The notes under the pieces were generated by a model, which saw only the letters and a list, made by a program, of their open reading frames with translations, made no database searches and was not told the DNA's origin. Both the position numbers and the translations under genes were made by a program. Positions 1 through 64,000 of a DNA stretch of 64,000 nucleotides are shown piece by piece. Within the stretch, counting starts at the first letter, position 1. Every line of letters begins with the position of its first letter. Origin of the DNA: Macrostomum lignano. Taxonomy: Eukaryota. The DNA is taken from the NCBI GenBank assembly GCA_002269645.1, contig NIVC01002326.1, positions 1 to 64,000 on the forward strand, in the 5' to 3' direction.

Positions 1-1978
1 ACCAAATGCAAGGAATAGGCCATCGTGTACAACGGCAGCTTATCTGGCAGCTTGACATTTTCATAACTATTTAGTAAGCGAGAATTATATGATTTTATAA
101 AGAAGAATTTGCTAACTTACTCCACCACACGTCCTGCGGTATGCCAGGCAGTGGCAGCTGTCTCTGCGCGTGAGACATCACCTGTTCTGCTACGCGCTGA
201 TTCACGAGTCTGTAAAACTAAAATGGGCAGAAGGGTGGCCGAACTAATAAGGTGTATGCAGATAGGCAATTAGCTTTGTATGGCACTTGGTAGCTAGGCA
301 CATAGGCAGTAAAAAAACTTTCTTATTGGGCTTGACCTAAGAGGCCTGGACCTTAAGGTTATTGCTAATGAGGTTAGAGGGTTATTGCTAATGAGATTAG
401 AGGGTTATTGCTATTGAGGTTAGAGGGTTATTGCTAATGAGATTAGAGGGTTATTGCTAATGAGATTAGAGGTTATTGCTAATGAGGTTAGAGGGTTATT
501 GCTAATGAGATTAGAGGGTTATTGCTAATGAGATTAGAGGGTTATTGCTATTGAGGTTAGAGGGTTATTGCTAATGAGATTAGAGGGTTATTGCTAATGA
601 GGTTAGAGGGTTATTGCTAATGAGATTAGAGGGTTATTGCTATTGAGTTAGAGGGTTATTGCTAATGAGATTAGAGGGTTATTGCTAATGAGATTAGAGG
701 GTTATTGCTAATGAGGTTAGAGGGTTATTGCTAATGAGATTAGAGGGTTATTGCTAATGAGATTAGAGGGTTATTGCTATTGAGGTTAGAGGTTATTGCT
801 AATGAGATTAGAGGGTTATTGCTAATGAGGTTAGAGGGTTATTGCTAATGAGATTAGAGGGTTATTGCTATTGAGGTTAGAGGTTATTGCTAATGAGATT
901 AGAGGGTTATTGCTAATGAGGTTAGAGGGTTATTGCTAATGAGATTAGAGGGTTATTGCTAATGAGGTTAGAGGGTTATTGCTATTGAGTTTAGAGGGTT
1001 ATTGCTATTGAGTTTAGAGGGTTATTGCTAATGAGGTTAGAGGGTTATTGCTAATGAGATTAGAGGGTTATTGCTAATGAGGTTAGAGGGTTATTGCTAA
1101 TGAGATTAGAGGGTTATTGCTAATGAGGTTAGAGGGTTATTGCTAATGAGATTAGAGGGTTATTGCTAATGAGGTTAGAGGGCCATTGTTAATGATCTTA
1201 GAGGGCCATTGTTAATGAGCTTAGAGGGCCATTGTTAATGAGCTTAGAGGGCCATTGTTAATGATCTTAGAGGGCCATTGTTAATGAGCTTAGAGGGTCA
1301 TTGTTAATGAGCTTAGAGGGCCATTGTTAATGAGCTTAGAGGGCAGTGCGACACAAATAACTTAAAACGGGCGTTTCGTAATGAGTTTAAACAATAAGAT
1401 TAGTGTGCGATTATCGAACTCACGCATAGAAAAGTTGAACAGATGCGGCCGTTTCCTTTTAACTCTCTATACGAGTTGCGCAGCGCCGATCTGCACTCGC
1501 TGTTGACGCCGGTCACAGGCAAAGCTGCTGCCCCAGCTACTGACAGCTCCTGGCTGGTGCCAGCCGCTGCAGTTTCTTGACGAGTTCGCTTCCTACTAGG
1601 AGACGCTGCAACAGCGGCCGAGGCGGCGGCAACGCCGGGCGGCGGAGCAAAAGCGGCAGCTGAGCCAGCAAGAGAACCGTCCTCCTCCATGATCAGGCAA
1701 TCGTCAATAGAGTCCTCATCCTCAATCAATAGCTGCTCCTCTTTGACGCTGCCGCTGCCAAATAGTGAGATGCTGCGGCCGCCAGCTGATTGGGCGGCGT
1801 CGAACTCAGTTTTTGGCCGAGTCGAGGCGCCATTGGCTGTGGCCTGGCTGACAGTGCCAGCGGCGGCTACTGACGATGGCAGCGGAGATGACGCAGCCGA
1901 AGATGTTGTGGCGCGGCGGCGGCGCCAGACAGGAGGCAGGCTCCGTGAGCTTCGCTCCGAGCAAATGCTCGCTCGCAT
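1..1978 (-). CDS. Unidentified multi-exon protein-coding gene, 3' end off-window; exons about 1424-1978, 121-209 and 1-66(+)
   Basis: The Ala/Ser/acidic-rich ORF 1400-1978 has a GTGAGT donor at 1423. It joins in frame to exon 121-209 (ttttacAG / GTAAGT), then across a 54-nt intron to an exon reading YENVKLPDKLPLYTMAYSLHL. No family recognised and the 5' end is uncertain. Confidence 0.55.
355..1342. repeat. 23-bp minisatellite (AGAGGGTTATTGCTAATGAGATT)n
   Basis: Period 23, drifting to an AGAGGGCCATTGTTAATGAGCTT variant at the right end; intronic. Confidence 0.95.
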
Positions 1979-3699
1979 CTGGGCTCAATAACGCCAACAA
2001 TGTGCGTGTGAAGGCCGCTGGCAATGCGGAGAGCGTGCAGCAGCTCTCTATCAGCCATGGATTCAATCAGCATCTGAGCGTTAGTAATTGTGCACTCGAA
2101 TAGTGTTAATGGAGAAAAATTGTTTGAATTGTTTGGGGCACCAGCGTTGCCGCTCAATTGCGCTACTTCGCAAGCCATTGCTGAGTTTGTTGCAGAAGCC
2201 TGGTAGAGAGCAGCTGTCAAGTGTTATGATTGGCTTTAGCGGGTTTCTATAGACAGAGGAGCTGGAATTGGCAGCAATGGTTAACCAAAAACTCAATCAG
2301 TTATGTCATTGTCATATACATGCATACATGCACAACCCCCAAAATTCGGTCGGCCGTGTGACTTAGTTTTAACAAAATGCGACGTAGTTTTTGGCCAAAA
2401 ATGCGACTTGGGTAAACTGCGTTAAACTCTGCTTGGCCAAATTGCCGTCTTGTGCTTTTGTGGGGCTGGTCACTAATTGCAGATTGTAATGCTCTTGGAA
2501 ATAGCAATTTTACTAATCTATAAGTATTCTATGTAATGTATAAATACACTATATTGTATGCAATGTATATTACTAAAAAACTCAACTAATTACAAAACTT
2601 GGAAATTGAGTATCCTAGAAAATGGTTGAGTTACTCAACAAAAAATTGTCAAGTCAGATACTCAACAGGCACAATAATAAAGTACTATAGTTAATAAGCT
2701 AAATATCTGCTAGATATTAACTTTAAAAGAAACTAACATTAACAATAACCTATAATGTTATAAATATATAGCAGAATTCAAAACTTAATATAGATAATAA
2801 TATATAAACCTTTACCTTAGCACCATAGTTTAGGTGACATATATGCCAAGATTTCTTGGCGTACAACAAGGGTCTTAGGTCTTCCTGGCTATACTAATAT
2901 ATGATTTGAACTATGGCCTCAGTAGCCTATACTCTGGATCATATAGTATATGACCAAAAATTTGGACATGCATTAGCCTTGCATGCCAAAAGTAGGCATA
3001 CACAATTGGCATATATCATTCTTACAAAAATCATGTATGCACACCTAGCATATACTTTATAAAATCAACACAGAATAGTTATTGTGAAATGGAAAAAAAG
3101 ATGAAAAAAGTTCATTTTAAGTATAATTTTCAAGCTTTACAGGTTTTTAAGCTTGTAATAAAGCATTGATTTTCCACTATGAATAATATTGCTGAAAATA
3201 TTGCTGAAATTGCTGAAAAAGCAGAAAAATAAAATAAATTATTTGCCATAAAGGTTCCATGGTATTATGCAATTCAAAAATGGAGTACTTATAGGCATGG
3301 CGGCCATGTCTATAATATTTGAGCTTATAGGCATGGCTATTATCATCAATATAAAATGCATGTTCTATAGGGCTCTCTTATAAGCAAATGGTGGCTTAGT
3401 AGATATGTCAATTGCCTTGTGATTGGGTGTAGGAAGGTTTAAATCCCAAGAGGTTGGTGTTTTTTAATTCAAAATTTTTTTAGCAAACAGATTTTTTTCC
3501 ATCTATAACTTTTTAAGTTTTTTATAAAAAAAAAAAAATTAAATTAAATTTTTTAATAAGAATAATTTGCTAAATCCTAGTGCAGCCGCAAATATATACA
3601 TAGCCCATAGTCAGGAAGGTGGCCTTTGCCATGGAAAATTCTAGCACAATACAAGGGGTCCTTGGCACATAATCATGGTGCACACTAAGGTCCCTGGCA

Positions 3700-4421
3700 C
3701 CCTATTGGAATAAGTTGACAAAACGCGGACAACCGTCCGTCACATTTTGGGATTCTACTGGTGTCACGTTGCGCGACAGTGGTTTCAAGTAGTGTGTCGC
3801 GTTGCGTGACACTGTGGAAACCTGGTGTCGTCATGCGTCGCAAATGCGACACAACAATGTGACAACTTGGCGGCTAGCATTGTCATGTATCGCGTTGCGG
3901 CCTGGATCTGTAGCCAAAACCTCACAAACTGTGTTTCATTATAATAATATGTTCATGGTTGTTTCTTGGTATTTAAATGTTTCAAACATGTTTGATAATA
4001 ACTAGTTCTTGATTTGTTCTTTTTCATTTTGACTGTAAAGTAACTAATACTTCAAATATATTTTTTAGAAATGTTACTTTGTTAGTTACAATGTGTGCGC
4101 TGTTTTTCTAAGTGTTGTACCTTTGTTGTTTCACTGTTTTTTTTATTTCATTTCTTTTTCCACAAAATTGAAAGGAATACTCTTGTCCCACACCCCATTG
4201 TCTTGGTGTCGGGGTATTGGGAGTGAACGGCAGAATGGGAATTGTCAATTGCAATGTGGCTGCTATGGCGTCCTCTACCCCCGGTCATTTGGTCAACAGA
4301 CACCAATGTTGCGTCGCCGCCCCCTAGTCAACAAAATTTGGTGTCGCATTGCGCTTTTAAGGGCACAATTTTGGCACCTGTGTTGCGCGTCTATGGGTTT
4401 TTGAAACTTATTCCAATAGGG
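3700..4421. mobile_element. MITE-like non-autonomous DNA transposon (about 720 bp)
   Basis: Perfect 17-bp terminal inverted repeats: CCCTATTGGAATAAGTT at 3700-3716 and AACTTATTCCAATAGGG at 4405-4421. Subterminal GTGTCGC/GCGACAC-like motifs; no transposase; no clear TSD. Confidence 0.65.
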
Positions 4422-6602
4422 CCCTAGTGCATGCGGCGCATAATCATGGCGCACACTAAGGTCCCTGACAAATACAGTGCTATGCACAACTTCAAATCAG
4501 AATAGAATCTTTATTAGCATAAAACTGGCATAGCATATTGAGTCTGCATGAATTCTAAGAATTTTGTAAATTTGTCATAAAATATGTAATTTACATAAAA
4601 TACATAAAATAAAGGCATAGACTTCTTGCACAAATGGCGCAAAGATGGCACAAAAATGGTGCATAAACAGCACACAGATTGTCCTAAAAATTTATTCTGG
4701 CACACATTGTATCACCTTCTTGACTATGGTGTATAGCTATATCTATAAGTTTTTAAACTTACAGATTATTATAAATTTTATATTATAAGAAGTTTGCCAC
4801 ATTTTTGTTTATGCTGTTTAGTTATTGCTAGATTTTCATTTATTCTCAAGTTGCTTAATTACACATTTAGTAAGGCTATATATTGTTTAACTTATGACAA
4901 AGTGCAAGCAATATGAATCAAAATTTTTTTTAGTAGCTACATATATAATTGTAGCCACCCTTTAAGATTTAGTGTTACTCTTCCCACTGTGTCTTTAAGT
5001 GTGAACCTATTCACTTCACTATTAACAATATAGCCTGGCTGCTATGCAAGTTTCATTGACACAATAGTTGTGTCTAATAATAACTAAGTCTATAGGTCTA
5101 TTTATAGACATGGCAACCATGTCTATAATGCAGAAACTTATATACACAGCAGCCATGTCTATAAATATGGACCTAGTCACTATTAGAGACACAGCTGCCA
5201 TGTTTATAAGTTTCTGCATTCTAGACACAGCCACTTGGTCTATAGTCTTAGTGTGGCAATTCAAAAGGTCATTCATTGTCATAATATAAAAAGGTCATTA
5301 ATTGTTGCAACATTAGCATAGTTTTGAGAATGGATAGCCTATGCATTCGATTTTGGCATGCATTTATATTTATTAAATTTTTGTTTGGGTGTGCACCTAG
5401 TGTGATCTGGACTATGGTCTAATTTGGTATATAGGGCCTATTAGATGTAAAATTATAATCTTAAATAGAAAACTAAGGCACTAGCTAGTATTGGTTACAA
5501 AAATCAAAATTGAATAAAAACTATAAATATTTTAACGTCACTGGTACAGGAATAAAAAGTCTCTCTCTCATCAATTCTCTTCATCCCAATCTCTATATCT
5601 CTTTATCTCAATCTCTGATAATACTATATCTTCTTTACCAAACTATCGAGTTTTGCTTTCTAGGATAGCTTTAGAATGGTAGGGCCTAACCAATAACATT
5701 GGGCCTAGTTTTGGTAATGATAGTTAATTATAGTCAAGGTAATCAATTTACATGAGGCCTATTACTTTAGGCCCCTACCCTAGCCTATGTATGAAAGTGT
5801 ATTGAAGTTGATAAATCTTTGATTGAATCTTATTTACAAAACGAAAAGGCGTTATTGTACTAAATTATTTCTTAATTTTAATACTCCTTTCAATAAAGAA
5901 CAGTCGTATTATACTTTTACACGTTTCTGTAGATAACATCAAGCACACTTAATAAACCATACAATCATACACACCTTTACCATAAAGTTTTCTTTATTCG
6001 TAGAATATAATTTTTGTGCATTTGAAACCTACTCGTCTAATTGGACAATGCACCTTGCAGAAATCAGACGTATAACAAAATAAGAGTAGTAAATATTTTT
6101 TTTCAGGATTAGGAATGATATAGATTTCGTTTAAGGTTGAAAAAATAATAAAGTGTAGAGAATAATAACTAAAAATATTTTAATATCTTTTTGCACATTT
6201 ATAGTTAAAATGATATACAAGTGTCTGATACACTACTGTAAATGGACCGTACCGTACAGTTTATTATTTTTTATTTATAGCTATCAAATGAATTTAAGTG
6301 ATTTATTAACTGTTTAATGCGTTTTTCCTTTACTGGGGAGTTTTAAATAGTACTTACTCAGTGTCTACTTTTTACGCAAGATAAGCGCAAGAGTAATACT
6401 AATACTTTATTACTGCGTTTACGCGACCGATATCACGATATGTTGTGTAGTATGTTTAATGTAGCATAAATTTGTATGTTAAATTTTTAATTTTTAAGGA
6501 TGGCAAGTAACTCCACAAATAATATATTAATGTTTAATGATATGAATAGCGATTGGAATACTTTTGATATTTATGAAACAAAAAGAATTTAAAAATTTCA
6601 GT

Positions 6603-6684
6603 CGACGAGGATGGGATTCGAACCCACGCGGGGAAACCCCAATGGATTAGCAGTCCATCGCCATAACCACTCGGCCACCTCGTC
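6603..6684 (-). tRNA. tRNA-Ser-GCT: tRNA-Ser (anticodon GCT)
   Basis: Minus strand reads GACGAGGTGGCCGAGTGGTTATGGCGATGGACTGCTAATCCATTGGGGTTTCCCCGCGTGGGTTCGAATCCCATCCTCGTCG. It has a 7-bp acceptor stem, A and B boxes, a GCT anticodon loop and a long variable arm, and is followed by T-runs (Pol III terminator). Confidence 0.97.
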
Positions 6685-6952
6685 TAACTCCGTGGGCTTA
6701 ATTTTTTAAAATATAACTTAAACGTAAAATATTTTTTTCTGCTGCGCAAGCCGGGACGAAGGATGCATAAAATACGATTTGATAGCTTTTGCTATTTTGA
6801 CAAATGGCACGTGGGAGCTCCAGCAAAAAGGCAAGGCTGAAGCAAAATCATTTAGAGCTGAAAAATTCTGTCACATCACACTCAGTCTCTTCTCTATATC
6901 TGGCCTGGCGTCACATTCCCGATCTGAACTGACCCTGCCCCTGCCCTGCTCG

Positions 6953-9900
6953 TCAAGCCTGCTCTTCGTTGCTGGATTCCCCAACCTTCTCCTTATCAGT
7001 CCGACTATTTGGTAAATCTTCTAGTGTTAATTCTTCAGCTGTATTGGTAGGCTGCTCAGATGCCGATGCCGGCTTATTGGGATCACAGAAGGCGCAGACA
7101 CCGCTGGTGCCCGCGTCGCCGATCGACTCAATGTCGCCGTTGCCAGCTTCGCCTTCCCGCCGAGTGTCTGGAACTGACGAGTCGGGTCTAGGCGACTGAT
7201 TAGTCAGCTTAGCAACCAACTGATTGTCGCCGTTGGATTGCGCAATTTGGGTGCCCTTCTCCATGCCCACCTGTACGGCATTGATTAGCCCGGAGACGAA
7301 CACCATACCCAGGAATATCCACACGGCCAAGCTGAACCTGTACACGTCTGATGAGTACGTCTGACCTGTGAGTGAGCAATAGCGAGTATTAACACCAGTT
7401 TTGAGTTTAGATGTTTGGACTAAAAATGTGAGACTGGACTGTTGGTGAACAAAAATACAAGCTTTACCTGGATCTGTTTTTACGGCTGCTATCTATGATT
7501 GGCTGCTATCTTTGATTGGCTGCTATCTTTGATTGGCTGCTATCTATGATTGGCTGCTATCTATGATTGGCTGCTATCTTTGATTGGCTGCTATCTATGA
7601 TTGGCTGCTATCTTTGATTGGCTGCTATCTTTGATTGGCTGCTATCTATGATTGGCTGCTATCTTTGATTGGCTGCTATCTATGATTGGCTGCTATCTTT
7701 AATAAGCTGCTATCTGCGATTGGCTGCTACCTTTGATTGGCTGCTATCTTTTATTGGCTGCTATCTATGATTGGCTGCTATCTTTGATTGGCTGCTATCT
7801 ATAATTGGCTGCTATCTTTGATTGGCTGCTATCTATGATTGGCTGCTATCTTTGATTGGCTGCTATCTTTAATAGGCTGCTATCTGCGATTGGCTGCTAT
7901 CTTTGATTGGCTGCTATCTTTGATTGGCTGCTATCTATGATTGGCTGCTATCTTTGATTGGCTGCTATCTATGATTGGCTGCTATCTTTGATAGGCTGCT
8001 ATCTGCGATTGGCTGCTATCTTTGATTGGCTGCTATCTATGATTGGCTGCTATCTTTGATTGGCTGCTATCTTTAATAGGCTGCTATCTGCGATTGGCTG
8101 CTATCTTTGATTGGCTGCTATCTTTGATTGGCTGCTATCTATGATTGGCTGCTATCTTTGATTGGCTGCTATCTATGATTGGCTGCTATCTTTGATAGGC
8201 TGCTATCTGCGATTGGCTGCTATCTTTGATTGGCTGCTATCTATGATTGGCTGCTATCTTTGATTGGCTGCTATCTATGATTGGCTGCTATCTGTTATTG
8301 GCTGCTATCTTTGATTAGCTGCTATCTGTGATTAGCAGCTATCTGTGACTGCCTGCCATCATAGAATAGAAATGGGTCTACAGTGCAATTTTTGTTGGCT
8401 AAGCATCAACCTTCATCTCTGATATCGCCGTGACATGCTGTGTGTAGTGCATTGTAAAATTACTTAGATTATAATTATTCAAATTACACACTAGTACAGA
8501 TGTACTTCTATTTCTGGTACATCTAAAGACCAGAAACAGAGCGCTGAGTGCAAGACTAAAAGAAACAGTTAAGAAAACCCTGGTGCACACCCAATGCATC
8601 CCTAAGCCTCTGTTTCATCAAATTCTCTGCAAGCCGCATTGAGTGAGAGAAAAAACCAATAATAAGAGTAGCCAAGAGGTCCCATCCCCAATTCAAGCCC
8701 GATATTCAGGGCTGGAGTGGCATCATCTCAAATAGTGTTAAGGTGTGTATTTACGACTCTCAAGCTGTCTTGTTTTGAACAGGCTGAATGATACAGGTAC
8801 AATTCTGATGTTTTCCGAAAATGAAGCTCCCAATTTCAATGAAAATTCCCACATGTGCATTTCCAGGGGTGCCATTCCCAGCTAGGAGTGCCATTACAGG
8901 GGCGCCATTCCCAGCTAGGGGTGCCATTCCCAGCTAGGGGTGCCATTCCCAGCTAGGGGTGCCATTCCCAGCTAGGGGTGCCATTCCCAGCTAGGGGTGC
9001 CATTCCCAGCTAGGGGTGCCATTCCCAGCTAGGGGTGCCATTCCCAGCTAGGGGTGCCATTCCCAGCTAGGGGTGCCATTCCCAGCTAGGGGTGCCATTC
9101 CCAGAGGTACCATTTCCAGGGGTGCCATTCCCAGCTAGGGTGCCATTCCAGGGGCGCCATTGAGCTAGGGGTGCCATTCCCAGAGGTAGGCCATTTCCAG
9201 GGGTGCCATTTACAAGGGTGCCATTTCCAGGGGTGCCATTTCCAGGGGTGCCATTTCCAGGGGTGCCATTTCCAGGGGTGCCATTTCCAGGGGTGCCATT
9301 TCCAGGGGTGCCGCCCACTTAGCTAGTATTCGGGCAGCTCTTGACCGCGCAGTCTCCTGACTTACCGGCAACATAGTCACCGAATCCTATGGTGGACAGG
9401 GTCACCAGGCTGTAGTACACGCCCACCTCGAGGCTCCAGCCCTCGGTGGCGGTAAACACAGAGGCTGGCACGATGAAGAATATCACCAAGCCGATCAGGG
9501 TGTACACCACTGAGGTGGCAGCTTTGGGAAGTCGGCCGCGGTTGCGCCAGCAGGACAACCGGTGGAGTCGCAGCTGGACGCCTTTCACTCGGTCGGCGAT
9601 GCCGCTGAGGAACACCGCCAGCATGGGGATGCCGATCAGGGCGTACACACAGCAGATGGACTGGCCAGCCGGGGTGGTCGGCGACAGGTTGCCGTAGCCG
9701 ATGGTGGTGATTACGGTGAGGCAGAAGAACACGGAGCCCGGATAGTCCCACTTAGACGGCGGCGCGGTCAGCGAACCGTTCTCGCCCAGACTGAAGCCGG
9801 TGCGAAAAGCTTTGCTAACCCGAGTGAGCAGTTGGCTTAGATTTTTCGAATCGATGCCGGGATTCTGGGCTAGAATGAGATTGGGAAGTAAACCAGCCAA

Positions 9901-12900
9901 TCAGCAATCGACCTTGACATGGAGTGAGGTGTCTGGCTGCCTAGTGTAAGGAAGGAAAGAACGGAATATACAAATCGAGGGAGGCATGGCAGAGTACTTT
10001 TGCACCAGCCAATCAGCGAGCGACCTTTACATGGAGTGAGGTGTCTGGCTGCCTAGTGTAAGGAAGGAAAGAACGGAATATACAAATCGAGGGAGGCATG
10101 GCAGAGTACTTTTGCACCAGCCAATCAGCGAGCGACCTTTACATGGAGTGAGGTGGCTGGCTGCATAGGGGAAGGAAGGAATGAATGGAATACACAGAAG
10201 AGAGGCATGGCAGAGTAGTTTTGCACCAGCCAATCAGAGAGCGACCTTGACATGAAGTGAGGTGGCTACAATTGGAAATGGCTGAAACTGAAAAGAATGG
10301 GTGGGAGCAATAAATTCACATTAACATAACTTACCAAGAAACTCATTGAGAGCTACCCTGACTCCATCGTGACTGGATGATTCGTTCGACTGCTCTAAAA
10401 ATTGAAAAAGCACTCCACCGAGAAGCAGGTAGGCAAAAACTAAAACGCCCATCATCAGCATGGTTCGCCAGTTCATGCTGCTGACAACTGGCTCTGCGGG
10501 TAATAGATGGGATTCTAAGATAGACGATGAGGCTGCAGCATAAGTCTAGATTCTAGATCCTAGATTCCAGAATAGAAACTAGACTCTAGAATAGAAACAA
10601 TGGAGCCTCTAGGATAGAAACTATGGAGACCATAGAAAAGAAACTAGAGACTGTAGGATAGAAACTATAGAGACTCTACGAAAGAAACTATAAAGACTAC
10701 AAACTATAAAACTAGGATAGAAACTATAGAGACACTAGGATAGAAACTATAGAGACTCTCGGATAGAAACTATAGAGACTCTAGGATAGAAACTAGGTAC
10801 ACTATAGTCTATAGTCAATAGAGACACTAGGTTAGAAACTAGAGACTATAGGATAGAAACTATAGAGACACTAGGATAGAAACTATAGATACACTAGGAA
10901 AGAAACTATAGATACACTAGGATAGAAACTATAGATACACTAGGATATAAACGATAGAGACACTAGGATAGAAACTATAGAGACACTAGGATAGAAACTA
11001 TAGAGACACTAGGATAGAAACTATAGAGACACTAGGATAGAAACTATAGATACACTAGGATAGAAACTATAGAGACACTAGGATAGAAACTATAGAGACA
11101 CTAGGATATAAACTATAGATACACTAGGATATAAACTATAGAGACACTAGGATATAAACTATAGATACACTAGGATAGAAACTATAGAGACACTAGGATA
11201 GAAACTATAGAGACACTAGGATAGAAACTATAGATACACTAGGATATAAACTATAGATACACTAGGATATAAACTATAGATACACTAGGATAGAAACTAT
11301 AGAGACACTAGGATAGAAACTATAGAGACACTAGGATAGAAACTATAGATACACTAGGATAGAAACTATAGAGACACTATGATAGAAACTATAGAGACAC
11401 TAGGATAGAAACTATAGAGACAGTAGGATAGAAACTATAGAGACACTAGGAAAGAAACTATAGAGACACTAGGATAGAAACTATAGAGACACTAGGATAG
11501 AAACTATAGAGACAGTAGGATAGAAACTATAGAGACACTAGGAAAGAAACTATAGAGACACTAGGATAGAAACTATAGATACACTAGGAAAGAAACTATA
11601 GATACACTAAGATAGAAACTATAGAGACACTAGGATATAAACTATAGATACACTAGGAGAGAAACTATAGAGACACTAGGATATAAACTATAGAGACACT
11701 AGGATAGAAACTATAGAGACACTAGGATAGAAACTATAGAGACAGTAGGATAGAAACTATAGAGACACTAGGAAAGAAACTATAGAGACACTAGGATAGA
11801 AACTATAGATACACTAGGAAAGAAACTATAGATACACTAAGATAGAAACTATAGAGACACTAGGATATAAACTATAGATACACTAGGAGAGAAACTATAG
11901 AGACACTAGGATATAAACTATAGAGACACTAGGATAGAAACTATAGAGACACTAGGATAGAAACTATAGAGACACTAGGATAGAAACTATAGAGACACTA
12001 GGATAGAAACTATAGATACACTAGGATAGAAACTATAGAGACACTATGATAGAAACTATAGAGACACTAGGATAGAAACTATAGAGACAGTAGGATAGAA
12101 ACTATAGAGACACTAGGAAAGAAACTATAGAGACACTAGGATAGAAACTATAGAGACACTAGGATAGAAACTATAGAGACAGTAGGATAGAAACTATAGA
12201 GACACTAGGAAAGAAACTATAGAGACACTAGGATAGAAACTATAGATACACTAGGAAAGAAACTATAGATACACTAAGATAGAAACTATAGAGACACTAG
12301 GATATAAACTATAGATACACTAGGAGAGAAACTATAGAGACACTAGGATATAAACTATAGATACACTAGGATAGAAACTATAGAGACACTAGGATAGAAA
12401 CTATAGAGACACTAGGTTAGAAACTATAGAGACACTAGGATAGAAACTATAGAGACTCTCGGATAGAAACTATAGAGACTCTAGGATAGAAACTAGGTAC
12501 ACTATAGTCTATAGTCAATAGAGACACTAGGATAGAAACTAGAGACTATAGGATAGAAACTATAGAGACACTAGGATAGAAACTATAGATACACTAGGAT
12601 AGAAACTATAGATACACTAGGATATAAACGATAGAGACACTAGGATAGAAACTATAGAGACACTAGGATAGAAACTATAGAGACACTAGGATAGAAAATA
12701 TAGAGACACTAGGATAGAAACTATAGAGACACTAGGATAGAAACTATAGATACACTAGGATAGAAACTATAGAGACACTAGGATAGAAACTATAGAGACA
12801 CTAGGATAGAAACTATAGATACACTAGGATAGAAACTATAGAGACACTAGGAAAGAAACTATAGAGACACTAGGATATAAACTATAGAGACACTAGGAAA

Positions 12901-15900
12901 GAAACTATAGAGACACTAGGATATAAACTATAGATACACTAGGATAGAAACTATAGAGACACTAGGAAAGAAACTATAGAGACACTAGGATAGAAACTAT
13001 AGATACACTAGGATAGAAACTATAGAGACACTAGGATATAAACTATAGATACACTAGGATAGAAACTATAGAGACACTAGGATAGAAACTATAGAGACAC
13101 TAGGATAGAAACTATAGATACACTAGGATAGAAACTATAGAGACACTAGGATAGAAACTATAGAGACACTAGGATAGAAACTATAGAGACAGTAGGATAG
13201 AAACTATAGAGACACTAGGAAAGAAACTATAGAGACACTAGGATAGAAACTATAGAGACACTAGGAAAGAAACTATAGAGACAGTAGGATATAAACTATA
13301 GAGACACTAGGAAAGAAACTATAGAGACCCTAGGATAGAAACTATAGATACACTAGGAAAGAAACTATAGATACACTAAGATAGAAACTATAGAGACACT
13401 AGGATATAAACTATAGATACACTAGGATAGAAACTATAGAGACACTAGGATATAAACTATAGAGACACTAGGATAGAAACTATAGAGACACTAGGATAGA
13501 AACTATAGAGACACTAGGATAGAAACTATAGAGACACTAGGATAGAAACTATAGAGACACTAGGATAGAAACTATAGAGACACTAGGATAGAAACTTTGG
13601 AGACACTAGGATAGAAACTATAGAGACAGTAGGAAAGAAACTATAGATACACTAGGATAGAAACTATAGATACACTAGGATAGAAACTATAGACACACTA
13701 GGATAGAAACTATAGATACACTAGGATAGAAACTATAGAGACACTAGGATAGAAACTATAGAGACACTAGGATATAAACTATAGATACACTAGGATAGAA
13801 ACTATAGAGACACTAGGATAGAAACTATAGAGACACTAGGAAAGAAACTATAGAGATACTAGGAAATAAACTATAGAGACACTAGGATAGAAAATATAGA
13901 GACAATAGTATATAAACTATAGATACACTAGGATGGAAAATATAGAGACACTAGGATAGAAACTATAGAGACACTAGGATAGAAACTATAGAGACACTAG
14001 GATATAAACTATAGAGACACTAGGATAGAAACTATAGAGACACTAGGATATAAACTATAGATACACTAGGATAGAAACTATAGAGACACTAGGATATAAA
14101 CTTTAGATACACTAGGATAGAAACTATAGATACACTAGGATAGAAACTATAGAGACACTAGGATAGAAACTATAGATACACTAGGATAGAAACTATAGAG
14201 ACACTAGGATATAAACTATAGATACACTAGGATAGAAACTATAGAGACACTAGGATAGAAACTATAGATACACTAGGATAGAAACTATAGATACACTGGG
14301 ATAGAAACTATAGATACACTAGGATAGAAACTATAGATACACTAGGATAGAAACTATAGAGACACTAGGATAGAAACTATAGATACACTAGGATAGAAAC
14401 TATAGAGACACTAGGATAGAAACTATAGATACACTAGGATATAAACTATAGATACACTAGGATAGAAACTATAGAGACACTAGGATAGAAACTATAGAGA
14501 CACTAGGATAGAAACTATAGAGACACTAGGATAGAAACTATGGAGACACTAGGATAGAAACTATAGAGACACTAGGATAGAAACTATAGAGACAGTAGGA
14601 TAGAAACTATAGAGACAGTAGGATAGAAACTATAGATTCACTAGGATAGAAACTATAGAGACACTAGGATAGAAACTATAGATACACTAGGATAGAAACT
14701 ATAGAGACACTAGGATAGAAACTATAGAGACACTAGGATAGAAACTATAGAGACACTAGGATAGAAACTTTGGAGACACTAGGAAAGAAACTATAGAGAC
14801 ACTAGGATAGAAACTATAGAGACACTAGGATAGAAACTATAGAGACACTAGGATATAAACTATAGAGACACTAGGATAGAAACTATAGAGACACTAGGAT
14901 ATAAACTATAGATACACTAGGATAGAAACTATAGAGACACTAGGATATAAACTATAGATACACTAGGATAGAAACTATAGATACACTAGGATAGAAACTA
15001 TAGATACACTAGGATATAAACTATAGAGACACTAGGATATAAACTATAGATACACTAGGATAGAAACTATAGAGACACTAGGATAGAAACTATAGATACA
15101 CTAGGATAGAAACTATAGAGACACTAGGATAGACACTATAGATACACTAGGATAGAAACTATAGATACACTAGGATATAAACTATAGAGACACTAGGATA
15201 GAAACTATAGATACACTAGGATAGAAACTATAGATACACTAGGATATAAACTATAGAGACACTAGGATATAAACTATAGAGACACTAGGATAGAAACTAT
15301 AGAGACACTAGGATAGAAACTATAGATACACTAGGATAGAAACTATAGATACACTAGGATAGAAACTATAGAGACACTAGGATATAAACTATAGATACAC
15401 TAGGATAGAAACTATAGAGACACTAGGATAGAAACTATAGATACACTAGGATAGAAACTATAGAGACACTAGGATAGAAACTATAGAGACACTAGGATAT
15501 AAACTATAGATACACTAGGATATAAACTATAGAGACACTAGGATATAAACTATAGATACACTAGGATAGAAACTATAGATACACTAGGATAGAAACTATA
15601 GAGACACTAGGATAGAAACTATAGATACACTAGGATATAAACTATAGATACACTAGGATATAAACTATAGAGACACTAGGATAGAAACTATAGAGACACT
15701 AGGATAGAAACTATAGAGACACTAGGATAGAAACTATGGAGACACTAGGATAGAAACTATAGAGACACTAGGATAGAAACTATAGAGACAGTAGGATAGA
15801 AACTATAGAGACAGTAGGATAGAAACTATAGATTCACTAGGATAGAAACTATAGAGACACTAGGATAGAAACTATAGATACACTAGGATAGAAACTATAG

Positions 15901-18900
15901 ATACACTAGGATATAAACTATAGAGACACTAGGATAGAAACTATAGAGACACTAGGATAGAAACTATAGAGACACTAGGATAGAAACTATAGAGACACTA
16001 GGATAGAAACTATAGAGACACTAGGATAGAAACTATAGAGACACTAGGATATAAACTATAGAGACACTAGGATAGAAACTATAGAGACACTAGGATATAA
16101 ACTATAGATACACTAGGATAGAAACTATAGAGACACTAGGATATAAACTATAGATACACTAGGATAGAAACTATAGATACACTAGGATAGAAACTATAGA
16201 TACACTAGGATATAAACTATAGAGACACTAGGATATAAACTATAGATACACTAGGATAGAAACTATAGAGACACTAGGATAGAAACTATAGATACACTAG
16301 GATAGAAACTATAGAGACACTAGGATAGACACTATAGATACACTAGGATAGAAACTATAGATACACTAGGATATAAACTATAGAGACACTAGGATAGAAA
16401 CTATAGATACACTAGGATAGAAACTATAGATACACTAGGATATAAACTATAGAGACACTAGGATATAAACTATAGAGACACTAGGATAGAAACTATAGAG
16501 ACACTAGGATAGAAACTATAGATACACTAGGATAGAAACTATAGATACACTAGGATAGAAACTATAGAGACACTAGGATATAAACTATAGATACACTAGG
16601 ATAGAAACTATAGAGACACTAGGATAGAAACTATAGATACACTAGGATAGAAACTATAGAGACACTAGGATAGAAACTATAGAGACACTAGGATATAAAC
16701 TATAGATACACTAGGATATAAACTATAGAGACACTAGGATATAAACTATAGATACACTAGGATAGAAAATATAGAGACACTAGGATATAAACTATAGAGA
16801 CACTAGGATATAAACTATAGATACACTAGGAAAGAAACTATAGATACACTAGGATATAAACTATAGATACACTAGGATATAAACTATAGAGACACTAGGA
16901 TATAAACTATAGATACACTAGGATAGAAAATATAGAGACACTAGGATATAAACTATAGAGACACTAGGATAGAAACTATAGAGACACTAGGATAGAAACT
17001 ATAGATACACTAGGATAGAAACTATAGAGACACTAGGATATAAACTATAGATACACTAGGAAAGAAACTATAGATACACTAGGATAGAAACTATAGAGAC
17101 ACTAGGATATAAACTATAGAGACACTAGGATATAAACTATAGATACACTAGGATATAAACTATAGAGACACTAGGATATAAACTATAGAGACACTAGGAT
17201 AGAAACTATAGAGACACTAGGATAGAAACTATAGATACACTAGGATAGAAACTATAGATACACTAGGATAGAAACTATAGAGACACTAGGATATAAACTA
17301 TAGATACACTAGGATAGAAACTATAGAGACACTAGGATAGAAACTATAGATACACTAGGATAGAAACTATAGAGACACTAGGATAGAAACTATAGAGACA
17401 CTAGGATATAAACTATAGATACACTAGGATATAAACTATAGAGACACTAGGATATAAACTATAGATACACTAGGATAGAAACTATAGATACACTAGGATA
17501 GAAACTATAGAGACACTAGGATAGAAACTATAGATACACTAGGATATAAACTATAGATACACTAGGATATAAACTATAGAGACACTAGGATAGAAACTAT
17601 AGAGACACTAGGATAGAAACTATAGATACACTAGGATAGAAACTATAGAGACACTAGGATATAAACTATAGATACACTAGGATAGAAACTATAGATACAC
17701 TAGGATAGAAACTATAGATACACTAGGATATAAACTATAGAGACACTAGGATATAAACTATAGATACACTAGGATAGAAACTATAGAGACACTAGGATAG
17801 AAACTATAGATACACTAGGATAGAAACTATAGAGACACTAGGATAGACACTATAGATACACTAGGATAGAAACTATAGATACACTAGGATATAAACTATA
17901 GAGACACTAGGATAGAAACTATAGATACACTAGGATAGAAACTATAGATACACTAGGATATAAACTATAGAGACACTAGGATATAAACTATAGAGACACT
18001 AGGATAGAAACTATAGAGACACTAGGATAGAAACTATAGATACACTAGGATAGAAACTATAGATACACTAGGATAGAAACTATAGAGACACTAGGATATA
18101 AACTATAGATACACTAGGATAGAAACTATAGAGACACTAGGATAGAAACTATAGATACACTAGGATAGAAACTATAGAGACACTAGGATAGAAACTATAG
18201 AGACACTAGGATAAACTATAGATACACTAGGATATAAACTATAGAGACACTAGGATATAAACTATAGATACACTAGGATAGAAACTATAGATACACTAGG
18301 ATAGAAACTATAGAGACACTAGGATAGAAACTATAGATACACTAGGATATAAACTATAGATACACTAGGATATAAACTATAGAGACACTAGGATAGAAAC
18401 TATAGAGACACTAGGATAGAAACTATAGAGACACTAGGATAGAAACTATAGAGACACTAGGATAGAAACTATAGATACACTAGGATAGAAACTATAGAGA
18501 CACTAGGATAGAAACTATAGATACACTAGGATAGAAACTATAGATACACTAGGATATAAACTATAGAGACACTAGGATATAAACTATAGAGACACTAGGA
18601 TAGAAACTATAGAGACACTAGGATAGAAACTATAGATACACTAGGATAGAAACTATAGATACACTAGGATAGAAACTATAGAGACACTAGGATATAAACT
18701 ATAGATACACTAGGATAGAAACTATAGAGACACTAGGATAGAAACTATAGATACACTAGGATAGAAACTATAGAGACACTAGGATAGAAACTATAGAGAC
18801 ACTAGGATATAAACTATAGATACACTAGGATATAAACTATAGAGACACTAGGATATAAACTATAGATACACTAGGATAGAAAATATAGAGACACTAGGAT

Positions 18901-21755
18901 ATAAACTATAGAGACACTAGGATATAAACTATAGATACACTAGGAAAGAAACTATAGATACACTAGGATATAAACTATAGATACACTAGGATATAAACTA
19001 TAGAGACACTAGGATATAAACTATAGATACACTAGGATAGAAAATATAGAGACACTAGGATATAAACTATAGAGACACTAGGATAGAAACTATAGAGACA
19101 CTAGGATAGAAACTATAGATACACTAGGATAGAAACTATAGAGACACTAGGATATAAACTATAGATACACTAGGAAAGAAACTATAGATACACTAGGATA
19201 GAAACTATAGACACTAGGATAGAAACTATAGAGACACTAGGATATAAACTATAGATACACTAGGATATAAACTATAGAGACACTAGGATATAAACTATAG
19301 AGACACTAGGATATAAACTATAGAGACACTAGGATAGAAACTATAGATACACTAGGATAGAAACTATAGAGACACTAGGATAGAAACTATAGAGACACTA
19401 GGATAGAAACTATAGATACACTAGGATAGAAACTATAGAGACACTAGGATAGAAACTATAGATACACTAGGATAGAAACTATAGAGACACTAGGATAGAA
19501 ACTATAGAGACACTAGGATAGAAACTATAGAGACACTAGGATAGAAACTATAGAGACACTAGGATATAAACTATAGATACACTAGGATAGAAACTATAGA
19601 TACACTAGGATAGAAACTATAGATACACTAGGATAGAAACTATAGATACACTAGGATAGAAACTATAGATACACTAGGATAGAAACTATAGATACACTAG
19701 GATAGAAACTATAGATACACTAGGATAGAAACTATAGATACACTAGGATAGAAACTATAGATACACTAGGATATAAACTATAGATACACTAGGATAGAAA
19801 CTATAGATACACTAGGATATAAACTATAGATACACTAGGATAGAAACTATAGATACACTAGGATAGAAACTATAGATACACTAGGATAGAAACTATAGAT
19901 ACACTAGGATATAAACTATAGATACACTAGGATATAAACTATAGATACACTAGGATAGAAACTATAGAGACACTAGGATAGAAACTATAGAGACACTAGG
20001 ATAGAAACTATAGAGACACTAGGATAGAAACTATAGAGACACTAGGATAGAAACTATAGAGACACTAGGATAGAAACTATAGAGACACTAGGATAGAAAC
20101 TATAGAGACACTAGGATAGAAACTATAGAGACACTAGGATAGAAACTATAGATACACTAGGATAGAAACTATAGAGACACTAGGATAGAAACTATAGATA
20201 CACTAGGATAGAAACTATAGAGACACTAGGATAGAAACTATAGAGACACTAGGATAGAAACTATAGAGACACTAGGATAGAAACTATAGAGACACTAGGA
20301 TAGAAACTATAGAGACACTAGGATAGAAACTATAGAGACACTAGGATAGAAACTATAGAGACACTAGGATATAAACTATAGAGACACTAGGATAGAAACT
20401 ATAGAGACACTAGGATATAAACTATAGATACACTAGGATAGAAACTATAGAGACACTAGGATATAAACTATAGATACACTAGGATAGAAACTATAGAGAC
20501 ACTAGGATATAAACTATAGATACACTAGGATAGAAACTATAGAGACACTAGGATAGAAACTATAGATACACTAGGATAGAAACTATAGAGACACTAGGAT
20601 AGAAACTATAGATACACTAGGATAGAAACTATAGAGACACTAGGATAGAAACTATAGATACACTAGGATAGAAACTATAGATACACTAGGATAGAAACTA
20701 TAGATACACTAGGATAGAAACTATAGATACACTAGGATAGAAACTATAGATACACTAGGATAGAAACTATAGAGACACTAGGATAGAAACTATAGAGACA
20801 CTAGGATAGAAACTATAGAGACACTAGGATAGAAACTATAGAGACACTAGGATAGAAACTATAGATACACTAGGATAGAAACTATAGAGACACTAGGATA
20901 GAAACTATAGATACACTAGGATAGAAACTATAGAGACACTAGGATAGAAACTATAGATACACTAGGATAGAAACTATAGAGACACTAGGATAGAAACTAT
21001 AGAGACACTAGGATATAAACTATAGATACACTAGGATATAAACTATAGAGACACTAGGATATAAACTATAGATACACTAGGATATAAACTATAGAGACAC
21101 TAGGATATAAACTATAGATACACTAGGATATAAACTATAGATACACTAGGATATAAACTATAGAGACACTAGGATATAAACTATAGATACACTAGGATAT
21201 AAACTATAGAGACACTAGGATATAAACTATAGATACACTAGGATAGAAAATATAGAGACACTAGGATATAAACTATAGAGACACTAGGATAGAAACTATA
21301 GAGACACTAGGATAGAAACTATAGATACACTAGGATAGAAACTATAGAGACACTAGGATAGAAACTATAGATACACTAGGATAGAAACTATAGAGACACT
21401 AGGATATAAACTATAGAGACACTAGGATATAAACTATAGAGACACTAGGATATAAACTATAGAGACACTAGGATATAAACTATAGAGACACTAGGATATA
21501 AACTATAGAGACACTAGGATATAAACTATAGATACACTAGGATAGAAACTATAGAGACACTAGGATATAAACTATAGAGACACTAGGATATAAACTATAG
21601 ATACACTAGGATAGAAACTATAGAGACACTAGGATATAAACTATAGATACACTAGGATAGAAACTGGAGATTCCAGAGAAGCCCCTACCGTCCTGTTGGG
21701 CGACGTCCGCGAGTCTGCTCCGATCGAACAGGTGAGACACAGCTGGCGAAGTCAT
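6953..21755 (-). CDS. Two-pore-domain potassium channel (K2P/KCNK family), about 380 aa; exons 21689-21755, 10335-10493, 9366-9869, 6953-7365
   Basis: Pore motifs WDYPGSVFFCLTVITTIGYG and YYSLVTLSTIGFGDYVAG are present, as are M1 (VLVFAYLLLGGVLFQFLE) and M4 (YRFSLAVWIFLG). All junctions are GT-AG and in frame (1143 nt). Exon 21689-21755 is less certain than the others; ATG 10476 is an alternative start. Confidence 0.92.
7488..8345. repeat. 17-bp minisatellite (CTGCTATCTTTGATTGG)n
   Basis: Period 17; K2P intron 3. Confidence 0.95.
8865..9314. repeat. 19-bp / 15-bp minisatellite (GGGGTGCCATTCCCAGCTA; CCAGGGGTGCCATTT)
   Basis: Two related unit lengths in one array; K2P intron 3. Confidence 0.93.
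9895..10265. repeat. About 112-bp tandem repeat, about 3.3 copies
   Basis: CATGGAGTGAGG recurs at 9918, 10030 and 10142; K2P intron 2. Confidence 0.9.
10600..21665. repeat. About 11-kb satellite of the 23-bp unit ACTATAGA(G/T)ACACTAGGATA(G/T)AA, about 475 copies
   Basis: Period 23, with a degenerate left end and an abrupt right end; higher-order duplications are visible; fills K2P intron 1. Confidence 0.98.
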
Positions 21756-22311
21756 AATTTAGTTTGAGAAGTCAGAGTACAACACAGCAGGCAACACAAC
21801 AGCATAAGAACTTACAACAGAAAACAGGCTGCTGCTGAAAGGCTATAATCGTATACAGATGGTGGGATCAAATAGGGTTTATAGTAGCAGACAGGTGGGA
21901 GAGCTGCATCACTCTATACTGGTTGGTTAGCCTGCCGAATCCCAGTGCAGTGCAGAAGCAATACTCAATTTTATTAACTTAGGTGGGCAGAGATAGGCTA
22001 TGGGGTTGTTAACGATGTACATATATGACAGGTTGAGCCATATACATGCCCACTTATCAGCTTCCTATTGCACCCACCCAGGACAGTGTGCCTTTGATGC
22101 GAGTAAAATTAATTGAATTATTTATTGGTAGCGATAGGCAACAGGGACGGCAGTTTTATTAGCATTTTAATATAACTAATTCCCTATTCATATTATCCAA
22201 CGAGCCCACTTCCGTAAATTGACAGCCCGGCTGCCTGCTGACTCCTTATTCACTGCTATAAGTCCACTTTAGTGTATGAAATTTTCTCACTATGGAATGA
22301 TGAGTTCAGGG

Positions 22312-22742
22312 GCAGCAGCAGCTCAGCTACTGTAGGGCAGCAGTTCAGCTACTGTAGTGCAGCAGTTCAGCTACTGTAGGGCAGCAGCTCAGCTACTGTA
22401 GGGCAGCAGCTCAGCTACTGTAGGGCAGCAGCTCAGCTACTGTAGGGCAGCAGCTCAGCTACTGTAGGGCAGCAGCTCAGCTACTGTAGGGCAGCAGCTC
22501 AGCTACTGTAGGGCAGCAGCTCAGCTACTGTAGGGCAGCAGCTCAGCTACTGTAGGGCAGCAGCTCAGCTACTGTAGGGCAGCAGCTCAGCTACTGTAGG
22601 GCAGCAGCTCAGCTACTGTAGGGCAGCAGCTCAGCTACTGTAGGGCAGCAGCTCAGCTACCGTAGGGCAGCAGCTCAGCTACTGTAGGGCAGTTCAGCTG
22701 CAGTAGAGCAGTTCAGCTACAGTAGGGCAGCTGTTCAGCTAC
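22312..22742. repeat. 22-bp minisatellite (GGGCAGCAGCTCAGCTACTGTA)n
   Basis: Period 22, highly homogeneous core. Confidence 0.95.
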
Positions 22743-24099
22743 ATGCACTACAAGGCTACTGAAGCGATTTAGCAAAATCGGAAATCAGCTTGGCAAAGGC
22801 CAGTCTATCCCAGCCCGATTCTCACAGCTCGAATGCAACAGGTGCAGCATGTTATGTCATAGGGATAAATAATGCAGATTGAATAACAAATGTGAGCAAA
22901 AGCAGGGATAATGCCTGGTTAGCAGCAGCTCCAATGTTGAACAAAAGCAGTCAATTGCATGGCAAACATTGCTGCATAGCAAACTGCAGTAAAGTGCAAT
23001 TGCACATAGGGAATGCACCTACAGTGTACACATGCAGCTTGAAGCTTTACCCACAAGCTCCAGAGTTAAGCAAAATCTGCTTTTTTCGGCGATGTGAAAC
23101 TTCAAGCTGCTGAGTAGATCGATTGAATTGATCGTCTGCTACGAGCGTATTGGCGAGCCAGTCTGAACGATCAAATGGCAGAACACTGCTCATTAATTCA
23201 GCATTCATGAAGTATGGCAGCTCACTCTCGGAGTCGTGAAGGCCAAGATTACTGCATGTACACCTTTATTAGTCTTAGTCTTATAAGCTTCATCAAATAA
23301 TTGAGCACACTCTGAACGCTGATGCATGAATGACAGACTTAATCGAGGAGGCGGCAGCAAAATGAGGTCTAACCAAGGTCCAACATGTACTTTTGATTAG
23401 GGGCCATATTCCCCTGTGCGGCTGGTGCGCACGCTTATATTGATGACGCTTATATGAAAACCTTATTGAGCAATATTGATTATGATTAATGATTCAGCAG
23501 AGTCGCATATGGTGCAAGCAGACTGCCTGTTCCTCATGCACAGTGTATTTGTGTTAGATTTGCCGCAATTCACAAAGCAATTTACATAAAAAAATTAAAC
23601 AACCTGAATACGCTACTAGAAACGGGAAGTAGAAATCTAAGCATAATAGCAGTATATTTTGTTTCGTCAAGAAAAAAGCACTGTTCTTATCCTGCTTCGG
23701 TATGTCTGGTCTGATGGTAACTATGGAGCTTGAGAAACAATAAAAGATGACGATTAAAGCACAAAATGATGAAAAAATACAAATGAGTGTTTGATAAATG
23801 AATAACATAAAATATTAAGGCTCCGATGAGCCAACGATCTTTGTTGTACTATCATCCATAGGGTGCTTGCGTTATGCATCTGAAACTGTATAAGCAATAT
23901 TTTAAAGCATTTGCATTAGCTAATGTACAAGCAAAAAGTGAAGACACGGCTTTGATAGACAGATTTGGGCGAAGGTTTGGGCGAAGATGCAACGGGTTTA
24001 GAGAAATTCCAACTGCAGTTTTACATTTGCTAGTTAGAAATCGCCACATGACTAGACTAGACGAAAAAATGCCTGCTTGCTACGGTAGGGAAAACCTGC

Positions 24100-24330
24100 T
24101 CTGATTGGCTGGGGGAGACTGGGTTGAGATTGGAGCTTAGTTCCAATTGGCTGGCGGGGAGACTGGGTTGAAATTGGAGCTCAGTTTTGATTAGCTGGCG
24201 GAGAATGGGTTAGGAATGGAGCTCAGTTTTGATTAGCTGGTGGGAAGACAGTGAATTGAGCTCAGTTTCGATTGGCTGGCGGAGAATGGGTTGGGATTGG
24301 AGCTCAGCTCTGATTGGCTGATGGGATGAA
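24100..24330. repeat. Degenerate repeat of about 45-60 bp containing GATTGGCTG
   Basis: Recurring GGAGCTCAGTTTTGATT(A/G)GCTGG..TGGGTT. Confidence 0.7.
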
Positions 24331-24654
24331 CAGGCTGGGCAGTGAGCACAGCGCTATATGATAACAAAATAATGCTCTTAGCCCCTGACAGTAAAAGCAG
24401 GCAAATTGAACCAGAAGAAAATAACCAAAATGACAAATTATAGTATTTATGGTTTGATTTATGTTTTCTAGAGCGATATGTACAAACAAACGGCTGGCAT
24501 AAAAGCAGTACAGAAGCGGAACCAGTTTTATAGCTAATATACAAAAATGTAATCAAGATCGACTTAATGCATTTACTAGTTTAAGTAGTATTACAGGAGC
24601 TCACGCGATAAAGAGGAAGCAAGATTGGCTCCGTTAATATGGACAGCTTGTTAT

Positions 24655-24885
24655 TGACTGGCTGTAAGACAGCTCAGCTGAACTCTGATTGGCTGACACT
24701 GGAGATGAGTTATGACAGCTGAGCTTTGATTGGCTGACACTGGAGATGGATTGGGACAGCTGAGCTCTGATTGGCTGACACTGGAGGTTGGGTGGGACAG
24801 CTGAGCTCTGATTGGCTGATGTTTGAGATGGGATATGACAGCTGAGCTCTGATTGGCTGACACTGGAGATGGGGCGGGACAGCCG
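24655..24885. repeat. 41-bp minisatellite (ACAGCTGAGCTCTGATTGGCTGACACTGGAGATGG...)
   Basis: GATTGGCTGA at 24687, 24728 and 24769. Confidence 0.88.
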
Positions 24886-25112
24886 ATCTTCACAGAATAG
24901 CTGTTTTATTAGCAACGAAAAAGTAGGACAATGAAAGAAACGAAAACAGGTCCCTTAAAAAGCCTTCAAAGTGCATATACTAACTAATCAGTAGTCAGCT
25001 ACAGGCATGCATTCAAAATTGTCATTTTTGTGAAAGCATCAATTATCGAAGTTTCCAAAACAGCGAAGAACACTTGCCTTTTGTTAATGAAAAATTTGCA
25101 ATTGATGTACGG

Positions 25113-28100
25113 TCACGACTGGATACACCTAGCCCCAGAATCGCCGTCCGAATCTGACTCTGTGTCCGACATCATGTCGCTGTCCGTCGCCTCGCCCGCC
25201 TCTTCATCTTCATCGTCGTCGTCATCATCGTCATCTTCGCCATCGGCAGCTCGTCTACGGCGAAGCAAATGGCGAGACTGAAAGGTATGGGACGGCAAAG
25301 TTAATGTAAATTACAATTTACGAATCAAAAGTTTGGAAGCGGCTCTGATTCATTGGCTGAGAGAGAGACACTGATTAGTGAGGAGCGGCTCTCATTGGCT
25401 GAGAGACAGACACTGACTAGAGAGGAGCGGCTCTGATTGGCTGAGAGACAGACACTGACTAGAGAGGAGCGGCTCTGATTGGCTGAGAGACAGACACTGA
25501 CTAGAGAGGAGCGGCTCTCATTGGCTGAAAAACAGACACTGAGTAGCGCGCAGCGGCTCTGATTGGCTGAGAGACGTAGTATATGCATACTACGTGTTTA
25601 ATTCAACAATCGCATGAAGAACACAGCGCAGTATTAACCCGTCTTTCTCGCCGATTCAGTTGTCGCATAAGCATCAGCAGCAGATTGGGTTCCATAGGCT
25701 GCACCCTGGCGTCCCTAGCCCGCTCAGTAAGATTGTTGAACACCCGGTCGCGCAACAGCCTAGCCGAGGCGCCGCTCTCCCGATCGGTCAGCTGCTGTTC
25801 CGTACAGCCGGCTTGCCAAAGTTTGAAATCGTTATCCAGGCCACTGGTGGCCAGGATTGGATGTTGCGGGTGCGGCTCCAGGACGTTCACAATGCCCGTC
25901 TCGTCAGCCTGCGAGAGGTTTGAAGGGATTAAGGATGAGATTATTGGGGCAGCTTCAGGCCAAGTTTGAAGGGATTGGGGAGAGGATTATTGGGGCAGCT
26001 TAGGACCGAGTTTGAAGGGATTGGGGAGAGGATTATTGGGGCAGCTTAGGACCGAGTTTGAAGGGATTGGGGAGAGGATTATTGGGGCAGCTTAGGACCG
26101 AGTTTGAAGGGATTGGGGAGAGGATTATTGGGGCAGCTTAGGACCGAGTTTGAAGGGATTGGGGAGAGGATTATTGGGGCAGCTTAGGACCGAGTTTGAA
26201 GAATTAGGGAGGGGATTATTGGGACAGCTTAGCGATGAGATACACAGAGCCAGCAAGGTTGCGGCTAACACAGACTTTGCAAACCTTAAAGCTATGCATG
26301 AGCCTGGCGGTGGCCGTGTCCCACAGGTAGACGTAGCCGCAGTCACTGCCGGACACCACGTACTCCGAATGGGCCCCGTAGAAATTGACGCCCTTAACCG
26401 TGGCATTGTTCCTATGCCCCTGATAGGTGCGAACAACTCGCTTAGTTGACCACTCAATCAGGTGGATATTCTCGTCATTATACGAGGCCAGCACGCAATC
26501 GCCCGTGTGATTGAAGCAGGCGGCGGTCACGTGAGTGCCGGGCAGGAGGCCGGGCGCGGCCAGACGGGCCAGCGGGTCGGACATGACCATCCGCTTGTCG
26601 AACACGTAGACACTATCGTCGCGGCCGCAGACGCAGTAGATATTGGGCCGGAGCGGGTGCTGGTGCACGGAGTAGAGCGGCACCCGGTCGCGGTTAGTTG
26701 GCGAACGGACCACCGTCAGCTTGGTGGCAGCCGGCTGCGGACCGTCGGCGCCAGCCTGACGAACGTCGATAAGAAGCACCCGGGCGTCCTCGCCGGCGCT
26801 GAGAATCTCGTGCGGCTCGAATAGCGGCGCAGCGCTCAGCTTGTGACAGGCGGCTGCGTGTTTGGCCAGCCGGCTGGTGTGACAGTCGCCAGATGGCGAG
26901 AAATGGCATAAGCGGACCTTTAGGGAGGAGGGGGAACTGCTAGTCATGCTCATTTCTAATCCATTGTATACTACTCTTAGTGAGTAGCTTACATGTAAAA
27001 ACAAGGGGAACGAGGTTTAGATAGATCGATTGCTTGTTATAACTACTATCTATTAAATCATAGGATACTTTTGAGTATCTTTGGGTACTTATGAGTATCA
27101 ATGGGTAGTTTTGGGTATCATTAGGTAGTTTGAGTATTATGGCCTATGGGGTACTTTTTGAGTACCATCGAGTACTTTTAAGAATCATGGGGTACTTTTT
27201 GAATATCATGTGGTACTTTTAGGTATCATGGAGTACTTTTAAGAATCATGGAGTATTTTGAGAATCATGGGGTACTTTTAAGAATAATAGGATACTTTTC
27301 GGAATCATGGGGTACTTCTGCAGATCATTAGGCACTTTTAAGGATAGGCCAGTACTTGCGAGGATCATCATGCACATGAACTGTGTACAGTTAAAAGCAT
27401 CAAGGTTGCTGACAAAGCTGTAGCAACTTCCAACTGCAGTCAGCTTTTTACCTGTCCGTCCCTAGAAGCCGTGACAACGTGATTCTCGCTGATGAACTTG
27501 CACTGGAACACGTTGGCATGGTGACCGGTGGCGCCGGTCGTGAGAACTCGTTTACGGCGCACGCTGCTCAAACAGCAATTGAGATCGTCTGAGCCGCTAG
27601 CGATCAAATCCGAGTTGAACGGGCAGAAGCTCAGCGCGTTTACGCAGCCATTGTGCGCCGCGTAGGTGTGCATGAGGGACAGGTGGCAAACCACTGTCGG
27701 GCAGGTGTACACCTGCAGGTTCGGGGTCATCATGGACAAATTATAGACTAGCCCACATCAACATAGATACCCAATCCCATCAATCAAGATACCCGATCCC
27801 CATCAATCTAGATACCCGATCCCATCAATCTAAATACCCGATCCCATCAATCTAGATACCCGATCCCCATCAATCTAGATACCCGATCCCACCAACCAAT
27901 CTAGATACCCGATCCCATCAATCTAGATACCCGATCCCATCAATCTAGATACCCGATCCCATCAATCTAGATACCCGATCCCCATCAATCTAGATACCCG
28001 ATCCCACCAACCAATCTAGATACCCGATCCCATCAATCTAGATACCCGATCCCACCAACCAATCTAGATACCCGATCCCACCAACCAATCTAGGTACCCG

Positions 28101-30776
28101 ATCCCATCAATCTAGATACCCGATCCCCATCAATCTAGATACCCGATCCCACCAACCAATCTAGATACCCGATCCCACCAACCAATCTAGGTACCCGATC
28201 CCATCAATCTAGATACCCGATCCCCATCAATCTAGATACCCGATCCCACCAACCAATCTAGATACCCGATCCCATCAATCTAGACACCCGATCCACACCA
28301 ATCTAGATACCCGATCCCATCAATCTAGATACCCGATCCCACCAACCAATCTAGATACCCGATCCCATCAATCTAGATACCCGATCCCACCAACCAATCT
28401 AGATACCCGATCCCACCAACCAATCAAGATACCCGATCCCATCAATCTAGATACCCGATCCCACCAACCAATCTAGATACCCGATCCCCATCAATCTAGA
28501 TACCCGATCCCATCAATCAAGATACCCGATCCCCATCAATCAAGATACCCGATCCCCATCAATCAAGATACCCGATCCTATCAATCAAGATACCCGATCC
28601 CATCAATCAAGATACCCGATCCCATCAATCTAGATACCCGATCCCACCAACCAATCTAGATACCCGATCCCATCAATCAAGATACCCGATCCCTATCAAT
28701 CTAGATACCCGATCCCATCAATCTAGATACCCGATCCCACCAACCAATCTAGATACCCGATTCCATCAATCTGGACACCCGATCCACACCAATCTAGATA
28801 CCCGATCCCCATCAATCTAGATACCCGATCCCATCAATCAAGATACCCGATCCCCACCAATCTAGATACCCGATCAGCATCAATCCAGATACCCGATCAG
28901 CATCAATCCAGATACCCGATCAGCATCAATCCAGATACCCGATCCCCACCAATCTAGATACCCCGATCAGCACCAGTCCCCCATCAACCTAGGATTCCTA
29001 GAAACGCGAGGCCGGACCCACCTGTCTGGCCCACTGTCCCGGCCTGGCCAGGTGCCGGTCCCGCATCAGGCCGAACAGTCCGGCGTGATGGGTCAGCGGT
29101 GCATCCCAGTTCAGGCAGGCGTCAACTTCCCGGTCGGTGATGCCAGCATCGGCGCCACCGACGCCGCCGCCAGCTGCCGGCCGACCGAAGCTGTTGTCCT
29201 CATCGTCGCTGTCGTCCTCCTCGTCGTCGTCGTCTTGCTCTTCCTCGAGGACCACTTCTTCGATGTCCTCGGCGCCGCCAGACCGCCTTGACGCGGAGGC
29301 GGCGGCGGCGGCAGCGGCCCCGTCGGCTGAGGCGTCGCCCTCCTCGCCGGCCGAGGTCTCCACGGACTCGATCCGGTAGAAGCCGCGCCTGGTGCGCCGG
29401 CCGGACTCAATGGAGCCGTCGGCCGACAGGGCAGCCGGACTGTCCACCCGGCTGCTGCCACACTCGGCCGCGGACGAGTCGCCAAGCAGCAGGCGTTCCC
29501 GGCGCAATCGGGAGCGCTGCAATTGAAGGCGGCTGCTGGCGCGACTGCCGCTGTTCACGTTGGAGTCGTCCGTCTCCTCCTGGGTTGAAGCAGAAAAACA
29601 GCTTTGATCACTGTGACCACTTTGAGCACTAGGGCAATCAGGGGATTCTGCTGAACGATTAACTAGATAACTGGTGGTTGGCACCCGTGCCCTCAATTAC
29701 CCCAGCTAATGCTGGCACCCATTTTACAGCTGGGTGAACTGAAGCAATGCAGAGTTAAGTGTCTTGCTCAAGGACACAAATTGCTCCGAATGGATCGAGA
29801 ATTGAACCCCCGACCTTCCAGTCGTGAGTCCGATGCTCTAACCACTAGGCTACAACCCCTAATAGGCTACAACCCCCTACTAGGCTAAAACCACATTGAA
29901 AACCAGTTGATTCCCTTGACAACCAGTTCATTCCCTTGACAACCAGGTAATCACGTCGACAACCAGTTGATTCTCTTGACAACCAGGCAATCACGTTGAC
30001 AACTAGTTCATTCTCTTGACAACCAGGTAATCACATTGACAACCAGTTGATTCTCTTGACAACCAGGCAATCACGTTGACAACCATTTCATTCTCTTGAC
30101 AACCAGGCAATCACGTTGACAACCAGTTCATTCTCTTGACAACAAGGCAATCACGTTGACAACCAGTTGATTGCCTTGACAACCAGTTGATTCTCTTGAC
30201 AACCAGGTAATCACATTGACAACTAGATGATTCCCTTGAAAACCAGGTGAGTACTTTGATAACCAGGTAAATTCCTTCACAACGGGGTGATTTCATTGAC
30301 AAGCAGATTAGCTTAGCAAGCTAAGCAGTTACAATACATGCCAGTAGGGTACTTGCTGGTCAGCTATGTTACTCCCTTGTAAAAAAGTGACCCAAAAATT
30401 CGGGTGATATCCTAGCAATCTTGATCCACCGGGAAGTTATGAGAACCCTACAAGAAGTGTATACTTGAGTACTTCAAGAGTCACACTTAAGGACAAGCCA
30501 GCTGTCAACAGAACACATCAAATAGGCTCAGCAGGCTCGGCTTACCCCGCCAGCAATTTGAATGTCGATTTCATCCTCGGCCCCATCGACATCCTCGGCA
30601 TCATAATCATCTTCGAGCTCCATAGCCGCTTCATCGGGCACAGGAGGCTGCTGACGGCAATCAACGCCAGCAACCTGCTCCAGCTGCTCCATCAGGTTTT
30701 CACCGTCGGATGAAGCTGCCTGTGTTGGCAAGTCGTGCCGCGCCGGTTGCTGGGAATTTCCAGTCGAAGAGGATTC
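25113..30776 (-). CDS. DCAF8: DDB1- and CUL4-associated factor 8-like WD40 protein; exons 30546-30776, 29022-29579, 27452-27712, 26285-26917, 25639-25908, 25113-25277
   Basis: Contains HNGCVNAL..SGSDDL..GHHANVFQCKF..RDGQ|VR, YQGHRNNATVKGVNFYG..EYVVSGSDCG, VNVLEPHPQHPILATSGLD and an acidic tail, all hallmarks of the DCAF8/WDR42A group. All five introns are GT-AG, phase 0. The first in-frame ATG is at 30692. Confidence 0.88.
25338..25575. repeat. 42-bp minisatellite containing CTGATTGGCTGAGAG
   Basis: Period 42; last DCAF8 intron. Confidence 0.88.
25915..26232. repeat. 46-bp minisatellite
   Basis: GAAGGGATT at 25922, 25968 and 26014; DCAF8 intron. Confidence 0.92.
27060..27365. repeat. Degenerate repeat of about 21-22 bp (AGAATCATGGGGTACTTT)
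   Basis: Recurring core with many substitutions; DCAF8 intron. Confidence 0.7.
27765..28975. repeat. 22-26-bp minisatellite (ATCAATCTAGATACCCGATCCC)n
   Basis: Unit length variants with CCACCAACC inserts; DCAF8 intron. Confidence 0.95.
29697..29859 (-). mobile_element. tRNA-derived CORE-type SINE in a DCAF8 intron
   Basis: Head has an A box (TAGCCTAGTGGTTAG) and a B box (GGTTCAATTC). It is followed by TGTGTCCTTGAGCAAGACACTTAAC..CAGTT..CTGTAAAATGGG, which resembles the MIR CORE domain. Confidence 0.8.
29900..30300. repeat. 20-bp minisatellite with an alternating 40-bp dimer (TTGACAACCAG...)
   Basis: TTGACAACCAG every 20 bp with alternating tails. Confidence 0.9.
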
Positions 30777-30800
30777 CTGCAAAAGTACATGTTGTTAGTA
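30777..30800 (-). promoter_or_regulatory. Unpaired 3' splice site with a consensus branch point upstream of DCAF8 (candidate trans-splice acceptor)
   Basis: Minus strand reads TACTAACaacatgtacttttgcAG|GAATCC; no upstream coding exon was found before POLR1B. Confidence 0.5.
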
Positions 30801-31177
30801 CTTTTATAATGCGCGAAGTATAGCACTTCTCGGGCAAATATTAAATTCACTAATTCTCATTAGTAACAATATAGCCGACCAACTCTAACGGGATTCATTA
30901 CATGGAACGGCAAAGCACAAGTTCAGAAAGACAAACATGAAATAATTTTTTTGTCCAAGAGCCTTAATCAGGGCTGTAGCCAATGTTTATTTCTGTTTGT
31001 CAGTAATTTACTACTACTACTACTAAGAATATTCCAGTAGCATATTAGACGCACTGCAACAAATTTTTAGAAAATGCACGAATAATTTAAGAAGCAAATG
31101 ATATGAACTGCAACTGTCAGTCGGGGAAATAATGCAGCGGAAGTCCTGGACGCTCTCTGATTTGGTTCCTGTAGCTG

Positions 31178-31640
31178 AATCTGGCACTTGGAACTTGAAA
31201 AATGGCGGCCCGGTTTTCAAATCTGGCACTTGGAACTTGAAAAATGGCGGCCCGGTTTTCAAATCTGGCACTTGGAACTTGAAAAATGGCGGCCCGGGTT
31301 TTCAAATCTGGCACTTGGAACTTGAAAAATGGCGGCCCGGGTTTTCAAATCTGGCACTTGGAACTTGAAAAATGGCGGCTCGGTTTTCAAATCTGGCACT
31401 TGGAACTTGAAAAATGGCGGCTCGGTTTTCAAATCTGGCACTTGGAACTTGAAAAATGGTGGCCCGGTTTTCAAATCTGGCACTTGGAACTTGAAAAATG
31501 GCCACCAGGTTTTCAAATCTGGCACTTGGAACTTGAAAAATGGTAGCCCGGTTTTCAAATCTGGCACTTGGAACTTGAAAAATGGCGGCTAGGTTTTCAA
31601 ATCTGGCACCTTGAGTTTTGAAAAATGGCGACTAGGTTTC
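31178..31640. repeat. 42-bp minisatellite (TCTGGCACTTGGAACTTGAAAAATGGCGGCCCGGTTTTCAAA)n
   Basis: Period 42-43; lies between the POLR1B stop and DCAF8. Confidence 0.95.
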
Positions 31641-31737
31641 GAAATCATTTAATCACGATTTCCACATAATTGAAACAATTCACAACCTCAATTAATTAAT
31701 ATGCAAATCAGGAAGGACGCCAAAAACGCCAAAATCG

Positions 31738-34700
31738 TCACTGCTTGGACTTGACATCCATGACAACTCGAATGCCCTGGCCGGCCAGTTCTGAGCACAG
31801 GTAGCGCCACACGTGACCGACTCGCACCGTGACGATGCCAGGACTTCCAGCGCCGTCTCGCTGCTGCTGCTCCCGGCTGCTGCTCTCGTCGCAGGCGCTG
31901 CACACCCAGCCTTCGTCGTCGGCGCCGGCCTCAGCGGTGGCAGCGGCGAACATCGGGGCCAACAGGCTGCCGCAGGCGGAGCAGACGCGAACGAAAGCGC
32001 CGTCGGAACAGTCGACAAGCCTGTCCTGGATGACGTAGGCGGCGCCGTGCGAGATTAGCGAGTCGCGTTCCATCTCGCCTAGTCGAACGCCGCCGCCAAT
32101 TTTGCGACCTTTGGCCGGCTGGCGGAATGTGTTGTCTATTGGGCCGGTTGATCGCACCTGGAGTTCCGGTTCGCTTGGATTCTTAGAATTCTTGGAAGCT
32201 ACAGGTATAAAACGGACAGGTGAAAGGGAGAAGATAGGGCTTCTAATGACAAGTGGGAAAGAGGCTCTTGAGAGCAGAGAAAAAACGGGTCATTCAACGG
32301 CAAAGGGGTCATTTATAAAGGGCAAGCAAAGGGGTCATTTAAGGACACGAGAAGGGGGTCATTTAAGGACAAACAAAGGGGGTCATTTAGGGACAAGAAT
32401 AGGGCGTCATTAAAGGACACGAAAGGGGGGGTTTATTTAAGGACAAGCAAAGGGGTTCATTCAGGGACACGAAAAAGGGTCATTTAAGGATGAACAAAGG
32501 GGTTTATTCAGCGAAACGAAAAGGGGTCATTTAAGGACAAACAAAGTGGGTCGTTTAAGGACATGAAAAGGGGTTCATGAAAGAACAAGCAAAGGGGTCA
32601 TTCAAGGACAAACAGGGGGATCATTTAAGGACACGAAGAAAGGGGGGCCGGGGTCATCTCGGTCATTTAAAGAATAGGGGGGTCATTCAAGGACACGAAA
32701 AGGGATTCATTTAAGGTCAAGCTTGAAAGGGGTCATTCAAGGACAAAATGAAACAAAGGGATCATTTAAGGACACGTAAAGGGTCATTACCAAAAGTTAA
32801 ATGTTTCTACAGACGGGTGAAAATGAGATCACTCAAGGACAGATGAAGGTCAGTACAGACTGGGCCATACGCGGCCATATACGCAACAAAAGCCCCAAAA
32901 AGCAGCAGGCACCGCAGTGAAAAAAGCAACTCGCCTGGAACTTGTCGGCAACCATGTGGCGCAGGCGCTGATAATAGACCATGCCGACAAAGATCTGCGC
33001 CTCCAGCAGGCGGCCAGTGAAGCCGCAGTACATCGGCTCCGTGCACCATCTGTCGAAGCCGTGCCGCTGAAGCACGTCGGCGTAGTCTTCAAATAGCGGC
33101 GCGTCGATTTCGCCGTCGCGTTGAAAAGCCGTAGCGTCGACGCAGTCGCCAGACAGTGCGGCGGATTTGCCGGCGAGGAATTCCAGCATCATGCCGACAG
33201 TCATGCGGGAGGGGAACCCGTGCGGATTGAAGATGATGTCTGGCACGATGCCAGTCGGAGTGAACGGCATGTCCTCGGCGGGCAGCAGCAGACTGTTGAC
33301 ACCTTTCTGGCCGTGCCGAGAGCTGAACTTGTCGCCGATGTCGGGCCTGCGAGGCAGACGGACGGTGAGGGTGGCCCGGTGCGGCTGACCGGCGGTGCTC
33401 ACGCACTCCAGGTAGCCCGGGTCGCCTTTGTACCGGACTACCGTGTGGTGCCGGGTCTCGTCGCTGGGGGGGGGGGGTTGAGATGGCGGCATGGAGATTA
33501 AACACAGCAGCGAGATGGCGCTTGAGAGTGACATTTCCCTGCATACATGAGCCGATAGGGAGTGACATTTCCCTGCATACATGAGCCGATAGGGAGTGAC
33601 ATTTCCCTGCATACATGAGCCGATAGGGAGTGACATTTCCCTGCATACATGAGCCGATAGGGAGTGACATTTTCCTGCATACATGAGCCGATAGGGAGTG
33701 ACATTTCCCTGCATACATGAGCCGATAGGGAGTGACATTTCCCTGCATACATGAGCCGATAGGGAGTGACATTTTCCTGCATACATGAGCCGATAGGGAG
33801 TGACATTTCCCTGCATACATGAGCCGATAGGGAGTGACATTTCCCTGCATACATGAGCCGATAGGGAGTGACATTTCCCTGCATACATGAGCCGATAGGG
33901 AGTGACATTTCCCTGCATACATGAGCCGATAGGGAGTGACATTTCCCTGCATACATGAGCCGATAGGGAGTGACATTTTCCTGCATACATGAGCCGATAG
34001 GGAGTGACATTTCCCTGCATACATGAGCCGATAGGGAGTGACACTTCCCTGCATACATGAGCCGATAGGGAGTGACACTTCCCTGCATACATGAGCCGAT
34101 AGGGAGTGACATTTCCCTGCATACATGAGCCGATAGGGAGTGACACTTCCCTGCATACATGAGCCGATAGGGAGTGACACTTCCCTGCATACATGAGCCG
34201 ATAGGGAGTGACATTTCCCTGCATACATGAGCCGATAGGGAGTGACATTTCCCTGCATACATGAGCCGATAGGGAGTGACATTTCCCTGCATACATGAGC
34301 CGATAGGGAGTGACATTTCCCTGCATACATGAGCCGATAGGGAGTGACACTTCCCTGCATACATGAGCCGATAGGGAGTGACACTTCCCTGCATACATGA
34401 GCCGATAGGGAGTGACATTTCCCTGCATACATGAGCCGATAGGGAGTGACATTTCCTGCATATATGAGCCAATAGGGAGTGACATTTCCTGCATATGAGC
34501 CGATAGGGAGTGACAGTTCACCTGTAGTAGCAGTAGACGGGATCGCCGGGCTGCAGCGGTGTCCCGATCGGCGGGAAGCCGTCCGCCTCGATGCCCGAGG
34601 CCGCCGGCTCCGGGCCGAACACGCCGAATCGCAGCGGACAGGCCGGTGCTGCCGCGCCGCTGCTCGACTGCTGCTGTCGACGACCACCGCCACCGCTGCC

Positions 34701-37700
34701 ACCGCCGCCGCCTTCAAGCTTGGTGAGGTCGATGACCTGCGACTTGTAGATGCAGGCGTCAGCTAAGCCGCGGTCGTAAGCCGCTTTGTTGATCACCATG
34801 GCGTCCTCCATGTCGTAGCTGCGAGTGGAGCGTTTGATGCACCGTTTTGGATTAATGTCTAATACAGTACAGCTGTGGTGCCACTAATACAGTACAGCTG
34901 TGGTGCTGGTGCCACTAATACAGTACAGCTGTGGTGCCACTAATACAGTACAGCTGTGGTGCCACTAATACAGTACAGCTGTGGTGCCACTAATACAGTA
35001 CAGCTGTGGTGCCACTAATACAGTACAGCTGTGGTGCCACTAATACAGTACAGCTGTGGTGCCACTAATACAGTACAGCTGTGGTGCCACTAATACAGTA
35101 CAGCTGTGGTGCCACTAATACAGTACAGCTGTGGTGCCACTAATACAGTACAGCTGTGGTGCCACTAATACAGTACAGCTGTGGTGCCACTAATACAGTA
35201 CAGCTGTGGTGCCACTAATACAGTACAGCTGTGGTGCCACTAATACAGTACAGCTGTGGTGCCACTAATACAGTACAGCTGTGGTGCCACTAATACAGTA
35301 CAGCTGTGGTGCCACTAATACAGTACAGCTGTGGTGCCACTAATACAGTACAGCTGTGGTGCCATTAATACAGTACAGCTGTGGTGCCACTAATACAGTA
35401 CAGCTGTGGTGCCACTAATACAGTACAGCTGTAGTGCCACTAATACAGTCCAGCTGCGGTGCCACTAATACAGTCCAGCTGTGGTGCCACTAATACAGCA
35501 GCACGGTACAGCAACAACAAAGGTTAAAAACAAAGAAAAGAAGCGAGCCTCACCCAGTGTAAGAGACCACAGCCACAATGGCATTGAACCCGAGCGCATT
35601 GTCGCTCATGCCGTACTTATCAAAGGTATTAGTTTTAACCATAGGCTTCTGCGGACACAGTAATCTGTACAGTTTATTGTCAGACCGATGCCTGTAGCTG
35701 TTATAGCTGTGACCCATGGACTGCTTGCCCATCTGGCACTGGTAGATATTTCTGGGACTCTGATTGAAATCAGGGAACGGGGTTAGGCCGGCAACGAAGC
35801 TAAATATAGCATTCTTATCGCACTCGCAATGGGTCGAGTCTGGCTGCAACGATTTTTCATCAATTGCGATGCCCAGAAAGCACTGCTCGTAGGGCCCGAT
35901 GTACTCTAAGCAGTTGCTGACCAGATTGCGGACCGGCCGGAGCAGCCGAGCCGAGTCGCTGAATAGGTAGAGGCCCGGATAGGGGCCAGCAGAGCCGGCG
36001 CCGCGCGGCGTTACCAAGGCAACCTCCAGGGTTCGGGGCACTAGGCGAGCTCGCCGCGAACCCGACGGTGGCGACGTCTGCAATGGTGAAGAAAGTCTTA
36101 GAGATGCCAGTGGGTTGGAAGCGTGGGAGTACGGAATGAAATAATCACGTGACTAAATTTAATTTCAGTGAAGTACTGTCTACAATCACGCGACTGAACT
36201 TGGCCTCGATTATCACGTGACTGAACTTGGCCTTGATAACCACGTGACTGGACTTGGCCTTGATAATCATGCGACTGAACTTGGCCTTAATAATCAGTAA
36301 TCACGTGACTGAATTTGGCCTTGATAACTACGTGACTGAACTTGGCCTTGATAATCACGCGACTGAACTTGGCCTGAAAAATCACGTGACTGAATTTGGC
36401 CTTGATAACCACGTGACTGAACTTGGCCTTGATAATCACGCGACTGAACTTGGCTTTGATAATCACGTGACTGAACTTGGCTTTGATAATCACGTGACTG
36501 AACTTGGCTTTGATAATCACGCGACTGAACTTGGCCTTGATAACCACGTGACTGAACTTGGCCTTGATAATCACGTGACTGAACTTGGCCTTGATAATCT
36601 CGTGACTGAACTTGGCCTTGATAACCACGTGACTGAACTTGGCCTTGATAATCACGCGACTGAACTTGGCCTTGACAATCTCGTGACTGAACTGGATTAT
36701 CCCGTGATTGAAGTTTGGCATAAAGGTAGTTGTGATTAACCATGCAAGGTAAAATTGATGTCGCAAGAAAATCGCTATCAACAGCCGGTTCACCTTTTGC
36801 AGCCGCAGCCAGTTGGCCAGCCCGACAGCCAGCCGGGGCGGCACCAGGCCGCACAGCACGCCGTCCAGTAGCACAGGCAAGCAGGTCTGCAGGTCCTGAC
36901 TGAGCGCGGATGCTTCATTTAACGGCACCAGGCCGCGCAGGCACATCTCGGCGGTCAGGCTGGCCCGATCCGGTCGCTCCGGCGAGCTGACTACCAAGCA
37001 GGCGGCGGTGAGATGATTCAACAAGCCGCAAGGTGTACCGTCTGGCGTGTGCACCGGACAGATGAAGCCCCAGGTCTCCGGTAGCAGGCGCCTAACCGCG
37101 GTAGTTCGCATCTCGGTGAAAAAAGCGCCCCGATGTACGGCGCGAAAATGGGCGGCAAATCTTAGCCGATTGATATTGTCGCCGGGCACCACCAGACCGG
37201 TGTTCTGCAGCAGCAGCAGGCTCTGGCTGTTCAAATTGCCTGTGGCCATGAAATTCTCCATCGCGGCCGTGATGTCGTGCGAACACAGGCCTACTGCCGT
37301 TTTTATTGCGTCGCTTATGGCTGCCTGGTTGCCGGCTTGGGCCTTGGCCAGCTTCTTCTCCATCAGGCGCTGCAAGGTCAGCAGCCATCTGTAGAGAATG
37401 TCGCGGAGCACCTGCGACGGAGCGGAGGTAGGGAGGCAATGCAAGAGCTTAAGCTCTGACTCTGCGATGAGATATTATGCTCGTGAAGTGAATCTATATG
37501 AAATCTCATTCTCGGTTTGCAACTAGGAGCGTATATAAGATAAAATCTAACCGTGAGATTTCTATTCTAAAAATCTCACTATGAGATTTTGACCCTAGCA
37601 TGCGATCTCACCAAAAGATAACGACCCTAGAATGAGATCTCACCATGAGATTACGACCCTAGAATGAGATCTCACCATGAGATTACGACCCTAAAATGAG

Positions 37701-38181
37701 ATCTCACCATGAGATTACGACCCTAGAATGAGATCTAATCATGGAATTACGACCCTCGAATGAGATCTAACCATAATACTCCGATCCTAGTATGAGATTT
37801 GATCATGAGATTACGACTCTAGAATGAGATATAGATTGCATCACTAGGTGTAAGCATTGTCCCTCTCCAGCCGCACACCTGCAGATAGAGATGACCGGGC
37901 AGCAGCAGCTCCTGGAACATCAGGCTATCGTTGGATTCAACGGCGCACAGGCCACGTACGCTGGCGTGCAGTTTGCGCAGCATCAGGCAGAGCAGGTAGA
38001 ACTTGTCAGCATCCGATTCGCAGTGGGTGAGCACGGAGCGCTGCATCAGATGGCGGCCAAGGTCCAAGTCGCTGGCGTCGGCCGGTACGCGCAGCTTTTG
38101 CCTGGCAACCGGGCGACGGGGAATAAATGTACAGAGAGCTACAGGTGCGGCGTCAGTTGCTGATTGACTAACTAACTAGCC

Positions 38182-38230
<49 letters not shown>

Positions 38231-38305
38231 GCTAACTAACAAACTAACAAACTAACAAACTAACAAACTAACGAACGAACGAACGAACTAACTAACTAAC
38301 TAGCC

Positions 38306-38358
<53 letters not shown>

Positions 38359-38361
38359 GCC

Positions 38362-38404
<43 letters not shown>

Positions 38405-38553
38405 AAACTAACAAACTAACGAACGAACGAACGAACGAACGAACTAACTAACTAACTAACAAACTAACGAACGAACGAACGAACTAACTAACTAACTAGC
38501 CAACTAACTAACTAACTAACTAACAAACTAACTAACTGACTAACTAACTAGCC

Positions 38554-38586
<33 letters not shown>

Positions 38587-38661
38587 GCTAACTAACAAAC
38601 TAACAAACTAACGAACGAACGAACGAACGAACGAACTAACTAACTAACTAACTAACTAGCC

Positions 38662-38734
<73 letters not shown>

Positions 38735-38737
38735 GCC

Positions 38738-38802
<65 letters not shown>

Positions 38803-41800
38803 GCCAACTAACTAACTAACTAACTAACTAACGAACGAACGAGCTAACTAACTAACTACCGAACTAACTAACGAACTAAGTCAAGACTGTTTCTCACCTG
38901 AAAGAGTGACCAATATACTTCAACACAGACTGGCGCGTCTTGAACTGGTCGGAAGACTGCAGATACAGCAGTGCCTGCTTGGCCATGAATAATAGTGACG
39001 GGTCACCGCTGCCGCTGCCAATGCCCGTGTGGCTCAGCACAATGGCCTGGTACATCTCGGCTGGCGAGCCATCGAACAGGGCCCGCAGCAGAAGCCCAAC
39101 TGGGGCGTAGAACTGCTCCTTCTCGTAGGTGAAAGCCATCACCGGGTCCGAGCCGTTGCGCCAGTGTAAAATGTTTACGCTGGCGGTCTGATGGCGTTTT
39201 TCAATCATAATAATTATTTTTACTGTTTTAATGGGATTTAGGATGACGGAGAGAGGGGTCAAGGAGGTGGGGTTGGAGGGACAAGAATGGAAACAACCGA
39301 GAGTGAATGAGCGATTGGGAAGCCAATTAAGCGATGGGATCAATGAGGACATTGGATCATTCAGGTGATGGGATCAATGAGGACATTGGATCATTCAGCT
39401 GATGGGATCAATGAGGACATTGGATCATTCAGGTGATGGGATCAATGAGGACATTGGATCATTCAGGTGATGGGATCAATAAGGACAATGGATCATTCAG
39501 CTGATGGGATCAATGAGGAAATTGGATCATTCAGCTGATGGGATCAATGAGGACATTGGATCATTCAGCTGATGGGATCAATGAGGACATTGGATCATTC
39601 AGCTGATGGGATCAATGAGGACATTGGATCATTCAGCTGATGGGATCAATGAGGACATTGGATCATTCAGCTAATGGGATCAATGAGGAAAATGGATCAT
39701 TCAGCTGATGGGATCAATGAGGACATTGGATCATTCAGGTGATGGGATCAATGAGGACATTGGATCATTCAGCTGATGGGATCAATGAGGACAATGGATC
39801 ATTCAGCTGATGGGATCAATGAGGACAATGGATCATTCAGGTGATGGGATCAATGAGGACAATGGATCATTCAGCTGATGGGATCAATGAGGACATTGGA
39901 TCATTCAGCTGATGGGATCAATGAGGACATTGGATCATTCAGCTGATGGGATCAATGAGGACAATGGATCATTCAGCTGATGGGATTAATGAGGACAATG
40001 GATCATTCAGCTGATGGGATTAATGAGGACAATGGATCATTCAGCTGATGGGATTAATGAGGACATTGGATCATTCAGCTGATGGGATCAATGAGGACAT
40101 TGGATCATTCAGGTGATGGGATCAATGAGGACATTGGATCATTCAGCTGATGGGATCAATGAGGACATTGGATCATTCAGGTGATGGGATCAATGAGGAA
40201 ATGGGATCATTCAGGTGATGGGATCAATGAGGAAATGGGATCAATGAGGAAATGGGATCATTCAGCTGATGGGATCAATGAGGACATTGGATCATTCAGG
40301 TGATGGGATCAATGAGGACATTGGATCATTCAGCTGATGGGATCAATGAGGACATTGGATCATTCAGCTGATGGGATCAATGAGGACATTGGATCATTCA
40401 GGTGATGGGATCAATGAGGACATTGGATTATTTAGGTGATGGGATCAATGAGGAAATGGGATCAATGAGGAAATGGGATCATTCAGGTGATGGGATCAAT
40501 GAGGAAATGGGATCATTCAGGTGATGGGATCAATGAGGACATTGGATCATTCAGCTGATGGGATCAATGAGGACATTGGATCATTCAGGTGATGGGATCA
40601 ATGAGGAAATGGGATCATTCAGGTGATGGGATCAATGAGGAAATGGGATCAATGAGGAAATGGGATCATTCAGGTGATGGGATCAATGAGGAAATTGGAT
40701 CATTCAGGTGATGGGATCAATGAGGAAATGGGATCATTCAGCTGATGGGATCAATGAGGACATTGGATCATTCAGGTGATGGGATCAATGAGGAAATTGG
40801 ATCATTTAGGTGATGGGATCAATGAGGAAATGGGATCAATGAGGAAATGGGATCATTCAGGTGATGGGATCAATGAGGAAATGGGATCATTCAGGTGATG
40901 GGATCAATGAGGACATTGGATCATTCAGCTGATGGGATCAACGGACATTGGATCATTCAGCTGTTGGGATCAACGTGGACATTGGATCATTCAGCTGATG
41001 GGATCAACGTGGACATTGGATCGTTCAGTTGGATAAAAAATGAAGAGACATATCAAGATTCCAGATCAGGTCAGGATAATCCCCCAGCTTCACCTCGTCG
41101 TCGGTAACGCAGCGCACAATGACGGCCTTGTCGGAGAACCATTTTCCTTTCTTAACAAAGGAAGGCCGACACACGGATATGGGATAATTCCTCCTGGGCA
41201 TAATTAGCATTCGGATAATCCGCTCGTTGCCATTGACAATAAAATAACCGCCTGCCTCGTTGTGCTCCTCGTGAGCCGCGACCAGCTCGGCCCCAGATTT
41301 GCCAAACAGGCTGCACACTCGGGACCGGACCATGATTGGCACGCTGCCAAGCCGGGTGTCCAGCGACTCCACCAGCTGGCCGTTGACCCGGAATTCTAGC
41401 CGGCCAACCAGGCCGCCAGTATAGGTGGCGCCCGAGCGGCGGCACTGGCTGGGCAGCAAGGGCCGCTGGCTCAGCTCGTCTGTTGGCGACTTCAGCTCCA
41501 GACTGGCGATTGACACCTTGGAGATTAGGGATTGGGAAGCATTTAATCTGGATCTTCAGTTGGTCTCTCTCCCCTGATGCTTCAGCGGGTCTCCCTGATC
41601 CCCTGATGCTTCATTGGGTCTCCCTGATCCCCTAATGCTTCATTGGGTCTCCCTGATCCCCTGATGCTTCATTGGGTCTCCCTGATCCCCTGATGCTTCA
41701 TTGGGTCTCCCTGATCCCCTGATGCTTCATTGGGTCTCCCTGATCCCCTGATGCTTCATTGGGTCTCTCTGATCCCCTGATGCTTCATTGGGTCTCCCTG

Positions 41801-42818
41801 ATCCCCTGATGCTTCATTGGGTCTCCCTGATCCCCTGATGCTTCATTGGGTCTCCCTGATCCCCTGATGCTTCATTGGGTCTCCCTGATCCCCTGATGCT
41901 TCATTGGGTCTCCCTGATCCCCTGATGCTTCATTGGGTCTCCCTGATCCCCTGATGCTTCATTGGGTCTCCCTGATCCCCTGATGCTTCATTGGGTCTCC
42001 CTGATCCCCTGATGCTTCATTGGGTCTCCCTGATCCCCTGATGCTTCATTGGGTCTCCCTGATCCCCTGATGCTTCATTGGGTCTCCCTGATCCCCTGAT
42101 GCTTCATTGGCTGTCCCTGATCCCCTGATGCTTCATTAGGTCTCCCTGATCCCCTGATGCTTCATTGGGTCTCCCTGATCCCCTGATGCTTCATTGGGTC
42201 TCCCTGATCCCCTGATGCTTCATTGGGTCTCCCTGATCCCCTGATGCTTCATTGGGTCTCCCTGATTTCCTGATGCTTCATTGGGTGTCCCTGATCCCCT
42301 GATGCTTCAGCGGGTCTCCCTGATCCCCTGATGCTTCATTGGGTCTCCCTGATCCCCTGATGCTTCATTGGGTCTCCCTGATCCCCTGATGTTTCATTGG
42401 GTCTCCCTGATCCCCTGATGCTTCATTGGGTCTCCCTGATCCCCTGATGCTTCATTGGGTCTCCCTGATTCCCTGATGCTTCATTGGGTCTCCCTGATGC
42501 TTCATTGGGTCCCCTGATCCCCTGATGCTTCATTGGGTCTCCCTGATTTCCTGATGCTTCATCGGGTCTCCCCTACATTTTTAGGGCCAGAACCCGACAG
42601 AAAGTGGGCTAAACGCTTATCCAGGTCTCTGCTATATCTTCAAGAATGCAGTAGTTCAACAAAGAAAAAACTCGGACACAGATCAAACTCACCTGAACCC
42701 GAGACCGGCCAGCGTGCGCATCGGCATAGACTGTCGGCAGGCTGCGGGCAGCCAAGCTGAGACCTCGCTGTACAACAAAATTAAAGGAATCCAAGTGCGG
42801 CCTGGACAGATCCTGCAT
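31738..42818 (-). CDS. POLR1B: DNA-directed RNA polymerase I subunit RPA2 (RPA135), about 1149 aa; exons 42693-42818, 41094-41516, 38898-39187, 37879-38101, 36794-37411, 35554-36077, 34522-34818, 32935-33463, 31738-32157
   Basis: Contains [31 protein letters not shown] (Pol I-specific), [34 protein letters not shown]|[50 protein letters not shown]|VRSTG, GEMERD and a C-terminal C4 zinc ribbon. The exons sum to 3450 nt in frame. Confidence 0.97.
32300..32790. repeat. Degenerate repeat of about 23-25 bp (AAAGGGGTCATTTAAGGACAC)
   Basis: Fills the GC-AG intron of POLR1B. Confidence 0.8.
33522..34515. repeat. 34-bp minisatellite (GAGTGACATTTCCCTGCATACATGAGCCGATAGG)n
   Basis: Period 34; POLR1B intron 7; source of the spurious long ORFs. 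Confidence 0.96.
34858..35500. repeat. 25-bp minisatellite (CCACTAATACAGTACAGCTGTGGTG)n
   Basis: Period 25; POLR1B intron 6. Confidence 0.96.
36143..36700. repeat. 27-bp minisatellite (CACGTGACTGAACTTGGCCTTGATAAT)n
   Basis: Period 27; POLR1B intron 5. Confidence 0.95.
37570..37830. repeat. 32-bp minisatellite (ATGAGATCTCACCATGAGATTACGACCCTAGA)n
   Basis: Period 32; POLR1B intron 4. Confidence 0.88.
38165..38880. repeat. (AACT)n microsatellite with AACG/AACA/AGCC variants
   Basis: Tetranucleotide array; POLR1B intron 3. Confidence 0.97.
39333..41030. repeat. 34-bp minisatellite (TGGGATCAATGAGGACATTGGATCATTCAGCTGA)n
   Basis: Period 34 with C/G variants; POLR1B intron 2. Confidence 0.96.
41545..42572. 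repeat. 29-bp minisatellite (CTGATGCTTCATTGGGTCTCCCTGATCCC)n
   Basis: Period 29; POLR1B intron 1. Confidence 0.96.
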
Positions 42819-42924
42819 TGTTTGCTTCTACTGCCGCCGGCGCTTTACGGTTGGAATGGAATTGTTGTGATGCTTGGTATTGGAAACTAGGAATTAGTAG
42901 CAATTATAGACATCCTATAAAATA

Positions 42925-43065
42925 TGAGCACTCATACACACGCTCACACAGGGTGTACAATGGCCCAGACACTCTAATGTGTTTGAATCGCACACACAAG
43001 CCTTCAAATTGGCCGCGCGAGGAATCGAACCAGGGGTCTTTGAAGCGAAACTTTGCTCTGCTTCT
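42925..43065 (-). mobile_element. SINE-like interspersed repeat (copy 1)
   Basis: B-box-like GGTTCGATTCC followed by TGTACACCCTGTGTGAGCGTGTGTATGAGTGC; the same roughly 40-nt body occurs at 57676-57720 in the opposite orientation. Confidence 0.5.
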
Positions 43066-43577
43066 TAATAATATACAACCTATACTACTGGCCTACCTAT
43101 TAAAATAAGTAGTATGCAACAACTATAGTACAAGCTGTCTAATTCACAAGAAAGAACAATGCAATAACAATAACAATAACAAATTTATCCAGCACAAAGT
43201 TTATACATGGTGAGCAAGCACCTTTGGCATACATGTTTGATTACTGTTTGAAAAAATATAGTTATACACATTTTGTTTTGACCGGAGGAAAAAGTAGTTG
43301 GAAAAATTTATTGGAAAATGTTAAGCTACACTTTTTTATATTTGCCATTGCAATTAGAAAACTTTATAAAGACAGAAATGCCAATTGGGTAGGAAAAAGT
43401 TTAATAGCTAATTTATAAAAAATACTTCTCAGCAATGAATTAGAAGTATATTGGAGGAAAAATATAACATTTATTTGGAAATACGGCACATGGTTTGTTA
43501 CTAAATAACAACTGCATCAAGACAACGGGGAAAGCATTGGCACTTATTAACTAGAGCTTTAGAATTAGCGATCCATG

Positions 43578-44232
43578 CTGGCTAGCAATCCACTCTATAC
43601 TAGCAATCCACTCTATGCTAGCAATCCACTCTATGCTAGCAATTTACTCTATGCTAGCAATCCACTCTATGCTAGCAATCCACTCTATGCTAGCAATTTA
43701 CTCTATGCTAGCAATCCACTCTATGCTAGCAATCCACACTATGCTAGCAATCCACTCTATGCTAGCAATTCACTCTATGTTTGCAAATACAATACTATAT
43801 ACTAGCAATCCACTCTATGTTAGCAATCCACTCTATGTTAGCAATCCACTCTATACTAGCAATCCACTCTATGTTAGCAATCCACACTATGTTAGCAATC
43901 CACTCTATGTTAGCAATCCACTCTATGTTAGCAATCCACTCTATGTTAGCAATCCACTCTATGTTAGCAAATACTATATACTAGCAATCCACTCTATGTT
44001 AGCAATCCACTCTATACTAGCAATCCACTCTATACTAGCAATCCACTCTATGCTAGCAATCCACTCTATACTAGCAATCCACTCTATGCTAGCAATTCAC
44101 TCTATGCTAGCAATCCACTCTATGCTAGCAATCCACTCTATGCTAGCAATCCACTCTATGCTAGCAATCCACTCTATACTAGCAATCCACTCTATACTAG
44201 CAATCCACTCTATACTAGCAATCCATTCTATC
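43578..44232. repeat. 18-bp minisatellite (CTAGCAATCCACTCTATG)n
   Basis: Period 18; intergenic between the MYND gene and POLR1B. Confidence 0.95.
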
Positions 44233-44338
44233 TGAGTGCTATCCGAGGCTAGCCGCTTGTAACTAATAAAACTGAACGGATAAGAAGCACATAGATTAAA
44301 AACGGAGCTGAAATGCAGTGCACGGCCAGGCCGCAGCG

Positions 44339-45560
44339 CTAAGCTACAAAGATGACGGGCGGATCCGTCGGATCAACTGGCAGCGCCAAAAAGTCGTCAA
44401 TTAGCATGTTGCGACGAATCGCCACGTCCACTACCCCGGCTAAGTCGGGCAGCGGCCGGCCGAGCAGCTTCTTATAGCCGGCCAGTAGCTCTTTAACATC
44501 TGTCAGCACCTCGTTGTTGCTGTCGATCAGGTACACTGGGATTGGAACCGTTTTATTTCGGCCGCCAGTTGGCCAGGTCTGCAGGAAGACGCTGCCCGGA
44601 AGGGCGCCCATGAAAAGTCTGGAGAGGGAGAGAGGGTTGGTCCAGCCAATCAGAATCTGGGGAATCCCAGGCCCGCCTGAAACCAGCCAATCAGAATCTG
44701 GGGAATCCTAGGCCCGCCTGAAATCAGCCAATCAGAATCTAGGGAATCCCATACCCGTCTGAAACCAGCCAATCAGAATCTAGGCAATCTCAGACCCGTC
44801 TGAAACAATCCAATCAGAATCTGGGAAATCTCATATCCGCCTGAAACCAGCCAATCAGAATCTGGGAAATCTCATATCCGCCTGAAACCAGCCAATCAGA
44901 ATCTGGGGAATCCCAGACCTGTCTGAAACCAGCCAATCGGAATTTGGTGAATCCCAGGCCCGTCTGAAACCAGCCAATCAGAATCTGGTGAATTCCAGGG
45001 CCGTCTGAAGCCAGCCAATCAGAATCTGGGGAATCCCAGCCGCGCCTAAAATCAGTAAATAAGAATCCAATCCAAACCACATACCTGCCAACAAACATGT
45101 TCGGTAGCGCGAAGGCGCTGCTGCCGCAGCAATCCAGCAGCTCTTCCCCGTGATCGTCGGCCACTACGTCGTCATCTTCGGAGCAATAGGCGGCGCCAAT
45201 CCGCTCGGAGAACTGGCAACGGGCGCGCAGCCGGGCCAGGGTCTGGCATTCTTGCTTGTGCATTGGCCAGTCTTTGCGCTGGCACTCTCTGCCGCAGTAC
45301 CAGCGGTTGGTGCAGGCGCCGCACCGACGACACGAGCCGGCGCCTTTGCCGCACTGTGAGCAGGCGCCTATCCTCGGGTCAATTAGCCGATCAATGAAGT
45401 CTTTATTGTTGTCCGCAACTTTTTTCACTTGAATCTTGGTTTTACTACTTCGATTAGCAGTGGCAGTCGTGCTAAAAGTTTCTTTGCTTTTGCCGACCTG
45501 GCAAACTCTGCCAGTGCTGCTGCTGTTGTTGCTTCGGTCTTTGAGGCTGGCTTTCTGCAT
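44339..45560 (-). CDS. MYND-type zinc finger protein, about 251 aa; exons 45085-45560 and 44339-44618
   Basis: CSQCGKGAGSCRRCGACTNRWYCGRECQRKDWPMHKQEC fits the MYND pattern. The GTATGT donor (45084) and ctctccAG acceptor (44619) are both phase 2, joining to RLFMGALPGSVF. Confidence 0.82.
44638..45050. repeat. About 41-42-bp minisatellite containing CAGCCAATCAGAATCT
   Basis: About 9-10 copies; MYND gene intron. Confidence 0.9.
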
Positions 45561-45659
45561 GGCTGCTTGCCTGCTTGCTGGGCATGCAGTAATATTCGTA
45601 GCAGTAGTAAATAGCGAATGTGCCAGAAATTCAAATACCAACACTAAAAATAGACTAGC

Positions 45660-47600
45660 AGTTAGGACTCAGGACACCAGTTGGGATTCAGGACACCAGT
45701 TGGGGTTCAGGACACCAGCTGGGATTCAGGACACCAGTTGGGATTCAGGACACCAGTTGGGATTCAGGACACCAGCTGGGATTCAGGACACCAGTTGGGA
45801 TTCAGGACACCAGCTGGGATTCAGGACACCAGTTGGGATTCAGGACTCCAGTTGGGATTCAGGACACCAGTTGGGACTCAAGACACTAGTTGGGATTCAG
45901 GACACCAGCTGGGATTCAGGACACCAGCTGGGATTCAGAACACCAGTTAGGACTCAGGAATCCAGTTGGGATTCAGGACACCAGTTGGGATTCAGGACAC
46001 CAGCTGGGATTCAGGACACCAGTTGGGATTCAGGACACCAGTTGGGATTCAGGACACCAGTTGGGATTCAGGACACCAGTTGGGATTCAGGACACCAGTT
46101 GGGATTCAGGACACCAGTTGGGATTCAGGACACCAGTTGGGACTCAAGACACTAGTTGGGATTCAGGACACCAGCTGGGATTCAGGACACCAGCTGGGAT
46201 TCAGAACACCAGTTAGGACTCAGGACACCAGTTGGGATTCAGGACACCAGTTGGGATTCAGGACACCAGTTGGGATTTAGGACACCAGTTGGGATTCAGG
46301 AAACCAGTTGGGATTCAGGACACCAGTTGGGATTCAGGACTCCAGTTGGGATTCAGGACACCAGCTGGGATTCAGGACACCAGTTGGGATTCAGGACACC
46401 AGTTGGGATTTAGGACACCAGTTGGGATTCAGGACACTAGTTGGGATTCAGGACACCAGTTGGGATTCAGGACACCAGTTGGAATTCAGGACACCAGTTG
46501 GGATTCAGGACACCAGTTGGGATTCAGGACACTAGTTGGGATTCAGGACACCAGTTGGGATTCAGGACACCAGTTGGGATTCAGGAAACCAGTTGGGATT
46601 CAGGACACCAGTTGGGATTCAGGACTCCAGTTGGGATTTAGGACACCAGTTGGGATTCAGGAAACCAGTTGGGATTCAGGACACCAGTTGGGATTCAGGA
46701 CACCAGTTGGGATTCAGGACACTAGTTGGGATTCAGGACACCAGCTGGGATTCAGGACACCAGTTGGGATTCAGGACACTAGTTGGGATTCAGGACACCA
46801 GTTGGGATTTAGGACACTAGTTGGGATTCAGGACACCAGTTGGGATTCAGGACACCAGTTGGGATTCAGGACACCAGTTGGGATTCAGGACACCAGTTGG
46901 GACTCAGGACACCAGCTGGGATTCAGGACACCAGTTGGGATTCAGGACACCAGTTGAGATTCAGGACACCAGTTGGGATTCAGGACACCAGTTGGGATTC
47001 AGGAAACCAGTTGGGATTCAGGACACCAGTTGGGATTCAGGACTCCAGTTGGGATTCAGGACACCAGCTGGGATTCAGGACACCAGTTGGGATTCAGGAC
47101 ACCAGTTGGGATTTAGGACACCAGTTGGGATTCAGGACACTAGTTGGGATTCAGGACACCAGTTGGGATTCAGGACACCAGTTGGGATTCAGGACACCAG
47201 TTGGGATTCAGGACACCAGTTGAGATTCAGGACACCAGTTGGGATTCAGGACACCAGTTGGGATTTAGGATACCAGTTGGGATTCAGGACACCAGTTGGG
47301 ATTCAGGACTCCAGTTGGGATTCAGGACACCAGCTGGGATTCAGGACACCAGTTGGGATTCAGGACACCAGTTGGGATTTAGGACACCAGTTGGGATTCA
47401 GGACACTAGTTGGGATTCAGGACACCAGTTGGGATTCAGGACACCAGTTGGAATTCAGGACACCAGTTGGGATTCAGGACACCAGTTGGGATTCAGGACA
47501 CTAGTTGGGATTCAGGACACCAGTTGGGATTCAGGACACCAGTTGAGATTCAGGACACCAGTTGGGATTCAGGACACCAGTTGGGATTCAGGACACCAGT
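45660..47600. repeat. 19-bp minisatellite (GGACACCAGTTGGGATTCA)n, about 100 copies
   Basis: Period 19; intergenic. Confidence 0.97.
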
Positions 47601-48214
47601 CAGACAGGTATTTGAGATCCGTGTAATCCAACACTAACTGAGCATAAGCATAAAAGCAGCTGAGGTCACACTCAAACAGCCAAATGAATAAGTCACAACA
47701 AGAATTGAATAGGTAGGAAAGTGAGCACGGGAAGAGACGGAATTTATTGATTTATTTATTGGAGTTGAAGTTGTGAGGGTAGTGGCGTCTAAGCTTTGGA
47801 AATAAAGGCACAGTTACGAGTACTTCGCGACCTGGACACAAACAGACAAAATCAATGCATAACTTACTCGTACGACAGTACAAAAGAGTTAAAAAAAGCT
47901 AGCACAATTTAAAACCACGTAAAACTAAGGAATGAGTCACAAAACTGTCCGACAAAATGCAGACATAAAAGAGAATGATAGAGAATTTTAACTCAGAAGA
48001 AAAAATATTTCGGATAAAAAAACTACGGTAAAAAGTACAACAAAAAGTCTAAAAAACTTGATTCAAAAAAGAAATAAGAAAAGGGTGGGCGTGTATCTGA
48101 ATTCGCAGTTGTCAGTCAGCTGGTAAAAAACATCAAGATCAGAGCTTCATCAATCAGTGAGCAGAAGTCAAAGCGTTAAGTTATCAATTACTGAGTCAGA
48201 AGAAAAATTTGAGG

Positions 48215-49310
48215 CTAAATCCAATCTAATTCCAGACTAAATCCAATCGAATTCCAGACTAAAGCCAATCTAATTCCAGACTAAAGCCAATCTAATTCCA
48301 GACTAAAGCCAATCTAATTCCAGACTAAAGCCAATCTAATTCCAGACTAAAGCCAATCTAATTCCAGACTAAAGCCAATCTAATTCCAGACTAAAGCCAA
48401 TCTAATTCCAGACTAAAGCCAATCTAATTCCAGACTAAAGCCAATCTAATTCCAGACTAAAGCCAATCTAATTCCAGACTAAATCCAATCTAATTCCAGA
48501 CTAAAGCCAATCTAATTCCAGACTAAAGCCAATCTAATTCCAGACTAAAGCCAATCTAATTCCAGACTAAAGCCAATCTAATTCCAGACTAAAGCCAATC
48601 TAATTCCAGACTAAAGCCAATCTAATTCCAGACTAAAGCCAATCTAATTCCAGACTAAAGCCAATCTAATTCCAGACTAAAGCCAATCTAATTCCAGACT
48701 AAAGCCAATCTAATTCCAGACTAAAGCCAATCTAATTCCAGACTAAAGCCAATCTAATTCCAGACTAAAGCCAATCTAATTCCAGACTAAAGCCAATCTA
48801 ATTCCAGACTAAAGCCAATCTAATTCCAGACTAAAGCCAATCTAATTCCAGACTAAAGCCAATCTAATTCCAGACTAAATCCAATCTAATTCCAGACTAA
48901 AGCCAATCTAATTCCAGACTAAAGCCAATCTAATTCCAGACTAAAGCCAATCTAATTCCAGACTAAAGCCAATCTAATTCCAGACTAAAGCCAATCTAAT
49001 TCCAGACTAAAGCCAATCTAATTCCAGACTAAAGCCAATCTAATTCCAGACTAAAGCCAATCTAATTCCAGACTAAAGCCAATCTAATTCCAGACTAAAG
49101 CCAATCTAATTCCAGACTAAAGCCAATCTAATTCCAGACTAAAGCCAATCTAATTCCAGACTAAAGCCAATCTAATTCCAGACTAAAGCCAATCTAATTC
49201 CAGACTAAAGCCAATCTAATTCCAGACTAAAGCCAATCTAATTCCAGACTAAAGCCAATCTAATTCCAGACTAAATCCAATCTAATTCCAGACTATTCCA
49301 GACTAATTCC
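48215..49310. repeat. 22-bp minisatellite (AAGCCAATCTAATTCCAGACTA)n
   Basis: Near-perfect period 22. Confidence 0.97.
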
Positions 49311-49927
49311 AGCCTATCTATTTGCAAAAGCAAAGCCTATCTATTTGCAAAAGCAAAGCCTATCTATTTGCAAAAGCAAAGCCTATCTATTTCCGAAAGC
49401 AAAGCCTATCTATTTCCAAAAGCAAAGCCTATCTATTTCCAAAAGCAAAGCCTATCTATTTCCAAAAGCAAAGCCTATCTATTTGCAAAAGCAAAGCCTA
49501 TCTATTTGCAAAAGCAAAGCCTATCTATTTGCAAAAGCAAAGCCTATCTATTTCCGAAAGCAAAGCCTATCTATTTCCAAAAGCAAAGCCTATCTATTTC
49601 CAAAAGCAAAGCCTATCTATTTCCAAAAGCAAAGCCTATCTATTTGCAAAAGCAAAGCCTATCTATTTGCAAAAGCAAAGCCTATCTATTTGCAAAAGCA
49701 AAGCCTATCTATTTCCAAAAGCAAAGCCTATCTATTTCCAAAAGCAAAGCCAATCTATTTGCAAAAGCAAAGCCTATCTATTTGCAAAAGCAAAGCCTAT
49801 CTATTTGCAAAAGCAAAGCCTATCTATTTCCAAAAGCAAAGCCTATCTATTTCCAAAAGCAAAGCCTATCTATTTGCAAAAGCAAAGCCTATCTATTTCC
49901 AAAAGCAAAGCCTATCTATTTGCAAAC
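49311..49927. repeat. 23-bp minisatellite (AAAGCAAAGCCTATCTATTT(G/C)CA)n
   Basis: Period 23; directly abuts the 22-bp array. Confidence 0.96.
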
Positions 49928-49981
49928 AAGATAGAGTATTTCGCATACAGTCACTGACAAACTAACATCCTAGCCAAGCAT

Positions 49982-51109
49982 TCAACGATCCTTCTTTTCA
50001 TTCTTGCCGGAATGATCGCCCTGAGCGCCGCAGGCCTCATCGGCGGACATCTCGGACTCGCTGCGAGTGTCCCGCTGCAGCTGGCCGTGAGTGACAGCCT
50101 GCCAGGCGATGCGCGAGATAAAATAGAACCAGACAACGTGCAGCACGAGCAGCACGCACAGGCACCCGTTGAAGGCCCAGTAGGCGCCGAACGGGCCCAG
50201 CTCGGCCCAGCTCTCCATCGAAGCGCTGCGAATCAGCCAGATAGGGAAGAGTAGCAGCCTAGTGACAAACCAGCCAATATAGAAGACAAAGAACACGCAG
50301 TCGCAGGCTGGTCTCTTATTAGCGTAGCCAAGGCACTTGGCCAGGTGAAGCGGCGGGTCAACCATGTCGTGCAGCAGCAGCACCAGAGCGCCGATGCGGA
50401 CGAAATTGACGCACCAGCTGAATGCCACCAGCCACACAGTAACCAGATGATGCACCAGCATCTCGGAGAAATCCTTGCGCTTAACGTCGTGAAATATGCT
50501 ATAAAGCGAGGCTAAATAGAAGCCTAACTGGCCGATGTAATAGCAGCGAACTGGCCAGGTCACGTGCAGATAGGGCCAGCCAAGCCAGCAGAGGCGGGTA
50601 TTCCAAAAATATGGCTGCTGCAGCAGCACAGCAGCGCCACAGGTCAGCGCAACGCAATAATAGACAATAAACCAGGCGCTCTCAACGAATTTACGCAGCG
50701 TAGACGATTTCTCGGAGTTGCGACGCTGACGAAACCAGCGTTCGACGCGGCGAACCGGCCAGTCGAGCTGGCTGGCTGCGGCCAGCATGGCCGAACTGTC
50801 CGGACGCCGTTTGGCTGAGCGGTAAAGAGCCTCCAGAGTGGCGTTGGCCGGCGGCGCAGGCGTTGCGCTGGCCGACCTGCCGGCCACACCGAGCCGGCGG
50901 CCGAGCGGCTCCAGCGCCGAGTGTTCGATAAAACGACGCGCCAGATGAATAACAGCCCCAAAAGCGACGGCGGCGCATAGGTGACGCGGACGGGGCGCGA
51001 ACCTAGGACCGTTGCTTGGAGATTCGAAATCGGTGTCGGCAAACAAATCGTTCCAAGTAACGTTGTCGGGGAACCAGAACCGCTCCGACCAGAGTAGATC
51101 AGCTAGCAT
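49982..51109 (-). CDS. CERS: Ceramide synthase (LASS/CERS family, Hox-like domain plus TLC domain), single exon, about 375 aa
   Basis: Contains WSERFWFPDNVTWNDL, the Hox-like segment VRRVERWFRQRRN..LRKFVESAW, the Lag1p motif RKDFSEMLVHHLVT..NFVRIGALVLLLHDMVD and a C-terminal DTRSESE. Likely start is ATG 51109. Confidence 0.95.
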   Translation of the reverse strand: MLADLLWSERFWFPDNVTWNDLFADTDFESPSNGPRFAPRPRHLCAAVAFGAVIHLARRFIEHSALEPLGRRLGVAGRSASATPAPPANATLEALYRSAKRRPDSSAMLAAASQLDWPVRRVERWFRQRRNSEKSSTLRKFVESAWFIVYYCVALTCGAAVLLQQPYFWNTRLCWLGWPYLHVTWPVRCYYIGQLGFYLASLYSIFHDVKRKDFSEMLVHHLVTVWLVAFSWCVNFVRIGALVLLLHDMVDPPLHLAKCLGYANKRPACDCVFFVFYIGWFVTRLLLFPIWLIRSASMESWAELGPFGAYWAFNGCLCVLLVLHVVWFYFISRIAWQAVTHGQLQRDTRSESEMSADEACGAQGDHSGKNEKKDR

Positions 51110-51134
51110 GGCTGTCTGCAACGGGTTTTTAACA

Positions 51135-51375
51135 TTTCGATACATATCGGCTGTATAGATGCGGCTATCCTTGAAAGACTATTTTCGATACATATCGGCT
51201 ATCCTGAAAGACTACTTTCGATACATATCGGCTATACACATGCGGCTATCCTGAAAGACTATTTTCGATAAATATCGGCTATACACGTGCGGCTATCCTG
51301 AAATATTATTTTCGATACATATCGGCTATACACGTGCGGCTATCCTGAAAGAGCATTTTCGATACATATCGGCTT
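51135..51375. repeat. About 48-bp repeat (TTTCGATACATATCGGCTATACACGTGCGGCTATCCTGAAAG...)
   Basis: About 5 copies immediately upstream of CERS. Confidence 0.85.
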
Positions 51376-52007
51376 CATTAACATCTACGCCTTTGAGGAA
51401 GAAACTGAAAAAAAGAACTAAAAACAAACCAGACTGTTCGAAAATGTTTAATTAACTATATTTCCTAACAAAAAAGATATCCTATCTATTTAACTTTAAA
51501 TCAATCAAAAGAAAGTTAGGGGATGGTGTATTAGCACACAGTTATTCTGATACTACTTCGTAATCGTATGACTGATTGATAAGATAAAAGTTAAGACAAA
51601 TCGACGAGAACTGCAACGACAAACTAAAAAAATGGTTAAATAAAGCTTAAACAGTCTGATTGAGCAGTTACTTAATGAATATAATCGAAGAATTTAAAAT
51701 TAAGAAAAAACTATTTAATATAACAACTTTTTTATTTAAAGATAAATAATTATGATAAAGCATGTTCCGCAAACCGGGGAAGAGAGTATTAACAACTCAT
51801 TTAATGGCTATTAATTTGATGGATAATATCCCTATTAATTTCGTCACAACTAGAGGCATAATATGGCTTTGTAATTAAAAATATATAAAAATCATTTACA
51901 AGATTACATGTAAGCTTCCAATTTCGACTTCTTTAATCAGAATAAGTTGCGTCTTAAAAATACATGACATTACTTGGACAGACAAATCAGACGTCATGAT
52001 TAAACAA

Positions 52008-52282
52008 GACAGACAAAGACACAGGCTTGACAGTAGACAGACAAAGAAACAGGCTTGACAGTAGACAGACAATGAAGACACAGGCTTGACAGTAGACAGA
52101 CAGTGAAGACACAGGCTTGACAGTAGACAGACAGTGAAGACACAGGCTTGACAGTAGACAGACAAAGACACAGGCTTGACAGTAGACAGACAAAGACACA
52201 GGCTTGACAGTAGACAGACAAAGACACAGGCTTGACAGTAGACAGACAAGGAAGACACAGGCTTGACAGTAGACAGACAGCA
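52008..52282. repeat. 28-30-bp minisatellite (GACAGACAAAGACACAGGCTTGACAGTA)n
   Basis: About 9 copies; intergenic. Confidence 0.9.
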
Positions 52283-52364
52283 CAGTACAACAAAAGTCTA
52301 ATCCAAAACTTAAGCCGCATATAAAAAATAGCTAAAAATCAGGATAAATTTATTAAACTCGATG

Positions 52365-54619
52365 TTAATTATCCTTCTTTCGACTATCGCTAGTACGAAG
52401 AGTAGTAGCAGCCTCATCGGAGACTGACAGGTCTTTACTAAGCCGGCGCAATCGCAGCAGCACCAGATGAGGCACCAGAGCTACGCACAGGTTAATAGCC
52501 AGAAATATGGCTCTGGGCCCGGCCTGCGACGGGACCCGCCTAGCAAACGGAGTGCGCAGGTGAAATGGCGCTAAAGTGTAGGAGAACTGGCCCTGAGCAA
52601 CGGCGCCTGCGGCAACTAGCGACCAGTCTAACAGGGCTCGTATATTTAGCCCGGTTGCCGGGGCCAGCAGAGCCCTAGCAACGGCTAGCAGGAACGGTGC
52701 TAGAAAATAGGCGTAAGTGAGCAGCTGGAATAGTGGAAATCTTTCCGCGTCACCGCTGTAGGGATCAACATCAACGGCCAGGTAGCGGCACACCGGGTGA
52801 TTGCAGCCGACGGCAACTACAGCTCGAAGCAGGCAGATACAAGCGGTTGCTATGCAGGCCAAGGCGAGACAGGCGTCGGCTAAACCGGGGAAGCGTCTGG
52901 CATGATTGGCATTGAATATTGAGACATTATGAACTTTTAAACTTTTGATTGTTTATAGGATGCACCTCCCCTGATTTAGCTCATCCCCTAGAGGGAGTGC
53001 AGTTCGAGTGAATATAGAATATTCTCGAGGCTAGGGTCTAAAATATGAGGCTTGATAAGAGGGGCGCCAGTCAGTCAGGTGATGTACATCTTTTGTGGTC
53101 CTGAATGTACGATGAATACCTACAACCACGAAGAGGGATTGTGTGTGGCATACGTCTGTTTATCGTATAAGAGCCCGCTACTTTTATCAGATGTCACTCA
53201 TCTGACTCATCTGAATATTTTGAGAATTGGAGCAACATACGAGGCTCGCGCCTTTATTGGTATCAAGGATGGCAAGGACAGTGATTACAACGGAGTGCGT
53301 ACAACCACGAACAGTGCAATACCATAGACATTTTTATGATACTGTTGCACTAGGCCATAGATATATAATCATATTGTACCATAGACATTCTTCAAAAGCT
53401 ACACCAGAGTGAGCGATGGGGTTTGAAGGCGGAGTCCCCACCCATTATTACCATAGACTATTTTTTGTTTTCTTTAAAGAAATTTCCGGGAAGTTAATGG
53501 AGTTTGGGCCACAATGGTCTATGGCTATTAAGAGGCACAGATATTGGCCATCCATGGCAAGAAGGACATTTGTACAATAGTTTGTTATAACTTTTGCTTC
53601 AGTTCGTTTTTATTCTAGAATAGAATAGTCTATTGTTTCAAGTTGAGTCTTCGCCCTCAGCCACGCCCCAGACCGGCACCCAGACTGAATAACGTCTATG
53701 GCACAATATCAATGGACATAGATGAAGGAATTCTATGGAAAGAATAATTAGAATAATGCCTACAGTTGTCATGCCTGTGTTTAGTAGCGCTGGCTGATGT
53801 AGATTTCAACTGTTTTTAGCGTCTTCTTCATAAAATAGCTTATACATTCTTCTTTGCTACTTAAACTAAAAGTAGTAGAGAAACTGTTAAACCAATTATA
53901 TGCGTGTGACCAATCTTAGTTATGATAAGAAAGCAGCTCATTTCATGTTCCGCCTCTGCTATGATAGGAAGCAAAAAGGGTTAATTTGCTAATTTCACCT
54001 ACCTGGCACGCAGGCCAGCCAGACAGGCGGGCCGCAGCCCAGTGTCCGACCAGTCGGCGGTTCGCAGAGCCCTGTGCAGCACGTACAGCGGGTAGAGTGC
54101 AAACGGTACATTAAGCAGCAAAGCCGGCCTAAGCTGATGAGGCCCGCAGGCTGCGCCGCATAGCAACACAATAATACTATTCATCATAGAGCCGAACCAG
54201 TACAGACTGGTGTGCCTGTACTCGCCATTCCAGTAGATAGCGGTAACCATGTACAGGTACTGGGCGTAGTGCACCACACCGTCCCAGTAGTTGATGTACA
54301 ATCCGTGCGAAGTTTTCAAATACGACTCGCCCTTCTCCAGATAGAAATCGGCAAATCCGTCAACAAAGCCGTCCATGTCCATGGAGATCACCATGTCGAT
54401 GGCGCAGCCGAAGCAGCCAAGCGCGAACGGGAAATACAGAGGCTCAATAGGCTTGCCTTTGTCCATGCCCAGCCAGATTATGAAGCAGATGGCGGACAGC
54501 ACGGCTACTCCGATCGCTAAGATGACGGGCTCGGTCAGCTCCGAGCGGAAGTGATTGCATATGAAACTGATCGGCACCGCGCTCACTGAGCACATTAACA
54601 CCAGGAGGGGCACGTGCAT
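52365..54619 (-). CDS. TM6SF1: Transmembrane 6 superfamily member 1/2-like (two EXPERA domains), about 382 aa; exons 54003-54619 and 52365-52896
   Basis: GESYLKTSHGLYINYWDGVVHY, LYWFGS, DPY..FPLFQLLTY and GAVAQGQFSY..HLRTP match TM6SF motifs. The phase-2 GT-AG junction gives 1149 nt in frame. Confidence 0.88.
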
Positions 54620-54698
54620 GCTGGCGGCTTGCTGGCTTCTTGCTGCAAATATTAGTATGGGAAAGCGGCTGTGAATGCATACTGCCTATCTTGTCTAT

Positions 54699-54699
<1 letters not shown>

Positions 54700-54796
<97 letters not shown>

Positions 54797-54871
54797 CTAA
54801 GACAGACAGACAGACAGACAGACAGACACTAAGACAGACAGACAGACACTAAGACAGACAGACAGACACTA

Positions 54872-54904
<33 letters not shown>

Positions 54905-55030
54905 CTAAGACAGACAGACACTAAGACAGACAGACAGACAGACACTAAGACAGACACTAAGACAGACACTAAGACAGACAGACAGACAGACACTAAGACA
55001 GACACTAAGACAGACACTAAGACAGACATC
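54700..55030. repeat. (GACA)n microsatellite with CTAA interruptions
   Basis: Tetranucleotide array just upstream of TM6SF. Confidence 0.95.
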
Positions 55031-55464
55031 AGACATACAAAATCCCAGTAATAAGCACAAAAATATTTTATTAAATGGAGTTAACGTACTCGCACTTAAA
55101 ACATCTGTAAAATCTCATATTTGGCTAACTTTATTGCAACTGGCAAACAGTTACACTGTAGAAATCACAGAGAGGAATTACCTATTCATATAATCGCTTA
55201 TTGAAAGATTCTGTAGTGCAGTGGAAATCAATACAATAATTAAAGCAGCGAAATCGATGAAAGTTTTTTACTACATTTAATGGAAGTCTTTCTGACATGA
55301 TTTTATGAAATTTAGTCAAAAATAACAAGACACTAAAAATGCGAGAAATAATACACAAATATACTGCTTAGACACTAATCAATTTGTTCATTAAGTCGCC
55401 ATGTACGAGCGTAACTAAAAACTTCATTCAGAATCCTTGAAGTGACGGCAAGAGTTGCTTTTAG

Positions 55465-55680
55465 TTCCTCGAGTGCTGAGTCATTTTGAGTCCTCTCGAG
55501 CACACAGTTATTTAGAGTCCCTCTAGTGCTCAGTCATTTTGAGTCCCTCGAGCGCTCAGTCATTTTGAGTCCTCTCGAGCACACAGTTATTTAGAGTCCC
55601 TATAGTGCTCAGTCATTCTGAGTCCCCTTGAGTGTGCTCAGTCACTTCGAGTCTCCCTCAAGAGTGCGGGACTCAAGAGT
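55465..55680. repeat. Degenerate repeat of about 28 bp (CTCGAGTGCTCAGTCATTTTGAGTCC)
   Basis: Recurring core downstream of the AP5Z1 stop. Confidence 0.65.
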
Positions 55681-55741
55681 GCTCCGTCATGCCTAGTGAA
55701 CCCTTATTGTTCTACCCAACTAACGGTTCAGTTTTAAATCA

Positions 55742-58700
55742 CTACAGTTCGAGCCCAAGCCTAGTAACCAGCTGAGTAACTCGGGCCACAGACTGCGGAT
55801 TCTCGTGCGCCCGAAGGCCTTCAAGCGCCGTTGACCAGTCGGGCTGCAGAACGTGCGGTCCAACAGTTGGCTGACGCAGAAGAGCCAGCAGTTCTCCTAG
55901 TCGGGTGAGCAGGCATTGAATCTCTGCGTAGCCGCAGTCAGGCGACGGTGGGCAGGACTCGGCGTAGGTCCGAATCTTAGTCAGCACTAGCAGGCACCGG
56001 TGCATATTGTCCTAGCGGGAATAAAGCCATGGAAGCTTGATTAGCCCCGCACCTGAATGGCTCCTTGATTAGCCCGGAATCATGACCCACTGCTGAGCCC
56101 GGAATCATGACCCACTGCTGACGCCCGGAATCATGACCCACTGCTGACGCCCGGAATCATGACCCACTGCTGACGCCCGGAATCATGACCCACTGCTGAC
56201 GCCCGGAATCATGACCCACTGCTGACGCCCGGAATCATGACCCACTGCTGAGCCCGGAATCATGACCCACTGCAGACGCCCGGAATCATGACCCACTGCT
56301 GAGCCCGGAATCATGACCCACTGCTGAGCCCGGAATCATGATCCACTGCTGAGCCCGGAATCATGACCCTAGCTTTCGGTCTGCCTGCAGCTCTATATGC
56401 CCAACCTCAACAGCACCAGTAGCACCAGGGCTCACCTGTACAGAGCAGGCCACCTTGGCCAGGCTGGTGGCCAGACAGCACCAAAGTCGGGGCGGCAGAG
56501 CCGACCAGCCGAGTTTCGCAGCCAGAATCTCGTAGGCCAACAGTTCCAGGCACTCGTACAGTCGGGCGATGCGCTGAGCCTCGCTTTCGCCGGCCACCTC
56601 GCCAGAATCCGCGCCGTCCAACTCGTCATTGTCGGCGCGTCGTCTGCTGCAGGCTTCGCCGAAGCCCCACAATAAAGTGAGGTACATCGGCAGGGCCCGG
56701 CCAATTGCTCGCTTCCACTGGGCCGCGGCGAAGTCCAGGCACTCGTCCAGCTGGTCCAGCAGCGCCCTCGGCCGCCGATCAATCAGTCGGCGAGCCAGCA
56801 GGGCCAACCGTCTGGCCACGGCGTCGGCGTGTCGATGTCCGCCGAACACCAGCAGGCTGCGCTCGGCCAGAGCGGGCAGCATCCGGCTCAAACAGTCGCC
56901 GCAATCGCCGCCGCCGCCGACATCGTCATTGGCAGCGGAGCTGTAGACTTCGTCTGCTGTCAGTAGCAAAATCAAATTGGCGAATTCGTCCAATAGGCGG
57001 AGACTGGCAGAGCAGGCGGCGGCAACAAGCGGCCCACCTGTAGTTTGCTGCTGTTGCCGCTGCTGCTGCTGCCGCTGCTGGCCTGACAGATAGTCGAATA
57101 GCACTTCAAGCTTAGCGGCAGTGTCGCCTGCGCCGGAGGTGTCACGAGTCAGGAACAGAGCGTAAGGCTGAATCTGTTGTAAGGTTAGAGAGTAGTGTAG
57201 CGTGTTTCAGTTACAGAGGCGGGGGGGGGCTGTGTGCGAGTGAGAGGCATCTCGCGAGAGGCGAGAGACACAACCGGCGAGAGGCATTACTGCCCATTCT
57301 ACCCTGAGCAGGCACACAAGCGCACAGATACAGGCCCGCGAACAGCGGCCCTAACCTTATTTTTTATCGTTAGGCATGTACGCTTCATTGTGTCTTGGGG
57401 TGGCCTACAAGGACTTTGATTGCACGAACAGATTCAAGCCGAGATTCCAATTTAGCCCCAAATTAATTTGACTGCACTTGGAATCGAGCCCAGGCCGCTG
57501 CGCCAGACCACTGCATTAAATAAGGTTTTATCACAGACAATTTTATCACAGACTCGTAAAGTCGACAAACAGATGAAGCCACCTAAGACCCAACACATGC
57601 CAGCTTCATGTGATCGTCATATAAAAGCTGAATTCAAGGCACAGAGTGTACACGCCTGACGATTAGAAAGTCAGGACTAGACCACTGTACACCCTGTGTG
57701 AGCGTGTGTTTGAGTGCGTGCCCTCACTCACATTAGGCAACACTCACATTAGGCAACACTCACATTAGGCAACACTCACATTAGGCAACACTCACATTAG
57801 GCAACACTCACATTAGGCAACACTCACATTAGGCAACACTCACATTAGGCAACACTCACATTAGGCAGCAGCTCTCCGCTTGAGGTGTTTTTCAATTCAA
57901 TTTTTGCTTTTGACTCAAAAAAATTTTTTTACTTGTCACTCGTTATAAAATACATAGCTTGGAGGTCGCTTTTTCGCTGTGCGCCTCCCGCGCGTTGCTC
58001 GCCTTTCACATTAGGCATCACTCACATTAGGCAACACTCACATTAGGCAACAATCACATTAGGCAACACTCACATTAGGCAACACTCATATTAGGCAACA
58101 CTCACATTAGCAGGGAGTTGCGCAATAAAATCCGGACCCAGCGATTCCAACCGATTCAACTCGTACAGAGCAGACAGACAGGGCAAATCGATGAGGCAGT
58201 GCAGCATCTCCAGGCTGCAGGCGGGCGACAGGCAAGCTGGCAGGATCTTATCGGCAAACATGTCAGCAAAGGTAGACGGCCACCTGGCTAGCAGTTTGAT
58301 GAAGCTGGGAAAATGGCGGACAGTGATTCCATGCTCCCAGCATAATGGTTCGGCATTATCGGCAGTAAACCGTAGCAATTCTAAGCAGAACTCTTGCGAA
58401 TTAATCAGCCGATCGATGCAGACTGTGTACAGCGGCGCGAGGAATTGCGGAGCGTCTTTGCCAACGCTGGCGTGGTGAGTTAATAAAAATCTTGCCAGTG
58501 TCACGTGCAGCGTTGCCGACTGTGGAATGGGTAAATTCACATTAGCAAATTACCACTGTTATTTTTTACATAAAATACTAACACTGAATTTTAAGTCGGC
58601 CTGGTCTGCTTGTGCCATAATCGCAGAGAAGATAGATTTGGCCGCTGAAAATTTTGCTGCTCCCTACTGGCCAGTCACTTTAGCCGCTCCCTACTGTCCG

Positions 58701-61134
58701 GTCACTTTAGCCGCTCCCTACTGGCCGGTCACTTTAGCCGCTCCCTACTGTCCGGTCACTTTAGCCGCTCCCTACTGTCCGGTCACTTTAGCCGCTCCCT
58801 ACTGTCCGGTCACTTTAGCCGCTCCCTACTGTCCGGTCACTTTAGCCGCTCCCTACTGGCCGTTCCCTACTGGCCGCTCCCTACTATTCGGTCACTTTAG
58901 CCGCTTCCTAACTGTCCGACAACTTTGGCTTATTATTCAATGCAACAAACCTGCGCAGGCGGAGGTGCCGGTCCAAGCAGCTGGGCGTAGAGACCCTCCA
59001 TCCGGGTGAAATACCTGGCCAGCAGGCCGGAGTCCAGGCGGCACAACAGGCAGGCCAATTCGGCAGTCTCATTGAGCAGGGCGGGCATAACGGAATCGGC
59101 GTCGGCTTGAGCAGCCGGTTTTCTCTCGCACTGATCCAGCAGCTGCCAGCACAGGCTGTGCAAGTCCGATTTCACGGCCAGCCCGGTGCGGGCGACGCTG
59201 GCCGGGCTGCCGCATTCCAGCAGGCAGAGCAGCCAGCGTCGGAGAACGGAGAAAGCGGCGTGGCTCAACTCCAAGTCGGGGCTCCAGTGCGGGAACTGTG
59301 GGGAAAAAGGCCACGTCAGAGCGCCAAGACTACTGTTAGTAACATTTCTTGCGTGTCCGATAGAAAGCACCAACAATTGGAATTTGTTGAATAAGGCAAA
59401 CCAAATAAATTGATAATATCCCTTCCCCACACTCCCCAATTACCTGATGTGCGCAGGTGAGAAACTGCTGACCAACCTGCTGACCAACTGGCTGCCCGTC
59501 AATCTCCGTCACTGCAGCCGCTGAGGCAGCGCTGACGCCGCCGACAGCCGATGCAGGCGAGCCGCCGCCGCCGCCGCCGAACTCGCCGGAGAGCCAGGCG
59601 CGGCCAGGCCAGCGAAGGATGTCAACCAAGGCGCACAGGCAGGCGTGCAGGCGATCGTCAGATAGCAACAACGATGACGCTTGCTGCTGCTGCTTTTGCT
59701 GGCGACAAGCGTCGGCTAGGCGAGTGAGAAAGGCCAAGCACTGTAGCCGCCTCGCCGGGCTGGCCCGCTCGCCGCCACCCTGCGGACTTGACAGCTCACG
59801 AGTCGCCTGCCCAATTAGCGATTCGGCTGAGGCTGCGAAATTGAATAGGCGTTTCATTGTGTAGGTGCAGTTAGGCGCAAATAGATTCCCTAAAACGTAC
59901 ACGAGGCAAAGCTAGGGGGCGCGAGCTAGAGCCCAGCAGCAGAGTGGGCACAGCTACAGAAGGGGCGCCAGCTACAGTACAGATGGGGGCACGGCTACAG
60001 TACAGAGGGGGCGCCAGCTACAGTACAGAGGGGGCGCCAGCTACAGTACAGAGGGGGCGCAAGCTATAGAGGGCGCCAGCTACAGTACAGAGAGGGCACA
60101 GCTACAGTACACAGGGGCACAGCTACAGGGGGAGCGCCGCGCGGCGGCTACGGAGGGGGCGCCAGCTACAGTACAGAGGGGGCGCCAGCTATAGAGAGGG
60201 CGCCAGCTACAGTACAGAGAGGGCACAGCTACAGTACACAGGGGGCACAGCTACAGGGGGAGCGTCGCGCGGCGGCTACGGAGGGGGCGCCAGCTACAGA
60301 GGGGGCGCCAGCTACAGAGGGGGCGCCAGCTATAGAGGGGGCACTAGCTACAGAGGGGGCGCCAGCTATAGAGGGGGCGCCAGCTACAGAGGGGGCGCCA
60401 GCTACAGAGGGGGCGCCAGCTACAGAGGGGCGCCAGCTACAGAGGGGGCACTAGCTACAGAGGGGGCGCCAGCTATAGAGGGGGCGCCAGCTACAGAGGG
60501 GGCGCCAGCTACAGAGGGGCGCCAGCTACAGAGGGGGCACTAGCTACAGAGGGGGCGCCAGCTATAGAGGGGGCGCCAGCTACAGAGGGGGCGCCAGCTA
60601 CAGAGGGGGCGCCAGCTACAGAGGCCCCTGCGACTGTTGCTGGAGGATGGCTGCCGTGACTAAATTAATGAAAATCTCACCAGCGGTCAGGCAGTCGGAG
60701 GAGCGCAGCAGGCCCAGGAGTTCGCCAGCCGCGGCGTCCAAAGCGGCTGACATCGCCTGCCGATGAGCCTCAAAAAAAGCTGACCGCCGGCCATCGAAAT
60801 AATAATCAATTAAAGTGTCAAGCAAAGCTCCAGCGGCCTCTTTGGCAAAGATGAAGCGTTGCTGCTGCTGTTTCGGCTGCCCAGCAACAGTTGCTACCCG
60901 GGCAATGAGACGCACAGTCATGCGGAGCTGGTTAGGCGCCAGGTCGCACAGGCCGGCCACGGCGTACCGAGCGCGCAGCCGGTGCAGCAGGCTGTTCAAA
61001 TCTGGCAGATCAACGCCAGTGCCGTCGGCAGCGAATTCGAATGCCTCATCGTGCCGGCTGAGCAGCAATTCGAGTTCGCGAAGGCTGACCGATTCGGCCT
61101 GACGAATCTGGGCCTCGTAGGCTGTGCGGTTCAT
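55742..61134 (-). CDS. AP5Z1: AP-5 complex subunit zeta-1 (SPG48), about 869 aa; exons 60681-61134, 59444-59832, 58951-59295, 58106-58519, 56436-57173, 55742-56011
   Basis: FPSFIKLLARWP..LEMLHCLIDLPCLSA, VTEIDG, LWGFGE..LYECLELLAYE, LATSLAKVA..Q|DNMHRCLLVLTKIR and TRLGELLALLRQPTV parallel remembered AP5Z1 motifs. The model is in frame with GT-AG introns; the exon 1/2 junction is the least certain. Confidence 0.85.
56085..56370. repeat. 25-26-bp minisatellite (CCCGGAATCATGACCCACTGCTGA(C)G)n
   Basis: AP5Z1 intron 5. Confidence 0.93.
57665..57722 (+). mobile_element. SINE-like interspersed repeat fragment (copy 2)
   Basis: ACCACTGTACACCCTGTGTGAGCGTGTGTTTGAGTGC matches the reverse complement of about 42928-42968. 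Confidence 0.45.
57724..58112. repeat. Two blocks (57724-57868 and about 58005-58112) of the 16-bp unit CACTCACATTAGGCAA
   Basis: On the minus strand the unit is the exon 4 / intron 4 junction of AP5Z1 (TAAT|GTGAGT). Confidence 0.92.
58655..58905. repeat. 27-bp minisatellite (GCCGCTCCCTACTGTCCGGTCACTTTA)n
   Basis: AP5Z1 intron 3. Confidence 0.93.
59945..60625. repeat. 17-18-bp (and 23-bp) G-rich minisatellite (GAGGGGGCGCCAGCTACA)n
   Basis: AP5Z1 intron 1. Confidence 0.92.
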
Positions 61135-61234
61135 GCTGCTGGCTTAGCCTATGTTGGCTCAGTGGCGCTGCTGGAATATTAGAAACAGCGGGCTGGTGCG
61201 ATTGAGCCTGCATGTTTGTAATCCAGTCAGTACT

Positions 61235-62000
61235 CTGTCCATCCTGTCCTGTTTACTGCCCATCCTGTCCTGTTTACTGCCTATCCTGCCCTATTTACAG
61301 TCTATCCTGTCCTGTTTACAGTCTATCCTGCCCTGTTTACTGCCTATCCTGCCCTATTTACAGTCTATCCTGCCCTGTTTACAGTCTATCCTGCCCTGTT
61401 TACTGCCTATCCTGCCCTATTTACAGTCTATCCTGCCCTGTTTACAGTCTATCCTGCCCTGTTTACAGTCTATCCTGCCCTATTTACAGTCTATCCTGCC
61501 CTGTTTACAGTCTATCCTGCCCTGTTTACTGCCTATCCTGCCCTATTTACAGTCTATCCTGCCCTGTTTACAGTCTATCCTGCCCTGTTTACTGCCTATC
61601 CTGCCCTATTTACAGTCCATCCTGTCCTGTTTACAGTCTATCCTGTCCTGTTTACAGTCTATCCTGGCCTGTTTACAGTCCATCCTGTCCTGTTTACAGT
61701 CTATCCTGTCCTGTTTACAGTCTATCCTGCCCTGTTTACAGTCCATCCTGTCCTGTTTACAGTCTATCCTGTCCTGTTTACAGTCTATCCTGTCCTGTTT
61801 ACAGTCTATCCTGCCCTGTTTACTGCCTATCCTGTCCTGTTTACAGTCTATCCTGCCCTGTTTACAGTCCATCCTGTCCTGTTTACAGTCTATCCTGTCC
61901 TGTTTACAGTCTATCCTGTCCTGTTTACAGTCTATCCTGTCCTGTTTACAGTCTATCCTGTCCTGTTTACAGTCCATCCTGTCCTGTTTACTGTCTACTC
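61235..62000. repeat. 21-bp minisatellite (CTATCCTG(T/C)CCTGTTTACAGT)n
   Basis: Period 21; intergenic between the hnRNP gene and AP5Z1. Confidence 0.96.
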
Positions 62001-62756
62001 AGAGTCTGTCCTGAACAAATGGCAAAACAACTACAATGAGACATCAGTGGAGCAGAACGCTGAGGTGCAATTTGCGGAACGCAGTCGTTTTTGTATTTCT
62101 GCTTTTTGTCAGACGAGTGTTTCAACAACAAAAAGCTGAACAATAGAAAAAAAAGCGCAAGAAACGGTTGCGAAGCGAGCTGAAGGAGTGAAATTTAGAC
62201 AGCTAGCTACTAGAGTGAGAACAAAGGTGCCGGCGTACCTTAATGAAATTACTAAATTTCCTGTATAGCAGAAATGATGCAGAGTTCGCTAATTTAGGTA
62301 TTAATTTAACTTACCCACAAGATTAATTTAGACAAAGGACTGAAGCTGATATAAAAACACTGAATAATACATGAACAAAAAATAAGCAGGCTAAATATGG
62401 ATAAGCTGGAAAATTGCCAGAACAGACAGACAAGACCTGTACACACAACGGTAGTGGGGATAAATTGTGCAACATTAGAATAGATAAATAAATATTGGTT
62501 ATTAATAGCTTACCCTTAGCTTGTCTACCCTGAACACACAACTGTAATTACCGGGCAAAGTCGGCTACTATAATTTGGGACAATTGAATTATGAATATTG
62601 TTAAACTAAAAGCATTACAAACAGTTACAACAACAATTAGGGAATTGTATGATTATGTAACAAAAGAAAAGTTATATTAGAATTGCAAGTTTTACAAAAA
62701 GAAATTGTTTTGCTTTTTTAAGTCTACGTCACCGTGGCTGCGTGAGCACGAGTCAC

Positions 62757-63715
62757 TCAGTAGCGGAGGAAAATCTCAATGTAGCGGGTGCCTGGAATGT
62801 TTTTTTGTTTAAAGTGCACAATGTACGCGAGTAGATCTGAGCCTATTAAATCCATGTATTAATCTGTACAGAAAGTCTGAAGTCAACACTGCTGAACCAG
62901 ACGTAAAAATTCAACACAAAACTGTCACGTGTCACGTGACTGCTCAAAATTTATCTCATCACTGCTCAAACCCTAATACCCGTCACTGCTCAAACCCTAA
63001 CACCCACCAATGCTCAAACCCTAAAACCCGTCACTGCTCAAACCCTAACACCCATGTCAGTGCTCAAACCCTAACACCCGCCAATGCTCAAACCCTAATA
63101 CCCGTCACTGCTCAAACCCTAACACCCGCCAATGCTCAAACCCTAATACCCGTCACTGCTCAAACCCTAACACCCACCAATGCTCAAACCCTAATACCCG
63201 TCACTGCTCAAACCCTAACACCCATGTCACTGCTCAAACCCTAACACCCATGTCACTGCTCAAACCCTAACACCCGCCAATGCTCAAACCCTAATACCCG
63301 TCACTGCTCAAACCCTAACACCCACCAATGCTCAAACCCTAATACCCGTCACTGCTCAAACCCTAGCACCCGCCAATGCTCAAATCCTAATGCCCGTCAC
63401 TGCTCAAACCCTAACACCCACCAATGCTCAAACCCTAACACCCACCAATGCTCAAACCCTAATACCCGTCACTGCTCAAATCTTAGCCCATCACTGCTCA
63501 AACCCTAACGCAATCCCAGCTAGCTCACCAAGGCAATCGCCGTTGCGAGCCAGAGCTTTCTGCTGCTCGTCGGCAGTATTAAAGAACACATCCGCTTCGC
63601 CGGAGCTCCGGCCGCTTGCGTCTGGCAGCACATTGACTCTGGCCGGCTGCAGCGGATAGAAAAAGTTGACAATCTCCCGCTCGCCGGCTGACCAGGGCAG
63701 GCCGCGCAGGTGCAG
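62757..63715 (-). CDS. hnRNP F/H / GRSF1-family RNA-binding protein, final qRRM (5' part off-window); exons 63529-63715 and 62757-62791
   Basis: LHLRGLPWSAGEREIVNFFYPL..SGEADVFF..|GTRYIEIFLRY* is a typical quasi-RRM. The phase-1 junction is GTGAGC / ttccAG. Confidence 0.88.
62955..63510. repeat. 24-bp minisatellite (CA(C/A)TGCTCAAACCCTAA(T/C)ACCC..)
   Basis: Last intron of the hnRNP gene; one CCCTAA per unit. Confidence 0.93.
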
Positions 63716-63749
63716 CTGAAATTTCAGTGGGATTCCAGCTACTTTAATA

Positions 63750-64000
63750 AGCATCACTAGCTACTCCAATGAGCATCACTAGCTACTCCAATGAGCATCA
63801 CTAGCTACTCCAATGAGCATCACTAGCTACTCCAATGAGCATCACTAGCTACTCCAATGAGCATCACTAGCTACTCCAATGAGCATCACTAGCTACTCCA
63901 ATGAGCATCACTAGCTACTCCAATGAGCATCACTAGCTACTCCAATGAGCATCACTAGCTACTCCAATGAGCATCACTAGCTACTCCAATGAGCATCACT
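63750..64000. repeat. 22-bp minisatellite (GAGCATCACTAGCTACTCCAAT)n, runs off the window
   Basis: Perfect period 22. Confidence 0.95.

Follow-up and report, generated by a model that had tools for sequence, protein, structure and literature searches.

A same-strand cluster of conserved genes in Macrostomum lignano probably consists of spliced-leader trans-spliced genes in one or more operons

Do neighboring genes that share one strand, and that carry unpaired 3' splice sites just ahead of their open reading frames (ORFs), derive from a common precursor, and how many genes would such a precursor hold? We addressed this question for a window of 64,000 nucleotides (the whole stretch of DNA analyzed), which corresponds to GenBank NIVC01002326.1 (Macrostomum lignano, assembly Mlig_3_7), is identical to that record where compared (39982-64000), and follows its coordinates. 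The initial annotation had drawn on the spliced-leader (SL) trans-splicing that resolves polycistronic transcripts in nematodes and flatworms; M. lignano is a flatworm in which both SL trans-splicing and operons are documented (PMC8629364, PMC5730564). About 30% of its genes receive one 35-nt SL, which ends in ATG, and about 15% have been placed in operons (PMC8629364). The trans-splice acceptor motif is [T/C]TNCAG, and an operon is recognized from genes on the same strand, an SL on the downstream gene, and a distance of less than 1 kb after repeat subtraction; 75% of operons contain two genes, and the largest contains nine (PMC8629364). The published operons are enriched in conserved genes. 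SL-read and poly(A) signals, wherever available, were used by the transcriptome pipeline to set gene boundaries (PMC5730564).

Every identifiable gene between 6603 and 64000 lies on the minus strand (Table 1), as the initial annotation had stated, but there are eight protein genes and not the nine that it counted. GenBank gene calls from 21738 to 64640 are on the minus strand without exception. All seven members of the run that starts with hnRNP and ends with DCAF8 share this strand, and neither plus-strand gene calls nor Pfam-supported plus-strand ORFs were found between these two genes. The ORFs at 21.7 to 25.1 kb and at 1 to 7 kb gave no Pfam match above the curated cutoff and two weak ones below it. 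The 1- to 7-kb part of the window is mostly outside the feature under study.

Table 1. Positions of the genes and of one spacer in the window
Feature	Position	Strand	Basis or description
hnRNP F/H-like, 3' part	62757..64000	-	RRM_1 match; PDB matches to hnRNP F, hnRNP H, and GRSF1 qRRMs
Spacer hnRNP/AP5Z1	61173..62756	-	1584 nt, 48% tandem repeat
AP5Z1	55742..61172	-	SPG48 and TPR_AP5Z1_C Pfam matches; gene model
TM6SF	52365..54644	-	Two-exon model identical to PAA58831.1 ('Mlig005957g4, partial')
CERS (ceramide synthase), intronless	49982..51117	-	TLC domain; 99% identity to M. lignano PAA58823.1
zf-MYND	44339..45590	-	Exact match to PAA58829.1 ('Mlig032808g1, partial')
POLR1B (RNA polymerase I second-largest subunit)	31738..42888	-	Curated model identical to PAA58828.1 ('Mlig032808g2')
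DCAF8	25113..30778	-	GenBank-annotated gene call; tblastn with DCAF8 homologues
K2P (two-pore-domain K+ channel)	6953..10545	-	Ion_trans_2 match
tRNA-Ser(GCT)	6603..6684	-	

The hnRNP F/H-like gene continues upstream past the window, to at least 64638 judging by its ORFs; its quasi-RRM exon lies at about 63520-63757, and its last exon ends at the stop codon at 62757-62759. The AP5Z1 model has an exon start at 61170, an ATG at 61134, five GT-AG introns, and a stop at 55742-55744, and its 868 aa equal the length of the annotated paralogue on NIVC01000127.1. The GenBank annotation of NIVC01002326.1 holds no entry for hnRNP or AP5Z1. TM6SF (exon 1, 54642-54003; exon 2, 52896-52365) has a PDB match to TM6SF1 with an E value of 2e-54. 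Exon 1 of zf-MYND runs to 45085, and exon 2 occupies 44618-44339. The POLR1B model begins with the ATG at 42818 and comprises nine exons and 1149 aa, with its stop at 31738-31740.

MYND and POLR1B are placed in one transcriptional unit by their GenBank locus tags (Mlig032808g1 and Mlig032808g2) under the definition of the assembly's authors, for whom g1 and g2 are genes cut from one transcriptional unit; a legend of theirs describes unit Mlig030697.1 as holding the trans-spliced genes.g1 and.g2. The unit prefixes of TM6SF (005957), the CERS paralogues (023378 and 025192), and MYND/POLR1B (032808) differ, and TM6SF, CERS, and MYND were therefore not joined in the authors' assembly. The same authors describe units as prone to break in repeats.

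An AG stands at each site where the initial annotation had put an unpaired acceptor ahead of an ATG; four of these sites are strong (AP5Z1, TM6SF, CERS, and DCAF8), and those proposed for MYND and POLR1B look misplaced. With the junction written as a slash, the candidate SL acceptor of AP5Z1 is TTTCTAATATTCCAG/ (AG at 61172-61171). That of TM6SF is TACTAATATTTGCAG/ (AG at 54644-54643), and the annotated coding sequence (CDS) begins at 54640 with the first codon in frame past the exon start (54642), in an ORF that is open to 54685. For CERS, GTTGCAG/ (AG at 51117-51116) precedes an exon start at 51115, and the 5'-partial CDS of 376 aa begins 3 nt past it at 51112 ('AMLADLL'), the ORF being open to 51178; the ATG of the SL would be in frame (M-T-A-M-L-A..). 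DCAF8 has TACTAAC..TTTTGCAG/, also written GTACTAACAACATGTACTTTTGCAG/ (AG at 30778-30777), and the first base of its annotated CDS (30776..25113, 705 aa) follows the AG directly. This CDS begins with GAA rather than ATG, the same start is annotated on two paralogous scaffolds, and the ATG of the SL would be in frame, 28 codons ahead of the first genomic ATG.

The annotated 5' end of MYND is at 45583-45581, with a 5'-partial CDS from 45581, and so lies 4 nt upstream of the AG chosen in the initial annotation (45579-45578). The genome has TTACTGCATG/CC directly upstream, which resembles the SL 3' end TTATTGCATG, and the sequence at this 5' end is identical across three scaffolds. In the present assembly, the 5' end is preceded by TG and not AG, which counts against the trans-splicing reading. 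T45584 may be an inserted base, the removal of which would give the consensus CTGCAG/ and an exon start at 45582. For POLR1B, TACTAATTCCTAG/ at 42888-42887 is a better candidate than the TAAAG/ at 42844-42843 proposed initially, and neither fits [T/C]TNCAG. The start of the POLR1B CDS is uninformative on the transcript 5' end because of an in-frame TAG at 42830-42828. Closely upstream of the K2P ATG, we also noted acceptor-like CTGCAG/ and CCGCAG/.

Annotated 5'-partial CDSs are thus found at or beside the acceptor for DCAF8 and TM6SF (exactly), CERS (within 3 nt), and MYND. The ORFs of these four genes are open further upstream, and the transcript models must therefore end at the annotated starts. 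Read off the annotation coordinates, this fits the pattern expected from SL-trimmed reads. The loose motif CTAAY(3-18)YAG showed no enrichment across the window (199 found versus 199 expected). The occurrence of this motif within about 70 nt of the ORF start in four of the seven genes looks higher than chance by a rough estimate from about 45 non-repeat minus-strand sites.

Paralogous scaffolds carry acceptors whose AG is altered towards the 3' end of the SL: the TM6SF junction reads TATTGCATG/ (..GCATG/) in one scaffold and ..CATG/ in the other, and the DCAF8 junction reads ..TTGCTG/ in one of two. Polishing of the assembly with RNA-seq reads is probably the cause of these changes. The reference assembly thus seems to carry SL-derived bases at some acceptors (AG to ATG or TG), and if so, splice-site analysis from sequence alone would be misled.

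The gap sizes in the initial annotation were reproduced on remeasurement (hnRNP-AP5Z1, 1.58 kb; AP5Z1-TM6SF, 1.10 kb; TM6SF-CERS, 1.25 kb; MYND-POLR1B, 1.52 kb; POLR1B-DCAF8, 0.96 kb); omitted from it was the CERS-to-MYND gap of 4.4 kb, 83% of which is satellite. After removal of TRF repeats, the six stop-to-next-start distances from hnRNP to DCAF8 are 823, 562, 761, 743, 869, and 492 nt, all below the published 1-kb threshold, and these are conservative values in that 3' UTRs are counted in, TRF repeats alone are subtracted, and transposons are left unmasked. The 21-mer array at 61237-61997 stops 64 nt short of the AP5Z1 acceptor, and the unique sequence between array and acceptor measures 44 to 74 nt in four of the six downstream genes of the run. 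Candidate poly(A) signals occur 89 to 240 non-repeat nt ahead of four acceptors; the hnRNP-AP5Z1 spacer (61173-62756) contains neither AATAAA nor ATTAAA. CCAAT-box-like GCCAATCAG motifs were observed in arrays within the cluster. The distance from DCAF8 to K2P is 14.5 kb, about 2.6 kb of it non-repeat, which exceeds 1 kb, and K2P is probably not in the unit. The tRNA-Ser(GCT) gene, which is transcribed by RNA polymerase III, has no bearing on a Pol II operon and was ruled out as a member.

We consider it probable (roughly 0.75) that this is an ordinary M. lignano cluster of SL trans-spliced genes arranged in at least one polycistronic transcription unit. RNA polymerase II would run on through successive same-strand genes, and each upstream mRNA would be cleaved and polyadenylated. 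Downstream mRNAs would obtain their capped 5' end from the single SL, spliced onto an unpaired acceptor that lies between a few and some tens of nucleotides ahead of the ORF, and the minisatellite arrays that swell the spacers would be transcribed and then discarded. We infer SL addition at AP5Z1 and at POLR1B, for the latter from the unit naming, and likewise co-transcription of gene pairs besides MYND/POLR1B and how far any single unit would extend. Raw spacers of 1 to 4.4 kb could provide room for promoters, and this counts against the polycistronic reading.

The maximal form of that reading, for which the initial annotation had allowed up to 7-8 genes, joins hnRNP, DCAF8, and the five genes between them (about 38 kb) in one operon with a single promoter upstream of hnRNP, outside the window. 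We regard this as possible but doubtful. The seven genes are consecutive on one strand with repeat-adjusted gaps all below 1 kb, an acceptor or an annotated 5' end lies near the ORF of every downstream gene, published operons reach nine genes, and the short unique sequence before four of the six downstream acceptors would hardly accommodate a core promoter. However, TM6SF, the CERS paralogues, and MYND/POLR1B bear different unit prefixes, 4.4 kb separate CERS from MYND, and the promoter region that the single unit calls for falls beyond the window. A more specific version, in which this one polycistronic unit has in each spacer a kilobase-scale minisatellite ending 44 to 74 nt before a trans-splice acceptor, is improbable. 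If true, long satellite arrays in the transcribed spacers would be compatible with operon processing, and the arrays might even be put to use in spacing or pausing, or serve as CCAAT-bearing regulatory modules inside the unit. The functional connection that the initial annotation proposed between RNA-metabolism genes and lipid or endolysosomal genes gained no support.

We think it unlikely that the genes are independent and monocistronic, each with its own promoter in its spacer, so that the SL would only trim outrons and the MYND/POLR1B unit would be a read-through product or an assembly merge. StringTie and TACO may fuse neighboring same-strand genes via read-through transcription, the raw spacers are long, and the CCAAT-box-like motifs lie in arrays inside the cluster. 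About 60% of trans-spliced M. lignano genes are outside operons (PMC8629364), and stricter flatworm operon rules allow 300 bp or less (PMC12582326). Against this, the naming of MYND and POLR1B agrees with how the authors define a precursor that carries several trans-splice sites, and several acceptors have very little unique sequence immediately ahead of them. An unbroken same-strand run of eight protein genes would arise about once in 128 by arithmetic if orientation is assumed to be independent.

That the acceptors belong to ordinary cis-spliced introns behind noncoding first exons, with no leader added (the outcome that the initial annotation had named as its refutation), deserves almost no credence: an upstream noncoding exon is compatible with the DNA alone at AP5Z1 and POLR1B, and many SL acceptors of parasitic flatworms double as cis acceptors (PMC12582326), but the RNA-seq-based transcript models of DCAF8, TM6SF, CERS, and MYND stop at the acceptor, where an upstream exon would have lengthened both transcript and ORF, and the changes at the paralogous acceptors copy the SL 3' end.

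The cluster is an ordinary and already annotated example of same-strand housekeeping genes in M. lignano and not a discovery. SL trans-splicing and operons of this species have been described genome-wide on the very same assembly, the 5' ends in the GenBank record are already of the SL type for DCAF8, TM6SF, CERS, and MYND, and the finding therefore adds little. Our literature searches found no individual description of the locus. With up to seven conserved genes, it is a handy test case for the extent of one flatworm operon and for transcription through satellite-filled spacers.

Among known systems, the closest are the M. lignano operons themselves (Wudarski et al. 2017, PMC5730564; Ustyantsev & Berezikov 2021, PMC8629364), from the same species and assembly as the cluster. 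They share with it conserved genes on one strand, YTNCAG-type acceptors immediately ahead of the ORF, spacers that drop under 1 kb on repeat subtraction, and the g1/g2 naming of MYND and POLR1B; there is no difference in kind, and up to seven genes would be at the large end of the published range. The polycistrons of parasitic flatworms (Schistosoma and cestodes; PMC12582326) are similar in that the SL ends in ATG and may supply the start codon, as its in-frame position would allow for CERS and DCAF8, and in that there is no SL specialization. However, gaps there are 300 bp or less, and the cluster passes only the repeat-adjusted 1-kb rule. C. elegans operons, of two to eight genes each (as summarized in PMC8629364 and PMC12582326), are likewise transcribed by Pol II as polycistronic units, made up mainly of housekeeping genes, with 3' end formation coupled to SL trans-splicing. 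In contrast, their downstream genes receive a specialized SL2 and their spacers measure about 100 nt, whereas M. lignano has a single SL (PMC8629364) and the raw spacers of the cluster are 0.96 to 4.4 kb and filled with minisatellites, so the cluster is not of the C. elegans subtype.

The window has the coordinates of the 92,562-bp scaffold NIVC01002326.1 (Macrostomum lignano assembly Mlig_3_7), with positions 39982-64000 base-for-base identical. Of the nine minus-strand protein genes in the initial annotation, eight were confirmed and the ninth was not found: the remaining ORFs scanned in the window had no Pfam match above the curated cut-off and only two weak sub-threshold matches. The GenBank annotation contains no plus-strand gene calls between 21738 and 64640, and no spliced leader (SL) RNA gene was found within the window. 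Gene content and gene order are shared by NIVC01002327.1 and NIVC01000127.1, which are paralogous or allelic scaffolds; the genes are not listed in the portions of the published supplementary tables examined. Overlapping Ser/Ala-rich ORFs at 1400-2223 on the minus strand (192 amino acids from the ATG at 1978 and an upstream 117-amino-acid ORF, no Pfam match) may represent a further minus-strand gene beyond the cluster range.

Coordinates of cluster features in the window and in loci from paralogous scaffolds (L001 and L003, TM6SF copies; L007, a DCAF8 copy)
Feature	Position	Strand
hnRNP F/H-like, AP5Z1, TM6SF, CERS, zf-MYND, POLR1B, DCAF8, K2P channel	6.9-64 kb	minus
tRNA-Ser(GCT)	6603-6684	
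Unaltered acceptor compared with the copies, TM6SF	window 54643-54652	
Altered acceptor, TM6SF copy	L001 6584-6600	
Altered acceptor, TM6SF copy	L003 ~4155-4170	
Altered acceptor, DCAF8 copy	L007 22985-22992	
Altered acceptor, MYND	window 45583-45590	
Array ends closest to acceptors	window 61237, 54700, 51162, 45659, 10560	
GCCAATCAG array	9896-10237	+
GCCAATCAG array	24101-24318	-
GCCAATCAG array	24685-24857	-
GCCAATCAG array	25433-25567	-
GCCAATCAG array	44645-45022	+

An AG was found at every coordinate where an unpaired 3' splice site had been proposed upstream of an ORF, and four of these acceptors (AP5Z1, TM6SF, CERS, and DCAF8) are strong, showing a branch-like CTAAY element or the YTNCAG core. 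The decisive indication of SL addition is the position of the annotated coding sequence starts, which lie at or near an acceptor in DCAF8, TM6SF, CERS, and MYND. The DCAF8 coding sequence starts at 30776 (GAA), the first base past the AG at 30778-7, and does so in both paralogues. The TM6SF model matches PAA58831.1, which is labeled partial, exactly; its start at 54640 is the first in-frame codon past the exon start at 54642, in a frame that is open to 54685. The partial CERS coding sequence starts at 51112 ("AMLADLL"), 3 nt past the exon start at 51115; its reading frame extends without a stop to 51178. For MYND (PAA58829.1, also partial), the start is 45581 and the open frame reaches 45668. 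A rule placing the annotated start at the exon start minus 1 fits CERS, TM6SF, and MYND but is refuted by the exact DCAF8 start. Since open frames are truncated at the annotated starts, the transcript models end there. Such truncated 5' ends are indirect evidence of SL addition, being the form that an SL-read boundary takes in the Mlig_3_7 annotation, for which RNA-seq "transcriptional units" were divided at poly(A) sites and at peaks of SL reads (PMC5730564). An SL-like stretch upstream of MYND is outscored by only a few percent of random windows and is not unique.

The M. lignano SL sequence is CGGTCTCTTACTGCGAAGACTCAATTTATTGCATG, and the SLs of all flatworms terminate in ATG (PMC12582326). 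This ATG would be continuous with the reading frames of CERS (51115) and DCAF8 (30776). In DCAF8 it would precede the first genomic ATG by 28 codons, so that translation may start from the leader. Joined to AP5Z1, TM6SF, or MYND, the ATG would instead begin a short upstream ORF, 4, 16, or 37 codons long, respectively.

The assembly itself carries SL-like bases at some of these junctions (marked by a slash). The TM6SF junction reads ATATTTGCAG/CAAG in the window, ATATTGCATG/CAAG in a first paralogue, where nine bases match the SL 3' end, and ATATTTCATG/CAAG on another paralogous scaffold. Across the 3.2 kb aligned with the first paralogue, these are the only two indels. One DCAF8 paralogue has TTGCTG/ in place of TTGCAG/, and all three MYND copies have TTACTGCATG/CC; removal of one T from the latter gives a CTGCAG/ acceptor with an exon start at 45582, agreeing with the annotated start. 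The acceptor AG is thus altered toward the SL 3' end in some copies (TATTGCATG/, CATG/, and GCTG/), and in MYND in all copies. Mlig_3_7 was polished using Pilon with RNA-seq reads mapped by STAR (PMC5730564), and the altered bases are therefore probably leader derived. We put at roughly 0.75 the probability that SL-bearing reads drew the consensus toward the leader at the altered junctions during polishing. Alternatively, the altered acceptors could be real mutations in redundant gene copies. For MYND, TGCATG in the genome itself may have passed for an SL read. If the polishing explanation is true, the artifact is itself evidence of SL reads at the altered junctions, and the leader bases would corrupt splice site surveys of Mlig_3_7.

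Individual gene models were compared with the public records. The nine-exon, homology-curated POLR1B model reproduces PAA58828.1 (locus tag Mlig032808g2) without a mismatch, while the automatic fewest-introns models were wrong; its last intron has a GC-AG donor at 32934 (CAG/GCGAGT), and the model including this intron gives the annotated protein exactly. On the minus strand, the intronless CERS ORF at 49982-51145 shares 99% identity with an M. lignano protein. No gene product starting from its upstream ATG at 51145 is on record, and forms from the ATG at 51109 or the SL ATG are absent from the protein collection, as is the MYND form from its own ATG. The AP5Z1 model, with canonical introns and 868 amino acids, equals its paralogue in length; the protein collection lacks the window copy. 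AP5Z1 and hnRNP F/H (55742-64000) look intact, yet they have no GenBank annotation on NIVC01002326.1; one likely cause is a submission filter that removes transcripts overlapping repeat annotations. An exon search with DCAF8 did not return M. lignano proteins, despite the annotated gene.

The published operon rule requires the same strand, an SL on the downstream gene, and a repeat-subtracted distance of <1 kb (PMC8629364). The intergenic gaps of the initial annotation were recomputed as correct, with a 4.4-kb CERS-to-MYND gap missing from its list. After repeat subtraction, the six stop-to-next-start distances are 823, 562, 761, 743, 869, and 492 nt, all below 1 kb even when 3' UTRs are counted; the distances within M. 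lignano operons have a mode near 100 bp (PMC8629364). Candidate AATAAA/ATTAAA signals lie 89 to 240 non-repeat nt before the 5' ends of TM6SF, CERS, MYND, and DCAF8. K2P is separated from DCAF8 by ~2.6 kb of non-repeat sequence, beyond the published limit.

Unit naming supports polycistrony for one pair only. MYND (Mlig032808g1) and POLR1B (Mlig032808g2) are unrelated genes sharing one prefix and were therefore assembled as a single unit and afterwards cut. The POLR1B copies on paralogous scaffolds are numbered g2 and g5 under prefix 033648, which would be consistent with three-gene units made up of MYND, POLR1B, and perhaps DCAF8. Independent promoters may be present within the 1- to 4.4-kb spacers. 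TM6SF (005957g4) and the CERS paralogues (023378g3 and 025192g1) carry other prefixes, and according to the authors of the annotation, units break within repeat-rich spacers (PMC8629364). The first promoter of the cluster lies outside the window. The idea that the Mlig numbers rank units by length, with a long TM6SF unit, is contradicted by the gene lengths in the published table.

Tandem repeats account for 51% of the window versus 13% genome-wide and 39 to 83% of individual spacers. Of the seven genes, five have a minisatellite array at least 150 nt long whose near end lies only 25 to 74 nt from the putative trans-splice acceptor, on its upstream side; with a background of ~10% per site, this proximity has a P of ~2e-4. 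These arrays directly occupy the outron or intercistronic spacer. Between DCAF8 and K2P, an 11-kb array (10711-21665) consists of ~477 copies of the 23-mer ACTAGGATAGAAACTATAGAGAC with 94% matches. Array copy number varies among the paralogous scaffolds, the 28-mer array at 52007-52279 being ~1.1 kb in L003. A CCAAT-box-like 9-mer, GCCAATCAG, was observed 21 times (0.6 expected). Its occurrences are distributed among five tandem arrays that otherwise differ (41-, 42-, and 112-nt periods), located in introns of K2P and MYND and around the DCAF8 3' end. They could represent either a repeat family or a clustering of NF-Y-type sites.

The features behind the proposed trans-spliced operon of up to seven or eight genes are real and the explanation is of essentially the right kind, although the public annotation already incorporates the SL-type features of this cluster. 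No support was found for the suggested functional link between its genes; operon members in M. lignano are merely enriched in conserved genes (PMC8629364). About 15% of M. lignano genes are assigned to operons, each of two to nine genes (PMC8629364), and an SL trans-spliced cluster is a textbook feature of this species.
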